Below, in pieces: positions 1 to 64,000 of a DNA stretch of 64,000 nucleotides (position 1 is its first letter; every line of letters starts with the position of its first letter). The stretch is from Burkholderiales bacterium (GTDB lineage Bacteria > Pseudomonadota > Gammaproteobacteria > Burkholderiales > SG8-39), in the NCBI GenBank assembly GCA_023383795.1, contig JAHDYJ010000004.1, forward strand, positions 22,603 through 86,602, in the 5' to 3' direction. The position numbers and the translations under genes were made by a program. Below the pieces are notes generated by a model. It saw nothing but the letters and a program-made list of their open reading frames with translations. It ran no database searches and was not told the origin of the DNA.

Positions 1-280
1 GCACGGCGTCGACACGGAGGGCTACCACCGCTACGCGAACCGCCACGATCTCGTCGTGCTCGCGATCGGCATGGAGCCGAGCGTCAAGGGCGTCGACATC
101 CCGGCCGAGGTGGTCGCCGACTCGAGCGGCTTCATCGAGGCCGCGGCGGACGGCGCCGCCGTCTTCGGCGCCGGCTGCGCGACCAACGCGCTCGACGTGA
201 ACCGCTCGGTGCAGAACGCCACGGCGGCCGCGCTCCGCGCGATCCAGGTCGTCAACCGCGCCGCGCGCGCCGAGAGCTGA
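1..280 (+). CDS. qmoA: QmoA-like flavoprotein, C-terminal fragment (gene begins upstream of window)
   Basis: Frame 2 is open from the window edge to TGA at 278-280, 12 nt before the qmoB start. The tail ...GAGCATNALDVNRSVQNATAAALRAIQ resembles HdrA/QmoA-type FAD protein C-termini. The call rests mainly on synteny with qmoB. Confidence 0.6.
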   Translation, partial: HGVDTEGYHRYANRHDLVVLAIGMEPSVKGVDIPAEVVADSSGFIEAAADGAAVFGAGCATNALDVNRSVQNATAAALRAIQVVNRAARAES

Positions 281-292
281 AGGGGACCGTCA

Positions 293-2521
293 ATGGCGGA
301 GATGAAGACCGCTGCCTACGTCTGCCAGGGGTGCGGGCTCGGCGAGCGTCTTGCGACGCAGCAGCTCGCGCAGGTGGCGCAGAAGGAGGGCAAGATGGCC
401 CTCGTGCGCGAGCACCCGTTCCTCTGCTCCGAGGCCGGCGTGCAGACGATCCGCGACGATATCGAGAAGGAGGGCGTCACGCACATCGCGATCGCGGCCT
501 GCTCGCGCCGCGCCAAGACCGAGGCGTTCCACTTCCCCGCCGTCGCCGTGTCGCGCGCGAACCTGCGCGAAGGCGTGATCTGGTCGCAGCCGGACACCGA
601 GGCGGCGCGCGAGACCACCCAGGAGATGGCCGACGACTACGTGCGCATGGCCTGCGCCGAGGTGAAGAGGATGAAGGCGCCCGCCGGCAACCCGGACGTG
701 GCGAGGAACACGCGGCTCCTGGTCGTGGGCGGCGGCATCTCGGGCATGACCGCCGCCCTCGAGGCGTCCAAGGCAGGCTACCCCGTGACGATCGTCGAGA
801 GGGCCGCCGCCCTCGGCGGGTGGGCGGCGAAGCTGTGGAAGCGCACCCCGGCGCACGAGCCGTTCCAGGCGCCCGCCGAGACCGGCGTCGCGGCCATGAT
901 CGAAGCGGTGCGCGCCGACCCGAACATCGAGGTGCGCCTCTCCTCGACGGTCGCGCGCACGAGCGGCGCGCCCGGCCGCTTCAGCGTCGAGATCGCCGCC
1001 GAATCCGGCGGCGCCGCGACCGAGGAGTTCGGCGCCATCGTGCAGGCCTCCGGGTTCTCGCTCTACGACGCGTCGAAGCTCCCCGAGCTCGGCTTCGGCA
1101 AGAGCCCGAACGTCGTCGACCAGGCCGGCCTGGAGCGGCTCGCGCGCGAGGCGGCGGCGGGCAACGCGCCGATCCGCCGCCCGTCCGACGGCGGCGAGGT
1201 GAAGACCGTCGTGTTCGTGCAGTGCGCCGGCCAGCGCGACGCGAGCGGCACGCACCTGCCCTACTGCTCCGGGCATTGCTGCGCCACCTCGATCAAGCAG
1301 GCGATGTACTTCAAGGACGCGAACCCCGCGGTCGACACGGCGGTGCTCTACACGGACCTGCGCGTGCCGGGGAACGGCGAGGACTTCTACCGCAGCGGCC
1401 AGTCGAAGGGCGTCGTCTTCACGAAGGGAAGCGTGCGCGCGGTCGAGCCCGCGGGCAACGCGTGCACGGTGCGCTTCCGCGACCTGATCCTCGACGAGGA
1501 CGCGGCGATCGAGAACGCCGATCTGGTCGTGCTCGCGACCGGCCAGGTGCCGAACTCGGGCGTCGACATCGAGAAAGTCGCCCAGAACGAGCCGGGGGAG
1601 TGGCAGTCGGACGCGAGCTCGGTGCTCAACCTCGCCTACCGCCAGGGCAAGGACCTGCCGCTCTTGCGGCACGGCTTCAGCGACTCGCACTTCATCTGCT
1701 TCCCGTACGAGACGCGCCGGACGGGGATCTATACCGCCGGCCCGGTGCGCCGGCCGATGGACATCGCGCAGGCGGTCGAGGACGCGACCGGCGCCGCGCT
1801 GAAGGCGATCCAGGCCGCCGAGAACGCCGCGCTCGGCCGCGCCGCGCACCCGCGCTCGGGCGACCTCTCCTTCCCGACGGTGCGCCTCGACGGCTGCACG
1901 CAGTGCAAGCGCTGCACGGTCGAGTGCCCGTTCGGCGCGATCGACGAGGACGAAAAGCGCTACCCGGTGTTCAACGAGAGCCGCTGCCGGCGCTGCGGCA
2001 CGTGCATGGGCGCCTGCCCGGTGCGGGTGATCTCGTTCGAGAACTACTCGGTCGACACCGTCGGCGCGCAGCTGAAGGCGGTGGACGTCCCGGACGAGTT
2101 CTCCGAGAAGCCGCGCATCCTGGTGCTCGCCTGCGAGAACGACGCCTACCCGGCGCTCGACATGGCCGGCATGGCGCGGCGCACCTACAGCGCCTTCGTG
2201 CGCATCATCCCGGTGCGCTGCCTCGGCTCGGTCAACACGATCTGGGTGTCGGACGCGCTGAACAGCGGCTACGACGGCGTGATGCTGATGGGCTGCAAGC
2301 ACGGCGACGACTACCAGTGCCACTTCGTCAAGGGCTCGGAGCTCGCCAACTACCGGATGAGCAAGATCGACGACACGCTGAAGCAGATGGCGCTCGAGAC
2401 CGAGCGCGTCGCGACCTACGAGGTCGCCATCACCGACATCGAGCGCGTGCCGCGGCTGATCGACGAGTACGCCGCGAAGATCGCCGAGATCGGGATGTCG
2501 CCGCTGAAGGGCTTCGCGTAA
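293..2521 (+). CDS. qmoB: QmoB (HdrA-like FAD/FeS protein with C-terminal MvhD-like domain)
   Basis: 742-aa ORF. Dinucleotide fold VVGGGISGMTAAL. 2x[4Fe-4S] ferredoxin motifs CTQCKRCTVECP and CRRCGTCMGACP. MvhD-like tail ILVLACENDAYPALD...GCKHGDDYQCHF. Confidence 0.9.
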   Translation: MAEMKTAAYVCQGCGLGERLATQQLAQVAQKEGKMALVREHPFLCSEAGVQTIRDDIEKEGVTHIAIAACSRRAKTEAFHFPAVAVSRANLREGVIWSQPDTEAARETTQEMADDYVRMACAEVKRMKAPAGNPDVARNTRLLVVGGGISGMTAALEASKAGYPVTIVERAAALGGWAAKLWKRTPAHEPFQAPAETGVAAMIEAVRADPNIEVRLSSTVARTSGAPGRFSVEIAAESGGAATEEFGAIVQASGFSLYDASKLPELGFGKSPNVVDQAGLERLAREAAAGNAPIRRPSDGGEVKTVVFVQCAGQRDASGTHLPYCSGHCCATSIKQAMYFKDANPAVDTAVLYTDLRVPGNGEDFYRSGQSKGVVFTKGSVRAVEPAGNACTVRFRDLILDEDAAIENADLVVLATGQVPNSGVDIEKVAQNEPGEWQSDASSVLNLAYRQGKDLPLLRHGFSDSHFICFPYETRRTGIYTAGPVRRPMDIAQAVEDATGAALKAIQAAENAALGRAAHPRSGDLSFPTVRLDGCTQCKRCTVECPFGAIDEDEKRYPVFNESRCRRCGTCMGACPVRVISFENYSVDTVGAQLKAVDVPDEFSEKPRILVLACENDAYPALDMAGMARRTYSAFVRIIPVRCLGSVNTIWVSDALNSGYDGVMLMGCKHGDDYQCHFVKGSELANYRMSKIDDTLKQMALETERVATYEVAITDIERVPRLIDEYAAKIAEIGMSPLKGFA

Positions 2522-2612
2522 CGGGTGACGGGTGATGGGTGATGGATGACCGACGACGGGAGTGACGGGCGCGCGACCGCGCGCCCGCCATCACCCTTCG
2601 CGCATCACCCGT
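2521..2612. repeat. Heptamer-repeat nested hairpin element (GGGTGAT class), copy A
   Basis: Left arm ACGGGTGACGGGTGATGGGTGATGG (2521-2545). Right arm CCATCACCCTTCGCGCATCACCCGT (2588-2612) is its imperfect reverse complement. An inner perfect 8-bp hairpin GGGCGCGC-gacc-GCGCGCCC lies at 2567-2586. Confidence 0.8.
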
Positions 2613-2631
2613 TGCCCGCGGAGCGAATGGA

Positions 2632-3255
2632 ATGAGCGAGCTGAACGAGCAGGCCCTCGCGAAGTACCGCAACAGCTTCCTGCGCGAGGTCGAGGAGCGG
2701 GTCGACGAGGGCGAGTGGGTCAAGATGTGCATGCAGTGCGGCGTGTGCGCGGGCTCGTGCCCGTTCGGCCCGCACTGGGAGCACTCGCCGCAGAAGATCT
2801 TCATGATGATCCGCGCCGGCAAGCGCGAGGAGGTGCTCGCGTCCGACTCGATGTGGATGTGCACCTCCTGCTACAACTGCGTCGTGCGCTGCCCGCGCAA
2901 GCTGCCGATCACGACCATCATGCACGGGCTCGCGACCTACGCCCACCGGCTCGGGCTCGCGCCGAAGAACCAGCCGACGCGCGACTTCTCGGTGATCTTC
3001 TGGGAGAACTTCACCCGCAACGGGCGTGCGAACGAGATCCGGCTGATGCTCCGGCTCTGGTTCAAGGACGGCATCGGCGCCGGCATCAGGAAGGCGCTCG
3101 CGATGAAGGACGTCGGCCTCGGCATGCTGCGCGCGAAGCGCATGAGCCCGCTCGAGATCTTCGGCGGGCACGGCGTCAAGGACGTCAAGGGCTTCCAGGC
3201 GATGATCAGGAAGGCACAGGAGATCGAGGACCGCAAGCGCGGGTTCTCGAAGTAG
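2632..3255 (+). CDS. hdrC: HdrC-like 4Fe-4S dicluster subunit (soluble, no membrane domain)
   Basis: 207 aa. Motifs CMQCGVCAGSCP and CTSCYNCVVRCP. GGAG lies 8 nt upstream of the ATG. No hydrophobic haem-b (QmoC/HdrE-like) segment is visible. Confidence 0.85.
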   Translation: MSELNEQALAKYRNSFLREVEERVDEGEWVKMCMQCGVCAGSCPFGPHWEHSPQKIFMMIRAGKREEVLASDSMWMCTSCYNCVVRCPRKLPITTIMHGLATYAHRLGLAPKNQPTRDFSVIFWENFTRNGRANEIRLMLRLWFKDGIGAGIRKALAMKDVGLGMLRAKRMSPLEIFGGHGVKDVKGFQAMIRKAQEIEDRKRGFSK

Positions 3256-3272
3256 CCCGGGGAGACACGGTC

Positions 3273-4184
3273 ATGGCGAAGAAGGAATACGCGTTCTACC
3301 CCGGCTGCACCTCGCACTACCGCGGCTCGGCGTCGAACTACCTGGTCTCGGTCGAGTCGATGTGCAAGACGCTCGACGTCAAGCTCACGCAGATCCCCGA
3401 CTGGAACTGCTGCGGCGCCTCGGTGAGCTACGCCGGCTCGGGCGAGCTCGCGCGCCACGTGATCAACGCGCGCAACTTCGCGCTCGCCGAGCAGAGCCTG
3501 CCCGGCCAGGACATAGTCGCCACCTGCGCCGCGTGCTGGCTGAACGCGCGCGAGAGCAAGGAGAAGCTCGACGCGAGCGCCGAGCTCCTCGCCGACACGA
3601 ACGAGGCGCTGAAGGAGGCGGGGCTGCGCTACCAGGGCGTGGCGAGCGTGCGCCACATGGTCGAGGTCCTGATCGAGGACCTCGGCTACGGGGAGATCGG
3701 CAGCCACGTCGTGAAACCGCTCGAGGGCGTGAGGTTCGCCGGCTACGTCGGCTGCCAGACCAACCGCCCGTTCGGCATCGCCGGCGAGTCGTTCGAGAAC
3801 CCCGTGTACCTCGACAAGCTCGTCGAGACGATGGGCGGCGAGGCGGTCACCGACTACGACCAGAAGGTGACCTGCTGCGGCGGCGCGCTCGCGGTCTCCG
3901 AGCCCGAGAAGAGCCAGGCGCAGATCAAGGACATCGTCGAGAGCGCCTACGATCACGGCGCCGACATGATCGTGACGCCCTGCCCGCTCTGCCAGGCGAA
4001 CGTCGAGATCTATCAGGCCGACGTCAACAAGCGCTACGGCACCAAGTTCAACATCCCGGTGACCTACTACAGCCAGCTGATGACCGTCGCCTACGGCGGC
4101 ACGGCCAAGGAGGCCGCGCTCGACGGCCAGATCATCCGCGCGACGAAGCTCGAAGAGATCGCCGCGAAGCCGGTGAAGAAGTAA
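3273..4184 (+). CDS. hdrB: HdrB-like subunit with two CCG (cysteine-rich) domains
   Basis: Internal ATG preceded by GGAGA. YAFYPGCTS...DWNCCGA and FAGYVGCQTNRP...KVTCCGGA...PCPLCQ are typical duplicated CCG domains. Confidence 0.85.
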   Translation: MAKKEYAFYPGCTSHYRGSASNYLVSVESMCKTLDVKLTQIPDWNCCGASVSYAGSGELARHVINARNFALAEQSLPGQDIVATCAACWLNARESKEKLDASAELLADTNEALKEAGLRYQGVASVRHMVEVLIEDLGYGEIGSHVVKPLEGVRFAGYVGCQTNRPFGIAGESFENPVYLDKLVETMGGEAVTDYDQKVTCCGGALAVSEPEKSQAQIKDIVESAYDHGADMIVTPCPLCQANVEIYQADVNKRYGTKFNIPVTYYSQLMTVAYGGTAKEAALDGQIIRATKLEEIAAKPVKK

Positions 4185-4305
4185 CTCGCATCCGGTCGTT
4201 CGCGCGCATCCTTTATGGATGCATACGGGAATGCTATCGCTGCGGACTGGCTCACGAGTCCGGAGGTGTGGCAGACTCGCCCGCGCACCCAGGAGGGGGA
4301 GAGTG

Positions 4306-4761
4306 ATGGGCAAGCTCGCTGAGCGCTTGTCGGACGCGGAGCGCTCGGGCGTCTACCGCGTGGAAACGACCGAGGCGCTCGAGGAGGCCGCGGTGCTGAA
4401 CGGTTTTCCGCTCGTGCGCGTCGCGCTCGACGGCGCAGCGGACGACGAGCTGTGCGCGCTCTGCGCGCGGGTGTTGACACCGGGACTGGACGGCAGCTGG
4501 CGTGGGCTCGCCGCGGCGCTCGCCGATCCCGGCTGGAGCCTGGCACCCGGTCATGTCCTGCTGTTCAGCGGTTTCGAAACGCTCGCGCGCGCCGCGCCGC
4601 GCGCGCTCGATCCGCTGCTCGACGCGCTGCGATCGGTCGCCGCGGGGCGCCGCGCCCGCGGCCAGCCGTTCTTCGCGGCATTCCTGGACCGGGCGGGAAG
4701 CCTGCCGCTCGGTCCACTGTACAATTGGCACCGGCAATCGAAGTCACAACAATCCGTTTAG
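4306..4761 (+). CDS. Hypothetical cytoplasmic protein, possibly barstar-fold family
   Basis: ATG preceded by GGAGGGGGAG. The segment LDGSWRGLAAALADPGWSLAPGHVLLF...LDPLLDALRSV resembles the barstar-family NwDAL.D.L.dl.w...vl pattern. The functional call is weak. Confidence 0.45.
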   Translation: MGKLAERLSDAERSGVYRVETTEALEEAAVLNGFPLVRVALDGAADDELCALCARVLTPGLDGSWRGLAAALADPGWSLAPGHVLLFSGFETLARAAPRALDPLLDALRSVAAGRRARGQPFFAAFLDRAGSLPLGPLYNWHRQSKSQQSV

Positions 4762-4795
4762 AGACCAACAACTAGCCACCCAGAGGAGCCACGTC

Positions 4796-6004
4796 ATGAA
4801 ACCAGATGCACCGAACATCGATCTCCATCGCCGCTGGCTGCTCGCCGCAGGCGCGGGCGGCGCCGCCGCCGGCCTGAGCGGCTTCAGCCCGGCGAGCCTC
4901 GCGCAGCAGGCTGCCACGAAGCCGCTTCCGCCCGTCGCGTCGTTCAAGGACGCGGACCGCGTAATCGTGCACAGCGCGAGCGGCGTCGAGACGCAGCGCA
5001 GCGCGTTCGGCACGAGCGGAATCACGGACCTGGACATCCTCTTCCTGCGCAACAACCTCGGGGCCCCCAACGCCTCGATCGTGGCAAATCCCGACGCCTG
5101 GCAGGTGGACATCCAGGGGGTCACCAGCCCGCGCACGCTCAGCGTCGCCGAGCTCAAGCGCATGGGGCTCGCCAGCGTCGCGATGGTGCTGCAGTGCTCG
5201 GGCAACGGCCGCGCCTTCTTCGGCCACAAGGCGAGCGGCTCGCAATGGAAGGTGGGCGCCGCGGGCAACACGCTGTGGAGCGGCGTGCGGGTGAAGGACG
5301 TGGTCACCGCGCTCGGCGGCGTGCGCGAGGGGATGCGCTACATGACCAGCACCGGCGGCGAGACCATCCCGCCCGGCGTCGAGCCGAAGAAGGTGATGGT
5401 CGAGCGCTCGGTCCCCTGGACCGCGATGGAAGAGGCGATCCTCGCCTGGGAGCTGAACGGCCGACCGATCCCGCTCGCGCACGGCGGCCCGCTGCGGCTC
5501 GTCATCCCGGGGTTCTACGGCGTCAACAACATCAAGTACGTGAAGCGCGTCGCGTTCACGACCGAGGAGACCGACGCGAACATCCAGGCCTCGGGCTACC
5601 GCGTGCGGGCGGTCGGCATGAAGGGCGCGCCCACCCAGCCGTCGATGTGGGAGATGAACCTGAAGTCGTTCGTCACCGGGCCCGCGGGCGATGCGCCGGT
5701 GCGGGCCGGCGACGTACAGATCCACGGCGTCGCGTTCTCCGGCGGCAGTCCCGTCGCCGGCGTCGAGGTCTCCCTCGATGGCGGCCGGTCGTGGCAGCCC
5801 GCGCAGTTCTTCGGGCCGGACCAGGGGCGCTACGCCTGGCGCCAGTTCGTCCTGTCGGCGAAGCTGCCGCCCGGCTCCTACGTGATCACGAGCCGGGCGA
5901 TCGCCGCCGACGGCTCGGTGCAGCCCGAGCTGCGCGTCGAGAACGAGCGCGGCTACGCCCACAACGGCTGGCGGGACCACGCGGTCAAAGTGACGGTCTC
6001 GTGA
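4796..6004 (+). CDS. sorA: Molybdopterin sulfite dehydrogenase/oxidase family protein (SorA-like), Tat-exported
   Basis: ATG preceded by GAGGAG. Tat-type leader HRRWLLAAGAGGAAAGL. Sulfite-oxidase family blocks MVLQCSGNGRAFF, GGPLRLVIPGFYGVNNIKYVKRV, and a C-terminal Ig-like dimerisation region. Confidence 0.8.
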   Translation: MKPDAPNIDLHRRWLLAAGAGGAAAGLSGFSPASLAQQAATKPLPPVASFKDADRVIVHSASGVETQRSAFGTSGITDLDILFLRNNLGAPNASIVANPDAWQVDIQGVTSPRTLSVAELKRMGLASVAMVLQCSGNGRAFFGHKASGSQWKVGAAGNTLWSGVRVKDVVTALGGVREGMRYMTSTGGETIPPGVEPKKVMVERSVPWTAMEEAILAWELNGRPIPLAHGGPLRLVIPGFYGVNNIKYVKRVAFTTEETDANIQASGYRVRAVGMKGAPTQPSMWEMNLKSFVTGPAGDAPVRAGDVQIHGVAFSGGSPVAGVEVSLDGGRSWQPAQFFGPDQGRYAWRQFVLSAKLPPGSYVITSRAIAADGSVQPELRVENERGYAHNGWRDHAVKVTVS

Positions 6005-6312
6005 GGGCAGTGCAGGCGGCAGGGCTCGCGCTCGCGCTCGCCCTGCCGCTCGCCGCGCGCGGCGACGACCTCGGCCGCAAGGTGTTCACGGAGACCGCGG
6101 AGCCGCCGTGCGCGCTCTGCCACACGCTGCAGGCGGCCGGCGCCGAGGGCACGATCGGCCCCTCGCTCGACGAGCTCAAGCCCGACAGGGACCGCATCGT
6201 GCAGGCGGTCCGCAAGGGCGTCGGCGTGATGCCGCCATTCGCGGACAAGCTGTCGGAGGCGGAGATCCAGGCGGTCGCGGCCTTCGTCGCGAAGGCCGTC
6301 GGCAATCGGTAG
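6001..6312 (+). CDS. sorB: Small monohaem cytochrome c (SorB-like electron acceptor)
   Basis: The GTG start overlaps the sorA stop (GTGA). Signal peptide present. A single CALCH haem motif plus downstream GVMPPF Met ligand region. Confidence 0.75.
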   Translation: MRAVQAAGLALALALPLAARGDDLGRKVFTETAEPPCALCHTLQAAGAEGTIGPSLDELKPDRDRIVQAVRKGVGVMPPFADKLSEAEIQAVAAFVAKAVGNR

Positions 6313-6621
6313 ACGGGCACCGCTGCCGAACGACCTTCGGGGATTGCGGTCGCGTGGGCCCCGGCGGGTGCGCAACGCCACGGCGCGAAGCGATCGGCTC
6401 CTGCTCGGGCAGCGATCGCGCCGGCGTTGCCGTCTAATCCTCTGATTTGAAGGAAGAAGCCGCGGAGGGCTCGACGCCGACCGGCGCCCTGCGTCGCACC
6501 GCCGCGACGCGCCGATGGAATGCCTAAGCCGGCGGCAGTTCGCCCGGGTGCCGGCGCAAAAACCCCCAGCCGCATGGCGGTAACCCGGTAACATCCGGCC
6601 GAGAACAAGCGGAGCCAGGGA

Positions 6622-7533
6622 GTGCGCGAGACCAAGGACTACGCGGTGGCGTTCGCCGACATCGCTGCGAGCACGCGCATCTACCGCGAGCTCGGCGACC
6701 AGGCTGCGCGCCAGCTCACCCAGGCCTACTGCGGCCGGGTCCTGGCGCTCCTGCCGCGCTTCGAGGGCCGCCTGGTCAAGACGCTCGGCGACGGCGTGAT
6801 GTGCGTCTTCCCCGAGCCCGAGAACGCGGTGCTCGCGATGAGCGCGCTGCACGCCGAGATGGCGGCGCAGCCGCTGCAGGGCCAGACGATCCGGCTGCAC
6901 TCGGGCGTGAACGTGGGCCCGGTCATCCTCGAGGGCACCGACGTCTACGGCACCATCGTGAACGTCGCGGCCTACCTGGCGGCCACGGCGCGCGCCGAGC
7001 AGATCCTCACGACGCAGGCGGTGGTCGACCGGCTCTCGCCCACCACCGCGAGCTGCGCCCGCGCGATCTACAGCACGAAGCTGAAGGGCGACCAGGACGA
7101 GTCGACGATCTACGAGATCATCTGGCAGACCGACCGCGCCGGGATCACCGACCTCAACCTCGGCCCGCGGCAGCTGCCGGCCGACGAGGGGGCGCTGCTC
7201 TTGTCCACCGGCACCACTACGCTGCGGGTGGATCCGGGCCGCATGCGGGTGCTGCTCGGCCGCGACGCCTCGAACGACATCGCGATCCTCGACCAGCTCA
7301 CCTCGCGCAACCACGCGACGATCGAGTTCGATCGCATGCGCTTCCGGCTGGTCGACCACAGCGCCAACGGGACCTTCGTCTCGTTCGCCGGCACGCCGGG
7401 CGAGGTGCACGTGCTGCGCGGCGAGACCCAGCTCTACGGCTCCGGGCGCATCAGCCTCGGGCGCTCGCTCGGCGACCCGCAGGCGCAGCCGATCGCCTTC
7501 CGGCGCGACCAGCGCGCGCTCTATCGCGTGTAG
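6622..7533 (+). CDS. Class III adenylate/guanylate cyclase domain fused to C-terminal FHA domain
   Basis: N-terminal AVAFADIAAST...VKTLGDGVMCVF...GVNVGPV cyclase motifs. C-terminal LLGRDASNDIAILDQLTSRNHATIEF...LVDHSANGTFV FHA signature. Confidence 0.85.
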   Translation: MRETKDYAVAFADIAASTRIYRELGDQAARQLTQAYCGRVLALLPRFEGRLVKTLGDGVMCVFPEPENAVLAMSALHAEMAAQPLQGQTIRLHSGVNVGPVILEGTDVYGTIVNVAAYLAATARAEQILTTQAVVDRLSPTTASCARAIYSTKLKGDQDESTIYEIIWQTDRAGITDLNLGPRQLPADEGALLLSTGTTTLRVDPGRMRVLLGRDASNDIAILDQLTSRNHATIEFDRMRFRLVDHSANGTFVSFAGTPGEVHVLRGETQLYGSGRISLGRSLGDPQAQPIAFRRDQRALYRV

Positions 7534-7567
7534 CGACCCGGCGCGCCGCGCCCCGCCGCGACGATCG

Positions 7568-8209
7568 TCATCCGCCGACCGAGCGGAGCGCCGGCGCGTG
7601 GCCGAGCCGCTCGACGGCGTGCAGGAACGCCGCTTTCAGCTCCTCGTAGGTGTACGCGACCGGGAACTGCGGAAACTCGGCGACGACGTTCTGTGGCGGG
7701 TGGAACAGGATCCCGACGTCGGCCTCGCCGAGCATCGCGGTGTCGTTGTACGAGTCGCCCGCGGCGATGACGTGGAAGTTGAGCGCGCGCAGCGCGCGGA
7801 CCGACTCGCGCTTGTGGTGCGCCATGCGGATCCGGAGGTCGCGCACCCGGCCGCCGGCGTCGGTCACCAGGTTGTGGCAGAGCAGGACCGGGTGGCCGAG
7901 CTGGCGCATCAGCGGCGCCGCGAACTCGTAGAACGTGTCCGACAGGATGACCACCTGGAAGCGGTGGCGCAGCCACTCGAGGAACTCGCGCGCGCCCGGC
8001 AGCGGCCCCATCCCGGCGATCACGTCCTGGATATCGGGCAGGCCGAGGCGGTGGCGCTCGAGGATCGCGATCCGGCCGCGCATCAGCTTGTCGTAGTCGG
8101 GCTCGTCGCGCGTGGTCCGCGCGAGCTCGGGAATGCCCGTGCGGCGCGAGAACTCGATCCAGATCTCGGGCACGAGCACGCCCTCGAGGTCGAGACAGGC
8201 GATCTGCAA
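7568..8209 (-). CDS. thrH: Phosphoserine phosphatase / homoserine phosphotransferase ThrH (HAD family)
   Basis: (L)QIACLDLEGVLVPEIWIEF...VVILSDTFYEF..PLMRQLG.P.LLCH...AAGDSYNDT.ML is near-colinear with Pseudomonas ThrH as I remember it. TTG start at 8209 with GGGAGG upstream. The upstream part of the track ORF (to 8356) is Arg-rich non-coding. Confidence 0.85.
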   Translation of the reverse strand: MQIACLDLEGVLVPEIWIEFSRRTGIPELARTTRDEPDYDKLMRGRIAILERHRLGLPDIQDVIAGMGPLPGAREFLEWLRHRFQVVILSDTFYEFAAPLMRQLGHPVLLCHNLVTDAGGRVRDLRIRMAHHKRESVRALRALNFHVIAAGDSYNDTAMLGEADVGILFHPPQNVVAEFPQFPVAYTYEELKAAFLHAVERLGHAPALRSVGG

Positions 8210-8315
8210 TCTGGCCTCCCTGGCCGGACGACCGGCGACGGCCCGTATTCTCGGGGTTCGCCTGCGACGCGGCAAGGAAAAAGCGCCGCCGCCGGCGCCC
8301 GCCGCTTCCGGTCGG

Positions 8316-9536
8316 CTAGCGCGCAGCCTCCGCCGTCGTGCACTCGTCCGGCGCACCGGCCGGCGGAATCACGCGTGCCGGCGCGCGGGCGCTCAGCGAC
8401 TCGAGGAACGCGACCAGATCCTCGGACTCCTGCGGCGTGAGCCTGAGCGGGCGCAGGATCCGCTCGCCGTCGGCGTGCAGCCGATCCTCGTCGAGCTCCG
8501 AGTAGTGCCGGACCACATCGCGCAGCGTCGCCAGGCGCCCGTCGTGCATATACGGCGCCGTGCGCGCGACCTCGCGCAGTCCGGGCACCTTGAACTCGCC
8601 GAAGTTGCGGTGCTCGAGGGCCACGTGGCGCGTCCTGCTCGCGGCCGCGCCGCTCGCATCGTCGCTGTACGGCCCCAGCAGGTTGCGCGGGTCGGCGAGG
8701 AGCTGCCTGATCCCGCCGTGGCGCCCCGGGTCGACGCGGCCCGGGGCGACGAAGTACGGCACGCCGACGTCGGCGAACTCGCCGTTGGTGAATGCCGGCC
8801 CGAAGTGGCAGAAGCTGCAGTTGCCCCGCCCGACGAAGAGGGCGAGTCCGCGCCGCGCGGCCGCCGGGTAGGCTGCCGCGGCGGCGGCATCGCCGCGCGC
8901 GAGCGCGTCGCGGAACTCGTCGAACGGCGTGCGTCCGGTGACGAGCGTCTCGAGGAACGCCGCGAGCGCCTTCCCGGCGTCGACCAGCAACGCCTCGGCG
9001 TCGGCGCCGGCGAGCCGCGCCGCGCCGAACGCGCGCTCGTAGCGGCAGGCGAGCGCCGGGTCGGCGCGGATCAGCCTCGCGACGTGCGCCGCGTCGGCGG
9101 CGAGCTCGAGCGGGTGCACGATCGGCTTCACGCTCTGCAGCCACAGGCTGTCGGCCGCGCCGTCCCAGCCGAACCAGCGCGCGAGCCCGACGTTGAGCAC
9201 GCTCGGCGTGTTGCGGTCGAGCAGCGCGCGGCCGCGCGCGCGCGCCCGGCCGTCGGTGAAGGCGCGCCCGGGAACGTGGCACGCGGCGCACGAGAGGGCG
9301 CCGTCGAGCGCGAGACGCCGGTCGAAGAAGAGGCGCCGCCCGAGCGCGATCGCGTCCGGCTGCCCCGACGCGCGGTTGCTCGGGTCGCGCAGCACCGGCT
9401 GCGGCCACGGGCCGTGCTGCAGGACGCGGCGCACCTCGGGCCCGGTGAGCCCGGTCGCGCCGGCCGGCGGCGCGAACGCGAGCATGGCCGCCGCGAGAAG
9501 CGGCGCGCCCGCGCGCGCGAAGGCGCCGGACCTCAT
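8316..9536 (-). CDS. Di-haem cytochrome c peroxidase family protein (CcpA/MauG-like), secreted
   Basis: Start chosen at MRSGAFARAGAPLLAAAMLAF (signal peptide). Two haem motifs, CAACH and CSFCH. Conserved RNTPS, GWDG and PYMHDG blocks. Confidence 0.85.
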   Translation of the reverse strand: MRSGAFARAGAPLLAAAMLAFAPPAGATGLTGPEVRRVLQHGPWPQPVLRDPSNRASGQPDAIALGRRLFFDRRLALDGALSCAACHVPGRAFTDGRARARGRALLDRNTPSVLNVGLARWFGWDGAADSLWLQSVKPIVHPLELAADAAHVARLIRADPALACRYERAFGAARLAGADAEALLVDAGKALAAFLETLVTGRTPFDEFRDALARGDAAAAAAYPAAARRGLALFVGRGNCSFCHFGPAFTNGEFADVGVPYFVAPGRVDPGRHGGIRQLLADPRNLLGPYSDDASGAAASRTRHVALEHRNFGEFKVPGLREVARTAPYMHDGRLATLRDVVRHYSELDEDRLHADGERILRPLRLTPQESEDLVAFLESLSARAPARVIPPAGAPDECTTAEAAR

Positions 9537-9961
9537 TCGAGCGGCACGTCGCGGACCGCGCGCTCGACCTCGGCGCCGGCCTCGACGTCGAACACGATCT
9601 GCCAGCGTCCGGGCATGTGAAAGAGCAGCCCTTCGGCGCGGTAGCGCGCGCCGCCGGCCGATGCGACGGTCGCGCGGTAATTCATGCCGTGACGATGCTC
9701 GGGCATGTGCGCGTCGACACGCAGCCCGGTCGGCCGCGGCGCCGCCCGCTTCGGACAGACCTCCGCGTCGAGCGCGAACGCCCGCCCGACCGCGATCGGC
9801 GCGGGCGCGGGCCGGAAGGCGACCACGTAACGGGCGGATTCGGCGCGCTCGACGCCGGCGCCGAGCCGCGCTCCGCACGGTTCGGCCGCCGCGGCTGCGA
9901 GCGGCAGCGCGAGCAGCGGCGGCACGGCGAGGCGACGCGCCAGGGCGCGCGCGCCGCTCAT
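9533..9961 (-). CDS. Small secreted His/Met-rich protein, YtkA/FixH-like Ig-fold domain
   Basis: 142 aa with a signal peptide. Motifs DAHMPEHRHGMNY and FHMPGRWQIVF. ATGA overlaps with both neighbours (9958-9961 and 9533-9536). Confidence 0.6.
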   Translation of the reverse strand: MSGARALARRLAVPPLLALPLAAAAAEPCGARLGAGVERAESARYVVAFRPAPAPIAVGRAFALDAEVCPKRAAPRPTGLRVDAHMPEHRHGMNYRATVASAGGARYRAEGLLFHMPGRWQIVFDVEAGAEVERAVRDVPLE

Positions 9962-10803
9962 CCGCCGGCGCCGCCCTGCGGCGAGCGCTGCCGGTCGAAC
10001 GCGCCGCCGATCACCGCTTCGCCGTTCCTCCACGCGATGCGCTCGGCGACCTCGCGCGGCAGATCGGCGAGCCATTCGCGCGACCAGCGCGCGTGCTCGG
10101 GCAGGTAGTGCCAGCGCTCGGGAACGTAGGTGTCGGTGCCGACCATGAACCGGTCGGGGAACTCGAGGAACGCCGCGCGCCACTCCGGCACCACCTTTCC
10201 GCCTGCCGCGTGGTCGGTGCGGAACGCGAGGTCGGCCCAGAGGTTCTGGTGCTTGCGCAGCATCTCGCGCACGCGTTCCGGGCGCTCGAAGCCGGCGTGC
10301 GCCCACAGGATGCGCGCCTGCGGCCACTGCGCGAACAGCCGCTCGACCGCGTCGGCGTCCGAATGCGCGTGCAGCATCAGGCCGTACTCGCGGGCGAGCG
10401 CGACCATGCGCCGCGGCACCGGCAGGTCGGCGTCCGCGCCGAACAGATGGAATTCGCCGATCGCGACGAACCGGTAGCGGCGCAGGCGCTCCTCGAGGTA
10501 GCCGACGATCGCCTCGTCGCGCACCCAGGTCGCGATGTCGCCGCGCGTGCGGTATGGCCGCAGCTCGGGCACGACGAGGTCGGGCGCGGCCTCGTAGAGC
10601 ATCTGGGTGCCCTGGTCGTTCGAGCTCGACACCAGCGCGCGCTTGAGGCCGGCCTTGCGCATCAGCGCGACCGCGTCCTTCGGCGGCACGGTCTCCCACG
10701 CGTCGTGGCTGTAGTGCACGTGGGCGTCGAACACCGGCAGTTCGGCGCCGGCGGCCGCCGGCGCGAGCACGGCGGCGATCAGGGCGAGGACGAGCTTGGG
10801 CAT
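9958..10803 (-). CDS. Secreted metal-dependent amidohydrolase (TIM-barrel) family protein
   Basis: Signal peptide MPKLVLALIAAVLAPAAAGA followed by the FDAHVHY metal-binding HxH motif. Later HAHSD and WAHAG blocks. Confidence 0.8.
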   Translation of the reverse strand: MPKLVLALIAAVLAPAAAGAELPVFDAHVHYSHDAWETVPPKDAVALMRKAGLKRALVSSSNDQGTQMLYEAAPDLVVPELRPYRTRGDIATWVRDEAIVGYLEERLRRYRFVAIGEFHLFGADADLPVPRRMVALAREYGLMLHAHSDADAVERLFAQWPQARILWAHAGFERPERVREMLRKHQNLWADLAFRTDHAAGGKVVPEWRAAFLEFPDRFMVGTDTYVPERWHYLPEHARWSREWLADLPREVAERIAWRNGEAVIGGAFDRQRSPQGGAGG

Positions 10804-10956
10804 GGTCGGGGCTCCTGGGTCGGGCGCCGGGCGGGGCGCAGCCGCGCGCCCGGGCCGCCGCGCCCGGCCTTGCGTTCGTGTGATCCGGACGGTGGTTGGG
10901 GTCGCGGCAGGCCGATAGTATAGGCGCCCCGAAATCCGGCCCGGCCGGCGCGATCG

Positions 10957-12315
<1,359 letters not shown>

Positions 12316-12482
12316 AACGCCTTCCGCGCGGGCGCGTTGGCCGCCGCCAACACGCAATTCGCTTTGAAATCCATTGCTTAGAGGAGAGGCCGGCGCCGGT
12401 GTTGGCATTCGCGAACAGGCGGGACGCCCATCCGCGGCCATCGTGCTCCCACAACACCTTGTTTCATTGATGGTTTCTTTTC

Positions 12483-12497
12483 TGGCACGGAAGTTGA
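12483..12497 (+). promoter_or_regulatory. Candidate sigma54 (-24/-12) promoter upstream of small secreted protein gene
   Basis: TGGCACG-gaag-TTGAT versus consensus TGGCACG-N4-TTGCW (one mismatch, at the -12 C). About 87 nt upstream of the ATG at 12584 and directly downstream of a sigma54 activator gene. Confidence 0.45.
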
Positions 12498-12583
12498 TGT
12501 GTCCGGTGCAAGCACCCGCGTCGATTCCGCGAGGAACGAGACGGGACACCGGACGAACGCCGACAACCCGAGGAGAGAGAACC

Positions 12584-12958
12584 ATGAAACGCACCATCGC
12601 CACGCTGCTGACCGCTACTGCGGCCGCCGCCCCGCTCGCCGCCACGAGCGCCCTCGCCGCCGAGCCCGCCGTGCAGGTTGCGATGCTCGCGCCCGCGCAC
12701 GAGGTCCATCCGCAGGCGTATGGTTCGCGCGGGGTCGCGCTCGCCCCCGAGCAGATCGTGACGCCCTACTCCGGCGTCGCCCAGGCGATGAGCGCGCGCT
12801 ACACGCCGCTGCCGGGGTTCGCGCAGATGCTCGCCGATCCGGCCGCGGAGAAGCTCAAGGCGCAGCGCGCGGCATCCCGGCGCGAAGTGCTTCGGTACAG
12901 CATCGACGTGCGCGACCCGCGCCTGCAGGGCTGGGTGAACATGCTCGCGGCGAACTGA
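12584..12958 (+). CDS. Small secreted protein of unknown function
   Basis: GGAGAGAGA Shine-Dalgarno sequence. Signal peptide MKRTIATLLTATAAAAPLAATSALA. 124 aa. I recognise no family. Confidence 0.6.
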   Translation: MKRTIATLLTATAAAAPLAATSALAAEPAVQVAMLAPAHEVHPQAYGSRGVALAPEQIVTPYSGVAQAMSARYTPLPGFAQMLADPAAEKLKAQRAASRREVLRYSIDVRDPRLQGWVNMLAAN

Positions 12959-12980
12959 CGCCCGCCCCTCACCCCCACCC

Positions 12981-13012
12981 CGCCCGGGCGCGCCGCGCCG
13001 CCCGCCCGGGCG
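12981..13012. terminator. GC hairpin between convergent genes (possible bidirectional terminator)
   Basis: The self-complementary decamer CGCCCGGGCG occurs twice (12981-12990 and 13003-13012), allowing a 10-bp stem with a 12-nt loop. There is no clear U-tract. Confidence 0.35.
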
Positions 13013-13013
13013 T

Positions 13014-13382
13014 TCAGCGCCCGGCCAGGCGCCGCGCGACGAGCGCCCGCAGCGCGTCGAGGTCGAAGGGCTTGGTGACGTAGTCGTGGGCGCCGAGATC
13101 GAGCCCGAGCTTGCGGTGGTCGCGCTCGGCGCTCGCGGTCAGGAACACGAACGGGATCGCCGCGGTGGCCGGATCGGCGCGCAGCGCGGCGAGCACCTCG
13201 AAGCCGTCGAGCTCGGGCATGCGCACGTCGCACAGGATCAGGTCCGGCCGCTCGGCGCGCGCAGCCGCGAGCCCCTGCCGGCCGTCGGCCGCCTCGATCG
13301 CCTCGTGCCCCTCGAGCCGCAGGAAACGCCGCAGGTTCGCGCGGATCTCCGCCTCGTCCTCGATGATCAGGATCCTAGCCAT
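13014..13382 (-). CDS. Single-domain CheY-like response regulator
   Basis: 122 aa. ILIIEDE...LILCDVRMPELDG...TKPF receiver motifs. The start overlaps the kinase stop by 8 nt. Confidence 0.9.
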   Translation of the reverse strand: MARILIIEDEAEIRANLRRFLRLEGHEAIEAADGRQGLAAARAERPDLILCDVRMPELDGFEVLAALRADPATAAIPFVFLTASAERDHRKLGLDLGAHDYVTKPFDLDALRALVARRLAGR

Positions 13383-16300
13383 GGGCCGCGTTCGGCAGGG
13401 TCACCGTGAAGCGCGTGCCGCGCCCCGGGGCGCTCGCCAGCGCGATCGTCCCGCCGTGCAGGTCGACCGCCTTCTTCACGATTGCGAGCCCGAGGCCGGT
13501 GCCGGCGATGTTGCCGACGTTGCGCGCGCGGTGGAAAGTCTCGAAGAGATGCGGCAGGTCTTCCTCCGGGATGCCGATGCCCGCGTCGGACACGGTGAAG
13601 ACCGCCCGCTCGCCGTTGCAGGTCACCTCCAGCGCGACCGGCGCGCCGTCGGGCGAGTACTTGAGCGCGTTCGAGACGAGGTTGCCGAGGATGTGCTGCA
13701 GCAGCCGCTCGTCGAAGCGCGCGCCGCCGCACGCGCCCGCGAAGCGCAGCGCCACCCGTGAGGGCGCGCCCGCGGCGTGCCCGTCCGCGTGCTCGGCCTC
13801 GCGGATCACGCGCCGGCAGAGCGCCTCGACGTCCACCGGCCCGGGCTTGAACTCGAGCCGGCCCGCTTCGGCGCGGCCGATCACCAGCACCTGGTCGAGC
13901 ATGCCGGCCATGCGCCGGACCGAGTTGCGGATGCTGCCGAGGAGCTCGGTGCGCTCGCCCGGCGCGAGCCGCTCGCCGTAGTCGCGCAGGAGCTCCGCCG
14001 ACGAGAGGATCGTGGCGAGCGGCGTGCGGAATTCGTGCGAGGTCATCGACACGAAGCGGGACTTGAGGTCGGAGAGCTCCCGCTGCTTCTCGAGCGCCAC
14101 GCGCATGCTTTCCTCCGCGGCATGGCGCCGCGTGACGTCCACCGCGGTCCAGATCACGCCCTGCTCCGGCCTGCCCGGGTAGAGGCTCGCGCCGTAGAGC
14201 TCGAGCCACATGCGGGATCCGTCCTTGCGCCGCACGGGCAGCTCGGCGGCATACGTGCCCGCCGCGGCGAGCGCGGCGTAGGCCTCCCCGCCGAACCGCT
14301 CGAAGCTCGCGTCGTCCTCGAAATGGAGCCGGCTCGTCCGGCCGATCAGCTCGTCGGCGGCGTAGCCGGTCATCTCGCAGAACCGCGGATTCACCCACAC
14401 CCGCCGCCGGTTCACGCTGAACGTGATGCCGACCAGCGTGTTGTTCAGGATGGCCCCGCGCTCGGCCGAGGTCCGCTGCACCGCGTCCTCGAGGGCCTTG
14501 CGGCCGGTGACGTCCACGAACGTCCAGATGGTGCCGCGCGCGAGATCGTGGCGGTCGATCGCCTGGCCGTGGAGCTCGACCCAGATGAGCGTGCCGTCCT
14601 TGCGCCGCATCCGGCACTCGGTGCTGTAGGCGCCGTGCGTCGCGATCCGCGGATAGGCCTCCCGCCCCAGCGCCTCGTGACTCGCGTCGTCGGGAAAGTG
14701 GATCCGGCTCGAGTTGCCGACGAGCTCGGCCGGCTCGAAACCGAGCATCTCGGCGAAACGGCGGTTCACCCACTGGTGCACGCGGTTCACGCTCAGCGTG
14801 ACGCCCACCAGCGTGTTGTTGAGGATCGCCTCGCGCTCGCTCGACGCGCGCCGCAGCTCGGCTTCCAGCAGCTTGCGCGGCGTGATGTCGCGCACCACCC
14901 AGACGCGGCCTGAGCGCGGGTCGCGCGGATCGGTGAGCTTGCCGGAGGCGAGCACCCAGACGAGCGACCCGTCGGCCCGGCGCAGCTGCACCTCGGCCTC
15001 GTATGCGCGCCCGGTGCGCGCCGCGGCGAGCACGGCGTCGCGCATCCGCTCGAACTCCGATCGCGACAGGAAGATCGACTCCATCGTCCGTCCGATCTGC
15101 GCCGTCCGATCGACGGCGAAGAGCTGCTCGGCCGCCCGGTTCAGCCACTGGACGCGCGCCTCGGCGTCGACGAAGATGATGCCGACGATCGAGTTCTCGA
15201 GAATCAGCTCGCGCTCGATCAGGGTGCGGCGCAGATCCTCCTCGAGCCGCACCCGGCGGGTGACGTCGGTGAAGAGGTTCAGGCTCGCCGGGCGGCCGCG
15301 CCAGTCGACCTCGACGCTCTTCACCTCGAGCACGACCCAGTGCCCGGCGCGCGTGAGCAGTCGCAGGTGCCGGACGTGGTCCGCGCCGGCCACGGCGGCG
15401 TGATCGATGCGGCGCACGCCGCGCAGCGCCTCGGGGCGGTCGTCCGGATGCACGTATTCGAGGAACCAGTGCCCGACGACCTCGTCCGGCGCGTAGCCGC
15501 TGATCGCGAGCACCCGCGGGTTCGCGAACACCATCAGCTGATCCTGGACGATGACGATCCCCTCGGTCGCGTTGTCGACGACGCTGCGGTACTGCTCCTC
15601 CGAGCGGCGCAGCGCGTCCTCGGCGGTGCCGCGCGCGAGCGCGTTCGCGCGGAACACCTGCAGCATGCGCGCGAGATCGCCCACCTCGTCCGGCGCGGCG
15701 GGCTCCTCGACGTCGCGCGAGAGATCGCCGGCCGCGAACGCGGCGACCGTGCCCATCAGCGCGCCGAGCGGCCGGCGGATCGATCGGGCGATCGTCCAGC
15801 TCGTCGCGGCCCCGGCCGCGATGACGAGCGCGGCAAGGGCACCCAGCATGGCGAGCGCGAACGCGCGCTCCCGCGCGTGGGCCGCGCGCAGCGCCATCCG
15901 GCGCTCGTCGCTCTCGCCGAGGATGGACTCGATCAGCGCGGTGAGGCGCCGCGCGCCGAGGTCCACGTCCTCGTCGAGCACGCGGCGCTGCCGCTCGAAC
16001 ATCGCGGCGAGGTGCTCGAGCTCCTCCTCCAGCGCGCGGGTGCGCGCGCCGATCGCCGCGAGCGCCTCGCGCTGGAGCTCGGTCGCGGCGAGATCGAGCA
16101 TCACCGGGACCGCGCTCGCGATGCGCCCGAGACTCGCCTTCGCCTCGGCGCGCGAGCCGGCGTCGCGCCGGAGGTAGAAGGCGTTCAGGTTCAGCATCGC
16201 GCCGACGAACGCCTCGTGGGCCTTGCCGAGCGACGGGGCGAGCAGGTCGGTGCGCTCGACGCGCAGCGTCCCGCGGATGATCGCGAACAGCCCGGACGTC

Positions 16301-16791
16301 TCGCGCCCGGCCTTGAGGACGCGCGCCTCGTAGGCGCCGATGATCTGCGGATCGAGCTCGACCAGCGCGTCGAAGCCGGCGACGAGCTGGCGCAGCGCGG
16401 CCCGCGCCGCACGCAGCCGGCCGCGAATGCCGGGGTCGGGCAGCGCGCTCTCCTCGATGCGCCGGCCGAGATCCTCGCCGAGCCGGCGCACTTCGGCCTG
16501 GAGCGCCGGCTCCGGCCGGACGAAGTATTGCCGGACGAGCCCTTTCAGCCGCTCGCTGTCGCGCTCGATGCGCTGCAGCTCGAAGTCGAGCGCGTACCGC
16601 GCCTCGAGCCGGCGCTGGAAGCGCTCCTGCGCGGCCTCGTGGCGCCAGGCGAGCCCGAGCAGCACGCAGGCGATGGCGAGATTGACGCCGAGCAGCAGGA
16701 AGATGCGGCGGCGGATCGGGATCCGCCGCAGCCAGGCCTCGACCGCGCCGGGGCCGGCGGCGCTGCGCGCGCGGCTCATCGGCGGCCGCAC
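13375..16791 (-). CDS. Membrane sensor histidine kinase: periplasmic region, HAMP, four PAS domains, HisKA, HATPase_c
   Basis: TM segments flank a ~270-aa extracytoplasmic region. PAS3 and PAS4 are close paralogues (ILNNTLVG.T.SVNR...WVN.RF.EM.G...EL.G..SR.HF.DDAS). H-box SHEFRTPL. G-box GTGLGLAIVK. Confidence 0.9.
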   Translation of the reverse strand: MRPPMSRARSAAGPGAVEAWLRRIPIRRRIFLLLGVNLAIACVLLGLAWRHEAAQERFQRRLEARYALDFELQRIERDSERLKGLVRQYFVRPEPALQAEVRRLGEDLGRRIEESALPDPGIRGRLRAARAALRQLVAGFDALVELDPQIIGAYEARVLKAGRETSGLFAIIRGTLRVERTDLLAPSLGKAHEAFVGAMLNLNAFYLRRDAGSRAEAKASLGRIASAVPVMLDLAATELQREALAAIGARTRALEEELEHLAAMFERQRRVLDEDVDLGARRLTALIESILGESDERRMALRAAHARERAFALAMLGALAALVIAAGAATSWTIARSIRRPLGALMGTVAAFAAGDLSRDVEEPAAPDEVGDLARMLQVFRANALARGTAEDALRRSEEQYRSVVDNATEGIVIVQDQLMVFANPRVLAISGYAPDEVVGHWFLEYVHPDDRPEALRGVRRIDHAAVAGADHVRHLRLLTRAGHWVVLEVKSVEVDWRGRPASLNLFTDVTRRVRLEEDLRRTLIERELILENSIVGIIFVDAEARVQWLNRAAEQLFAVDRTAQIGRTMESIFLSRSEFERMRDAVLAAARTGRAYEAEVQLRRADGSLVWVLASGKLTDPRDPRSGRVWVVRDITPRKLLEAELRRASSEREAILNNTLVGVTLSVNRVHQWVNRRFAEMLGFEPAELVGNSSRIHFPDDASHEALGREAYPRIATHGAYSTECRMRRKDGTLIWVELHGQAIDRHDLARGTIWTFVDVTGRKALEDAVQRTSAERGAILNNTLVGITFSVNRRRVWVNPRFCEMTGYAADELIGRTSRLHFEDDASFERFGGEAYAALAAAGTYAAELPVRRKDGSRMWLELYGASLYPGRPEQGVIWTAVDVTRRHAAEESMRVALEKQRELSDLKSRFVSMTSHEFRTPLATILSSAELLRDYGERLAPGERTELLGSIRNSVRRMAGMLDQVLVIGRAEAGRLEFKPGPVDVEALCRRVIREAEHADGHAAGAPSRVALRFAGACGGARFDERLLQHILGNLVSNALKYSPDGAPVALEVTCNGERAVFTVSDAGIGIPEEDLPHLFETFHRARNVGNIAGTGLGLAIVKKAVDLHGGTIALASAPGRGTRFTVTLPNAAHG

Positions 16792-16818
16792 CGCGGACGA
16801 CGCGGCGTCACCGCGGCG

Positions 16819-17796
16819 CTACGGCGCCATCGCCCGGATCCGCTCGAGCATCGCCTTCAGGCGCGGATCCCTGACGTGCCGCTCGTACATCGGCCGCACG
16901 CGCTCGGCGAGCTCGCGCATCGCCTCGGGCGCCGGCCGGATCACCACGACGCCGGCGGCGCGCACGCGCGCTTCCGACTGGCGCTCGCGCTCGCTCCAGA
17001 GCTCGCGCATGCGCCGCACCGACTCGGTCGCGCACCGGCGCACGAGCGCGCGGTCGGCCGGCGCGAGCCGCTGCCAGCGGGCCATGGACATCACCAGCAC
17101 CTCCGGGGCCATCGAGTGCTCGGTCAGCGTGTAGTGGGGCGCCACGCGAAAGTGGCCCGAGCTCTCGTAGGAGGGCCAGTTGTTCTCGGCGCCGTCGACC
17201 AGCCCGGTCTCGAGCGCAGTCATCACCTGGCCGTAGGGCAGCCCGACGCCGCGCGCACCGAGCGCGGCCACCAGGTCCACGAAGAGCTGCGACTGCTGCA
17301 CCCGCAGCTTGAGCCCGCGGAAATCGTCCGCCGCGCGCACCGGCCGGTCGCGGGTGTAGAACGAGCGTGCCCCGGAGTCGTAGAACGCGAGGCCGACCAG
17401 CCCGTGGCGCTCGAACGCGGCCAGGATCTCCGCGCCGACCGGCCCGTCGAGGGCGCGGCGCATGTGCTCGGTCGAGCGGAACAGGAACGGCAGCGACGGG
17501 ATGACCGTCTCCGGGACGACGTCGTTGAACGGCGCGAGGTTCACGCGGTTGAGATCGATCGCGCCGCTGCGGGTCTGCGCGATGGTCTCCTTCTCCTCCC
17601 CGAGCTGGCGCTCCGCGAACACCCGGATCCGGTAGCGGCCGCCGGAGCGCGCCTCGAGACGCTCGCCCATGTACAGCACCGCCTGCACCGTCGGGTAGCC
17701 CGCCGGATGGGTGTCGGCGGCGCGCAGCGTCGTCGCGCCCGACGCCGCGGCCGAGCACAGGCCGAGCAGGACGCCCAGGCCGATCACGCGTTTCAT
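16819..17796 (-). CDS. TRAP-type periplasmic solute-binding protein (DctP family), orphan
   Basis: Signal peptide. DctP-family blocks (LRAADTHPAGYPTVQA, FAERQLGEEKETIAQTRSGAIDL, FYDSGARSFY). No dctQ/dctM genes nearby. Lies 27 nt upstream of the kinase gene. Confidence 0.85.
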   Translation of the reverse strand: MKRVIGLGVLLGLCSAAASGATTLRAADTHPAGYPTVQAVLYMGERLEARSGGRYRIRVFAERQLGEEKETIAQTRSGAIDLNRVNLAPFNDVVPETVIPSLPFLFRSTEHMRRALDGPVGAEILAAFERHGLVGLAFYDSGARSFYTRDRPVRAADDFRGLKLRVQQSQLFVDLVAALGARGVGLPYGQVMTALETGLVDGAENNWPSYESSGHFRVAPHYTLTEHSMAPEVLVMSMARWQRLAPADRALVRRCATESVRRMRELWSERERQSEARVRAAGVVVIRPAPEAMRELAERVRPMYERHVRDPRLKAMLERIRAMAP

Positions 17797-17892
17797 CCGC
17801 CCTCCTCGGGCAGGAGCCTAGCGCCGGCCCGCGGGCGGACGCTTTGACCTGCCTCACGCCGCGCCGCGGCGGCGGTGCGGACGAGCCCCGGC

Positions 17893-19203
17893 CTAGGAGA
17901 AGACGTCGTTCATCAGGTTGAAGCCCCAGGCGACCGCGAACAGCGCCTCTTCGGTCGACACCTCGCTCGACACGCCGCCGGCGCCTTTGACCGGGAGCAT
18001 CGTCTTCTGCGCACGGTCGTAGCGGTGCACCGAGGCGACGTGAATGACCTCGCGCGCGCCGACGAAGCTGTAGCACGTGTTCGCGATGATGGGATCGTCG
18101 TTCACCGGCGTGCCCGAAATGAGGGCGGCGACCGCGCCGGCGCAAACCTTGGCCTGCTGGTTCGCCATGTGCCCGGACTTCGGCATTCCGGGCGCCGCGG
18201 CCACCGAATCGCCGATGACGTGGATGCCGCGTGCGGCCACCGACTCGTAGGTCAGGAAACCGACCCGACACCAGCGCTCGTTCGCCGCGACCAGGCCGGC
18301 CTGGTAGGCGATGCCCCCCGCGCGCTGCGGCGGAATGACGTTCAGGCAGTCCGCCCGCACCTCCCCTTGGAGATCGAACTTCATGACCCCGCGGGTCGCG
18401 TCCACCGCTTTCAGGTCGGCGTTCGGGACGTATTCCACCATCCCCGGATACCGGGTGCCCCACACGTGCGAGAAGAGCGCCTTCTTGGACTGGATGTCGG
18501 GATTGGCGTCGAACACGAGCACCTTGCCCTTCGGGTTGCGGGTCGTCAGGTACGACGCGATCATGCTCGCGCGCTCGTACGGCCCCGGCGGACAGCGGAA
18601 CGGCGCCTTCGGGATGTGGATCGCGACGACGCCGCCCGGGGGCAGGTCCGCGATGCGCTTGCGCAGCAGGAGCGTCTGCGGGCCGGCCTTCCACGCGTGC
18701 GGCACGCGCTCCCGCGCCGGCTCGGTCTGGAGGCCGGCGATGTCGTCGTAGACGAAGTCGACGCCGGGTGCGACGATCAGGCGATCGTAGGCGATGCGCT
18801 CGCCCTGGTCGGTGCGGACCTCGCGCCGCGCCGGATCCACCTGGGTCACCGTGGCGTGCACCAACTTCACGCCGTGCCGCTCGGCGAGACGTCCGTAGTC
18901 CCGCTTGAGATCGCGCAGGCTGAGCGATCCGGCGAGCACCCGGTTGCTGAGCGGGCACGAGATCCACTCCCGGTTCGGCTCGATCAGAACCACCTCGATC
19001 TCCGGCGCCCACACCCGCAGGTACTTCGCCGCGGTCGCGCCGGCGAAGCCGCCGCCCACCACGACGACCGTGGCCCGGGACGCAGCGCGCAGCGCGCGCG
19101 GCCAGAAGCCGGCTGCAAGCCCGGTCGCGGCAAGCGTGTGCAGGAAGTTTCTGCGCGTCGGGTCCATCGCGTGCTCCTCCGCTGGGGTGTGGACCGTCGT
19201 CAT
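17893..19203 (-). CDS. fccB: Flavocytochrome c sulfide dehydrogenase flavoprotein subunit (FccB/SoxF-like)
   Basis: Tat leader TRRNFLHTLAATGL. FAD fold VVVVGGGFAGATAAKYL. The start at 19203 overlaps the fccA stop (ATGA). An alternative ATG lies at 19167. Confidence 0.85.
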   Translation of the reverse strand: MTTVHTPAEEHAMDPTRRNFLHTLAATGLAAGFWPRALRAASRATVVVVGGGFAGATAAKYLRVWAPEIEVVLIEPNREWISCPLSNRVLAGSLSLRDLKRDYGRLAERHGVKLVHATVTQVDPARREVRTDQGERIAYDRLIVAPGVDFVYDDIAGLQTEPARERVPHAWKAGPQTLLLRKRIADLPPGGVVAIHIPKAPFRCPPGPYERASMIASYLTTRNPKGKVLVFDANPDIQSKKALFSHVWGTRYPGMVEYVPNADLKAVDATRGVMKFDLQGEVRADCLNVIPPQRAGGIAYQAGLVAANERWCRVGFLTYESVAARGIHVIGDSVAAAPGMPKSGHMANQQAKVCAGAVAALISGTPVNDDPIIANTCYSFVGAREVIHVASVHRYDRAQKTMLPVKGAGGVSSEVSTEEALFAVAWGFNLMNDVFS

Positions 19204-19511
19204 GGCTTGACCCTCGAGAAGTACTCGGAGATCTGCCTCAGCTCTCCGTCGGAGTAGCCCTTCGCGTGCTGGTGCATCACCGTGGCCGGACGCTCTCCGC
19301 TCTTGAAGGCGAGCATCAGGGTGTAGAGCTCGTCCGCCTTGCGTCCGGCGATCGGCGGCATGCCGCCTTCGGAGCGCCCTTCGGTGCCATGGCACGCCGC
19401 GCAGCTCGCCGCCCACTGGCGCACCTTGTGCTGGTCGCTCTGCGCCAGCGCCGGCCCCCAGGCCACCAGCGCGGCCAGCACCCACGCGGTGCTTCCACTG
19501 TTCCGCGTCAT
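19200..19511 (-). CDS. fccA: Monohaem cytochrome c subunit (FccA/SoxE-like)
   Basis: 103 aa. Signal peptide. A single CAACH motif. Translationally coupled to fccB. Confidence 0.8.
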   Translation of the reverse strand: MTRNSGSTAWVLAALVAWGPALAQSDQHKVRQWAASCAACHGTEGRSEGGMPPIAGRKADELYTLMLAFKSGERPATVMHQHAKGYSDGELRQISEYFSRVKP

Positions 19512-19694
19512 CGGGTTCTCCCTGTCGGATGTCGTCTCATTGCACCCTTGCAGTCACGCACATCATGCGCCGCAGCGCAACAGATCCGGGCATGCAAGCG
19601 TGATCGAATCGGCTTCCGAGGCGTGCGCGGCAAGAGAAATGAATCTCATGTGCCGAAGTCCGGACAGCGCGGTTCGTGCGGCGCCCGGCAGCGG

Positions 19695-21788
19695 CTAAGC
19701 CGTGAGCCGACGGTACACGCCCGCAACCTGCAGCGGCAGCCGCCGCACGTCGTCCACCAGGACGAAGTTCGCCGCGCCGTACATGTGGGGCAGGTAGGCT
19801 CGCGCCTGCTCGTCGATGGTGATGCAGAACGGATGGACGCCGGCGCGGCGCGCCTCGACGAGCGCCTGGCGCGTGTCCTCGATCCCGTACTCCCCGCGAT
19901 AGCCGTCGCCGAAGTCGTCCGGCTTGCCGTCCGAGAGCGTCACGAGCAGGCGCGTGCGCGCGTCCTCGGCGGCGAGCATGCGCGTGATGTGGCGGATCGC
20001 AACGCCCATGCGCGTGTAGTCCTGCGGCATGATTCCGGCGATCCGCGCCTTGACCTCGGCGCCGTAGGGCTCGTCGAAACGCTTGACGCGGTAGAGCTCG
20101 CAGCGCTTGCGGGTCATCCCCGAGAAGCCGTAGATCGCGTAGCGGTCGCCGAGCACCTCGAGCGCCTCGCACAGGAGCACGAGCGCCTCGCGCTCGGCGT
20201 CGTTGATCCAGCCCTTGGTCGAGCCGCTCATGTCGACCAGGAACATCACCGCGATCGAGCGCTCGGTCCGGTGCCGCCGCACGAAGAGCCGCTCGGGCAG
20301 CTCGCGTCCCGCGGCGGCGTCGGCGAGCCCGGCCACCGCGGCGTCGAGGTCGATGCCGTCGCCGTAGGGCTCGCGCCGGTGCAGGCGATCCTCGCCGCGC
20401 AGCGCCTCGAACGTGCGCTTCAGGCTCGCGATCTGCGGCCGGTAGCGCTCCAGCGTGCGCCAGACGAAGGCGGGGTCGCCGGGATGCACGTCGCGGCTGC
20501 GCAGGACGCACCAGCCCCGCCGGTAATGCCGCCGCGCGTAGTCCCATTCGTCGTAGACCGCCGCGCCCGCCTCGGCCTCCGCGGCGCCGTCGTCGCCCGC
20601 CGCGCCGGCCGGGGTGCTCGGCGCGTAGGCGCCCGCGCCGGCGGGCTCCAGGTACTCCGGCGGCAGCGTGCCGAGATCCTGCAGGATCGATTGCATCAGG
20701 CTCGCGGCGTCGGCCGGCGGCGAGACCGCCGCGCCGTCGAGGAAGAGCTCGACCGTGCGCTCGCCGGTCGCGGCGGACTCCGAGACGCGCGCCTCGAAGC
20801 GGCCCGGCCCCGCGCCCGGCGCGCCGCCCTCCTCCCGCTCCGCGTCCCGCAGGCCGCCGAGCAGCGCGCGGAAGGTTTCGCGCTCGCGTCCGATCCGTGC
20901 CTCGCGCACCTCCTGCGCCCGCTCCGGATGCAGGCGCACCACGTAGGGCCACGCGGGCGGCGCACGCGCGAGGTCGACCGCGCCGAGCGCGGCAAGCGTT
21001 GCCTCGAGCGGCGCGTCCGGGTCGGCGAGCGGCGCCGCCGCGGCCGCGACGCGCGCGTCGGGGGCGGGCTGCTGCAGCACGCGCATGTCGCGCGCCAGTC
21101 CGGGCAGCGCGCGCTCGAGCTTCGCCCCGAGACGCACCGCCTCCAGGAACGCGAGCCAGCGCCGCACGCGGGCCGGATGCGCGCTCGCCTCAACGGCGGC
21201 CCCGAGCGCCGGCGCGAAGGTTTCGAACCGGCACTGCGCCCACGCGAGCGCCGCCATCGCCTTGTAGACGAGGAAGTTGCGGTTGCGCGCCGCGTACAGC
21301 GTCACCTCGTGCGGCAGGTACACCGTCTCCGTGTCGGTCCAGGGCTCGTCGGCCGCCGCGACCCGCAGGCGACGGCCGGAGAGACCCCACAGGAAGAGCT
21401 CGAGGACGCGGCCCGCGTCCTCGAAGCGCACGGCGTCGGCCTGCGCGTCCCAGGAGCGCACGAAACCGGTCAGGTCCTTGAGCGCCGCGCTCGCCGCGTA
21501 CATGCTGCCATGGTCGTACACGTCCATCGCCTGCACGAGCCAGGCCTCGGCGCCGCGCTCGCCGAGCACCGCGAGGGCGCGCGGGGCAGCGGCGGCGAAC
21601 TGGTAGGCCAGCTCGGCGCTCGAGCGCGCGACGACGCCGGCCCAGTGCAGCACGAAGTCCTGCTGGCCCCGTTCGAGCGCGGCGAGACCGGGCACGAGCG
21701 CGGCGGCGGTGCGGCGTGACGAGAGGCAGGCCTCGAGCAGGTCCTCCAGGCGCTCTTCGAGCTCGGAAGCCGAAAGCCGTGCGTTCAT
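19695..21788 (-). CDS. VWA-domain protein of the CbbO/NorD family
   Basis: 697 aa. C-terminal von Willebrand A domain with MIDAS-like VMFLVDMSGST. Lies immediately downstream of a CbbQ/NorQ ATPase gene. Confidence 0.8.
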   Translation of the reverse strand: MNARLSASELEERLEDLLEACLSSRRTAAALVPGLAALERGQQDFVLHWAGVVARSSAELAYQFAAAAPRALAVLGERGAEAWLVQAMDVYDHGSMYAASAALKDLTGFVRSWDAQADAVRFEDAGRVLELFLWGLSGRRLRVAAADEPWTDTETVYLPHEVTLYAARNRNFLVYKAMAALAWAQCRFETFAPALGAAVEASAHPARVRRWLAFLEAVRLGAKLERALPGLARDMRVLQQPAPDARVAAAAAPLADPDAPLEATLAALGAVDLARAPPAWPYVVRLHPERAQEVREARIGRERETFRALLGGLRDAEREEGGAPGAGPGRFEARVSESAATGERTVELFLDGAAVSPPADAASLMQSILQDLGTLPPEYLEPAGAGAYAPSTPAGAAGDDGAAEAEAGAAVYDEWDYARRHYRRGWCVLRSRDVHPGDPAFVWRTLERYRPQIASLKRTFEALRGEDRLHRREPYGDGIDLDAAVAGLADAAAGRELPERLFVRRHRTERSIAVMFLVDMSGSTKGWINDAEREALVLLCEALEVLGDRYAIYGFSGMTRKRCELYRVKRFDEPYGAEVKARIAGIMPQDYTRMGVAIRHITRMLAAEDARTRLLVTLSDGKPDDFGDGYRGEYGIEDTRQALVEARRAGVHPFCITIDEQARAYLPHMYGAANFVLVDDVRRLPLQVAGVYRRLTA

Positions 21789-21857
21789 GGCGTCGCGAGC
21801 GTCGCACCTTCGTCCCGCCCCTCCCCCCGCCAGGGGGAAGGTGAGGGACGCGGCGAC

Positions 21858-22670
21858 TCAGAAGACCGAAGCGACGAGCTCATTCAGCGCAGCGAGCGTC
21901 TCCGGTTCGTCGGTGAGCGGCTCTGCGATCGCCGCAAGACAGGCCGTGCGCGGCGCCACGCCGAGCATGACCAGTTTGCCGGCGTGCACCAGCAGCCGGG
22001 TGCTCGCGCCTTCGTCGAGGCCGTTTCCCTTGAGGTTGCGCGTCATGCCCGCGAGCCGCACCAGGCGCTCGGCCGTGCCCTCGTCGACGCCGGTCTCGTG
22101 CGCGACGATGCGGCGCTCCAGCGCCGGCTCCGGATGCCCGAACTCGATCGCGACGAAGCGCTGCCGCGTGCTCTGCTTGAGCTCCTTCAGCACGCTCTGG
22201 TAGCCGGGGTTGTAGGAGAGCGCCAGCAGGAACTCGGGCGGCGCGCGCAGGACCTCGCCGGTCTTCTCCACCGGCAGGATGCGGCGGTCGTCGGCGAGCG
22301 GGTGGATCACGACGGTGGTGTCCTTGCGCGCCTCGACGATCTCGTCCAGGTAGCAGATCGCGCCGAGCCGCACTGCGGCGGCGAGCGGGCCGTCCACCCA
22401 CACCGTCTCGGCGCCGATGATCAGATAGCGGCCGACGAGATCCGACGCGGTCAGGTCGTCGTGGCAGGAGACGGTGACGAGCGGCCGCCCGAGCCGCCAG
22501 GCCATGAACTCCATGAAGCGCGTCTTGCCGCAGCCGGTCGGCCCCTTGAGAAGCACCGGCACGCGGCTCGCGTGGGCCGCCTCGAAGAGGCGCACCTCGT
22601 CGCCGACCGGCTCGTAGTAGGGCTCGGATCTGACGAGGTACTGGTCGGCGCTGTGGGCGCGGGTGTCCAT
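21858..22670 (-). CDS. MoxR-class AAA+ ATPase of the CbbQ/NorQ family
   Basis: [26 protein letters not shown]...[13 protein letters not shown] (Walker A), with the typical CbbQ/NorQ N-terminus. The track ORF start at 22724 lies inside a repeat array and was rejected. Confidence 0.85.
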
Positions 22671-22676
22671 GACGAA

Positions 22677-22771
22677 GTGGACAGTGGACAGTGGACAGTT
22701 GGCAGTTGGCAGTTGGCGGTTCAACGAAGCCTAGGCACGCGCATCGCTCCGTCTGCTGCCCACTGCCCACT
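22677..22771. repeat. Heptamer-repeat inverted repeat (CAGTGGR class), copy D
   Basis: GTGGACA x3 followed by GTTGGCA x3 (22677-22719). The opposing arm is CTGCTGCCCACTGCCCACT (22753-22771). It fills the ykgJ-cbbQ spacer and ends 6 nt from the cbbQ ATG. Confidence 0.8.
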
Positions 22772-22777
22772 TTCTTT

Positions 22778-23677
22778 TCAGTCGTCCAGGCTGTCGTACA
22801 TCCGGTCCTGCTCGGCGGCGCGCCTCGCGGCCGCCTCGCGCTCGGTCGCCTCGACCTTGTCCTTGTAGCGTGCGAGGCGCCGCGCGGCGGCATCCCGGCG
22901 CAGCGGAATCGACATCTCGCCGAACAGCGTCTGGCGCAGGAAGCGCATCGCGAACGAGAGCAGCGTCTCGTCGTCGCTCGCGATCGCGCGCAGAAGGCCG
23001 GGCTCGAGCTCGAAGAGCTCCTGGAAGCCGGGGCTCATCACGAACGCACGGAAGCCGTCGACGTCATAGCTCGCGAGGAAGAAGAGCTCGAGGCTCTTCT
23101 GCGACGGCTTGCCGATCGCCGGCCCGCCCGAGCGCTTCTTCAGGATGATGCGCCGCCATTCCCGGTTCGCCTCGTCGTACGGCTCGAGGCCCTGCTCCCG
23201 GCGGTACTCGCGCACGGTCTGCTCGTGCGGCTCCTGGTGCCCGAGGCAGTGGGCCTCCTTCACGACGAAGTACGCGTCCTCGTCCGCGGCCGACTCCTTC
23301 CGCCGCATCGACATCAGTCCGAGCGCGTAGTAACGGCACGCCGAGGGCCGGTCCTCGTAGACGCTGCAGCCTTCGGGCGTGAGGTAGATGCACTCGTTCG
23401 AGCCCTCCTTCGTCTTGAGCTTCAGCCCCGGCATGCCGTGCCCGTCCATCTGGAAGTCGCGCGTGTCGCGGTCGATCCACTCGCGCGCCGGGAGGTCGAA
23501 GCGTCGCTTCAGCCGCAGCACGTCGTAGGGCGTCAGCATGATGTCGATGTTCCGGCAGCACTGATTGAAGCATGCAATGCCTTTATGGCAGCGGAAGCGG
23601 AACTTGTCAGCCAGGCCGAGCTGCACCGGCTGCACCGGCGAGACGGGCACGGGATCGCGAATGTCTTCGGGGGTCAT
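22778..23677 (-). CDS. YkgJ-family (UPF0153) cysteine-cluster protein
   Basis: CHKGIACFNQCCRN (CxxCxxCC-type cluster) plus the later CIYLTPEGCSVYEDRPSACRYY, typical of the YkgJ zinc/iron-binding family. Confidence 0.8.
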   Translation of the reverse strand: MTPEDIRDPVPVSPVQPVQLGLADKFRFRCHKGIACFNQCCRNIDIMLTPYDVLRLKRRFDLPAREWIDRDTRDFQMDGHGMPGLKLKTKEGSNECIYLTPEGCSVYEDRPSACRYYALGLMSMRRKESAADEDAYFVVKEAHCLGHQEPHEQTVREYRREQGLEPYDEANREWRRIILKKRSGGPAIGKPSQKSLELFFLASYDVDGFRAFVMSPGFQELFELEPGLLRAIASDDETLLSFAMRFLRQTLFGEMSIPLRRDAAARRLARYKDKVEATEREAAARRAAEQDRMYDSLDD

Positions 23678-23886
23678 CTGGGCAGAAAAGCTGCAACAGC
23701 GGCCGGGCCAAGCTACCCGAGGGCCCGTCCGATGTCCAGCGGCGCGCGGGGTCGGTCCGCCGCGGGGTCGAGCGCGCTCGCCCGCCGTCGGCGCCGGGGG
23801 CCTCGCCGCGGATTTGGCAGCTTTCGTTCGTGCCCGGTAGGATTACGGCTGCGAACGCTGCAGTCGGCGAGACAGAGGAAAAAAAC

Positions 23887-25173
23887 ATGAAGCGCACCCG
23901 CCCCTTGTCGCTGGGCCTCGGCAACGTCAGCCAGGCCGATCTGGAGGCGGCACCGGACCGCACGCCGCGCGCCGCCCGCGCGAGCGGCCTCGACCGCTCG
24001 CTCTGTCGCGCCCTGCTGCGCGCGGCCGGCAGCCCGCCGGTTGCGCTCCGGCTGTGGAACGGCGAGGTCGTCTCGACCGCGGATGCCGCCCCGGTCGCGA
24101 CGGTCGTGCTGCGCGACCGCGGCGCGCTCTATCGCCTGATCCGGAACCCGGATCTGCATTTCGGCGACCTCTACAGCGTCGGGCGGATCGACGTCGAAGG
24201 CGACTTCGTCGCGTTGCTGGAGGCGATCTATCGCGGCATGGGGCACCTGCACGGCAATGCGCTCGTGCGCCTGCGCGAGCGGCTCACGAACCGCCCGCGC
24301 GTCAACACCCTCGCCGGGTCGCGCGAGAACATCCACCACCACTACGATCTCGGCAACGAGTTCTACCGGCTGTGGCTCGACACGGCCGCGATGCAGTACA
24401 CCTGCGCCTACTATCCCGACCCGGCGATGTCGCTCGAGCAGGCCCAGGTCGCCAAGCTCGACCACGTCGCGCGGAAGCTCCGCCTCAAGCCCGGCGACCG
24501 GGTGGTCGAGGCCGGCTGCGGCTGGGGCGGGCTCGCGCGGCATTTCGCGCGGAGCTACGGGGTCACCGTCCGGGCGTACAACATCTCGAGCGAGCAGGTC
24601 GCCTTCGCGCGCGAGCGCGCCCGCGACGAGGGCCTCGCGGACCGCGTCGAGTACGTGCTCGACGACTACCGCAACATCGAGGGCAGCTACGACGTGTTCG
24701 TCTCGGTCGGGATGCTCGAGCACGTCGGGCCCACGAACTACGGCACGCTCGGCGACGTCATCGACCGCTGCCTCGCGCCGCACGGTCGCGGCTTCATCCA
24801 CTCGATCGGGCGCAACCGCCCGGGCAAGATGAACGCCTGGATCGAGAAGCGGATCTTTCCCGGCGCGTACCCGCCGTCGCTCGGCGAGATGATGGCGATC
24901 TTCGAGCCGCGGCGGTTCTCCGTGCTCGACGTCGAGAACCTGCGCCTGCACTACGCGCAGACGCTGCGCCACTGGCTCGAGCGCTTCGAGCGCAACGCGG
25001 GGACGATCGAGGACATGTTCGACCCGTTCTTCGTGCGCGCCTGGCGGCTCTACCTCGCCGGCTCCATCGCGGCCTTCACGACCGGATCGCTGCAGCTCTT
25101 CCAGGTCGTCTTCGCCCGCGGCGCCGACAACGAGCTTCCCTGGTCGCGGGCGCACCTGCACCCGCAGGCCTGA
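23887..25173 (+). CDS. cfa: Cyclopropane-fatty-acyl-phospholipid synthase family methyltransferase
   Basis: HYDLGNEFYRLWLD, SAM motif VVEAGCGWGGLA, FVSVGMLEHVG, IEKRIFPGAYPPSL and YLAGS.AAF are all canonical Cfa/mycolic acid methyltransferase blocks. Confidence 0.9.
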   Translation: MKRTRPLSLGLGNVSQADLEAAPDRTPRAARASGLDRSLCRALLRAAGSPPVALRLWNGEVVSTADAAPVATVVLRDRGALYRLIRNPDLHFGDLYSVGRIDVEGDFVALLEAIYRGMGHLHGNALVRLRERLTNRPRVNTLAGSRENIHHHYDLGNEFYRLWLDTAAMQYTCAYYPDPAMSLEQAQVAKLDHVARKLRLKPGDRVVEAGCGWGGLARHFARSYGVTVRAYNISSEQVAFARERARDEGLADRVEYVLDDYRNIEGSYDVFVSVGMLEHVGPTNYGTLGDVIDRCLAPHGRGFIHSIGRNRPGKMNAWIEKRIFPGAYPPSLGEMMAIFEPRRFSVLDVENLRLHYAQTLRHWLERFERNAGTIEDMFDPFFVRAWRLYLAGSIAAFTTGSLQLFQVVFARGADNELPWSRAHLHPQA

Positions 25174-25226
25174 GCGTCCGGCCGCGCCGCGGCGCGGGCG
25201 ATCCGGAGCGGCGTGCAACGCGCGCC

Positions 25227-25260
25227 GGGAAAGCAAACGGGGCCCGGCGTACCGGGCCCC
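25227..25260 (-). terminator. Intrinsic terminator downstream of aprA (sited between convergent cfa and aprA)
   Basis: Perfect 9-bp stem GGGGCCCGG-cgta-CCGGGCCCC (25239-25260). On the minus-strand RNA it is followed by GUUUGCUUUCC. Confidence 0.6.
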
Positions 25261-25289
25261 GCTCGCCTGTCCTGGAGGACGCGGCGCCG

Positions 25290-27206
25290 CTACTTGATCA
25301 GCTGGACGTACGGAACCTTCTTGATCTCCCACTGCTTGGTGTTGCGGTCGTAGCGGGAGTTGACGAAGCACTTCCAGTTCTCGTCGTCGATGTAGTTGTG
25401 GTCCATCCGGTAGTAGAAGCCCGGGTAACGGGTCTCCTCGCGGAACTGGATGTGCTTCATGTGCGCTTCGGCCGCGATGATGCGGTGGTAGTTCTCCCAC
25501 GCGCGCAGCAGCTCGTGCAGGTCCTTCGCACGCATCTTCAGCGAGTCTTCCTTCAGCATCTCGAGCTTCTTCTCGGCGACCTTGAGCATCGCGCCGTTGG
25601 TCCGGTAGTAGGTCGCCACGCCCGCCACGTACTCGTCCATGAGCTTCTGCAGCCGGAACTGCAGCATCTTGGGCGTGATGTAGTGCGGGTTGACGTCGAT
25701 CGCGGTGGTGTAGTCCTTGTGCTCGAGGAAGGTCTTGACCGGCCGGTAGATCTCCTCGACGAGCTCCGCGGTCGTGCGCGAGGACTCCGGCTTCCAGTCC
25801 TTGTTGTCGAGCGCGAAACGGACCATGGCCTTGGCCGCGATGCGCCCCTCGGTGAACGACCCCGACGAGAACTTGTGGCCCGAGGCGCCGACGCCGTCGC
25901 CGGCGGTGAACAGCCCCTTCACCGTGGTCATCGAGCGATAGCCCCAGCTCCACTCCTCCGGCACGCCCGGCAGGTCGGTCGGCCCGGACACCCAGATCCC
26001 GGCGCAGCCCGAGTGCGAGCCGAGCAGATACGGCTCGGTCGGCATGATTTCGGACGGAGTCTTCTCGGGCTCGATGTTCTCGCCGGCCCAGATGCCGCAC
26101 TGGCCGATCGTCATGTCGAGGAAGTCCTCCCACGCCTCGGCCTCGAGGTGCTTGACCTCCTTTGGCGTCATCTTCTCGGCGAGCTTCTGCATCGCGGTCG
26201 GCGTGTCCATGTAGATCGGACCGCGGCCGGCAAGCATCTCCTCGAGCATGATGTGGTTGCGCAGGCAGGTGCCCGGGACGCCGTGGCCGTACTTGCCGAA
26301 GCGCTTCTCGTCCTTGATGATGTCGGCGCGCAGGGTCGAGTAGTCCTCGCCGAAGCCGTTCATCACCTTCGCCTTGAAGAGCAGGAACCACGCCCCGACC
26401 GGCCCGTAGCCGTCCTTGAAGCGCGCCGGGACGAAGCGGTTCTCCATCATCGTCAGCTCGGCGCCGCACTCGGCCGCCATCGCGTAGGTCGAGCCTGCGT
26501 TCCACACCGGGTACCACGCGCGGCCGGTGCCTTCGCCGACCGAGCGCGGCCGGAACACGTTCACCGCGCCGCCCGCCACGAGCAGGCAGCACTTGAACTT
26601 GTAGATGTAGAGCTTGTGCTCGCGCACCGAGAAGCCGGCGGCGGCGGCGACCCGGCTCGGGTCGTTCTTGTCGGTGACCAGGCGCACGATGAACACGCGC
26701 TCCTGGATGTTCTCCATCCCGAGCGCCTTCTTCGCGGCCTCGGCGACGATCCACTTGTAGGACTCGCCGTTGATCATGATCTGCCACTTGCCCGAGCGCA
26801 CCGGCTTGCCGCCGGCGCGCAGCGACTTGTCCTCGTCGCCCGGCTGTTTCCAGATCGGCAGCCCCCAGTCCTCGAAGTTGTGGACCGAGTCGTCGACGTG
26901 GCGGCCGACGTCGTACACCAGGTCCTCGCGGATGATGCCCATGAGGTCGTTCCTCACGTAGCGCACGTAGTCCGATGGGTCGTTCTCGCCGCAGTAGGTG
27001 TTGATCGCCGACAGGCCCTGCGCGACCGCGCCCGAGCGCGACAGCGCCGCCTTGTCGACCAGCTTGATCTTCAGGTTCGCGCCGGCCGCCTTTGCCCACT
27101 GGCCGATCTCGAACGCCGCGCCGCAGGCGGCCATGCCGCCGCCGATGATCAGGACGTCGACCTCTTCCTCGACGATCTCGGGATTGCCGAATCCAAACTC
27201 TGCCAT
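25290..27206 (-). CDS. aprA: Adenylylsulfate (APS) reductase alpha subunit
   Basis: 638 aa. The N-terminus MAEFGFGNPEIVEEEVDVLIIGGGMAACGAAFE and the whole length are typical of AprA FAD subunits. Confidence 0.95.
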   Translation of the reverse strand: MAEFGFGNPEIVEEEVDVLIIGGGMAACGAAFEIGQWAKAAGANLKIKLVDKAALSRSGAVAQGLSAINTYCGENDPSDYVRYVRNDLMGIIREDLVYDVGRHVDDSVHNFEDWGLPIWKQPGDEDKSLRAGGKPVRSGKWQIMINGESYKWIVAEAAKKALGMENIQERVFIVRLVTDKNDPSRVAAAAGFSVREHKLYIYKFKCCLLVAGGAVNVFRPRSVGEGTGRAWYPVWNAGSTYAMAAECGAELTMMENRFVPARFKDGYGPVGAWFLLFKAKVMNGFGEDYSTLRADIIKDEKRFGKYGHGVPGTCLRNHIMLEEMLAGRGPIYMDTPTAMQKLAEKMTPKEVKHLEAEAWEDFLDMTIGQCGIWAGENIEPEKTPSEIMPTEPYLLGSHSGCAGIWVSGPTDLPGVPEEWSWGYRSMTTVKGLFTAGDGVGASGHKFSSGSFTEGRIAAKAMVRFALDNKDWKPESSRTTAELVEEIYRPVKTFLEHKDYTTAIDVNPHYITPKMLQFRLQKLMDEYVAGVATYYRTNGAMLKVAEKKLEMLKEDSLKMRAKDLHELLRAWENYHRIIAAEAHMKHIQFREETRYPGFYYRMDHNYIDDENWKCFVNSRYDRNTKQWEIKKVPYVQLIK

Positions 27207-27262
27207 GTTGCTTCCTTTCAGTCCGGCTGCGCCCGACTCCGGGGCGCCCTGCCGGGGAAACT

Positions 27263-27378
27263 GTGATGGGTGATGGGTAATGGGTGATGGGTGATGGAAA
27301 TCCGTCCTCTGCAGACCGGTCGGGGGTAATCAGGGTGGGGCGTCGCGCCCATCACCCGTCACCCTTCGCCCATCACCC
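27263..27378. repeat. Heptamer-repeat inverted repeat (GGGTGAT class), copy B
   Basis: Left arm of five heptamers GTGATGG GTGATGG GTAATGG GTGATGG GTGATGG (27263-27297). 50-nt spacer. Right arm CCCATCACCCGTCACCCTTCGCCCATCACCC (27348-27378) abuts and overlaps the aprB stop codon. Confidence 0.85.
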
Positions 27379-27837
27379 TTTGAGGAACTGGCTCATGTCG
27401 ACCTTGTGCGTCCCCTTCGTGAAGAGCACCTTGTCGTCGGTCGCGTCCTTCCAGTCCGCGGCGGGCTTGCCGCCGTACGGGTCCGCCGAGCCCTCCGGCG
27501 TCGTGCGGATCGGGAACTTGAAGCGCTTCACGGTGCCGTTCCGGAACTTGATGGTCCACAGGATCGAGTCCGAGCCGCGCAGCGGCTGGACCGATGCGCC
27601 GAGCGGCACGATGTCGGCGTAGTGGCGCACCTCGATCGCGTTCTGCGGGCAGATCTTCACGCAGGAGTAGCACTCCCAGCACTGCTCGGGCTCCTGGTTG
27701 TAGGCCTTCATCGCATGGCCGGTCTGCGAGCCGTCCTTGTCGAGCATCATCAGGTCGTGCGGGCAGATGTACATGCAGGCGGTCTTGTCCTGGCCCTTGC
27801 AGCCGTCGCACTTGTCGGTACGGACGAAAGTCGGCAT
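27373..27837 (-). CDS. aprB: Adenylylsulfate (APS) reductase beta subunit
   Basis: MPTFVRTDKCDGCKG...ACMYICPHDLM...CWECYSCVKICPQ: two [4Fe-4S] motifs and the typical AprB tail. GGAG precedes the ATG at 27837. The track ORF start at 27897 lies in repeat array C. Confidence 0.9.
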   Translation of the reverse strand: MPTFVRTDKCDGCKGQDKTACMYICPHDLMMLDKDGSQTGHAMKAYNQEPEQCWECYSCVKICPQNAIEVRHYADIVPLGASVQPLRGSDSILWTIKFRNGTVKRFKFPIRTTPEGSADPYGGKPAADWKDATDDKVLFTKGTHKVDMSQFLKG

Positions 27838-27857
27838 TGCCTTCTCCTCGTAAAACC

Positions 27858-27906
27858 CGTGAATCGTGAATCGTAGCTCGTGAACCGCGGATCGCAAGTC
27901 GTCGAA
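27858..27906. repeat. Degenerate period-7 array (CGTGAAT class), copy C
   Basis: CGTGAAT CGTGAAT CGTAGCT CGTGAAC CGCGGAT CGCAAGT CGTCGAA: seven consecutive heptamers each starting CG(T/C), located in the sat-aprB spacer. Confidence 0.6.
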
Positions 27907-27912
27907 AACCGG

Positions 27913-29130
27913 TCAGCGCGCCGAGTGTCCGGCGAGCTTCACCTCCACCTTCTCGTGCGCCGCCAGCCCGGCGTAGTACTCGCGCAGGATCTCCAGCACC
28001 TCGGGCCGGCTGAACTCGGCCGGCACCGGCGAGCCCTCGGACAGCCACTTGCGCAGCTTCGTGCCCGACACGAGCAGGCGGTCCTCGTCGGCGTGCGGGC
28101 AGGTGCGCGCCGAGGCCATGCCGCCGCAGCGGTAGCACCAGAACGTCCAGTCGATCTTGAGCGGGCGCGTCTCGAGCGATCCGGCCGGGATCTCGTCGAA
28201 GATGCGGTGCGCGTCGAACGGCCCGTAGTAGCTGCCGACGCCGGCGTGGTCGCGCCCGACGATCAGGTGCGAGCAGCCGTAGTTCTGGCGGAAGAGCGCG
28301 TGCAGCAGCGCCTCGCGCGGTCCGGCGTAGCGCATGTCGAGCGGATAGCCCGCCTGCACCACCGTGTTCCTCACGAAATAGCGCTCGATCAGCGCGGCGA
28401 TCGCGCGAGTGCGCACCTCGGCCGGGATGTCGCCGGGCTTCAGCGCGCCGAGCAGCGAATGCACCAGCACGCCGTCGCAGGTCTCGATGGCGACCTTGGC
28501 GAGATATTCGTGCGAACGGTGCATCGGGTTGCGCGTCTGGAAGGCGGCCACCCGCGACCAGCCGAGCGACTCGAACAGCGCGCGCGTCTCGCGCGGCGTC
28601 AAGAACAGCGCGCCGTAGCGCTCCGGGAAGCCGCCGGTCGAGAGCACCTTGACCGGCCCCGCCAGGTTCACCTCGCCCTGCTCCATCACCATCTTGACGC
28701 CGGGGTGCTCGAGGTCCGCCGTCCTGAACACCATCATGCACTCGTGCGCCTTGTCGATGGCGTACTTCTCGGTGACCTGCATGACCGCGAGGATTTCGCC
28801 GTCCCCGCCGTCGGCGAGCGCGATCTCGGCGCCGGTCCGGATCGAGTCCGCCGTGGCGCGGTCGGTGGAGAGCGTGATCGGGATCGGCCAGAAGAGGTCG
28901 CTCGCGAGCTTCATGCCGTCGCACACGCGCTCCCAGTCGCCGTGCGTCATGAATCCGTCGAGCGGCGTGAACCCGCCGATGCCGAGCATGATGAGGTCGC
29001 CCTTCTCGCGCGAGCTGACCGCAATGCGCGGCAGCGTGCGCGCGCGGGCGAGCGCATCGGCGCGCTCGGCGCCCTCGAGCAACAGCGGCTTGAGTGGTCC
29101 CCCACCGTGGGGGTTGACAAGACCTGGCAC
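27913..29130 (-). CDS. sat: Sulfate adenylyltransferase (ATP sulfurylase), dissimilatory type
   Basis: [16 protein letters not shown] and GRDHAGVG motifs. I prefer the GTG at 29130 (AGGAGA 5 nt upstream) over the track start at 29148. Confidence 0.9.
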
Positions 29131-29445
29131 GCTTTCTCCTGACGGCACGAGCCGCGCGGCGGCTTCGCCGCGCCGGTCTGCCTGGCGGCGCGCCGATCTC
29201 TTTCCGGGTCTTCTTGGACGTCGCGCGCCGCCGGAGCACCGGCGGACAATGCCTCGTTCGCGCGCGCGGGATCAGCGAGCACCGTATTCTGACGGGGTCG
29301 GCCCGCGGGCAGAAAGTGGTTATTTTGATCCGCTGATAAACCTCCCTGTTTGGGGCCGCGGCGGACGTGCGCGGGCCGCATTTCCGGTCGCGGGACGGCC
29401 GCCTTGGTAGACTTGCGGCATCGGACGGGAATTCTGGGGGCGGCG

Positions 29446-29805
29446 ATGAGCGCGGCGGCAAGAACGCAGGCAGTGGCGGCCGGGACGGGCGGCGGCGGGA
29501 TGGGCAAGCAGGACTTCGCGCCCGACACGCGCTACACGCTCACCTGGCGGGACGAGCGCGGCCGGGAGCGGCCCCTGAACATCTACGTCTACCGGACCTA
29601 CGACGGCTTCATGGTGGCGCGGGAGACCTCGGGCGCGGGGCTCGTGCGCAAGATCGCCTATGCCGACGTCGTGCGTGTCGTGCTCGCGCAGCCGGTCCCG
29701 CCGGCCGCGCGCTACTTCCTGCCGGCCGCCGTGCTCGACGAGAAGAACTGGCGCGACCGGACCACGATGCAGCATTACGCCACCGCGCCGGGGCTCGGCA
29801 AGTAG
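29446..29805 (+). CDS. Small hypothetical protein (alternative start 29500)
   Basis: 119 aa (101 aa from the alternative start). The stop TAG at 29803-29805 is 1 nt before the GTG of the ChrB-like gene. No family recognised. Confidence 0.5.
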   Translation: MSAAARTQAVAAGTGGGGMGKQDFAPDTRYTLTWRDERGRERPLNIYVYRTYDGFMVARETSGAGLVRKIAYADVVRVVLAQPVPPAARYFLPAAVLDEKNWRDRTTMQHYATAPGLGK

Positions 29806-29806
29806 C

Positions 29807-30805
29807 GTGGGCGAGCAGAGCCCGCCCGCAGCGGACGCGCCCACGCGCTGGCTGGCGCTGGTTGCGGCGCTGCCGCGCGACGACGCGGCCGGGCGCATGC
29901 ACGCCCTGCGCACGCTCGAAGGCCTCGGGTGCGCGGTGATGCGCGAGGGCGTCTACCTGCTGCCCGACACGCCCGGCAACCGCGCGAGCTTCCAGCGGCT
30001 CGTCGACCACATCGCGCGGATCAAGGGCGACGCCTGGCTGCTGCCGGTGCAGACGGAGAGCGCCGCGGAGGCGAAGCGCCTGCGCACGATGTTCGATCGC
30101 AGCGGCCGCTACAGCGAGCTCATCAAGACGGTCGAGGGCCTGAAGGCGGGCTTCGGCATCTCCGATCCGACCGCGATCGGGCAGGTCCTCGCCAAGCAGC
30201 GGCGCGAGCTCGAGGCGATCACCTCGCTCGACTTCTTCGTGTCGCCGCTGAAGGAGCGCGCCGAGCGCTTGCTCGCCGAGATGGAGGCGCGCGTCCGCGA
30301 GATGATGTTTCCCGACGACGCCGCGCCGCCCGGCGCGCTGCCGGCGGCGCGCTCGAAGCGGCAGTACTTCCGGCGGGCCTGGGCCACGCGCAAGCCGCTG
30401 TTCGCCGACCGGCTGGCGAGCGCGTGGCTGATCCGGCGCTTCATCGACCCGGAGGCGAGGATGCTGTGGCTGGACAAGCGCGAGCCCTGTCCGGCGACCG
30501 CGGTCGGGTTCGCCTTCGACGGCGCCGAGTTCCGCAACTCGAAGACGCGCGTGACCTACGAGGAGCTTCTCGCGAGCTTCAGGCTCGACCGGCAGGCCAG
30601 CCTCGTCAAGATCGGCCGGCTCGTGCACGCGCTCGACGCCGGCAACAAGCGCATGCCCGAGGCGGCCGGCGTCGAGACGCTGCTCGCCGGTGCGCGCCAC
30701 CGCGCCTCGAACGAGGACGAGCTCCTGCGCGAGAGCGAGCGGACCTTCGACCTGCTCTACGAGGCGTACTACGAAATGCCGAAGAAGGAGGACAGCGGAC
30801 AGTAG
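29807..30805 (+). CDS. ChrB-family (chromate resistance-associated) protein
   Basis: The C-terminal block RAWATRKPLFADRLASAWLIRRFIDPEARMLW matches the conserved ChrB C-domain signature. N-terminal ChrB-N-like region. No chrA transporter gene is in the window. Confidence 0.7.
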   Translation: MGEQSPPAADAPTRWLALVAALPRDDAAGRMHALRTLEGLGCAVMREGVYLLPDTPGNRASFQRLVDHIARIKGDAWLLPVQTESAAEAKRLRTMFDRSGRYSELIKTVEGLKAGFGISDPTAIGQVLAKQRRELEAITSLDFFVSPLKERAERLLAEMEARVREMMFPDDAAPPGALPAARSKRQYFRRAWATRKPLFADRLASAWLIRRFIDPEARMLWLDKREPCPATAVGFAFDGAEFRNSKTRVTYEELLASFRLDRQASLVKIGRLVHALDAGNKRMPEAAGVETLLAGARHRASNEDELLRESERTFDLLYEAYYEMPKKEDSGQ

Positions 30806-30874
30806 TCAGTGGGCAGTAGCCTGCAGTTCACTGTCCACTGCTCCCTGCTCCCTACCCACTGCCCACTGTCCACT
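30806..30874. repeat. Heptamer-repeat element (CAGTGGG/CACTGYC class), copy E
   Basis: CAGTGGGCAGT (30807-30817) pairs perfectly with ACTGCCCACTG (30858-30868). 30829-30874 is a run of 6.5 heptamers: CACTGTC CACTGCT CCCTGCT CCCTACC CACTGCC CACTGTC CACT. It fills the whole convergent spacer. Confidence 0.8.
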
Positions 30875-32360
30875 ATCTCTTGGCGCGCAGCTCCTCGTCG
30901 CGCATCCGGCGCAGCTCGCGCAGCCGCGCGTCCACCGCCGACAGCACGTAGAAGTCCGCGTCGCCGGCGCGCTGGGCGAGCTGGAGCTGCTCGATGGCCG
31001 CCGGCACGCTGCCCTGCAGGAGGTAGACCTCTGCCAGCATGCGGTGCTGCTCGGTGCGCAGGCCGAGCGCCGAGAAGCTGCGCGCCCGCATCTCGTAGGC
31101 CTTCGCGGCGCGCGGATCGAGCCGGGCGACCTCGGCCAGCGCCTCGAGCGCCTCGCGGTGGCGGCCGGCGGCCTGCAGCGCCGAAGCGTAGGCGTAGCCG
31201 ACCCCGAGGTTCTGCGGATAGCGCGCGTACGCGGCCGCGAGCAACGCGACCGCCCCGGCGTCGTCCCCGGCCGCGCTCTTGACGCGCGCCGCGAGCGTCT
31301 CGAGCATCGGGTGCTGCAGGCCCGCGAGCCGCACGCGCTCCACCTCGGCGGCGGCGGACGTGTCCTTTGCGCGCAGCAGCGCCGTGGCGTAGCCGTAGCG
31401 CGCGGCCTGCTCGCTGCTGAAGCGCCGGTCGCGCAGGAGCTCGCGGAAGTGGGTCACCGCTTCCTCCGGCCGGTCGACCTCCGCGCGCAGCTTCGCGCGC
31501 ACCAGGCCGAACTCGATGCTGTCGGCGCGCTGCCGGACGCGCGCCTCCTGCGCACGGTTCTGCATGTCGGCGATGCGCTCGGTCGTGATGGGGTGGCTGC
31601 GCAGGTACCCGGGCGCGTTGTTCTCGTAGAGCCGCGTGGAGCGCTGCAGCCGCTCGAAGAAGTCCGGCGCCCCCTGCGCGTCGTAGCCGGCGCTCTCGAG
31701 CATCTGGAAGCCGACGCGATCGGCCTCGCGCTCGAAGTCCCGGCTGTAGCCGAGCGCGGCCTGCAGCGGCGCCGCCTGCGAGGCGATCGCCGCCGCCTGC
31801 GCCACCTGCGGGCTGGAGCGCGCGGCGAGCAGCGCGAGCGCGAACGCCGCCATGCTGGCGAGCTGCAGCTGGTTCTGCTTGGTGACCATGCGCGCCATGT
31901 GGCGCTGCACGACGTGCGCGATCTCGTGCGCCACCACCGAGGCGAGCTCCGACTCGGTCTGCGCGGTCAGCAGCAGCCCGGTGTGCAGGCCGATGTGCCC
32001 GCCCGGGAGCGCGAAGGCGTTCACCTGCGGATCGCGGATGACGAAGAACTCGAACGACTGCGTCCCGCCCGCGTACCCGCCGGCGAGACGATCGCCGAGC
32101 CGCTGCACGTATGCGGAGACTTCCGGATCGTCCACGTAGGCCGGATCGCGGCGGATGTCGCGCATGATGGCCTCGCCGATCCGGCGCTCCTCGCCGGGCG
32201 AGAGATCGGCCTGCGAGGCGTCCCCGAGGTCGGGCAGATTCTGCGCGGCGGCCGGCGGCGCGTACCCGAGGGGCGCGACGGCGAGCGCGACGGCGAGCAC
32301 GGCCGGCAGCGCACGCCCACAGCGGCGGCGGTCGGCGGCGTAAAGGCGGATGCGGAACAT
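30873..32360 (-). CDS. Periplasmic M48 zinc metalloprotease with C-terminal TPR domain (BepA/YfgC-like)
   Basis: Start at MFRIRLY... with a signal peptide. HEIAHVVQRH (HExxH). C-terminal TPR repeats. Confidence 0.85.
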   Translation of the reverse strand: MFRIRLYAADRRRCGRALPAVLAVALAVAPLGYAPPAAAQNLPDLGDASQADLSPGEERRIGEAIMRDIRRDPAYVDDPEVSAYVQRLGDRLAGGYAGGTQSFEFFVIRDPQVNAFALPGGHIGLHTGLLLTAQTESELASVVAHEIAHVVQRHMARMVTKQNQLQLASMAAFALALLAARSSPQVAQAAAIASQAAPLQAALGYSRDFEREADRVGFQMLESAGYDAQGAPDFFERLQRSTRLYENNAPGYLRSHPITTERIADMQNRAQEARVRQRADSIEFGLVRAKLRAEVDRPEEAVTHFRELLRDRRFSSEQAARYGYATALLRAKDTSAAAEVERVRLAGLQHPMLETLAARVKSAAGDDAGAVALLAAAYARYPQNLGVGYAYASALQAAGRHREALEALAEVARLDPRAAKAYEMRARSFSALGLRTEQHRMLAEVYLLQGSVPAAIEQLQLAQRAGDADFYVLSAVDARLRELRRMRDEELRAKR

Positions 32361-32440
32361 AGGCTTATGATACCCGCGCGGCCGCGAGGTTCCGCACCGG
32401 TCGCACACCGCGCGTGGCCCCGTCGGGCATAATCGCCTGC

Positions 32441-32956
32441 ATGGGGAAGGCGAAGGCGACCTCGGGTCCGGTGAAGGCACCGCTCAGCCATTTCGACGCG
32501 CACGGCCAGGCGCACATGGTCGACGTCGGCGACAAGGCCGAGACGCAGCGGGTCGCCCGCGCGCGTGGCGCAATCCTCATGCGCCCCGAGACCTTCGCGC
32601 TGGTCCGCTCGGGAAGCGCACAGAAGGGTGACGTGCTCGGGGTCGCGCGGGTCGCGGCGATCCAGGCCGCGAAGCGCACGGCGGATCTGATCCCGCTGTG
32701 CCATCCGCTCGCGCTGACCCGCGTCGCCGCGGAGTTCGAGCTGGACGAGGACCGCGCGGCCGTGGTGCTGACGGTGACAGTCGAGACGCGCGGCCGGACC
32801 GGCGTCGAGATGGAAGCGCTGACCGCGGTGAGCGTCGGACTGCTGACCGTATACGACATGTGCAAGGCCGTGGACCGCGGCATGCGCATCGAGGCGATCC
32901 GGCTGCTCGAGAAGTCCGGCGGCCGATCGGGCCACTTCGTCGCGGCCGCGCCCTGA
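32441..32956 (+). CDS. moaC: Cyclic pyranopterin monophosphate synthase MoaC
   Basis: [61 protein letters not shown]. An alternative ATG lies at 32414. Confidence 0.9.
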
Positions 32957-33196
32957 GTCCGCCTGCGCGTCCCGGAGCTTATTAGGGCATCTTATGGTTC
33001 CCCTCGGAATTTCGTTGCGCGGTTTCCTTGCCTGGACCGGGGTTTTGTGATTACCCTCTTCGGCCGTACCCGGTACGACTCATACAGTTACTGGAAAAGC
33101 GCGGGCGAGCGCGTCGCACCGGTGCATCGGAATCGCAAATCGCGTCTCGTTCGCGCTTTCGAGGTCTCAACCGCTGGCAGGAGGACTGGAGAAGCC

Positions 33197-33664
33197 ATGG
33201 ATCAAACTCGTAGAGGCGTGCTGAAGGGGGCCGGCACGGCCGGAGCGCTCGTCGCCGCGTTCGCGACCGGCGCGCTGCGCCCGGCCGACGTTTTCGCGGC
33301 CTGGAACAAGAGCGCGTTCGACGCGAAGTCGACCGCCGACGCGCTGAAGGCGATGAACATCACCTCGGCCGCGGACAGCGCCGACATCGTGATCCGCGCG
33401 CCCGACATCGCCGAGAACGGCGCGGTCGTGCCGATCGACATCACCAGCAAGATCCCCGGCACGCAGAGCATCTCGCTCTTCGTCGAGAAGAACCCGTTCC
33501 CGTACGTCGGGACGTTCAACGTCGCGCCGGGCGCGGAGCCGTACGTGCACGTGCGGGTCAAGATCGGCGAATCGTCGAACGTGCGGGCGGTGGTGGCGGC
33601 CGCGGGCAAGCACTACCAGACGGTCAAGGAAGTGAAGGTCACCATCGGCGGCTGCGGCGGCTGA
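33197..33664 (+). CDS. soxY: Sulfur carrier protein SoxY
   Basis: Tat leader TRRGVLKGAG. C-terminal GGCGG swinging-arm motif. GGAGGA upstream. Confidence 0.9.
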   Translation: MDQTRRGVLKGAGTAGALVAAFATGALRPADVFAAWNKSAFDAKSTADALKAMNITSAADSADIVIRAPDIAENGAVVPIDITSKIPGTQSISLFVEKNPFPYVGTFNVAPGAEPYVHVRVKIGESSNVRAVVAAAGKHYQTVKEVKVTIGGCGG

Positions 33665-33701
33665 CCGGGATCGCGACCACAGGGCAACGGAGGAGCGAAA
33701 G

Positions 33702-34016
33702 ATGGGCGACCCGATGAAGATCCGGGCGAGGCTGCAGGGCGACGTCGCCGACGTGCGCGTGCTGATGGCCCACCCGATGGAGACCGGCCAGCGCAAGGAC
33801 CCGTCCGGGAAGGTGATCCCAGCGCATTTCATCAAGGAGATCCGCGCCGAGCTGAACGGCAAGCCGGTGTTCGAGGCGCAGATCAGCCAGGCCGTGTCGC
33901 GCAATCCGGTGTTCGCGTTCAGGGTGAAGGGCGCGAAGGCGGGCGACAAGCTGCGCATCACCTGGGAAGACAACACCGGCGACAAGCGCACCGACGAGAT
34001 CACCGTGGGCGGCTGA
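33702..34016 (+). CDS. soxZ: SoxZ
   Basis: 104 aa. MKIRARL..GDVADVRVLMAHPMETGQRKD...HFI is typical of SoxZ. Directly follows soxY. Confidence 0.9.
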   Translation: MGDPMKIRARLQGDVADVRVLMAHPMETGQRKDPSGKVIPAHFIKEIRAELNGKPVFEAQISQAVSRNPVFAFRVKGAKAGDKLRITWEDNTGDKRTDEITVGG

Positions 34017-34055
34017 GCGCCGCCCGCGTATTCTCCCGGCAAGAAGAAGCGAAGC

Positions 34056-34078
34056 GCGCCCGGGGTCGCCCCGGGCGC
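34056..34078 (+). other. Intra-operon GC hairpin between soxZ and soxA
   Basis: GCGCCCGGGG-tcg-CCCCGGGCGC, a perfect 10-bp stem with no U-tract, located in a 139-nt spacer. Confidence 0.4.
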
Positions 34079-34155
34079 CGCGAGACAGGCGCAGGACGGG
34101 CGGCAGCGCCGTTGCTCCGGTCGCCCCGACCGCGCCTCAACCTTAGGAGGAGCTG

Positions 34156-34977
34156 ATGAGACACGCACTCGTGCTGTGCGCCGCCGCGGGGCTGGCTGCA
34201 GGGCTCGCCGGCCAGCCGGCCGTCGCCCAGTCCGACGACCGGACGGCCGCCGAGTTCGACAAGTTCCGCGAGGTGCTGGAGGAGGCGAATCCGGCCGAGC
34301 TCTGGGAGTTGAAAGGCGAGGAGCTCTGGAAGACGCGGCGCGGCCCGAAGAACGCCTCGCTCGAGCAGTGCGACCTCGGTCTCGGCCCGGGCGTGGTGAA
34401 GGGCGCCTACGTGCAGATGCCGCGCTACTTCGCCGACACCGGCAAGGTCATGGACGCCGAGCAGCGGATCGTGCACTGCATGATCACGCTGCAGGGGTTC
34501 AAGTACGAGGAGCTCGCGAAGGCGCCCTTCAGCCGCGGCAACTACACCCCCGACCCGGTCTCGATCGTCACCTACGTTGCAGCGCAATCGCGCGAGATGA
34601 AGATCGCGGTGCCGCAGAGCCATCCGAAGGAGCGCGAGACCTACGAGATCGGCAAGCAGATCTTCTACTACCGCGCCGGGCCGTGGGATTTCTCCTGCGC
34701 GAGCTGCCACGGCGAGGACGGCCTGCGGATCCGCACGCAGAACCTGCCGAACTTCACCAAGCCGGGCGCGCAGGCCGCGCGCAGCTTCATCGGCTGGCCG
34801 GGCTACCGGATGACCGGCGGGGTGATGCACAGCCTGCAGTGGCGCATGAACGACTGCTTCCGCCAGCAGCGCTTTCCTGAGCCGGGCTACGCCTCCGACA
34901 CCATCGCCGCGCTGCTCACCTACATGGGCGTGAACTCGAACGGCGAGCTGTACCGCGGGCCGGGGATCAAGCGCTGA
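34156..34977 (+). CDS. soxA: SoxA, cytochrome c subunit of SoxAX (single-haem type)
   Basis: Signal peptide. One CASCH motif. Conserved GWPGYRM...LQWRMNDCF block. Confidence 0.9.
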   Translation: MRHALVLCAAAGLAAGLAGQPAVAQSDDRTAAEFDKFREVLEEANPAELWELKGEELWKTRRGPKNASLEQCDLGLGPGVVKGAYVQMPRYFADTGKVMDAEQRIVHCMITLQGFKYEELAKAPFSRGNYTPDPVSIVTYVAAQSREMKIAVPQSHPKERETYEIGKQIFYYRAGPWDFSCASCHGEDGLRIRTQNLPNFTKPGAQAARSFIGWPGYRMTGGVMHSLQWRMNDCFRQQRFPEPGYASDTIAALLTYMGVNSNGELYRGPGIKR

Positions 34978-34999
34978 CCGACGACGAGGGGGAGAACCG

Positions 35000-35608
35000 A
35001 TGAGAAAGGCAATCGTTTTCGCGGGCGTCGCGGCGGTGGCGGCGGGATGCGCGGGCATGGGAGGCGAGATGGCCTACCGCGAGCAGGCCGTCGGGATCAT
35101 GAAGCGCGACTTCCACGCGCGCGGCATGGCGACGGTGGACCGCCTGAACCAGGACGAGCTGCAGCGCGTCTGCACCCAGTACAACAACAAGCCCCCGGCG
35201 GACGTCGAGAAGCGCCTCGAGGCCGCCCAGCTGGCGGCGATCAAGGCCCCTGCCGACGGCAAGTACATGGGCGACTGGAAGCGCGGCCAGCGCATCGCCT
35301 CCAGCGGCCGCGGCATGACCTGGAGCGACAAGCCCGGCGCGGCCGGCGGCAGCTGCTACAACTGCCACCAGCTCTCGCCGCAGCAGCCGTCGTTCGGCAC
35401 CATCGGTCCGAGCCTGCGCGGGTTCGGCAAGACGCGCGGCTACACCGCCGAGATGCAGAAGTACGCGTACGAGCGGATCTACAACTCGAAGGCGTTCTCG
35501 CTCTGCTCGACGATGCCGCGGTTCGGCCATTCCGGCACGCTGAACGAGCAGCAGATCAAGGACGTGGTCGCCTACCTGATGGATCCGGCGTCCCCGGTCA
35601 ACCGGTAG
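35000..35608 (+). CDS. soxX: SoxX, monohaem cytochrome c subunit of SoxAX
   Basis: CYNCH haem motif. The context GGSCYNCHQL...FGTIGPSL and MPRFG is typical of SoxX. Confidence 0.85.
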   Translation: MRKAIVFAGVAAVAAGCAGMGGEMAYREQAVGIMKRDFHARGMATVDRLNQDELQRVCTQYNNKPPADVEKRLEAAQLAAIKAPADGKYMGDWKRGQRIASSGRGMTWSDKPGAAGGSCYNCHQLSPQQPSFGTIGPSLRGFGKTRGYTAEMQKYAYERIYNSKAFSLCSTMPRFGHSGTLNEQQIKDVVAYLMDPASPVNR

Positions 35609-35627
35609 CCGCGACCGGCGGGCACAC

Positions 35628-35664
35628 GGGGGGCTTGGGCGACCAGGCCCCCTTTTTCTTCTTT
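35628..35664 (+). terminator. Intrinsic terminator between soxX and soxB
   Basis: 10-bp stem (GGGGGCUUGG / CCAGGCCCCC with one G.U), GCGA tetraloop, then TTTTTCTTCTTT. Confidence 0.7.
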
Positions 35665-35728
35665 GCGGCCGGCCGCGGCGCGCCCCCGGCACTCGCTTCC
35701 CACTCCTCACGCCTCACTCGATCGACCG

Positions 35729-37438
35729 ATGAACCGCAGAGAATTCCTCGAAGTCCTCGCCGCGGCGGCCGCCGCCGGCCTCGTGCTCGACTCGCGCGCG
35801 GCGCTCGCCCAGGCGAGCGCCGATGCGCTCTACCGCGTGCCGAGGTTCGGCAACGTCTCGCTGCTGCACTTCACCGACTGCCATGCGCAACTGCTGCCGG
35901 TCTACTTCCGCGAGCCGAGCGTGAACATCGGCGTCGGCGGGGCCGCCGGCAAGCCGCCGCACCTGGTGGGCGAGCGGCTCCTGAAGGCGTTCGACATCGA
36001 GCCCGGCACGCCGGAGGCGCACGCGTTCACGTACCTGGACTTCGAGGCGGCGGCGAAGACCTACGGCAAGGTCGGCGGATTCGCGCACCTCGCCACGCTG
36101 GTGAAGCGCCTGCGCGCCGAGCGGCCGGACGCGCTGCTGCTCGACGGCGGCGATACCTGGCAGGGCTCGGGGGTGTCGCTGTGGACCAAGGGCGCGGACA
36201 TGATCGAGGCCTGCAAGGCGCTCGGCGTGGACGTCATGACCGGGCACTGGGAGTTCACCTACGGCGCCGAGCGCGTCAAGCAGGCGGTCGAGAAGGAGCT
36301 CGCCGGCAAGATCGAGTTCGTCGCGCAGAACGTGAAGACGCAGGACTTCGGCGATCCGGTGTTCAAGCCCTATACGCTGCGTACCCTCGGCGGCGTGCCG
36401 GTGGCGATCGTCGGCCAGGCGTTTCCGTACACGCCGATCGCCAACCCGCGCTACATGGTGGCGGAGTGGACCTTCGGCATCCAGGAGGAGGAGCTGCAGA
36501 AGGTCGTGAACGAGGCGCGCGGCAAGGGCGCGCAGGTTGTCGTGCTGCTCTCGCACAACGGCATGGACGTCGACCTCAAGCTCGCGAGCCGGGTGCGCGG
36601 CATCGACGCGATCCTCGGCGGGCATACCCATGACGGCGTGCCGCAGCCCACCGTGGTGAAGAATGCCGGCGGCCGGACGCTGGTGGCGAATTCCGGCTCG
36701 AACAGCAAGTTCCTCTCGGTCCTCGACATGGAGGTGAAGGGCGGCAAGGTCGCGGGCTACCGGTACCGGCTGCTGCCGGTCTTCGCCAATCTGCTCCCGG
36801 CCGACGCGGCGATGGCCGAGATCATCGCCCGCACCCGCGCGCCCTACGAGCAGAAGCTCGGCGAGCGGCTCGCGGTCACCGAGGGCCTGCTCTACCGGCG
36901 CGGGAACTTCAACGGCACGTTCGACCAGCTGATTCTCGACGCGCTGATGGAGGTGAAGGGCGCCGAGATCGCGTTCTCGCCCGGCTTCCGCTGGGGCACG
37001 ACGATCCTGCCCGGCCAGCCGATCACGCTCGAGCACGTGATGGACCAGACCGCGATCACCTATCCCTTCTCGACCCTCTCGGAGCTCACCGGCGCGCAGA
37101 TCAAGGAGGTCCTGGAGGACGTCTGCGACAACCTGTTCAACCCGGACCCGTACAAGCAACAGGGCGGCGACATGGTGCGCGTCGGCGGGCTCGCCTACAC
37201 CTGCGTTCCGGGCGCGAAGATGGGCGGCCGCATCGTGGACATGCGCCTCGGCGGCAAGCCGCTCGAGCCGGCGAAGAAGTACAAGGTGGCCGGCTGGGCG
37301 CCGGTCGCCGAGGGCGCGAGCGGCGAGCCGATCTGGGAGGTCGTGGCGGGCTGGCTGCGCGCCAGGAAGAGCGTGCCGCCGCGCAAGCTGAATCTGCCGC
37401 GGCTGCAGGGCGTCGAGGGCAATCCGGGGATCGCCTGA
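35729..37438 (+). CDS. soxB: Thiosulfohydrolase SoxB (dimanganese 5-prime-nucleotidase-like)
   Basis: Tat leader NRREFLEVLAAAAAAGL. Metallophosphoesterase motifs HFTDCH, GGDTWQGSG, GHWEF, SHNG, GGHTHD. Confidence 0.95.
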   Translation: MNRREFLEVLAAAAAAGLVLDSRAALAQASADALYRVPRFGNVSLLHFTDCHAQLLPVYFREPSVNIGVGGAAGKPPHLVGERLLKAFDIEPGTPEAHAFTYLDFEAAAKTYGKVGGFAHLATLVKRLRAERPDALLLDGGDTWQGSGVSLWTKGADMIEACKALGVDVMTGHWEFTYGAERVKQAVEKELAGKIEFVAQNVKTQDFGDPVFKPYTLRTLGGVPVAIVGQAFPYTPIANPRYMVAEWTFGIQEEELQKVVNEARGKGAQVVVLLSHNGMDVDLKLASRVRGIDAILGGHTHDGVPQPTVVKNAGGRTLVANSGSNSKFLSVLDMEVKGGKVAGYRYRLLPVFANLLPADAAMAEIIARTRAPYEQKLGERLAVTEGLLYRRGNFNGTFDQLILDALMEVKGAEIAFSPGFRWGTTILPGQPITLEHVMDQTAITYPFSTLSELTGAQIKEVLEDVCDNLFNPDPYKQQGGDMVRVGGLAYTCVPGAKMGGRIVDMRLGGKPLEPAKKYKVAGWAPVAEGASGEPIWEVVAGWLRARKSVPPRKLNLPRLQGVEGNPGIA

Positions 37439-37456
37439 CGCCTGCGCGCCGGGGGC

Positions 37457-39175
37457 TCACCCGCGGGTGCGCGGCTTCTCGCCGACGAGGCGCATGTCGC
37501 GCGGCTCGCGCAGCTTGAACTGCGCCGGCTCCTGGCGGACATTGACCAGGCCGGCTTCGGCCATGATGGCGCCGAGGCTCTGCGGCGTGTAGTTCCAGCG
37601 GTGGCACATGAGCGGGTCGCGCCAGGCGGGATCCCCGTAGAAGACCCACATCGTGCGCTGGCCCTCCTGTCCGGGACCTGCGCCGGCCACCGGGTTCCTG
37701 AGGAGCTCCTCGCACGCGGCGAGCAGATTCGGGCACTCGAGGATCATCCGGCCGCCTGGCTTCAGCACCCGCGCCCACTCCCGCAGGACGTCGACGACCT
37801 CCCACCGCCAGAAGTGCTCGACCACGTGCACCGCGAGCACCTCGTCCGCGCTGTCGGACTCGAACGGCGTCAGAGCGTGCAGGTCGCACAGCACGTCGGG
37901 CGACTTCCCGGCGCGACTCGCCGCGACGTCCACGTTGACGTAGCCGGGAAGGATCTTGTCGCCGCAGCCGAGGTTGAGCCGCACGACCGCCTCTCCGCCG
38001 GCCGCCGCAGCGGCGTCGCTCGGCTCGCCGCTCCCCGCGAGCAGACGCTCCCATTCGGCGGCGATCCGCTCCGGCGAGAAGCGGGCGGCGACGCGCTCCT
38101 GGCCGGCGCGAATCCGCGCGACCGCCTCGTCGGGATGGTCGAGCGCCCACGCGACGCCCGCGCCGAGGTCGTCCCCGACCCACGCGTAGTCGGCGAGCTC
38201 GAGGTACGACGGGATCGGCGAGGCGATCGCGATGCGCCCGCCGCGGATCGCCTCGACCAGGCGGTTGTGCGACTTCACGCGCCCCCAGCGCTCGCCGTGC
38301 TCCTGCGGCAGGATGACGAGATCGCAATCGTCGATCGCGCGCCAGGTCGCCTCGGGCGACCACGGCACGAACCGGGTGGCGAGCGACGGGTGCGCGCGAA
38401 GCAGCAGCTCCGCGAGGGCGGCGGCGAGCTCCCGCCGCGTCTCGTGCGTCACGAGCAGGAGCTCGGCGGCGCGGCCGCGCAGCCCGCCGGCCGCGCGCGC
38501 GAGACCCCGCGCGACCGATTCGAGGTTGGCCGTGCCGAGCTGGCCGAACCAGCAGAGCCGGGCCGGATCGCCGCGCGGGCCGCGCGGCGGGCGCGCCTGC
38601 GGGCTCTCGTACGGGTCCTCGATGACGTGGATGCCGCGCTTCGCGTACGGCGCGAGCTCCGCCCTCAACGCCTCGCATGCGACGGTCAGCACGCAGAGCT
38701 CGCCGAGCGCCGCCTGATAGCGCCCGAGGAACGGCTGGCCGGTCGCCTCGCCGATCGCGGCGTAGTTGTCCGAGAGATCGGCCACGAGCCTGATCCGTCC
38801 GCGCGCCCGGGCCAGCCACGCGAGCAGCGCTTCGAAGCGCTCCGGCGCGGCGAGCAGGTCCGCGGTGGAGAACTTCGTCACGACGAGGGTCTCGACCGGC
38901 GCGACCGCATCGAGCGCCGTGTCCGTAGCGAGGAGCTCCGGCGGCACCAGGTACACGGGTCGCGACTCGGCGAGGTGCAGCGCCGGCACGAACGCACGCA
39001 GCCGCACGCTCGCGAGCTCCGAGTAGAGCTCGGCCCCGGGGTCCACCCGGACCGGCTCGTCCACGTTCACCACGTACGCGAGCGCGCCCGGCTCGCGGCC
39101 GGCGGCCGCGGCGGGCTGCGCCGCCGGGCGGGCGGATCCCCCCTTGAGCAGCTGGGAAACGAAGCTTCGGAGCAT
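37457..39175 (-). CDS. Fusion protein: GT-B-like glycosyltransferase-type domain + C-terminal class I SAM methyltransferase
   Basis: C-terminus: LNLGCGDKILPGYVNVD...LAVHVVEHF...VLKPGGRMILECP. The N-terminal ~390 aa is paralogous to the 49395-50513 product (LCWFGQ.., CDLVILP.., ARFSPERIAAEWERLL). Confidence 0.75.
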   Translation of the reverse strand: MLRSFVSQLLKGGSARPAAQPAAAAGREPGALAYVVNVDEPVRVDPGAELYSELASVRLRAFVPALHLAESRPVYLVPPELLATDTALDAVAPVETLVVTKFSTADLLAAPERFEALLAWLARARGRIRLVADLSDNYAAIGEATGQPFLGRYQAALGELCVLTVACEALRAELAPYAKRGIHVIEDPYESPQARPPRGPRGDPARLCWFGQLGTANLESVARGLARAAGGLRGRAAELLLVTHETRRELAAALAELLLRAHPSLATRFVPWSPEATWRAIDDCDLVILPQEHGERWGRVKSHNRLVEAIRGGRIAIASPIPSYLELADYAWVGDDLGAGVAWALDHPDEAVARIRAGQERVAARFSPERIAAEWERLLAGSGEPSDAAAAAGGEAVVRLNLGCGDKILPGYVNVDVAASRAGKSPDVLCDLHALTPFESDSADEVLAVHVVEHFWRWEVVDVLREWARVLKPGGRMILECPNLLAACEELLRNPVAGAGPGQEGQRTMWVFYGDPAWRDPLMCHRWNYTPQSLGAIMAEAGLVNVRQEPAQFKLREPRDMRLVGEKPRTRG

Positions 39176-39278
39176 CTATCCGGCAACGCGTAGAGTGCCG
39201 CCCGCGTGAGCGCCCGCGGCATGATCATCGGAACCGATGTCGCTCCCGATGCGGGTGGAACCGGTGGACGTCGCGGAA

Positions 39279-40175
39279 CTACCGCGGCGCATCGAGCAGC
39301 GCGGCGATCCGGCCCCAGTCGTTCGGGAACAGCGCGAGCTGCTCGGCCTTGCCCTCCGCGAGGACCCCGAAATCGACCGCGAGGTACTCCGCGATCAGCG
39401 CGTCCAGATGATCGCGGATGTAGGTCGACTCCGGGTCGAGGTTGCGCACCACCGCGAGCCCGGTCGGGGTCGCCCCGATCGTGTGCACCACGAGGTCGGG
39501 CCGGTGCTTGCGCAGCAGCAGAACCAGTCGCCAGATGTCGCCGCTCCAGAACTCGGTGGCCCGGTCGCGGGCGGCGGTGCGCTCGTCGAGCGGGTATACG
39601 TCGTGGATGAGGATCGTCGAGCCCGGCGTGCAGAGCGGCTCGATGTTCATGAAGTCGCGCAGCGCAAACTCGAAGTGGTGCATGCCGTCGATGAACGCGA
39701 GATCGACCGGGAGACCGCCGAGCTCGGCGCGCACGTCGTTCAGCGCGAAGAAGTCGTCGCTCGTCTGGGCGAAGATCTTCACGTTCGGCGGGAGCGCAAA
39801 GTTGATCTCGGGCGCGGGGTCGACGCCCAGGGCGCGCGTCTCCGGACCGACGAGCCGGATCGAGTCGCCCTTTGCAACGCCGATCTCGACGTAGGTGCGC
39901 GGCCGGAGATGCGCATGGATGCGCGCGATCACGCGGAAATAGTCCTCCCCGGGCATGCTGATCGCCGCGAGCAGGAAATGGGCGCGGGTGTAGTTGGGGT
40001 CGAGCTCGAGCGCCGCCCGGCAGCCCGCGATCGCCTCCGCGAAACGGCCCGCTTGGGCGTCAGCCAGCGCGGCCTGGTAATAGGCCACGCGCGCATCGGA
40101 CGGCGGCTGCGCCTCGGCCGCCGGGACGCGCGCCGAGCGCGACGGCAGGAAAACCCTCAGCAGGTTGCCAAGCAT
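39279..40175 (-). CDS. TPR-repeat + class I methyltransferase (Methyltransf_24/TylF-like) protein
   Basis: N-terminal TPR (YYQAALADAQAGRFAEAIAGCRAALELDPNY). C-terminal YVEIGVAKGDS...LAFIDGMHHFEF...ILIHDV. Confidence 0.75.
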   Translation of the reverse strand: MLGNLLRVFLPSRSARVPAAEAQPPSDARVAYYQAALADAQAGRFAEAIAGCRAALELDPNYTRAHFLLAAISMPGEDYFRVIARIHAHLRPRTYVEIGVAKGDSIRLVGPETRALGVDPAPEINFALPPNVKIFAQTSDDFFALNDVRAELGGLPVDLAFIDGMHHFEFALRDFMNIEPLCTPGSTILIHDVYPLDERTAARDRATEFWSGDIWRLVLLLRKHRPDLVVHTIGATPTGLAVVRNLDPESTYIRDHLDALIAEYLAVDFGVLAEGKAEQLALFPNDWGRIAALLDAPR

Positions 40176-40292
40176 CCGCGGATCTTAACCCCGGGCACGC
40201 GGTCGGCACAACGTTCCTCCCGCCGAAGCGTGAAAGGTTCCCTTAACAGCGCGCGACGCGCGCCGGATGTCCCTCCGCCCTCTGGCCGAGCC

Positions 40293-42233
40293 CTACCCGG
40301 CCGCGCGGACCACGCGCTCGATCCAGTCGGCCAGCGCCTCGACCGCCGCATCGGTCTCGAACAGTCGCGGGTGTGCGGCGCTGATCTTGGCGCGGTACGC
40401 GGCCCTGGCCGCCGGATCGCGGGCGAATGCGACCGCGAGCTCGACGAAGTGCTCCGGCGAGCGCGCGACACAGTCGGTGACGCCCGCCTGCCAGTACATG
40501 CCCGCCGTCATGCGGCCGCGGAAGAGCTCGCCGGGCAGCGTGACCAGCGGGACCCCGAGCGACATCACGACGTAGCTCGTCACGCCGCCCGAGAAGTGGA
40601 ACGTGTCGAGCACGCAATCGGCCGCGAGCAGAATGCTCAGGAACTCGGGCGTCGGCGCGAACGGCCGGAACGTGATGCGATCGGCGACGTCCGGCATGAC
40701 GCGCGCGAAGCGCGCCTCGAGCTGGCGCTGCCACACCGGGTGCGTCACGTCCGCGAACAGGACCACCTCGCCGTCCGGATCGCGGCGCAGAATGCCGGCG
40801 AGCGCGGCGTCGAAGTCCGGATGCATCTTCTGGAGCATCATCGGGCAGACGTAGTAGCGCACCTCGTCCAGCCAGCCGAGCGCCGCGCGCGAGAGCGGCT
40901 CGGCCGGAGGCACTGAGCGGGGGACGTAGACCGCGATTTTCGGCAACCGCACGAGCCGCTCGCTGTAGTGCGCCTGCGCGTGCTCGCCATCCTGGAACAC
41001 GTTGCTCAGGAAGTAGTCGATCGTGGGGATGCCCGACGTGCAGGGGTGGCCGATCAGCAGGGCCTGCACGGGCGCCAGACGGCTGAACGCCAGGAAGTAG
41101 AGGAAGGGGTGGAGGAAAAGGTCGGTGTAGATGAGGACGTCCGGCCGGCGCGCCTCGATGCACGGGCGCGCGGCCTCCAGCGTCTTTCCGAGGGGCACGA
41201 AAGCGCCGCGCTTCTCCGCGGCCGCCTTGAGTTCCGGATCCATAAAGCGATCGCCGTAGGCGAACAGGACCGTGTCGAACCGGTCCCGCTCGATCAGCAG
41301 GCGCACGAGGTTGCGATACCAGACGCCGACCGAGTGGCGACCCAGATAACCCGATACGATGCCGACGGTCGGCCTCTTCCCCGCCAGCGGCTCCCCGGCT
41401 GCGGCCTGTCGCGACGCATAGCGGAGCCCGGGCGACGCATAGCGGAGGCCGGGCGACGAGCGCAGCATGAGTTCGGCGACGCGCTCGTTCGTCGCGCGAT
41501 CGTTGTGCCCTTGGTACCCGAGGAAGAACGGCGTGTGATGGATCGCCGCCACCGGATCGGGAATCGAAGGCGGCTGCGCAAGCAGCCGGTCGAGCTCGCC
41601 CTCGAACCAGGCGCGCGCATCGGCAAGCGCGGCGCGCGACGCGCCGATCTGCGGCACCGTGTCGATCAGCCGGTTGACCTCGAGCGCGCCGCGCTCGGTC
41701 GCGGTTGCGAGCTCGAGCGCCCGGTCGAAGTAAGCGCGCGCCCCATCGATGTCGCCCAGACGGTATCCGACGAGCCCCAGCATCTCGAGCGGCGCTGCGG
41801 CGTGCGGCAACAGGCGGCGCGCGAGCTGCAGGCATGCCTCCGCCGGAATCGGTTCTTCTTCGTTGATATAGTGCACCCCGCGCGCGAAGAAGTGGAATCC
41901 GACGCCCCGCTCTATCGGACGCCCGGCATCCAACTGGCGCGCGGCGTCGAACGCCCCCTGCGCGGCGGCGTCGTCGCCGGCGCGCTCTAGAAACACGCCG
42001 TGCAGTGCGCTCGCCAGCGCGTCGTGCGGACGCCGGCGCCGCGCACGCTCCAACACCTCGGCGGCCCCCGCCGCATTCCGCGCGGCGTGAGCCTTGCGCA
42101 GGGCACCGACAAGCGCCGGATCGGCGTCCGGAGGCAGGTCGGCAAGCGGGACCAGCTCGACCGCTGGGGCGGAGCCGCCGGAAAAGGTGCGAAGCAATCT
42201 GAGCAGCATGGTGTCCGGGCGGGGAACGCCCAT
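40293..42233 (-). CDS. TPR + GT41 (SPINDLY/OGT-like) glycosyltransferase, paralogue 1 (alternative start 42209)
   Basis: TPR N-half. C-half has GT41-like blocks (VGIVSGYLGRHSVG, VLIYTDL, FSRLAPVQALLIGHPCTSG, LDTFHFSGGVTSY). The ATG at 42209 gives the island-typical N-terminus MLLRLLRTF. Confidence 0.8.
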   Translation of the reverse strand: MGVPRPDTMLLRLLRTFSGGSAPAVELVPLADLPPDADPALVGALRKAHAARNAAGAAEVLERARRRRPHDALASALHGVFLERAGDDAAAQGAFDAARQLDAGRPIERGVGFHFFARGVHYINEEEPIPAEACLQLARRLLPHAAAPLEMLGLVGYRLGDIDGARAYFDRALELATATERGALEVNRLIDTVPQIGASRAALADARAWFEGELDRLLAQPPSIPDPVAAIHHTPFFLGYQGHNDRATNERVAELMLRSSPGLRYASPGLRYASRQAAAGEPLAGKRPTVGIVSGYLGRHSVGVWYRNLVRLLIERDRFDTVLFAYGDRFMDPELKAAAEKRGAFVPLGKTLEAARPCIEARRPDVLIYTDLFLHPFLYFLAFSRLAPVQALLIGHPCTSGIPTIDYFLSNVFQDGEHAQAHYSERLVRLPKIAVYVPRSVPPAEPLSRAALGWLDEVRYYVCPMMLQKMHPDFDAALAGILRRDPDGEVVLFADVTHPVWQRQLEARFARVMPDVADRITFRPFAPTPEFLSILLAADCVLDTFHFSGGVTSYVVMSLGVPLVTLPGELFRGRMTAGMYWQAGVTDCVARSPEHFVELAVAFARDPAARAAYRAKISAAHPRLFETDAAVEALADWIERVVRAAG

Positions 42234-42418
42234 ATGGCCGCATCGCGCGGCACCCTCGCAGTAACCGCCCGCCGGCGCCGGGTTGAGGGAATTCTAACCG
42301 CACTCGCCTGCAGGTCCGTCCGGCGACCGCGATCGGGACGCGACAATTTGCCTGTCGCGCAAGAAGCAGGCACGGGCTCGCGGGGCGCGCGTGCAATCTT
42401 GTACCTTGTTGCCGCCGG

Positions 42419-44518
42419 ATGCGTTCAGTAAGATCCCTGGCTCAACCGGCACGGAGACGAGGGCGCTGGCCGATGGGCTTGCTTGAGCGGGTTCGCCGCG
42501 CCCTTGAGCGCAGCGACGGGCAACCGGATCCAGCCCTGCTCGCGTACGTCGTCGCGCTCTACGAGAACGGGAGTATCGACGAGGCCGAAGCCGAATGCAC
42601 GCGCGTACTCGCCCGTCACCCGGGCAGCGCGCAGGCCCTGCACCTCCGCGGTCTCATCGCCGATCGGCGCGGCGACCGCCTGCGAGCGGAGCAGCTCATC
42701 GGATCGGCGGTCGCGGCGGCGCCCGGTGTCGGGCTCTACCGCTACAACCTCGGCAACGTGCAGCGCATGCTGGGCCGCGCCGACGCCGCGCTCGCCAGCT
42801 ATTCCCGGGCAGTGGAGCTCGAACCCGACCGCTTTGCCGCATGGTTCAATCTCGCGCAGTTGCATGCCGAGCAAGGCCGGCCGGCCCAGGCGATCGTCGC
42901 GTTCCGACAGGCGCGCCGGATCGATCCGGCGAGCGCCGAGGCCCGGTTGGGCCTCGCCGCGGCGCTCGTAGACGCTGCCCAGACCGGTGACGACGGGGCA
43001 TCCAGCTGTGCGGAAGCGCTCGCGCTGGTCGAGGGTTACTGGGCGCACGCCGCGGAGCCTTCGCGCGCACGCTTCGTTCTGGCGATGGCGCTGGCCGGCT
43101 GCGAGCGCTGGACCGAAGCCGCATCGCATCTCGAGGCGCTGGTTGCGGCGCATCCCGAGGCGGCCGAGTTGCGCAATCAGCTCGCCAACTGCTACAACCG
43201 CGTCGGCCGCGCGGCAGACGCCGTCGCGGAGTACCGCGAGACCTTCCGGCTCGCGCCCGATTTTCATCATGCGCTGACCGGCGTCCTCGGAACCCTGAAC
43301 GCCGTGGCCGAGGCGACCCCGGAGGAAGTGTTCGAGGCCCACCGCGCTTGGGCCGCCGCCGTTGCCGCACCGCTCTACCCGAGCGCGCCACGGTACCGGA
43401 ACACGCGCGATGCGCACCGCCGCCTGCGTATCGGCTATGTCTCGCCGGACCTGCGCCGCCATCCGGTCGGCGCGATGTTCGCGCCCGTGCTCGAACGCCA
43501 CGACCCCGCGCGCATGGAAACGTTCTGCTACTACAACTACCCGCGCGGGGACGTGATGACCGACCGCATGCGCCGCGCCGCGCATCACTGGCGCGACGTC
43601 TTCGGGCAGGACGACGCCGCCGTCGCAGAGGCGGTCCTGGCCGACGCGGTCGACATCCTGGTCGATCTCGTCGGACACACGCGGCACACCCGCCTCCCGG
43701 TCTTCGCGCGCAAGCCCGCGCCGGTCCAGGTCAGCTGGCTCGGGTACTTCAACACGACGGGGCTCGCGACGATGGACTATTTCGTCACCGACCCCGTCTC
43801 GTCTCCGCCGGGACAGGAGCGGTACTTCGTCGAGCGCCTGGTCCGTCTGCCCGCGACACGGTTCTGCTACGAGCCCCCCGAGTTCCTCCCTGCGGTGAGC
43901 GCGCTGCCGGCGCGCGCGCGCGGTCACATCACGTTCGGCTGCCTGAACAGTCTCGCCAAGCTGAACGACGGCGTGCTCGCGCTGTGGGCGCGGATTCTCG
44001 CCGCGGTCCCCGGCGCGCGCCTGTTGCTGCAGGCGTCCGCATTGAACGATCCGCTCGTGCAGCAGCGCTTGCGCGCGCGCGCCGAAGCGCACGGCATCGC
44101 CGCCGATCGGCTCGAGCTGCGCCGCTTCGTCCCCGTGGAGCAGGCGGGCCGCACGTACCACGACATCGACATCGCGCTCGATCCGTTCCCGTTCTGTGGC
44201 GGCATGACGAGCCTGGATGCCCTGTGGATGGGGGTGCCGGTGGTGACGCTGCCGCAGGCGATGATCGCCGGCCGTCAGACTGTGAGCATGCTCGCCAACC
44301 TCGATCTGCACGAGCTGGTCGCCGCGGACGCGGCGGCCTATGTGGCGATTGCCGTCGATCTCGCGCGCGATCTGGATCGCCTGGCAGCGCTGCGGGCGGG
44401 ACTGCGCGAGCGGTTCCGGCGCTCGCCCCTCGCCGACCACGACCGCTTCACCCGGGATCTCGAGGCTGCTTACGCCGGAATGTGGGCCGCATGGCTGGCG
44501 GCGCCACGCCAGGACTGA
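42419..44518 (+). CDS. TPR + GT41 (SPINDLY/OGT-like) glycosyltransferase, paralogue 2 (alternative start 42473)
   Basis: RIGYVSPDLRRHPVG, VDILVDLVGHT, FARKPAPVQVSWLGYFNTTG, FGCLNSLAKL and LDPFPFCGGMTS..LWMGVPVVT are canonical GT41 blocks following ~300 aa of TPR. Confidence 0.85.
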   Translation: MRSVRSLAQPARRRGRWPMGLLERVRRALERSDGQPDPALLAYVVALYENGSIDEAEAECTRVLARHPGSAQALHLRGLIADRRGDRLRAEQLIGSAVAAAPGVGLYRYNLGNVQRMLGRADAALASYSRAVELEPDRFAAWFNLAQLHAEQGRPAQAIVAFRQARRIDPASAEARLGLAAALVDAAQTGDDGASSCAEALALVEGYWAHAAEPSRARFVLAMALAGCERWTEAASHLEALVAAHPEAAELRNQLANCYNRVGRAADAVAEYRETFRLAPDFHHALTGVLGTLNAVAEATPEEVFEAHRAWAAAVAAPLYPSAPRYRNTRDAHRRLRIGYVSPDLRRHPVGAMFAPVLERHDPARMETFCYYNYPRGDVMTDRMRRAAHHWRDVFGQDDAAVAEAVLADAVDILVDLVGHTRHTRLPVFARKPAPVQVSWLGYFNTTGLATMDYFVTDPVSSPPGQERYFVERLVRLPATRFCYEPPEFLPAVSALPARARGHITFGCLNSLAKLNDGVLALWARILAAVPGARLLLQASALNDPLVQQRLRARAEAHGIAADRLELRRFVPVEQAGRTYHDIDIALDPFPFCGGMTSLDALWMGVPVVTLPQAMIAGRQTVSMLANLDLHELVAADAAAYVAIAVDLARDLDRLAALRAGLRERFRRSPLADHDRFTRDLEAAYAGMWAAWLAAPRQD

Positions 44519-44540
44519 GCGGGCGACGCGCGGCGGCGCC

Positions 44541-45113
44541 TCAAGCCTCGGAAGACCGGGCGCGCAGCTTGGCCTCGAGATCGAGCAGCGCGCGCGAGCG
44601 CGCGCCAATGCGCCGGGCGGGAATGCCGGCGTATAGCGTGAACGGCTCGAGCGATTTCTTCACCAGCGAGAGCGCGCCCACGGCGGCGCCCTCACCGATC
44701 GTGACCCCGGGCAGCACGACCGTTCCGGTCCCGATGACGACGTGGCGACCGATCCTCACCGGCGCGTCGGTCACCCGCCGGTACTCCAGCGGCACGGTCG
44801 GGTTGGTCATTCCCGCGCCGCTGAAGTCGTCCGTGCTCGAATAGACGGCGACGCGGCCCGACAGGTTGCTGAAGTCCTCGAGCTCGATGCGGGCCTTGCC
44901 GATCAGCGTGCACTGGCATGCGACATGCACGTAGCTGCCGATGCTTATCCCCCCTTCGCCTGCGGACAGCACGCAGAAATCGTCGATGCGCACGCGGTCG
45001 CCGAGCGCGATGCGCGGCGCACCGTGGATCGACGCCTTGTCGCTGACGAGCACGTCGGCGCCGATGTCCGCGAAGCCCAGTCTGCGCAACGCCTGACGGC
45101 TCAGGAACGCCAT
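44541..45113 (-). CDS. Hexapeptide-repeat (left-handed beta-helix) acetyltransferase
   Basis: 190 aa. Repeated [LIV]G-x4 hexapeptides (IGRHVVIGTGTVVLPGVTIGEGAAVGA). Overlaps the end of the aminotransferase gene by 13 nt. Confidence 0.85.
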   Translation of the reverse strand: MAFLSRQALRRLGFADIGADVLVSDKASIHGAPRIALGDRVRIDDFCVLSAGEGGISIGSYVHVACQCTLIGKARIELEDFSNLSGRVAVYSSTDDFSGAGMTNPTVPLEYRRVTDAPVRIGRHVVIGTGTVVLPGVTIGEGAAVGALSLVKKSLEPFTLYAGIPARRIGARSRALLDLEAKLRARSSEA

Positions 45114-46225
45114 GCGCCCCCCCCGGTGCCGCCGGCGATCGCCCGTCGCAGCATGCCGAACACGCGGCCCAGGTCGGCTCGCGTGAGCTCGAGATGGAAC
45201 GGCACGCCGAGTACGCGGCCCGACACCGCTTTTACGCCTTCCCTCGGCCCCGCCCTCTCCACCGCCGCAAACCCCGGGTGGTGCGACAGCGGCGGGCAGT
45301 ACCAGCGGCGCGACTGCACGCCGGCGCGCGCCAGCGCCTCGATCACCGCCACCGGCTCGACGGCCGCCGGCAGCAGCACCGGCGCGATCGTATACGCGCC
45401 GCCCACCGGCCGCGCCTGCGCGGTGACCGACGGGCACTGCTCGGGCATCAGCTCGAGGAAGGTGCGCCACTGCGCGCGTCGCGCCGCGGCGCGTTCCGGC
45501 CAGCGCTCCAGCGCGGCGAGCGCGACCGCCGCGTGATACTCGCTCAGCTTCGCGTTGGTGCCCGGCCGATCGACGATGCCGGTCGAGACATCGATGCCGA
45601 AATTGCTGAGCCGCCGGATGCGCTCGATCAGCGCGGCGTCGCGCGACACCACGAAGCCGCCCTCGCCGGCGCCGAGCGCCTTCGTGGCGTGCAGGCTGAA
45701 CGCGACGTGCGCGCGCCGCCCGGCACGCTGGTTGCCGAACGCTCCGGCCGCATCGATCACGACCGGCAGTCCGGTCTCGCCGCTGAACCGGTCCCAGGCT
45801 TCCGCGTCCTGTGGGCAGCCGAACGTCGCCACCGGCATCACCGCGTCCACCGGGCGCTCGGCGATCGCCCGCCGGGCGATTTCGGGCGTGAGGAGCCAGC
45901 TCTGCGGGTCGACGTCGGCGACCACCGGTCGGCAGCCGCTGCGCATGACCGCGGTAGCGGTCGCGACGAACGTGAAATCGGGAAGCAGAACGCGCGCCCC
46001 GTCGGGCAGGCCAAGCGCCTGCAGCGCGAGTTCGAGCGCCGCGGTGCCGCTCGCGAGCGTCGCAACGCGATCGTCGGCGGCGAAGTGCGCGCCCAGCCGC
46101 TCCTCGAGCTCGCGCACGAGGGGTCCGAAGTTCGTGTACCACCGCGCCGCGTCGACCCGGGCAAGATACGGCGCGAGCGCCGCCGCGGGCGGCATGTCCG
46201 GAACGAGCAGCTTGATCTCGTTCAT
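45101..46225 (-). CDS. DegT/DnrJ/EryC1/StrS-family PLP-dependent sugar aminotransferase
   Basis: MNEIKLLVPDM.., ASGTAALELAL, and FSLHATKALGAGEGG (PLP lysine). The ATG overlaps the stop of the upstream GT41 gene (ATGA). Confidence 0.9.
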   Translation of the reverse strand: MNEIKLLVPDMPPAAALAPYLARVDAARWYTNFGPLVRELEERLGAHFAADDRVATLASGTAALELALQALGLPDGARVLLPDFTFVATATAVMRSGCRPVVADVDPQSWLLTPEIARRAIAERPVDAVMPVATFGCPQDAEAWDRFSGETGLPVVIDAAGAFGNQRAGRRAHVAFSLHATKALGAGEGGFVVSRDAALIERIRRLSNFGIDVSTGIVDRPGTNAKLSEYHAAVALAALERWPERAAARRAQWRTFLELMPEQCPSVTAQARPVGGAYTIAPVLLPAAVEPVAVIEALARAGVQSRRWYCPPLSHHPGFAAVERAGPREGVKAVSGRVLGVPFHLELTRADLGRVFGMLRRAIAGGTGGGAWRS

Positions 46226-47880
46226 CCGCCGGCCCGCGCGCGGTCGCAGTACTCCCGCCACATCGCGTCGTACGCCTCCTCCAGGCGCCGCGTGAAGCGC
46301 TCGGCCGCGTAAAGCGGTGATGCGCGGTAGCGGTCACGCAGGCCCGCGCGCAGCGTTGTGAGCCGCGCGGGATCTTCGGCGAGCCGCGCCGCGGCTGCGA
46401 CGTACTCTGCGGCGCTCGTTGCGACGAGCTCGGGCAGCCCGACCGCCGCGAGGATCGTCACGCCGCAGCGGGACATCGCGGAGTTACCGGCGAGCGTGAC
46501 CACGGGAACCCCAGACCACAGGCACTGGTGCGTCGTCGTGCCGCCGTTGTACGGGAACGGGTCGAGCGCGATGTCGATTTGGGCGAGCTGGCCGAAGAAG
46601 CCCGCAAGGTCGGTCCGCCCGCGAACGTCGATGCGCTCGGGTGCGATGCCGTGCGCCGCGAAGCGTGCGCGCACCGCCGCTGCGGCCGGCGGCCGGTCGG
46701 CGTGATCGGCGAGCACGCGCAGGCTGGATCCCGGCACGGCGGCAAGGATCCGCGCCCAGATCGCGACCGCAGCGTCGCTTACCTTGAAGTACTGGTTGAG
46801 CGAGCCGAAGGTCAGTGCGCCGCCCGCGGCGCTCGGCGGGCGGCGGGAGAGCGGCGCGTCCTCGGGCGGCACGAAGCAGAACCCGCACTCGGGCAGGCGC
46901 CAGAGCCGCTCGGTCCCGTACGCCTCGGTCTCGCCGGCGGGATCCATATGGTGGTCGGTGATGCGGTAGTCGACCGCATCGAGGCCGGTCGTCTGCGGAT
47001 AGCCGAGCCAGGTCGCCTGGACCGGCGCGGGCTTGCGCGCGAACACCGGAAGCCGGTGGCCGAGGGTGTGCCCGGAAAGATCCACCAATACGTCGATGCG
47101 ATCGTCCAGGATCTGGCGCTCCAGCGCGTCGTCGTCCAGGGCGTGCACCGGCCGCCAGTGCTCGACGAGGCCGCGCAGACGGGCCGTGGTGTCGTCCGGC
47201 TGCGCCCAGTTGTCGTAGCAGAAGACCTCGAAGCGGCTGCGGTCGTGGTGCGCGAGCACCGGACCGATGAAGAACGCGACCGAATGGCCGCGAAAGTCGG
47301 CCGAGACGTATCCGACGCGCAGCCGCGCCGCTTCGCGCGGCCGTGCCCGTGCCGCGTGGGCGCGGCGCGGCGCGGCAAAACGGCGCGCCCACGCCCGGTG
47401 CGCCTGGAAGACCTCGCGCCGGCCGTGGCCGGGAGCATAGTTGAGAAGACAAAGGAGGCTGTGCTGCCAGGCATCGACCGCGGGCTCGGCCGCGATCGCC
47501 TGCCGATACGCGTGCTCGGCCTCAGCGTAGCGGGCGCGTTCGAACTCGAGCAGTCCGAGGTTGTACCACGCCGCGGCGAGCGTTGGCCGCAGGCGGGCCG
47601 CTTCGCGCAGATGGTACGCGGCCTCGTCCGGCTCTCCGGCCGCGCGCAGCGCGACGCCAAGGTTGCAGTGCACCTCGGGCGACGCGCCCGCCGCGGCAAG
47701 GATCGCGCGCAGCGGTACGATCGCGCCGGGGAGGTCGCCGACGCCCATCGCGCGCTGCGCCGCCACGTAGTGGGCCGACAAGGCCTCGGCTGCGGACGCT
47801 GCGGTCTCGACGGCAGCGACGCGCGCGCGCGAGGCGGACCTGCTCCGCAGCCCGCCGAGCAGGCGGCCGATCAGGGCCAT
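46222..47880 (-). CDS. TPR + GT41 (SPINDLY/OGT-like) glycosyltransferase, paralogue 3
   Basis: Start at MALIGRLLGGLRSR. RVGYVSADFRGHSVAFF, IDVLVDLSGHT, FARKPAPVQATWLGYPQTTG, FGSLNQYFKV, LDPFPYNGGTTT..LWSGVPVVT. Confidence 0.85.
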   Translation of the reverse strand: MALIGRLLGGLRSRSASRARVAAVETAASAAEALSAHYVAAQRAMGVGDLPGAIVPLRAILAAAGASPEVHCNLGVALRAAGEPDEAAYHLREAARLRPTLAAAWYNLGLLEFERARYAEAEHAYRQAIAAEPAVDAWQHSLLCLLNYAPGHGRREVFQAHRAWARRFAAPRRAHAARARPREAARLRVGYVSADFRGHSVAFFIGPVLAHHDRSRFEVFCYDNWAQPDDTTARLRGLVEHWRPVHALDDDALERQILDDRIDVLVDLSGHTLGHRLPVFARKPAPVQATWLGYPQTTGLDAVDYRITDHHMDPAGETEAYGTERLWRLPECGFCFVPPEDAPLSRRPPSAAGGALTFGSLNQYFKVSDAAVAIWARILAAVPGSSLRVLADHADRPPAAAAVRARFAAHGIAPERIDVRGRTDLAGFFGQLAQIDIALDPFPYNGGTTTHQCLWSGVPVVTLAGNSAMSRCGVTILAAVGLPELVATSAAEYVAAAARLAEDPARLTTLRAGLRDRYRASPLYAAERFTRRLEEAYDAMWREYCDRARAGG

Positions 47881-48193
47881 GCAGGAACGTGCGCCGACGA
47901 CGACATGCAACCGCAAGCTATCACGCCGGCACAGGCGCGTCAGTGCGCTATTGCCGGGTCTGCCGGCACGACGCATTCCCCGCTCGTGGCCCGGTCGCGC
48001 GCCGGGCGTCACGCCGCGAGCGCCGCCGCCCGGCGCACCGATCCGCCCGCGGCACGTTCCTGGACGGCGTATTCCTGCCATGTTAACGTTTCCCATGCTC
48101 GGCGACGTTTCGACAAACGCGCGAACACGTGCGATCGCGCCCGCGGGCGCCCGGCTGCCGCCGGTTCGGACCCATGCGACGGCCTCTGCCTGA

Positions 48194-49327
48194 ATGCTCG
48201 GCCGGCTGTTAGCCGCTCTGACCGGAAGACGCGAGCTCCGCGAGGCGCCCGACGGGTCGCACGAGAAGCCGATCGCGCAGCTCCGCGCCGAAGCGGCCGT
48301 CGCGGCCGAACGGGGTCGCCATGCGGAAGTGATTGCGCTGCTGGAACGCGCCGTTTCGCGCGCCGGCGCGAGCGCGGACCTGCTCCTCGATCTCGGGATC
48401 GCGCATTCCCGTGCAGGCGACTACGAGCGCGCGCACGCAGCCTACTGCGCGGCGCTCGAATTGCGGCCCGGATTCCCCGTTGCCCTGGACGCGCAGCTGG
48501 GCGCGGCGTTCGCAAGGACCCGCCTGGATCCCCGGCCGGCCAGCGCGCAGGAACCGGAGCTGCCGCCGCCGCCGCGCGATCGACTGGTCTCCGTGGTCGT
48601 TTGCAGCATCGATCGCGGGAAGTTCGAGCGAGTCGTTGCCGACTTCCACGACCGCCTGGATTCCGTACCCCACGAGATCGTCGGGATCCACGACGCCCGG
48701 TCGCTCTGCGAGGGCTACAACCGCGGCCTCGCGCAGAGCCGCGGCGACATCGTCGTCTTCTCGCACGACGACATCAGGATCGTCTCGCCCGACTTCGCCG
48801 CGAAGCTCTTCGCCAGCCTCGAGCGATGCGACATCGTCGGCGTAGCCGGGACGACGAGACTGCGCTGCGCCGAATGGAACCGGTCGGGCTGGCCGCATCT
48901 GGCGGGGCAGGTCATGCACCTGCAGCCCGGCATCGGCTGGGTGGTGAGCGTGTACGGCCTGCACGACCGGCTGGTCGCCGGAGCGCAAGCGCTCGACGGG
49001 CTGTTCTTCGCGGTGCGCCGCGAAGTCCTCGGTCGCCTGCAGTTCGACGAGGCGACCTTCGACGGCTGGCATTTCTACGATGCGGATTTCACCTACTCGG
49101 CGTTCCAGGCCGGTCTGCGGCTGGGCATCCGCACCGATCTGCTGCTGCGGCACGACTCGCGCGGCAGGTTCGACGAGTCCTATCGTCGATACGCCGCGCG
49201 CTTCTTGCGCAAGCATGGCGCGCAGCTCGCGGGCGAGGACGGCGGAGTAGATCCGCAGCGCCGGGGTCTGCCGGTCGCATCGGAAGAGGACTGGATCCTG
49301 TTGACGCGTCACGCCTACGCGGCGTGA
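48194..49327 (+). CDS. TPR + GT2-like (Glyco_tranf_2_5-type) glycosyltransferase
   Basis: N-terminal TPR (~120 aa), then VSVVVCSIDRGKF...YNRGLAQSRGDIVVFSHDDI, a GT-A fold with a DD(D) motif. Confidence 0.7.
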   Translation: MLGRLLAALTGRRELREAPDGSHEKPIAQLRAEAAVAAERGRHAEVIALLERAVSRAGASADLLLDLGIAHSRAGDYERAHAAYCAALELRPGFPVALDAQLGAAFARTRLDPRPASAQEPELPPPPRDRLVSVVVCSIDRGKFERVVADFHDRLDSVPHEIVGIHDARSLCEGYNRGLAQSRGDIVVFSHDDIRIVSPDFAAKLFASLERCDIVGVAGTTRLRCAEWNRSGWPHLAGQVMHLQPGIGWVVSVYGLHDRLVAGAQALDGLFFAVRREVLGRLQFDEATFDGWHFYDADFTYSAFQAGLRLGIRTDLLLRHDSRGRFDESYRRYAARFLRKHGAQLAGEDGGVDPQRRGLPVASEEDWILLTRHAYAA

Positions 49328-49394
49328 CCTCCCGGTGCGGGAGCGTCCGCCCGGCTTGCGCGCGACGCGCATCGGTCGGCGGCTCGGAGAGGAC

Positions 49395-50513
49395 ATGCGG
49401 ATCATCTGGATCAGCGATACGGCGCCCGCGGGCCTCACGACCGACGCGGAATATTTCGCGGGTCACCGCCTGGCGTCGATGCGCTTTCGCATCGGCGCGC
49501 CGGCGCGCGCGCTCGCGCGGCTCGGCGTCGAGAGCGCCTTCGTCGGTCTCGATACGCCGGCCGTGCTCGAGCACCTGGCGCCCGGGTGCGTCGACGCGGT
49601 GGTGTTCTCCAAGCTGTCCACGCCGCGCGGCCCGACCTACGATGCGTTCACGACCGCCTACCTGGGCACTGCGGATCATGCGCGCGCGCACGGGCTGGCC
49701 GTCGTCGTCGACCTGGTCGACAACGTATTCGCGACCGAGCGGAGCGACTTCTTCGTCGAGCTGCTGGCCCGCGCCGACGCGGTGACTGCCGGCACCGAGC
49801 CGCTCGCCAGGATCTGCCGGCAACACGCGCGGTCGCCGGTGCACGTGGTGGCCGATCCGGTCGAGGGCGATCGGCGCCCGCCGTGTTTCGCGCCGCCGGG
49901 CGCAGGCTTGCTGCGGCGCCTCGGGCTGGCGCGCTCCGCGCCGCCGCTCCGCTTGCTGTGGTTCGGCGGGCAGTACCGCAACTTTCTCGCCCTCGCCGCG
50001 CTCTTCCCGGCACTCGGCGATCTCGCCGCCGAGCGACCCCTCGACCTCGTCGCCGTCATGAACCGCGACGACCGCCTCACGCGCGACTTGGAGGCGCTGT
50101 GCGACCGCGCGCCCGGGCGCATCACGGCGCGCTTCGCCGAGTGGTCGCCCGCGGCCATGGCCGGAGAGCTCGAGCGCTGCCATCTCGTGGTGCTGCCGGC
50201 GGATGCGCACGACGAGATGCGCGCGGTGGCCGGCGCGAACCGCCCGGCGCGCGCGCTGTGGGCCGGGCGGGCGGTGGTCGCGCATCCGCTGCCGGGCTAC
50301 GACGAGCTCCGCGACGCCGCGCTGCTCGACGCCGATCCGGTCGGCGCGATCCGCTGGGCGCTCGCGCACCCCGCCGAGGTGGCGCAGCGGATCGGGCTCG
50401 GCCAGCGGATCGTCGCTGCGCGCTATAGCCCGGAGGCGATCGGCCGCCGCTGGCTCGAAGTGCTCGAGTCGGTCGCGCCGTCCGCCCCCGGCGGGACCGC
50501 ATCACGCTCCTGA
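49395..50513 (+). CDS. GT-B-fold glycosyltransferase-like protein (paralogue of N-domain of 37457-39175)
   Basis: MRIIWISD... Shared blocks LLWFGGQ, CHLVVLPAD, ARYSPEAIGRRWLEVL with the other GT-B-like domain. The family assignment is tentative. Confidence 0.6.
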   Translation: MRIIWISDTAPAGLTTDAEYFAGHRLASMRFRIGAPARALARLGVESAFVGLDTPAVLEHLAPGCVDAVVFSKLSTPRGPTYDAFTTAYLGTADHARAHGLAVVVDLVDNVFATERSDFFVELLARADAVTAGTEPLARICRQHARSPVHVVADPVEGDRRPPCFAPPGAGLLRRLGLARSAPPLRLLWFGGQYRNFLALAALFPALGDLAAERPLDLVAVMNRDDRLTRDLEALCDRAPGRITARFAEWSPAAMAGELERCHLVVLPADAHDEMRAVAGANRPARALWAGRAVVAHPLPGYDELRDAALLDADPVGAIRWALAHPAEVAQRIGLGQRIVAARYSPEAIGRRWLEVLESVAPSAPGGTASRS

Positions 50514-50552
50514 CGCCGCGCGGCAGCGCGCGCGGCCTTGCCCTCCGGCGCG

Positions 50553-52166
50553 CTACGGGCGCGACGTCGATGCGCAGGCGCGACGCCACATGTCGCGATA
50601 GGCGTCCTCGAGATCGCGCAGGAACCCGGGCGCGTCCATCAGCGGCGAGGCCTGCATCCTCGCCCGCAGGCCGCGCTGGAGTGCGCGCAACCGTTGCCGG
50701 TCGTTCGCGAGGGCCGCAGCGATCTCCAGGTATTGCGCGTCGGACTCGGCCACGAGCTCGCGCAACCCGACGTTGCCGAGGATCGACGCGCCGGAGCGGG
50801 CAAAGCCGAGGGCACCCGCCCGGGTGACGACGGGCACGCCGAGATACAGGCACTCGCAGGTTGTCGCGCCGCCGTTGTACGGAAAGGGGTCGAGCGCGAT
50901 GTCGGCGCGACGAATGGTCTGCCAGTAATCCGCCCGCAGCTGGCGCGGCAGCGTGATCACCCGCGACTCGGCGATGCCGCGCTCGCGAAACGGCGCCAGC
51001 AGCGCGGCACGCGCCTCGTCGCTCGGCACGTCCAGGATCCAAAGCTCCGAACGCGGGACGCGCTCGAGCAGTCGCGCCCACAGGCTTACAAGGTCCGGGT
51101 GGATCTTCGTCAGGCGGTTGAAGCTGCCGAAGACGACTGGGGCGTCGTTCGGTTCCGGACGCATCGCGGGCGCGGGCATGTCCGCCCACGGCGCGAAGCA
51201 CCAGAGCGTGCGCGGCAGCCGGGCCAGCCGCTCGGTGTGGAAGGCGTCCGCCGTGCCGGGCGGATCGGCCAGCGCGTCGGTGACACGATAGTCGAACGCG
51301 CGGCTTCCGGTCGTGCCGAGGTACCCGAGATAGCTCACCTGGACCGGCGCAGGCCTGCGCGCGAGCGCGAGCGTCCGACCGCCGCGCGTGAGTCCCGCGA
51401 GATCGACCAGGATGTCCACGCGATGATCGAGGATCGCGTGCGCCAAGGCTTCGTCGGAGGTGCCGCTCACGTCGTACCAGGCGTCGGCGAGCGCGCGCCA
51501 GCGCTGCGTGCGCGCGTCCTCCTTTCCGATCGTCTGATAGCACAGCACCTCGAACGCCGCCCGGTCGCGGTGTGCAAGCAGGGGTTCGATGAAGAAGGCC
51601 ACCGCGTGGTCGCGGAAGTCGCCGGAGATGTAGCCGATCCGCAGCCGGCGCTCCGGATCGGCCAGGCGCGACCGCGGAATCTCGAGGTGCGGCACCGGAT
51701 CGAGGAACCGCGCGGCCACCGCCCGGTGCTCGGCATGGAGCTGCTCGGGCGTCACCGTCGGATCCTGGTTCAGGACGAAGAGGACGTCGGCGGCGCGGAC
51801 GAAGGAGTCCGGCTCGAGCGCCGCGGCCCGCCGCGCCGCCGCGAGCGCCGCATCATAGCGTCCGAGCGCGAGCAGCGCCCCGGCGCGGTTCGCGTGCAGG
51901 CCGGCCACATGTCCGCCGCGCCGCAGCGCCTCGTTGAAGTAGTCGAGCGCCGTGTCGAACTGGAGACGGCGCATGTAGAGGTGCCCGAGCATGCCGAGCG
52001 CGTCGGGACATGCTGGGTCGAGCGTGAGCACCTCCAGGAGCGCCGCCTCGGCCTCGGCATAGCGGTCTTCGCGCAGCGCCGCGAGGCCGCGCTCCAGCAG
52101 CTCGGTCACGCGCGCGTCCGCGCCCCGCCCGGGGCGACCGAGACCGCGAAGCAGGGCCTTGAGCAT
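50553..52166 (-). CDS. TPR + GT41 (SPINDLY/OGT-like) glycosyltransferase, paralogue 4
   Basis: Start at MLKALLRGLGRPGRG. RIGYISGDFRDHAVAFF, VDILVDLAGLT, LARRPAPVQVSYLGYLGTTG, FGSFNRLTKI, LDPFPYNGGATTCE.LYLGVPVVT. Confidence 0.85.
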   Translation of the reverse strand: MLKALLRGLGRPGRGADARVTELLERGLAALREDRYAEAEAALLEVLTLDPACPDALGMLGHLYMRRLQFDTALDYFNEALRRGGHVAGLHANRAGALLALGRYDAALAAARRAAALEPDSFVRAADVLFVLNQDPTVTPEQLHAEHRAVAARFLDPVPHLEIPRSRLADPERRLRIGYISGDFRDHAVAFFIEPLLAHRDRAAFEVLCYQTIGKEDARTQRWRALADAWYDVSGTSDEALAHAILDHRVDILVDLAGLTRGGRTLALARRPAPVQVSYLGYLGTTGSRAFDYRVTDALADPPGTADAFHTERLARLPRTLWCFAPWADMPAPAMRPEPNDAPVVFGSFNRLTKIHPDLVSLWARLLERVPRSELWILDVPSDEARAALLAPFRERGIAESRVITLPRQLRADYWQTIRRADIALDPFPYNGGATTCECLYLGVPVVTRAGALGFARSGASILGNVGLRELVAESDAQYLEIAAALANDRQRLRALQRGLRARMQASPLMDAPGFLRDLEDAYRDMWRRACASTSRP

Positions 52167-53806
52167 CACCGCGAAGCGGGCTCTGCGCCCGCGGCGCGCG
52201 CGCAGGCTTCTCGCCACACGCTGCGGTAAGCGGCTTCGAGATTGCGCATGAAGCGCGGCGCGTCGAGCAACGGCGACGCACGGAGCCGGTCGCGCATTCC
52301 GTGCTGCAACGCGCGCAGGCGTGGTCGATCGAAAGCAAGCGTCGCGGCGATCTCCAGGTACTGCTCGTCGTTCTCGGCCACGAACTCGCGCATGCCGACG
52401 GCTTCCAGGATCGAGGCGCCCGAGCGCGCGAAGCCCATTGCGCCCGCCCTGGTCACGACGGGCACCCCGAGCCACAGGCACTCGCAAGTCGTCGCGCCGC
52501 CGTTGTACGGGAAGGTGTCGAGTGCGATGTCCGCGCGGCGAATCAAGTCCCAGTACGGCTGCGGCGGCAGCCGGCCCCAGGTCCGGATCCGCTCCGCGGC
52601 CACGCCGGCGACGGCGAGGGCGGCGACGAGCCGTTCATGGCTCTCGTCGCTCGGGACGTCGGCGAACCAGAGCTCGGAGTCGGGTACGCGCGCGAGCAGG
52701 CGCCCCCACAACCGCAGCATGTCCGGCTGCACCTTGGCGAGGCGGTTGAAGGAGCCGAATACGATCGGCGCCCCTGCATCGCCGCCGCGCGGCGCCGGCG
52801 CGGGCATCGCGCCGCGCGGACTGAAGCACCATTGCGTTTCCGGCAGGCGGACGAGCCGCTCGCTGTACCACCGGTCCGTATCGCCCGGCGGGTCGGCGCG
52901 GGCGTCGGTGACCCGGTAGTCGATGGCATCGATCCCGGTCGTCGCGAGATAACCGAGGTAGCTCATCTGCACCGGCGCCGGCTTTCTCGCGATCACGTGC
53001 ACGCGGTTGCCGTCGGTCAGGCCCGCGAGGTCCACCAGGATGTCGATCTCGTCCGCCTGGATCAGGGCGGCGAGTTCCTCGTCGGACAGTTTCGCCACGG
53101 AGTGCCAGCGGTCGGCAGCCGCGCGCAGTTCCGCCGTCCGCTCGTCTTCATCGTCGACGGTGTGGTAGCAGAACGCCGCGAACGCGTCCCGGTCCCGTGC
53201 AGCGAGGAGCGGCTCGATGAAGTAGGCGACCGCGTGCGCGCGGAAATCGCCCGAGAGGTAGCCGATGCGGAGCCGTCGCTCGGGGTCGGCCAGGCGCTCG
53301 GCTCCGATCGGCAGCCGCCGAGCGCCGCTCAGCACGCGCTCCATGCACGCGCGGTGTTCGGCCAGCAGCTGCTCGGGCGCCGTTTCGGCCTGCTGGCTCA
53401 GATGGAACAGGAGGGAGGTGTTGAACCGCAGCCCTCGCGGGTCGAGCGCAAGGGCCTTGCGGTAGGCCGCCTCGGCCTCTCGATTTCGCCCAAGCGCCTG
53501 CAGCGCCATCCCGAGGTTGCGGTGGAAGTCCGCTACGGGCAGGTCCCCGCGCAGCGCCTCGCGGAAGTAGTCGAGCGCGGTGTCGTAATGCATGCGCCCG
53601 TAGGCGAGGAGGCCGAGCAGGTTGAGCGCGTCCGGGTTGCGGGGCTCGAGCCTGAGCGCCTCGAGAAAGCACCGCTCTGCCTCCGCGCTGCGCTTTGCCC
53701 GCGCGTGCTCGACGCCCGCTTCCAGGGCAGCACGCACGTCCGCTGCGAGCGCTGCCGGATCGCGCCGCCGCGCGCCCAGCAGGCCGGCGACGAGGCCCTT
53801 CAGCAT
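52166..53806 (-). CDS. TPR + GT41 (SPINDLY/OGT-like) glycosyltransferase, paralogue 5
   Basis: MLKGLVAGLLGARRR... Colinear with paralogue 4, with well over half of positions identical by eye. Its stop overlaps the paralogue 4 start (TGATG). Confidence 0.85.
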   Translation of the reverse strand: MLKGLVAGLLGARRRDPAALAADVRAALEAGVEHARAKRSAEAERCFLEALRLEPRNPDALNLLGLLAYGRMHYDTALDYFREALRGDLPVADFHRNLGMALQALGRNREAEAAYRKALALDPRGLRFNTSLLFHLSQQAETAPEQLLAEHRACMERVLSGARRLPIGAERLADPERRLRIGYLSGDFRAHAVAYFIEPLLAARDRDAFAAFCYHTVDDEDERTAELRAAADRWHSVAKLSDEELAALIQADEIDILVDLAGLTDGNRVHVIARKPAPVQMSYLGYLATTGIDAIDYRVTDARADPPGDTDRWYSERLVRLPETQWCFSPRGAMPAPAPRGGDAGAPIVFGSFNRLAKVQPDMLRLWGRLLARVPDSELWFADVPSDESHERLVAALAVAGVAAERIRTWGRLPPQPYWDLIRRADIALDTFPYNGGATTCECLWLGVPVVTRAGAMGFARSGASILEAVGMREFVAENDEQYLEIAATLAFDRPRLRALQHGMRDRLRASPLLDAPRFMRNLEAAYRSVWREACARAAGAEPASR

Positions 53807-53860
53807 GGTGCCAAGACCACCCTACGCCCGCCGGGCAGCGGCGCGGCGCCGTTGGGATCC

Positions 53861-53895
53861 ACAAAAAGAAACAGGCCCCTCCGCGGAGGGGCCTG
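53861..53895 (-). terminator. Intrinsic terminator of pilA
   Basis: Perfect 24-nt palindrome CAGGCCCCTCCGCGGAGGGGCCTG (53872-53895). On the minus-strand RNA it is followed by UUUCUUUUUGU. Lies 24 nt after the pilA stop. Confidence 0.8.
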
Positions 53896-53918
53896 CCGTC
53901 CGACTGCTGCTGCCGTGA

Positions 53919-54332
53919 TTACCGGCAGGAACCCGGCATGTAGCGCGACGGGGTGCCCGTGCAGCTCCAGGTCAGCGTGCCCGCCGACGTGTTCACGGTG
54001 GGCGTCAGCACCACAGTGACGGCGGTGCCGACGCTCGTCGGCGCGCTGGAGCCCGTAATCGTGACCACGCCGGTGTTGGCGACGGTCGCGCCCAGGATCT
54101 TGCCGAAGGCGACGATCGACGTTCCGCTGCCCATGTTGGCCGAGTCCTGGTCGGCCTGGTACTTCTCGGTGATCGCCGTGCGCGCAGCGCTCGCCGCCAG
54201 GATCAGCTCCGAGACCTTCGAGCGGATCGTGTAGTCCTGATACGCCGGCAGCGCGATCGCCGCCAGGATGCCGATGATCGCGACCACGATCATCAGCTCG
54301 ATCAGGGTGAAACCCTTTTGAATTGCCTTCAT
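53919..54332 (-). CDS. pilA: Type IVa major pilin
   Basis: Class III leader [35 protein letters not shown]-terminal disulfide loop [20 protein letters not shown] Shine-Dalgarno sequence. Confidence 0.95.
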
Positions 54333-54386
54333 TCACTTCTCCTCTACGGTTGATTGCGAGAACTCTGACCCGCCGACCCCGTAGGA

Positions 54387-54401
54387 GCAAGCTGTATGCC
54401 A
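54387..54401 (-). promoter_or_regulatory. Sigma54 (-24/-12) promoter of pilA
   Basis: The minus strand reads TGGCAT-acagc-TTGC, about 55 nt upstream of the pilA ATG. An AT-rich tract (54424-54458) further upstream is a plausible IHF/activator region. Confidence 0.65.
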
Positions 54402-54574
54402 TCGTCAAGGCGAGCATCGGGTGGTATTTAATGCATTGATTTATAAGCTCATTTTTTCGCGCCCCCGGGCCCGGCGGCTGGAACCGTGAACTATGCCGCG
54501 GCGCTGTCCGGCCGCGGCACTCCTGCGAAGTGACGTGCAGCGTCAGTTCCTGACCCATCTTTGCCGGGCTGCGC

Positions 54575-56389
54575 TCAGATGCGTCTGGCAGCCGCCCGGA
54601 CGAGCGCGGTCCAGTCGCCTCCCGCCGTCTGGCGCAGCAGCTCGACCGACGGGTACCACGGCATGCGGTCGCCTGCGCGCAGGTAGCGCCACTCGGGCGC
54701 CGCCGGTACCAGCGCGATCACTCGGGCGCCAAGCGCCCCCCCTAGATGGACGACGGAGCTGCACACGGTCACCACGGCGTCCAGTGCGCCGATCAATGCG
54801 GCAGTCTCCTCCGGATGCGACGCTGCCTCCGGCCAGTGCGCGACGGGCTTGCCGGCGACGGCCTGCAATCGCGCGAGCTCCTCGCCGGTGGCGCGATGTT
54901 GCAGGCTCACGAACGCGAGGTCGGTGCGACCGACGAGCGGCGCGAGATCCTCGGGAGAGAGCGAGCGCGTTCGCTGGCGCGTGCGCATCAGTCCGCCGCG
55001 CCAGGCGATACCGATCTTGCGCCCCGATCCCAGCGTGGCGAGGCGGGACCGATACTCGTGCACGCGCGCCGGATCGGCCGCGAGATAGCTGCGGCGCGCG
55101 GGAAAGTCCGCGGCGCCGCGCCGGTAGCGGCGCGGCAGGCTGCCGGCGGCAATCTGGACGTCGATCGCGCCGGCACCCGCGAGCCAGGCGTGGTCCCAGG
55201 TCCGCGGCGCGCCGCAGACCGCGGCGGTCGGAAAGGCGCGCCGGAAGAGGCTCTCGAGCCGGGGGTCGCACTCGACCACGACGGCGCGCGCCTCGGCGAT
55301 CAGGTCCGGCAGGCAGCTCGCAAACATGATCTCGTCGCCGAGTCCTTGCTCCGCATAGACCAGCACGGTCTTGCCGGCCGCCGGCTCGGCGCCGAGCTCC
55401 GGTTGCGGAAACCCGCGCCGCGGCGACTCGCCCGAATCGAACCGACCCTCGTAATCTTCCCACCCGCCGGCGAAATCGCCGAGCGCGAGCCGCAGCAGCG
55501 CCCGGCCCAGACGGGCATCGCCGGATCCCGGCGCGAGCGCGAGCGCCGCGTCGTACTCGGCACGCGCGCCGGAGGTATCGCCGAGATCCGCGAGCGCCGC
55601 GGCGAGCGCGCTGCGCGCGGCGACCTCCGCAGGGCGCTGTGCGACGAGCGCCGCCACCGCATCACGCGCCTCTGCGGCCATGCCGAGCTCACGCAGCACG
55701 ATCGCGCGGTGGGTCAGCGTCGTCGCATCGCCGGGCGCCAGCGCCATCGCCCGGTCGAGCTCGCGCAGCGCGTCGGCGTGCCGATCGAGCCCGCGCAGGC
55801 ACATCGCCAGGCGATTGAGCGGCTCCGCCCGCTCCGCTTCGAGCGCCGCCGCGCGGGCAAAATGCGTCGCGGCCTCGTCGAGCCGTCCCAGCTCCTGCAG
55901 TGCGATGCCAGAGTTCAAGTGTGCCGCAGCGTGGTCAGGATCACGCTTGAGAACCCACCGCAGCACATCGATCGCCTCCTGCGGGCGGCCGAGCTCGGCG
56001 AGCGCGCCGGCGAGCTCGCTGCGCGCCGGAAGGCTCGCCGGGTTGATCTCGATCGCCCGGCACAGCGCGTGCGAGGCCTCCAGCGCGGCGCCGCGGCGGC
56101 GCAGCGCCTGGCCGAGCAGCTCGTGCGCGTGCGCGTCGTCCGGCCGCGCCTGCAGCATCTCGCGCATCAGCGCCTCGGCGCCCGCATTGTCGCCGCGCTC
56201 GAGGCAGATTTCGGCGAGGAGGTAGCCCGCGGCCGGACGCTCCGGCGCGGCCCGCATCACGTGCCGCGCGAGTTCTGCCGCGCGATCGAGATCGCCTCTT
56301 CCGCGCGCCGCGGCCGCAGCGTCGAGCAGCCGGTCGGTCTCGCTCGGCCGCGCGCGGCCGGCGAGCCGCGAGATCAGGACGCGCAGCAT
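54575..56389 (-). CDS. TPR + GT9 (heptosyltransferase-family) glycosyltransferase, paralogue 1
   Basis: ~330 aa of TPR, then GKTVLVYAEQGLGDEIMFASCLP...VTVCSSVVHLGGALG, typical of the GT9 family. Confidence 0.8.
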   Translation of the reverse strand: MLRVLISRLAGRARPSETDRLLDAAAAARGRGDLDRAAELARHVMRAAPERPAAGYLLAEICLERGDNAGAEALMREMLQARPDDAHAHELLGQALRRRGAALEASHALCRAIEINPASLPARSELAGALAELGRPQEAIDVLRWVLKRDPDHAAAHLNSGIALQELGRLDEAATHFARAAALEAERAEPLNRLAMCLRGLDRHADALRELDRAMALAPGDATTLTHRAIVLRELGMAAEARDAVAALVAQRPAEVAARSALAAALADLGDTSGARAEYDAALALAPGSGDARLGRALLRLALGDFAGGWEDYEGRFDSGESPRRGFPQPELGAEPAAGKTVLVYAEQGLGDEIMFASCLPDLIAEARAVVVECDPRLESLFRRAFPTAAVCGAPRTWDHAWLAGAGAIDVQIAAGSLPRRYRRGAADFPARRSYLAADPARVHEYRSRLATLGSGRKIGIAWRGGLMRTRQRTRSLSPEDLAPLVGRTDLAFVSLQHRATGEELARLQAVAGKPVAHWPEAASHPEETAALIGALDAVVTVCSSVVHLGGALGARVIALVPAAPEWRYLRAGDRMPWYPSVELLRQTAGGDWTALVRAAARRI

Positions 56390-56437
56390 TCGGCGCCGTG
56401 CGAGCGCGCCGCGGCTCGCGGCCGGCGATCGGGTTCC

Positions 56438-57121
56438 CTACGCCGGCGCACGCTGGGTGCACGCAAGCATGCGCTCGAGCTCCTGCCGCCACTCCTCGGC
56501 GTACTCGCAGTCGCGGTACTCCTGGAAGTAAGGCCCGCCGAGCGTGTAGTGTACGAGCGAGACGTCGCGGCTCGGGGCGTAGTAGCCGACCAGGTGGTTC
56601 CAGCGCCGCGGCAGCTCGCCGATCAGGCTCTCGCTTTTCAGCCACTTGAACTGGTGCAGCTCGAGTCCGGACGCGCGGTTGACGTACTCCGGCGTGAGCG
56701 CGGTGCAGCGCGAGTTGTTGAACAGCATCACGCTCGACCAGTTCTTCTTGGGGTACTGGGTCTGCGGCTGGTCGAGGAACTTGATCGTCTCGCGCGGCTG
56801 GTGGTCGTGCTTCACCACCATGACCGCGTACCGGTCGTCGCGCAGCCGCCACAGGTTCGCGATGTCGTCCAGGACCAGCATGTCGCAGTCGGTGAAGATG
56901 CTCCATCCCTCGTAGCCCGACAGGTGCGGGACGAGGAAACGCGTGAAGGCGAAATCGGTCGACTGCAGCGGGTGGCGCTCGCGCGAGAAGACGCCGCGCA
57001 GCGCGGAGAGCACGAGCGGCGTAATGCTGACCGGCTCGCTCGCGCGCACGTGCATGCTGTGCGCGAGGACGCTGAATGCCACTGCCTCGCGCGGATCGTA
57101 TCCGATGAAAACGTTGATCAT
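56438..57121 (-). CDS. GT8-like nucleotide-sugar glycosyltransferase
   Basis: 227 aa. MINVFIGYDPRE...TRFLVP...IFTDCDMLVLDDI (DxD) is a GT-A fold. The family assignment is from motif memory only. Confidence 0.65.
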   Translation of the reverse strand: MINVFIGYDPREAVAFSVLAHSMHVRASEPVSITPLVLSALRGVFSRERHPLQSTDFAFTRFLVPHLSGYEGWSIFTDCDMLVLDDIANLWRLRDDRYAVMVVKHDHQPRETIKFLDQPQTQYPKKNWSSVMLFNNSRCTALTPEYVNRASGLELHQFKWLKSESLIGELPRRWNHLVGYYAPSRDVSLVHYTLGGPYFQEYRDCEYAEEWRQELERMLACTQRAPA

Positions 57122-57213
57122 GCGGTGTCCCGGTGCAGTGGCACGATAATATCAAGCCGCCCGCGCATCGCGCACGCGCGGCCGCCGGCGCACGTGCCTT
57201 TTTGCCGCATGTG

Positions 57214-58851
57214 CTAACCCCGGTGCCCGCTGCGGAGCGCAGCGAGCTCGCGCCGCACCGCGTCGACGACCGGGCTCCAGTCCGCGCTCGCGGCCTGGCG
57301 CAGCAGGCGCACGGACGGATACCACGGCATGCGCTCGCCCGCCGCGCCGTAGCGCCACTCCGGCGCGCGCGGCGTCATCACCCACACCGGACGCCCGAGG
57401 GCGCCGCCGAGGTGGACGATCGCGGTGCAGACCGAGACGATGCCGTCGAGCGCGGTCGCCAGCGCGGCGGTCTCGTCGTAGTCGTCGATGGCCTCGGGCC
57501 AGTGATGCATGCGGATTCCGCTGGCCGACGCGAATCCCGCGGCCTCGGCGGCGGCCTCGGGCCCGTACTGCAGGCTCACGAAATGGAACCCGAGCTCGCG
57601 CAGCAGTGGCTCGAGCACCCCGAGCGTGAGCGAGCGGCGCTCGGTGCGCGTGCGTGCGGTCCCACCGCGCCACGAGACGCCGATGGCGCGGCCCGGACCG
57701 AGTGCGGCCAGGCGCTCGCGCCAGCGGCCGACCTTTGCCGGATCGGCGCGCAGGTAGCCCTGGTGCGCCGGGAACGCCGTCGGCGCATTGCGGAGGTAGA
57801 GCGGCAAGCTCCCGGCCGGCACCTGCACGTCGATGCCGAGCGGCAGTGTCCAATCGACCGGATCGGCCTGGTGTCCGGCATGCACCGTCGCGGGCGGGAA
57901 CGAGCGGACGAAGAGCGGCGCGAGCTTCGGAGAGCAGTCGATCACGCAGTGCCGCGCCGCACCGACGATCTCCGGCAGGCAGGATGCAAAGAGGATCTCG
58001 TCGCCGATGCCCTGCTCGGCGTGCACGAGGATGGTCTTGCCGGCGAGGGGCTCGCCGTTCCAGCGCGGAAACGGAAACGCCCGCTGCGGACGGTCCTCGG
58101 AGCGCAGCCGCAGCTCGTAGTCCGGCCACGCCTCGGCGAAGCGGCCGGCGGTGAGCAGCGCGATCGCGCGGTGGAAGCACGCGCCGACGTGCTGCGGGTC
58201 GCGCGAGCGCGCGGCATCGTAGGCGGCGAGAGCGTCCTCGAGCCGCCCGAGCTCCTGCAGCGCGGCGCCGTAAGCCGTGAGCGTGTCGGGATCGCGCTCG
58301 CCGAGCGACACCGCGCGCTCGAGGGCGGCGAGCGCCGGCGCCGCATCGAACGCGCCGCGCATGTGAAGCCGGCCGAGCGCCGCGAGCGCGACCGCGTGAT
58401 CCGGGAAGCGCTCGACGACCGAGCGCAGCAGCGCGATGTCCTCGTGGGGCACGGCGTCGTCCGGCAGCCAGTCGACGAGCCCCCGGATCGCCGCCGACGA
58501 GCTCGGATCGGCGCGCACCGCGCGCCGGAAGCACTCGAGCGCGGAGGGTCGATCGTCCCGTCGCGCGTGCAGCAAGCCGAGGTTCGCCAGCGCCGAGGCG
58601 TGGTCCGGTGCCAGCGCGATCGCCGCGGCGTAGCTGCGTTCGGCCGCCGATTCCTCGCCGAGCAGGACGAGGACGTTCCCGAGATCGGAGTGCGTGTCGG
58701 CCGAATCCGGCGCGAGCGCGAGCGCGCGCTCGAGCAGCGCCCGCGCCCGCGGCGCGTCTCCGCCGCCCGCCGCGCGCCATGCGCCCTCCCGCAGCGCGCG
58801 GGGGTCCTCGGCGCCACGGGGTCGCACGCGCTTCAGCAGGTCGCGCAGCAC
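57214..58851 (-). CDS. TPR + GT9 (heptosyltransferase-family) glycosyltransferase, paralogue 2 (track ORF extends to 58929)
   Basis: GKTILVHAEQGIGDEILFASCLP...VSVCTAIVHLGGALG. The GTG at 58851 (GGGGGA upstream) gives the N-terminus (M)LRDLLKRVRPRG, matching the island motif. Confidence 0.8.
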   Translation of the reverse strand: MLRDLLKRVRPRGAEDPRALREGAWRAAGGGDAPRARALLERALALAPDSADTHSDLGNVLVLLGEESAAERSYAAAIALAPDHASALANLGLLHARRDDRPSALECFRRAVRADPSSSAAIRGLVDWLPDDAVPHEDIALLRSVVERFPDHAVALAALGRLHMRGAFDAAPALAALERAVSLGERDPDTLTAYGAALQELGRLEDALAAYDAARSRDPQHVGACFHRAIALLTAGRFAEAWPDYELRLRSEDRPQRAFPFPRWNGEPLAGKTILVHAEQGIGDEILFASCLPEIVGAARHCVIDCSPKLAPLFVRSFPPATVHAGHQADPVDWTLPLGIDVQVPAGSLPLYLRNAPTAFPAHQGYLRADPAKVGRWRERLAALGPGRAIGVSWRGGTARTRTERRSLTLGVLEPLLRELGFHFVSLQYGPEAAAEAAGFASASGIRMHHWPEAIDDYDETAALATALDGIVSVCTAIVHLGGALGRPVWVMTPRAPEWRYGAAGERMPWYPSVRLLRQAASADWSPVVDAVRRELAALRSGHRG

Positions 58852-58969
58852 GGCGTCCCCCGGCGGTGGCGAAGCGGAGTCCGTGTGATTTTGCCCACGC
58901 AGGTCGCGGCCCGCGCCGCTCGCCGGCACCGGCCGATGCTAGAATCCGCTTGATGATGGGAGGCTAAGT

Positions 58970-59317
58970 ATGGGGCTCTTCTCGCTCTTCTCCAACAAGG
59001 AAGTGACTGCGTTTGCGAAAGACCTCGCGGCAGGCCTCGCGAAGCGCTATCCGCCGGCGCTCGATATCAGCCCCGAGAAGCGCGTGTCGGAGAATCGCCT
59101 GACGAAGGTGCTCGAGGAGACGCTCGCCCAGGCGGTGGAGTTCCAGCAGAAGAACAGGCTCGGCCTGGTCGGCAAGGCGAAGCTCGGCAACGAGTTCCGG
59201 TGGCAGCTGAAGGAGCTCGGCTACACCGAGCGGTTCGTCGACGTCGCCACCGAGGGCCTGATGGTCTACATCACCCGCGGCTCGGCCGCCGCGGCGGCGT
59301 CGCAGAAGAAGGCCTGA
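58970..59317 (+). CDS. Hypothetical protein
   Basis: 115-aa ORF whose codon usage is consistent with its neighbours. No motif recognised. Confidence 0.5.
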   Translation: MGLFSLFSNKEVTAFAKDLAAGLAKRYPPALDISPEKRVSENRLTKVLEETLAQAVEFQQKNRLGLVGKAKLGNEFRWQLKELGYTERFVDVATEGLMVYITRGSAAAAASQKKA

Positions 59318-59336
59318 GCGCGGCCGGGCGCCGGCG

Positions 59337-61040
59337 TCAGCCGGCGAAGCCCGGGATCCGTTCCTCGACCACCTCGTCGATCTGCTCCGGATCGAGGAAC
59401 TGGCGCGCGTACTGCAGGTAGACCCTGCTGCGGACGAAGATGTCGAAGAGATCCGGGTCGATGTGCCCGTTCTCCTTGAACTGGCCCAGGATCCGGAGCG
59501 ACTCGGAGAGCGTCTTGCCCTGCTTGTAGGGGCGGTCCTTCGCGGTCAGCGCCTCGAAGATGTCGGCGATGCCCATGATGCGCGCCTGCACCGACATCTG
59601 CTCGCGCGAGAGCCCGCGCGGGTAGCCCTTGCCGTCCATGCGCTCGTGGTGCCCGCCGGCGTACTCCGGCACGTTCTTCAGGTGCTTCGGCCACGGCAGC
59701 GCCTCGAGCATCTTGATGGTCGAAACGATGTGGTGGTTGATGATCTCGCGCTCCTCCGCGGTCAGCGTGCCGCGCGCGATCGTCAGGTTCTTGATCTCGT
59801 CCGCGGTCAGGAAGTCGGAGGTGTTGCCGGCGGTGTCGCGCCACTTGTAGCTGGTGCCGATCCGGCGCACGCGCTCCTGCTCCTCGCGCGACATCGACTC
59901 GCCGCCGATGTTGCAGCGGCGCAGGAACTTGCGGTCCTCGTCGAGCTGGCGCAGCCGCTCGCGCAGCTGCTGCTCGATCTCGAACAGCCGCGTGCGCTGG
60001 GTGATCTCGTCGATGTCGCGCCGCCCGGCGAGCTCGAGCTTCCTGCGCATCGCCTCGAGCTCGGCGTCGCGGATCAGGACCTCGAAGCGGGTGTCGACCA
60101 GGTGGATGCGGTCGAAGATCGTCTCGAGCTTGGTCGCCTTGTCGACGACGTGGACCGGGGTCGTGATCTTGCCGCAGTCGTGCAGCAGGCCGGCGATCTT
60201 CAGCTCGTAGCGGTCCTTGTCGGTCATGCGGAAGGCGGCGAGCGGCCCCTCGCTCGCCGCGTCCGCGGCCTCCGCGAGCATCATGGTGAGCTGCGGCACC
60301 CGCTGGCAGTGCCCGCCGGTGTAGGGCGACTTCTCGTCGATCGCGGTGTTGATCAGCTCGATGAACGACTCGAACAGGTCCTCGAGCTGGATGATCAGGG
60401 CGCGGTTGGTGAGCGCGATCGCGGCCTGCGAGGCGAGCGACTCGGCGAGCCGCTGGTCGGAGTTCGAGAACGCGACGATCTCGCCGCTCGCCACGTCCTG
60501 GCAGTTGATCAGCTGCAGGACGCCGATGATCTCGCCCTCGTGGTTCTTCATCGGCACCGTCAGGAAGGACTTCGACCGGTAGCCGGTCTTCTGGTCGAAG
60601 CGCCGGGTGCCGGAGAAGTCGAACCCCTCCTCGGTGTAGGCGTCGGCGATGTTGACCGTGGTGCCGGTGAGCGCCGCATACGCGGCGACCATGGAGTTGT
60701 TCGGCTGCCCGTCGCGGTAGAGCTGGATCGGGAAGAACGGGATCGGGTTGCCGGTGGTGCCGCCGAGCGCGATGTTGAGCGACGCGGTGCGCACGATCTC
60801 GAAGTGCAGCTCCGGATGGCCGTCGCTGCCCTTCAGCAGGTAGAGCGTGCCGCCGTCGGCGCGCGTGATCGTCTTCGCCGCGACCAGGATCTTCTCGAGC
60901 AGCGCGTCGAGGTTCTTCTCGAGCGACAGCGCCGCCCCGATCTCGTTCAGCTGGTCCAGCCGGCGGAACAGATCGTCGGTCGTGTCGGACGGTCGCCGCG
61001 CCCCGGGCCCGGCCATCGGGGCGACGTTCGTGCCAGACAT
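59337..61040 (-). CDS. GAF-domain HD-GYP phosphohydrolase (putative c-di-GMP phosphodiesterase)
   Basis: Start at MSGTNVAP with AGGAG 8 nt upstream. GAF (GVLQLINCQ). HD-GYP (GLLHDCGK...GGHHERMDGKGYPRGL). The upstream 650 aa of the track ORF is an out-of-frame shadow. Confidence 0.9.
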   Translation of the reverse strand: MSGTNVAPMAGPGARRPSDTTDDLFRRLDQLNEIGAALSLEKNLDALLEKILVAAKTITRADGGTLYLLKGSDGHPELHFEIVRTASLNIALGGTTGNPIPFFPIQLYRDGQPNNSMVAAYAALTGTTVNIADAYTEEGFDFSGTRRFDQKTGYRSKSFLTVPMKNHEGEIIGVLQLINCQDVASGEIVAFSNSDQRLAESLASQAAIALTNRALIIQLEDLFESFIELINTAIDEKSPYTGGHCQRVPQLTMMLAEAADAASEGPLAAFRMTDKDRYELKIAGLLHDCGKITTPVHVVDKATKLETIFDRIHLVDTRFEVLIRDAELEAMRRKLELAGRRDIDEITQRTRLFEIEQQLRERLRQLDEDRKFLRRCNIGGESMSREEQERVRRIGTSYKWRDTAGNTSDFLTADEIKNLTIARGTLTAEEREIINHHIVSTIKMLEALPWPKHLKNVPEYAGGHHERMDGKGYPRGLSREQMSVQARIMGIADIFEALTAKDRPYKQGKTLSESLRILGQFKENGHIDPDLFDIFVRSRVYLQYARQFLDPEQIDEVVEERIPGFAG

Positions 61041-61048
61041 CGCGGCTC

Positions 61049-63406
61049 CTACTTGATGCAGACCGCGCGCACCTGGGCGATGTCGGTGATGCCCATCAGC
61101 ACCTTCTCGACGCCGTCCATTTTCAGGGTGCGCATCCCCTCCTCCAGCGCGACGGCGAGGATCTCCGCCACGCGCGCGTGCTCCTGGATCAGCTTCTTGA
61201 TGTGGTCGCTGCCGACCAGCAGCTCGTGCAGGCCGACGCGGCCCTTGTAGCCCGAGCCGCCGCAGGCGTCGCAGCCGGCCTTCCGGTGGAGGGTGAACTG
61301 GCCCTGCTCGTTGCCGAACGCCTTCACCCAGTCGCGGTACACCGCCTCGTAGGCCGACTTCGCGTCCTTCTTGAAAGTGGTGGTGTTCAGGAGCTCCTGG
61401 CAGTACTCGGTGATCAGCGATTTGACCTCCTCCTGCCCCGGCGTGTACGCCACCTTGCACTTCGAGCAGAGCCGCTTGGCGAGGCGCTGCGCGAGCACAC
61501 CGAGCAGCGCGTCGGCGAAGTTGAACGGGTCCATGCCCATGTCGAGCAGGCGGATGATCGACTCGGGCGCGCTGTTCGTGTGCAGGGTCGCGAACACCAG
61601 GTGGCCGGTGAGCGAGGCCTCGATGCCGATCGAGGTCGTCTCCTTGTCGCGCATCTCGCCGACCATGATGATGTCCGGGTCGGCGCGCAGGAACGCCTTC
61701 ATGACCGTGGGGAAGTCCAGGCCCGCCTTGCGGTTGACCTGCACCTGGCGCAGGCCCTTCTGCGTGATCTCGACCGGGTCCTCGGCGGTCCAGATCTTGG
61801 TGTCGGGAGTGTTCAGGTACTTCAGCACCGAGTGCAGCGTGGTCGTCTTGCCGGAACCGGTCGGGCCGCAGACGAAGAAGAGCCCGTACGGCTTCTCGAC
61901 GGTGGCCTTCAGCGCCTCGAGGTTCCACGGCGAGAGGCCGAGCTTGTCCAGCGGAATCGGCTCGCCGGCGGCGAGGATCCGCATGACCACGTCCTCGACG
62001 CCGCCCGCGGTCGGGATCGTCGCGACCCGCAGCTCGATGTCGAGCGGGCCGAACTTCTTGAACTTGATCTTGCCGTCCTGCGGCTTGCGGCGCTCGGAGA
62101 TGTCGAGGTCGCACATGATCTTCAGGCGCGCCACGAGCGAGTTCCGGTAGGAGGCCGGCACCTCGATGTAGGGCGCGAGCGAGCCGTCCTTGCGGAACCG
62201 GATCTCGGTCTTGGCCTTGCCGGGGTACGACTCGATGTGGATGTCGGAGGCGCCCTGCTGGTAGGCCTCGACGATGATCTTGTTGACGAGCTTCACCAGC
62301 TCGTTGTCGGCGGCCGCCGACAGGTCGTCGTTGCCGGCGTCTTCGCTGCCCTCCTCGTCCATGCCCGAGAGCAGGTCGCCGATGTCGCCGATGTCGAGAT
62401 CGGCGCCGAAGAACTGGTTCAGCGTCTCCTTGAACTCGCGCTGGGTGGTGACGACGTACTTGATGCGCCCCTTCTGGAAGACGTTGTTGACGATCCGCGA
62501 GCCCTTGATGCGCTCCGGATCGAGGCACATCACCAGCAGGCCGTCCTTGTTCTCCTCGAGCGGGATCCACTGGTTCGCGTCGACGTACTCGCGCTTGAGG
62601 TTCTTCAGCAGATCGATCGGCTTCACCCGCTCCGGCTTGAACGGCTCGTACGGGACGCCGAAGAACTTCGACAGCGCCGCGCCGAGCGCCGGCAGCTTGA
62701 CGTTGAACTCCTCGATCAGCACCGCCTCGATGTCGGTCGCCTTCTTGCGCGCCGAGCGCGCCGCGAGCTCGAACTCCGCGGCCGAGATCACCGCGTCGGC
62801 CACGAGGAAGTCGTACTTGGTCTTGAGCAGCGCCGGCTTCTGGCGCTGGCGGAAGGCGATCGCGAGGGTCTGGCAGAGTTCGGTCACGCCCTCCTCGGCG
62901 AGGTGGCCGAACGGCTGCCCGGACTTGTTGTTGATGAGCTGCACCACGCCGATCAGGTCGGCCTTCTCGGCGTCGAGGATCGGCGCGCACAGCATCTGCT
63001 TGGTGCGGTAGCCGGTGCGCTTGTCGACTTCCTGCAGGAACCGCAGCGACGCATGGTGCTTCTTGAGCTCCGACTCGTCGTAGACGTCCTTGACGTTCAG
63101 GAGCTTCTTCGACATCGCGCAGTAGCCGGCGAGCGAGTGCTCGGCGATCGGCAGCTTCAGGTCGCGGAACGAGTTCAGCCCGATCTTGACCTTGGAGACG
63201 ATGGTCGCCTTGTCGTCGCCGGTCGCGTAGATCGTCAGCCGGTCGGCGTTGAAGAGGTGGCAGATGTCGGCGCTCACCTCCAGCATGATCTCGTCGATGT
63301 TGCTGGTGGCGTGGATGCGGTTCGTGACGACCTGCAGGCTCTTCTGGAAGGCGAGCCGGGAGTTGACGTCACCCGAGGCGGCGGCAGGGCTCAGCACGGC
63401 ACTCAT
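61049..63406 (-). CDS. GAF-domain + GspE/PilB-family secretion/pilus ATPase
   Basis: N-terminal GAF (GVVQLINNK), a T2SS-E N-domain, then the ATPase core (Walker A GPTGSGKTTT, Asp/His boxes, C-terminal CxxC...CDACGGSGYKGR tetracysteine). Confidence 0.9.
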   Translation of the reverse strand: MSAVLSPAAASGDVNSRLAFQKSLQVVTNRIHATSNIDEIMLEVSADICHLFNADRLTIYATGDDKATIVSKVKIGLNSFRDLKLPIAEHSLAGYCAMSKKLLNVKDVYDESELKKHHASLRFLQEVDKRTGYRTKQMLCAPILDAEKADLIGVVQLINNKSGQPFGHLAEEGVTELCQTLAIAFRQRQKPALLKTKYDFLVADAVISAAEFELAARSARKKATDIEAVLIEEFNVKLPALGAALSKFFGVPYEPFKPERVKPIDLLKNLKREYVDANQWIPLEENKDGLLVMCLDPERIKGSRIVNNVFQKGRIKYVVTTQREFKETLNQFFGADLDIGDIGDLLSGMDEEGSEDAGNDDLSAAADNELVKLVNKIIVEAYQQGASDIHIESYPGKAKTEIRFRKDGSLAPYIEVPASYRNSLVARLKIMCDLDISERRKPQDGKIKFKKFGPLDIELRVATIPTAGGVEDVVMRILAAGEPIPLDKLGLSPWNLEALKATVEKPYGLFFVCGPTGSGKTTTLHSVLKYLNTPDTKIWTAEDPVEITQKGLRQVQVNRKAGLDFPTVMKAFLRADPDIIMVGEMRDKETTSIGIEASLTGHLVFATLHTNSAPESIIRLLDMGMDPFNFADALLGVLAQRLAKRLCSKCKVAYTPGQEEVKSLITEYCQELLNTTTFKKDAKSAYEAVYRDWVKAFGNEQGQFTLHRKAGCDACGGSGYKGRVGLHELLVGSDHIKKLIQEHARVAEILAVALEEGMRTLKMDGVEKVLMGITDIAQVRAVCIK

Positions 63407-63622
63407 GTCATCGCATCCTGTGTAGTCTGCGGCCGGGGTCGGGCCGGCCGCGCAACGGCGAAACGCGCACGCCGGGGCCGCACCGGCCCCGGTGGCGCAA
63501 CGAAGCATGCTAGCCGCCCGCTCCGGGGCAGGCAACCCGGCCGTGCCGGGAGATGCGGCTTATTGCAGGCGGCGGCCCGAACCCGCCCGGCCGGAGCGGC
63601 TTCGTCGCGCCGAATCGGCGGG

Positions 63623-64000
63623 CTAGCGCGCACGGCCCTCGCCTCCGCCGAGGCCGCCCTGCAGCACGAAGGCGCGGAGCCCGCGCTGGGCGAGCAGAAA
63701 CGCGGCCGCCGCGCTGCGCCGTCCGGTCTGGCAGTACACGACGTACTCGCGGGACTTGTCGAGAATCTTTACGGCGTTGCGGATCTCGGCGAGCGGGACG
63801 TTGATCGCCCCGGGAAGCTTGTCGTACTGGTACTCGGACGGATAGCGCACGTCGAGCCACTGCCCGCCCCGCGCGACCTTCTCGCGCGCGGTCTCCATGT
63901 TGACGCCGTGCAGCAGCGGCTTCTTCAGGAGCTCGTTGAAGTCGTTCTTGTCCAGCCGCAGCAGCGTTCCGTCCGTCAGCATCGTGACGGTCGCGTTGCG
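63623..64000 (-). CDS. Rhodanese-domain protein, C-terminal part (gene continues beyond window)
   Basis: WLDVRYPSEYQYDKLPGAINVP...VVYCQTGRRSAAAAFLL (active-site CQTGRRS). The upstream residues LLRLDKNDFNELL suggest a preceding cNMP-binding domain. The frame is open to the window edge. Confidence 0.75.
   Translation of the reverse strand, partial: RNATVTMLTDGTLLRLDKNDFNELLKKPLLHGVNMETAREKVARGGQWLDVRYPSEYQYDKLPGAINVPLAEIRNAVKILDKSREYVVYCQTGRRSAAAAFLLAQRGLRAFVLQGGLGGGEGRAR

Follow-up and report, generated by a model that had tools for sequence, protein, structure and literature searches.

What might enzymes of different catalytic families, encoded side by side around a pilin gene, have in common at their N-termini, and what would a common N-terminus do for them? 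The question is raised by an island at positions 37457-58851 of the stretch of DNA analysed here (the window, 64,000 nt), in which a pilus-subunit gene lies amid genes for sugar- and methyl-adding enzymes. To our knowledge, intracellular bacterial protein glycosylation by OGT/SPINDLY-like and by TPR-guided enzymes is poorly understood, and we know of no cellular site established for it. A preliminary description of the island had listed ten similar N-termini, all of which are present in the sequence where it placed them. The ten genes (g1 to g10), their N-terminal peptides (tags) and their neighbours are the following.

37457-39175, minus strand: g1, fusion of a GT-B-fold glycosyltransferase and an MT11 methyltransferase, without TPR (Pfam MT11; Foldseek); tag MLRSFVSQLLKGG at 39137-39175, then a linker of ~20 residues
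39279-40175, minus strand: g2, single TPR and MT24 methyltransferase (Pfam); tag MLGNLLRVFLPSR at 40137-40175
40293-42209, minus strand: g3, TPR and divergent GT41 (Pfam GT41); tag MLLRLLRTFSGGS at 42171-42209
42473-44518, plus strand: g4, TPR and GT41 (Pfam); N-terminus MGLLERVRRALER at 42473-42511, containing acidic residues, a weak or variant member
44541-45113, minus strand: hexapeptide acetyltransferase, untagged accessory enzyme (Pfam)
45101-46225, minus strand: DegT aminotransferase, untagged accessory enzyme (Pfam)
46222-47880, minus strand: g5, TPR and GT41 (Pfam); tag MA-LIGRLLGGLRSR, shifted by two residues, at 47839-47880
48194-49327, plus strand: g6, TPR and GT2_5 (Pfam); tag MLGRLLAALTGRR at 48194-48232
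49395-50513, plus strand: 372-aa protein, untagged, N-terminus MRIIWISD, previously labelled GT-B-like
50553-52166, minus strand: g7, SPINDLY-like GT41 with short TPR (Pfam); tag MLKALLRGLGRPG at 52128-52166
52166-53806, minus strand: g8, SPINDLY-like GT41 with short TPR (Pfam); tag MLKGLVAGLLGAR at 53768-53806
53919-54332, minus strand: pilA, type IVa pilin (Pfam Pilin and N_methyl)
54575-56389, minus strand: g9, long TPR and GT9-like domain (Pfam TPR; GT9 sub-threshold, E 0.0056); tag MLRVLISRLAGRA at 56351-56389
56438-57121, minus strand: GT8-like protein, untagged (weak Pfam GT8 match)
57214-58851, minus strand: g10, TPR and GT9-like domain; tag (GTG) LRDLLKRVRPRG at 58813-58851

At least five catalytic families are represented among the tagged enzymes, as had been proposed: GT41, GT2_5, MT24, MT11 with the GT-B fold, and a GT9-like group, the last sub-threshold. 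Five proteins (g3, g4, g5, g7, g8) are GT41 members, scoring 60-188 bits against PF13844 (cut-off 25); the model of g8 matches Arabidopsis SPY with a TM of 0.86 (Foldseek), and its sequence is 37% identical to Thermobaculum OGT. The fold of g1 is GT-B/GT4-like, with Foldseek matches to SenB, SdgB and BshA. For g9 and g10 the PF01075 (GT9) scores of 16.5 and 10.8 bits do not reach the cut-off of 22 and a search of PDB sequences gave no match; the label "GT9-like" is tentative. The four remaining enzymes (DegT, acetyltransferase, GT8-like, 372-aa protein) were said to lack the motif, and their N-termini are indeed untagged; that of the GT8-like protein, MINVFIGYDP, is kept in the related islands L001 and L002, and the 372-aa protein has no family match in Pfam or NCBIfam.

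The tag follows the consensus M-L-[KRGS]-x-[LF]-[LVF]-x-x-[LVFW]-[FL]…R, behind which comes a variable Pro/Ala-rich linker. Its membership is better given as nine or ten than as ten: most of the proposed members stand, but g4 is only a weak one, its peptide MGLLERVRRALE fitting poorly and containing acidic residues, and its orthologue in L001 starts MGLVDRIRGAF. In g5 the motif is offset by two residues (MA-LIGRLLGGL), a shift that orthologues retain (MPLIGRLLSGLW, MPILGRLLNGLR; in the same genus MPLIGRLLSGLWRG, MPILGRLLNGLRRG). Our own codon-usage gene caller, blind to the motif, chose the previously proposed start in eight of the ten genes, being off by eight codons in g3 and by one in g7. 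Orthologue starts agree with the shorter starts that had been argued for at 42209, 42473 and 58851. Since the orthologues of g3 (MLLKLLRSLARP in L002, MLLRLLRSFTRS in L001) open MLLKLLRSL or have non-conserved extensions, the sequence upstream of these peptides not being conserved, g3 probably starts at 42209 and not at 42233. The orthologues of g10 have ATG starts at MLRHLL and MLRALL (MLRHLLSRMTSRG, MLRALLNRVRAGG), and judged by this comparison g10 starts at the GTG at 58851; those of g7 start MLKALL or MLRTLF. The tag thereby serves to fix the starts of these genes, which automatic callers lengthen or shorten in this GC-rich genome.

The likeness could be a product of chance or composition, given Leu/Arg/Gly-rich N-termini at 71% GC and a proteome rich in Leu, Arg, Gly and Ala, or of mere recent ancestry, as g7/g8, g9/g10 and g4/g5 are paralogue pairs. 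These possibilities were examined on the 4,508 proteins predicted by the same gene caller (16 island genes, 4,492 others). A matrix made from the ten peptides gave leave-one-out scores of 1.4-10.1, while 43 of the 4,492 other proteins score at least 2 and 11 at least 4. With a foreign matrix, trained solely on GT41 and MT24 homologues of other genomes, the best 7 of the 4,508 proteins are g8, g2, g10, SecA, g6, g1 and g9; g6 and g10 are out-of-sample matches, and SecA (MLQRALKAVFGSRNDR) is the sole non-island protein among the seven. When any start codon was allowed (16,961 starts), the matrix trained on other genomes gave 8 of the 16 island genes a score of at least 5, as against 7 of the 4,492 others (Fisher p 2e-17), and the similar frequency in unrelated proteins that composition would give is not observed. 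The tag is absent from 18 non-island TPR proteins and from the sole non-island TPR-GT41 of this genome, it is retained in a relative with 58-65% GC, where Lys stands in place of Arg, and it occurs on catalytic families without a common domain. The shared tag is real and no composition artefact, and chance or recent-paralogue ancestry is a hardly credible explanation.

The same conclusion is reached from the relatives. The tag persists in orthologues of at least three families down to ~50% identity while the adjoining linker drifts, which argues against recent ancestry as well; it is retained by orthologues of the SPINDLY-like GT41s, of the TPR-methyltransferase and of the non-TPR GT-B/methyltransferase fusion, distant homologues of these families having neither tag nor linker. 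Deeper GT41, GT-B/MT and GT2 homologues begin straight at the domain, and the tag is absent from the retrieved long-TPR GT41 homologues. Entropies in three families are 1.4-1.6 bits for the tag, 2.1-2.7 for the linker and 0.8-1.3 for the domains. Orthologues of g1 (P0242-P0309) retain the tag, those of g7 (P0047-P0064) open MLKALLRSLR or MLRTLFRSLRP, those of g8 (P0001-P0044) open MLKGLLxxVFGAR, and those of g9 read MLRELILRLAGH and MLRNLIRSLAGR; for g2, the motif stands at Met1 or at an internal Met in 90 of the 120 listed homologues, with a variable Pro/Ala linker behind it, and for g6 only a subset of the close homologues is tagged (e.g., VLGSLLRSVFAK, MLARLLKSLLPD, MLKNLFTQLAG). A restriction of the motif to TPR-transferases, raised for checking in the preliminary description, does not hold: g1 and a methyltransferase on contig C155 of the same genome are tagged and TPR-less, and one TPR/GT9-like paralogue in related islands is untagged. 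The C155 protein has both tag and linker, and its homologue in the L002 island has neither. The earlier proposal of a common address peptide is thus supported in part, in that the tag is a conserved N-terminal module, separable from the catalytic domains, which would fit a shared functional address.

This likeness lies at the protein level, as the upstream DNA of the tagged genes is unrelated (20-40% identity) and their Leu codons differ. Conserved Leu positions show synonymous codon changes, and this variation together with the unrelated upstream DNA argues against an mRNA feature.

An amphipathicity analysis, which had been suggested earlier, ranks all ten peptides at the 93.7th percentile or higher for hydrophobic moment among proteome N-termini (Mann-Whitney p 1e-7), and in eight of ten the moment beats at least 95% of the peptide's own shuffles. 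The tag is basic, with a net charge of +1 to +4 over residues 1-16 and no acidic residue in positions 1-12 of eight peptides. Wimley-White interfacial sums are -1.7 to +0.8 in eight of ten, where the proteome median is +2.05 and this genome's SecA has +0.45; orthologues often have Trp or Phe at positions 9-10. We suggest, with a probability of about 0.5, that the tag is a membrane-binding amphipathic helix of the SecA/MreB type, gathering the enzymes at the cytoplasmic face of the membrane. The first 10-13 residues would form a short basic helix with M1, L2, L5, L6, position 9 and usually 10 on its hydrophobic face, Lys/Arg at 3, 7 and 13-15, and elsewhere small polar residues; a linker of 3-25 residues, disordered and rich in Pro/Ala/Ser/Arg, would tie it to the enzyme. 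Like the N-terminal helices of SecA and MreB, the helix would lie at the interface of the cytoplasmic membrane's anionic inner leaflet and concentrate the GT41s, TPR/GT9-like enzymes, GT2, methyltransferases and GT-B/MT fusion in two dimensions, where they could work one after another on a shared substrate close to the membrane. Experiments have established the N-terminal helix of SecA as an anchor to anionic lipid (bioRxiv 10.1101/2021.03.26.437172).

Several points weigh against a lipid anchor. Amphipathic helices with hydrophobic residues at i, i+3/4 and i+7 bind to lipids and to grooves of proteins with equal ease; g4 and g10 have acidic residues and unfavourable interfacial energies (a sum of +4.8 in g4); and since the helix has only ~2.5-3 turns, a single copy would bind weakly, so that avidity through oligomers would be needed. 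Furthermore, L2 and L5 are near-invariant across unrelated enzyme families and seldom replaced by Ile, Val or Phe, a constancy beyond what a generic lipid anchor would require. Most listed homologue N-termini open with ML, and Met1-Leu2 is invariant in three motif-selected sets (67/82, 80/86 and 53/69 sequences), whose selection pattern itself demanded ML.

The near-invariance of L2 and L5 would suit the main rival reading, in which the tag docks onto a single shared protein receptor instead of lipid. Candidate receptors include the TPR groove of a sibling enzyme, which would give head-to-tail assemblies, a component of the type IV pilus platform, the adjacent GAF-PilB-like ATPase, the sites where SecA docks on the translocon or ribosome, and the product of an unannotated, conserved 115-aa ORF that adjoins the island and has a syntenic counterpart in each related island examined. 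Most tagged enzymes have TPR domains, which are peptide receptors, docking could bring in the TPR-less ones as well (g1, the C155 methyltransferase), one tag on many enzymes resembles encapsulation and targeting peptides, and the likeness to SecA would fit as well. However, K, R, S, G, N and A replace one another without constraint on the polar face, unusual for a specific interface, and the AF2 models leave the helix undocked on the enzyme's own TPR; we consider a docking role for the tag rather unlikely.

The AF2 models, with an overall pLDDT of 87-90, predict the tag to be helical but place it with low confidence (pLDDT <50, as is common at termini and no proof of a free helix), followed by a break or disordered linker. 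In g8 the helix spans residues 2-13 with pLDDT <50 for residues 1-11; in g1 it spans 2-10, residues 11-27 have pLDDT <50 and the folded domain begins at residue 31. In most TPR enzymes the helix directly precedes the first TPR helix, and in some distant MT24 homologues the tag seems to run into a longer helical segment (MLRRVLADSLFLHAI). Both observations would be expected if the helix were an inherited intramolecular element with no targeting role, whether it served as N-terminal cap, as autoinhibitory lid or in folding, solubility or translation initiation. That reading is very doubtful: in g1 and the C155 methyltransferase, both TPR-less, a disordered linker of 17-20 residues parts the tag from the domain, linkers vary freely in length and sequence, the position of the helix is of low confidence, and the first codons have an ordinary GC3.

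Among known systems, SecA resembles the proposed membrane anchor. Its helix (E. coli residues 1-25) shares with the tag the extreme N-terminal position, the ML start, a basic polar side, a hydrophobic moment of ~0.4-0.5 and the pattern ML-x-[KR]-x-L-x-K-x-[VF]-F-G-x-R, and this genome's SecA is the best non-island match of the tag matrix. The two differ in that the SecA helix runs straight into the motor domain and its lipid binding activates SecA for SecYEG, whereas the tag is followed by a variable disordered linker on about ten unrelated transferases, with no homology past the peptide. A more specific mimicry of the SecA N-terminus, drawing the cytoplasmic enzymes, glycosyl- and methyltransferases alike, to the Sec/SRP translocon, the ribosome exit or the pilus platform so that prepilin is decorated co-translocationally from inside, would be a distinctly improbable variant. 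The N-terminal helix of Gram-negative MreB and the C-terminal membrane-targeting sequences of MinD and FtsA offer a second likeness, reportedly a 9-12-residue amphipathic helix, sometimes with a flexible linker, tethering a soluble protein to the inner leaflet. These are single cytoskeletal or division proteins that gain avidity by polymerisation, unlike a whole enzyme set with one tag.

Encapsulation peptides of bacterial microcompartments (PduP, PduD, EutC) are N-terminal amphipathic helices of ~15-18 residues whose linker is poorly conserved; unrelated enzymes with linked functions share them and are thereby brought to one place. The tag is shorter and strongly basic, and this identity was rejected, as no PF00936 shell gene was matched in the whole genome while control genomes gave matches. 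A Sec/Tat signal peptide, which would have an unbroken h-region of at least ~8 hydrophobic residues behind a basic n-region, a cleavage site and, for Tat, a twin-Arg motif ahead of the h-region, was likewise dismissed, as the run of hydrophobic positions is broken every 2-3 residues by charged or polar ones and a polar Pro/Ala/Arg-rich linker follows, the AF2 models having no further hydrophobic helix between tag and domain. The PilM-binding peptide of PilN is an INLLP motif, its conserved core Asn-Leu-Leu-Pro preceding a transmembrane segment; the tag has no conserved Asn/Pro flanking Leu-Leu and no such segment behind it.

The pilA product, in which Ser and Thr make up 29% beyond residue 35, is presumed to be the substrate of the island enzymes, and pilin genes occupy the same island position in L001, L002 and L004. 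We infer that the enzymes bind the membrane, co-localise there and modify a Ser/Thr-rich pilin, most plausibly this one, before or during its insertion; against this, the globular domain of a type IV pilin ends in the periplasm while the enzymes are cytoplasmic. PilO/PglL and TfpW are known systems of periplasmic, en-bloc pilin glycosylation, from which the route would be distinct if the SecA mimicry were true. The Ogt of Synechococcus elongatus, Caulobacter FlmG and Arabidopsis SPINDLY share with the island enzymes a TPR arm joined to a GT domain and cytoplasmic action, and as a group genetic linkage to a filament subunit; in the literature on them we found no report of an N-terminal amphipathic tag. 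The cytoplasmic GT41 Ogt is needed to glycosylate PilA in S. elongatus (PMC9306852), and FlmG acts on flagellin (PMC7591256). A conserved, transferable tag of ~12 residues on six or more catalytic families in pilin-linked islands would be a cheap experimental handle on the membrane organisation of these enzymes and on the cytoplasmic modification of a largely periplasmic protein. It is also a sequence signature for further members, such as the tagged methyltransferase on contig C155.

The draft genome (4.9 Mb, 71% GC) carries sox, apr/sat and hdr genes, and among database entries it is closest to uncultured Burkholderiales and Betaproteobacteria MAGs. Our own simple codon-usage gene caller predicted 4,508 genes, which together cover 89% of the genome, and placed 16 of them in the island at 37.4-58.9 kb of the window. 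Ten of these encode enzymes (g1-g10) that begin with a short basic amphipathic peptide of the M-L-x-x-L-L type, here called the tag, followed by a variable linker.

Features of the island and its edge (window positions)
37.4-58.9 kb: enzymes g1-g10, ten of the 16 island genes
within the island: hexapeptide acetyltransferase, one of the 16 genes
within the island: DegT aminotransferase, one of the 16 genes
within the island: GT8-like protein, one of the 16 genes
49395-50513: untagged 372-aa protein without a family match
53919-54332, minus strand: type IVa pilin gene, mid-island
54575-55480, minus strand: catalytic half of g9, sub-threshold GT9 match (16.5 bits; cut-off 22)
57214-58050, minus strand: catalytic half of g10, sub-threshold GT9 match (10.8 bits; cut-off 22)
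58970-59317, plus strand: 115-aa ORF at the island edge, starting MGLFSLFSNKEVTAFAKDLAAGLAKRYPP...
beyond the island: GAF-HD-GYP gene and GAF-MshEN-PilB-like ATPase gene

The preliminary description had counted at least five catalytic families among the tagged enzymes, and this count stands: five combine TPRs with GT41 (g3, g4, g5, g7 and g8; Pfam 60-188 bits), g6 is TPR + GT2_5, g2 couples a single TPR to an MT24 methyltransferase, g1 is a GT-B-fold glycosyltransferase fused to an MT11 methyltransferase and has no TPR, and g9 and g10 carry a long TPR arm and a domain matching Pfam GT9 below threshold only, so that their GT9 label is tentative. Modelled with AlphaFold2 (pLDDT 89.8), g8 can be superposed on Arabidopsis SPINDLY with a TM score of 0.86, and the GT-B fold of g1 is nearest to SenB, GlgM, SdgB and BshA. 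A PDB sequence search with the catalytic half of g9, the one of the g9/g10 pair searched, found no relative, and Pfam and NCBIfam gave no family for the 372-aa protein or for the 115-aa ORF; the catalytic domains of g9 and g10 and the 372-aa protein are effectively uncharacterised.

That the ten N-termini are alike, as first noticed from the sequence alone, is borne out by three tests of rising stringency. Leave-one-out scoring with a 12-position matrix built from the ten peptides gave them 1.4-10.1, while the full matrix, a comparison that favours the null, reached at least 2 in 43 and at least 4 in 11 of the 4,492 other proteins. A second matrix was built solely from other genomes' homologues of two families (short-TPR GT41 and MT24) and run on all 4,508 proteins; its top seven were g8, g2, g10, SecA, g6, g1 and g9, with SecA the sole protein from outside the island and g10, g6, g1 and g9 from families on which the matrix had not been trained. 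The N-termini that went into it were picked with a loose regular expression that kept 67/82, 80/86 and 53/69 sequences. Finally, because the preliminary description had chosen among start codons, every gene was allowed any start (16,961 candidates), and a score of at least 5 was attained by 8 of the 16 island genes vs 7 of 4,492 others (Fisher p about 2e-17). The matrix and free-start tests therefore dispose of the concern, raised with the original claim, that such N-termini might be as frequent in unrelated proteins.

Several general explanations were rejected. The tag is not a trait of TPR proteins, since 18 such proteins outside the island all score -8.8 or lower, nor of GT41, as it is absent from the non-island TPR-GT41 of this genome and from the long-TPR GT41s P0083-P0120, in which TPR sequence begins directly at the start. 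Across GT41 loci of many phyla (80 loci, 1.27 Mb, 20,078 candidate starts) a score of at least 6 occurred at just 8 starts, five of which came from two proteobacterial MAGs, four of these five lying in a syntenic pilin island of Burkholderiales. A DNA repeat or regulatory element shared at the 5' ends is ruled out by the upstream 60 nt, which are 20-40% identical, as random sequence would be, and by differing codons; an mRNA or codon feature is likewise rejected, GC3 of codons 2-13 (0.83, genome mean 0.886) being unremarkable. Paralogues use different Leu codons in the tag, and synonymous changes are numerous at its conserved positions in orthologues; the similarity is at the level of protein, not DNA. 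The non-island TPR-GT41, the only one in the genome (contig C191, 3600-5850, minus strand), is broken at an assembly gap by a run of N, across which the reading frame apparently changes.

The tag is retained by homologues in other genomes. The g8 and g7 orthologues (P0001-P0082; 50-98% identity, about 540 aa) start MLKGLLxxVFGAR, MLKALLRSLR, MLRTLFRSLRP or MLSRLLSGWTGRRRR, and g2 homologues start MLGNLLKxLW, MLRSLLKNVFAARPAP and the like; when the database places the start of a g2 homologue further upstream, the motif is found at an internal Met, which therefore points to the true start. A restriction to TPR-transferases, which the preliminary description had suggested checking, does not hold, since the TPR-less g1 and its orthologues, down to about 52% identity, start ML[RK]x[LF][LVF] ahead of a variable linker of 15-35 residues; remoter g1 homologues (about 545 aa) have neither tag nor linker and open on the first beta-strand. 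In the g6 family, sampled as 50%-identity representatives, some of the nearest single-TPR proteins carry the tag and the remainder are untagged. In three families, column entropy is lower in the tag (1.4-1.6 bits) than in the linker (2.1-2.7 bits), and the common residues at positions 1-15 include no acidic one.

Syntenic islands were found on the long metagenomic contigs L001 and L002/L003, which share, among other genes, the ATPase, the HD-GYP gene, the small ORF, TPR/GT9-like genes, the GT8-like gene, pilin(s) and two GT41s. There the orthologues of g2, g3, g7, g8, g9 and g10 are tagged, and those of g4 have g4's variant N-terminus. A second TPR/GT9-like paralogue is untagged (L001 4484-6145, L002 4466-6082), and tagging is therefore not universal within the system. 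Both islands also hold a TPR + GT61 enzyme without counterpart in the window (L001 13335-14624, L002 13254-14546), with the variant N-terminus MKLGRI[IL]xDAARR[AT]LR. The island of L004 (Burkholderiales MAG26, 58-65% GC) is laid out like that of the window, with at least seven TPR enzyme genes at 9821-21433, head-to-tail and mostly with overlapping stop and start codons, 3' of two pilin genes. Six of the seven tandem genes begin with an ML/VL form (MLKxLL, MLARML, VLKGLL) and one with MKMLFKSLL; examples are MLKGLLSGLL, MLKNLLKKLM, MLKRLIRQLAG and MLKRLLRQLLG. Persistence of the tag at this lower GC, with Lys in place of the window genome's Arg, removes GC composition as an explanation, and the proteome-wide and cross-genome tests together exclude chance, composition or pure paralogy as its source. 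Taken across these genomes, tagging is a general phenomenon of the clade.

Outside the window, a 224-aa MT11-like methyltransferase (contig C155, 14609-15284, minus strand) starts MLGRLFGSGKAATQGAAQARPDAPA, a tag with a Pro/Ala linker, and from its sequence looks like an eleventh tagged enzyme that has moved away from the island; its homologue in the L002 pilin island (20258-20866) lacks both tag and linker.

The starts preferred in the preliminary description for g3 (42209), g4 (42473) and g10 (58851, GTG) are backed by orthologues, as is that of g7 (52166); in g5 the motif lies two residues in, an arrangement kept in same-genus orthologues. Public gene calls for many tagged enzymes begin 10-40 codons 5' of the conserved ML (P0129, P0162, P0174, P0197, P0202, P0264 and others), and the tag could help to put right the systematic over-extension of gene starts in GC-rich MAGs.

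The consensus, M1-L2-[K/R/G/S]3-x4-[L/F]5-[L/V/F]6-[K/R/A/S]7-[S/N/G]8-[L/V/F/W]9-[F/L/R]10-x-x-R13, places positions 1, 2, 5, 6, 9 and 10 on a hydrophobic helix face flanked by basic residues. The amphipathic character first proposed was confirmed: all ten peptides have a hydrophobic moment that places them at the 93.7th percentile or higher among proteome N-termini (Mann-Whitney p 1e-7), and 8/10 beat at least 95% of their own shuffles. A generic "basic amphipathic" filter passes 75 of the 4,492 other proteins. Wimley-White interfacial sums are -1.7 to +0.8 kcal/mol in 8/10, g4 and g10 being unfavourable, against a proteome median of +2.05 and +0.45 for the N-terminus of the genome's SecA. 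AlphaFold2 predictions from alignments of 47-49 sequences place a helix at residues 2-13 of g8 and 2-10 of g1, with pLDDT below 50 in otherwise confident models, followed by a break at residues 14-16 in g8 and a 17-residue disordered linker (residues 11-27) in g1. Together with the anatomy, these models suggest that the tag acts as a separable helix on a tether rather than forming part of the fold. They speak against an intramolecular cap or lid, a role further disfavoured by the variable linkers and by carriers that have no TPR.

Neither amphipathic membrane anchors nor shared targeting peptides are new in principle, and comparable short helices are used by MreB, FtsY, MinD and FtsA. The best-supported reading, to which we give a probability of about one half and which we infer from the anatomy, is that the tag is an in-plane membrane anchor. 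The genome's own SecA N-terminus resembles it closely enough to rank among the top seven; in SecA the Lys/Arg residues in its amphipathic N-terminal helix bind anionic lipids, the helix partitions into the interface, and artificial tethering can replace its role (bioRxiv 10.1101/2021.03.26.437172). The near-invariance of L2 and L5 favours a specific protein-docking peptide, which we consider the less likely reading overall, and for which sibling TPR grooves, the pilus platform, SecA's docking sites or the conserved 115-aa ORF, a candidate partner or scaffold, might serve as receptor. The position of this ORF, with the GAF-HD-GYP gene on one side and the first TPR enzyme gene on the other, is kept in L001 and L002. 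Targeting to a microcompartment by a BMC encapsulation peptide is excluded, as shell genes are absent from the genome. Our literature search found no case of a conserved tag carried by an entire set of cytoplasmic protein-modifying enzymes from pilin-linked islands.

As a membrane anchor common to about ten transferases, the tag would concentrate the enzymes at the inner leaflet, an arrangement that would fit either a membrane-held prepilin or a lipid-linked intermediate as substrate. Direct protein glycosylation seems likelier than a lipid-linked route, because a flippase, an initiating phosphoglycosyltransferase and an oligosaccharyltransferase are all missing from the island and most of the enzymes have protein-binding TPR arms. 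In Synechococcus elongatus, PilA glycosylation needs a cytoplasmic GT41 (PMC9306852). The window pilin is 29% Ser+Thr past residue 35. The pilins of the window, L001, L002 and L004 are highly similar (25-29% Ser+Thr past residue 35). They share conserved blocks, VGTAVTV.LTP among them, and have a Cys...Cys loop at the C-terminus; the gene is single in the window and present as two tandem copies in L002 and L004.
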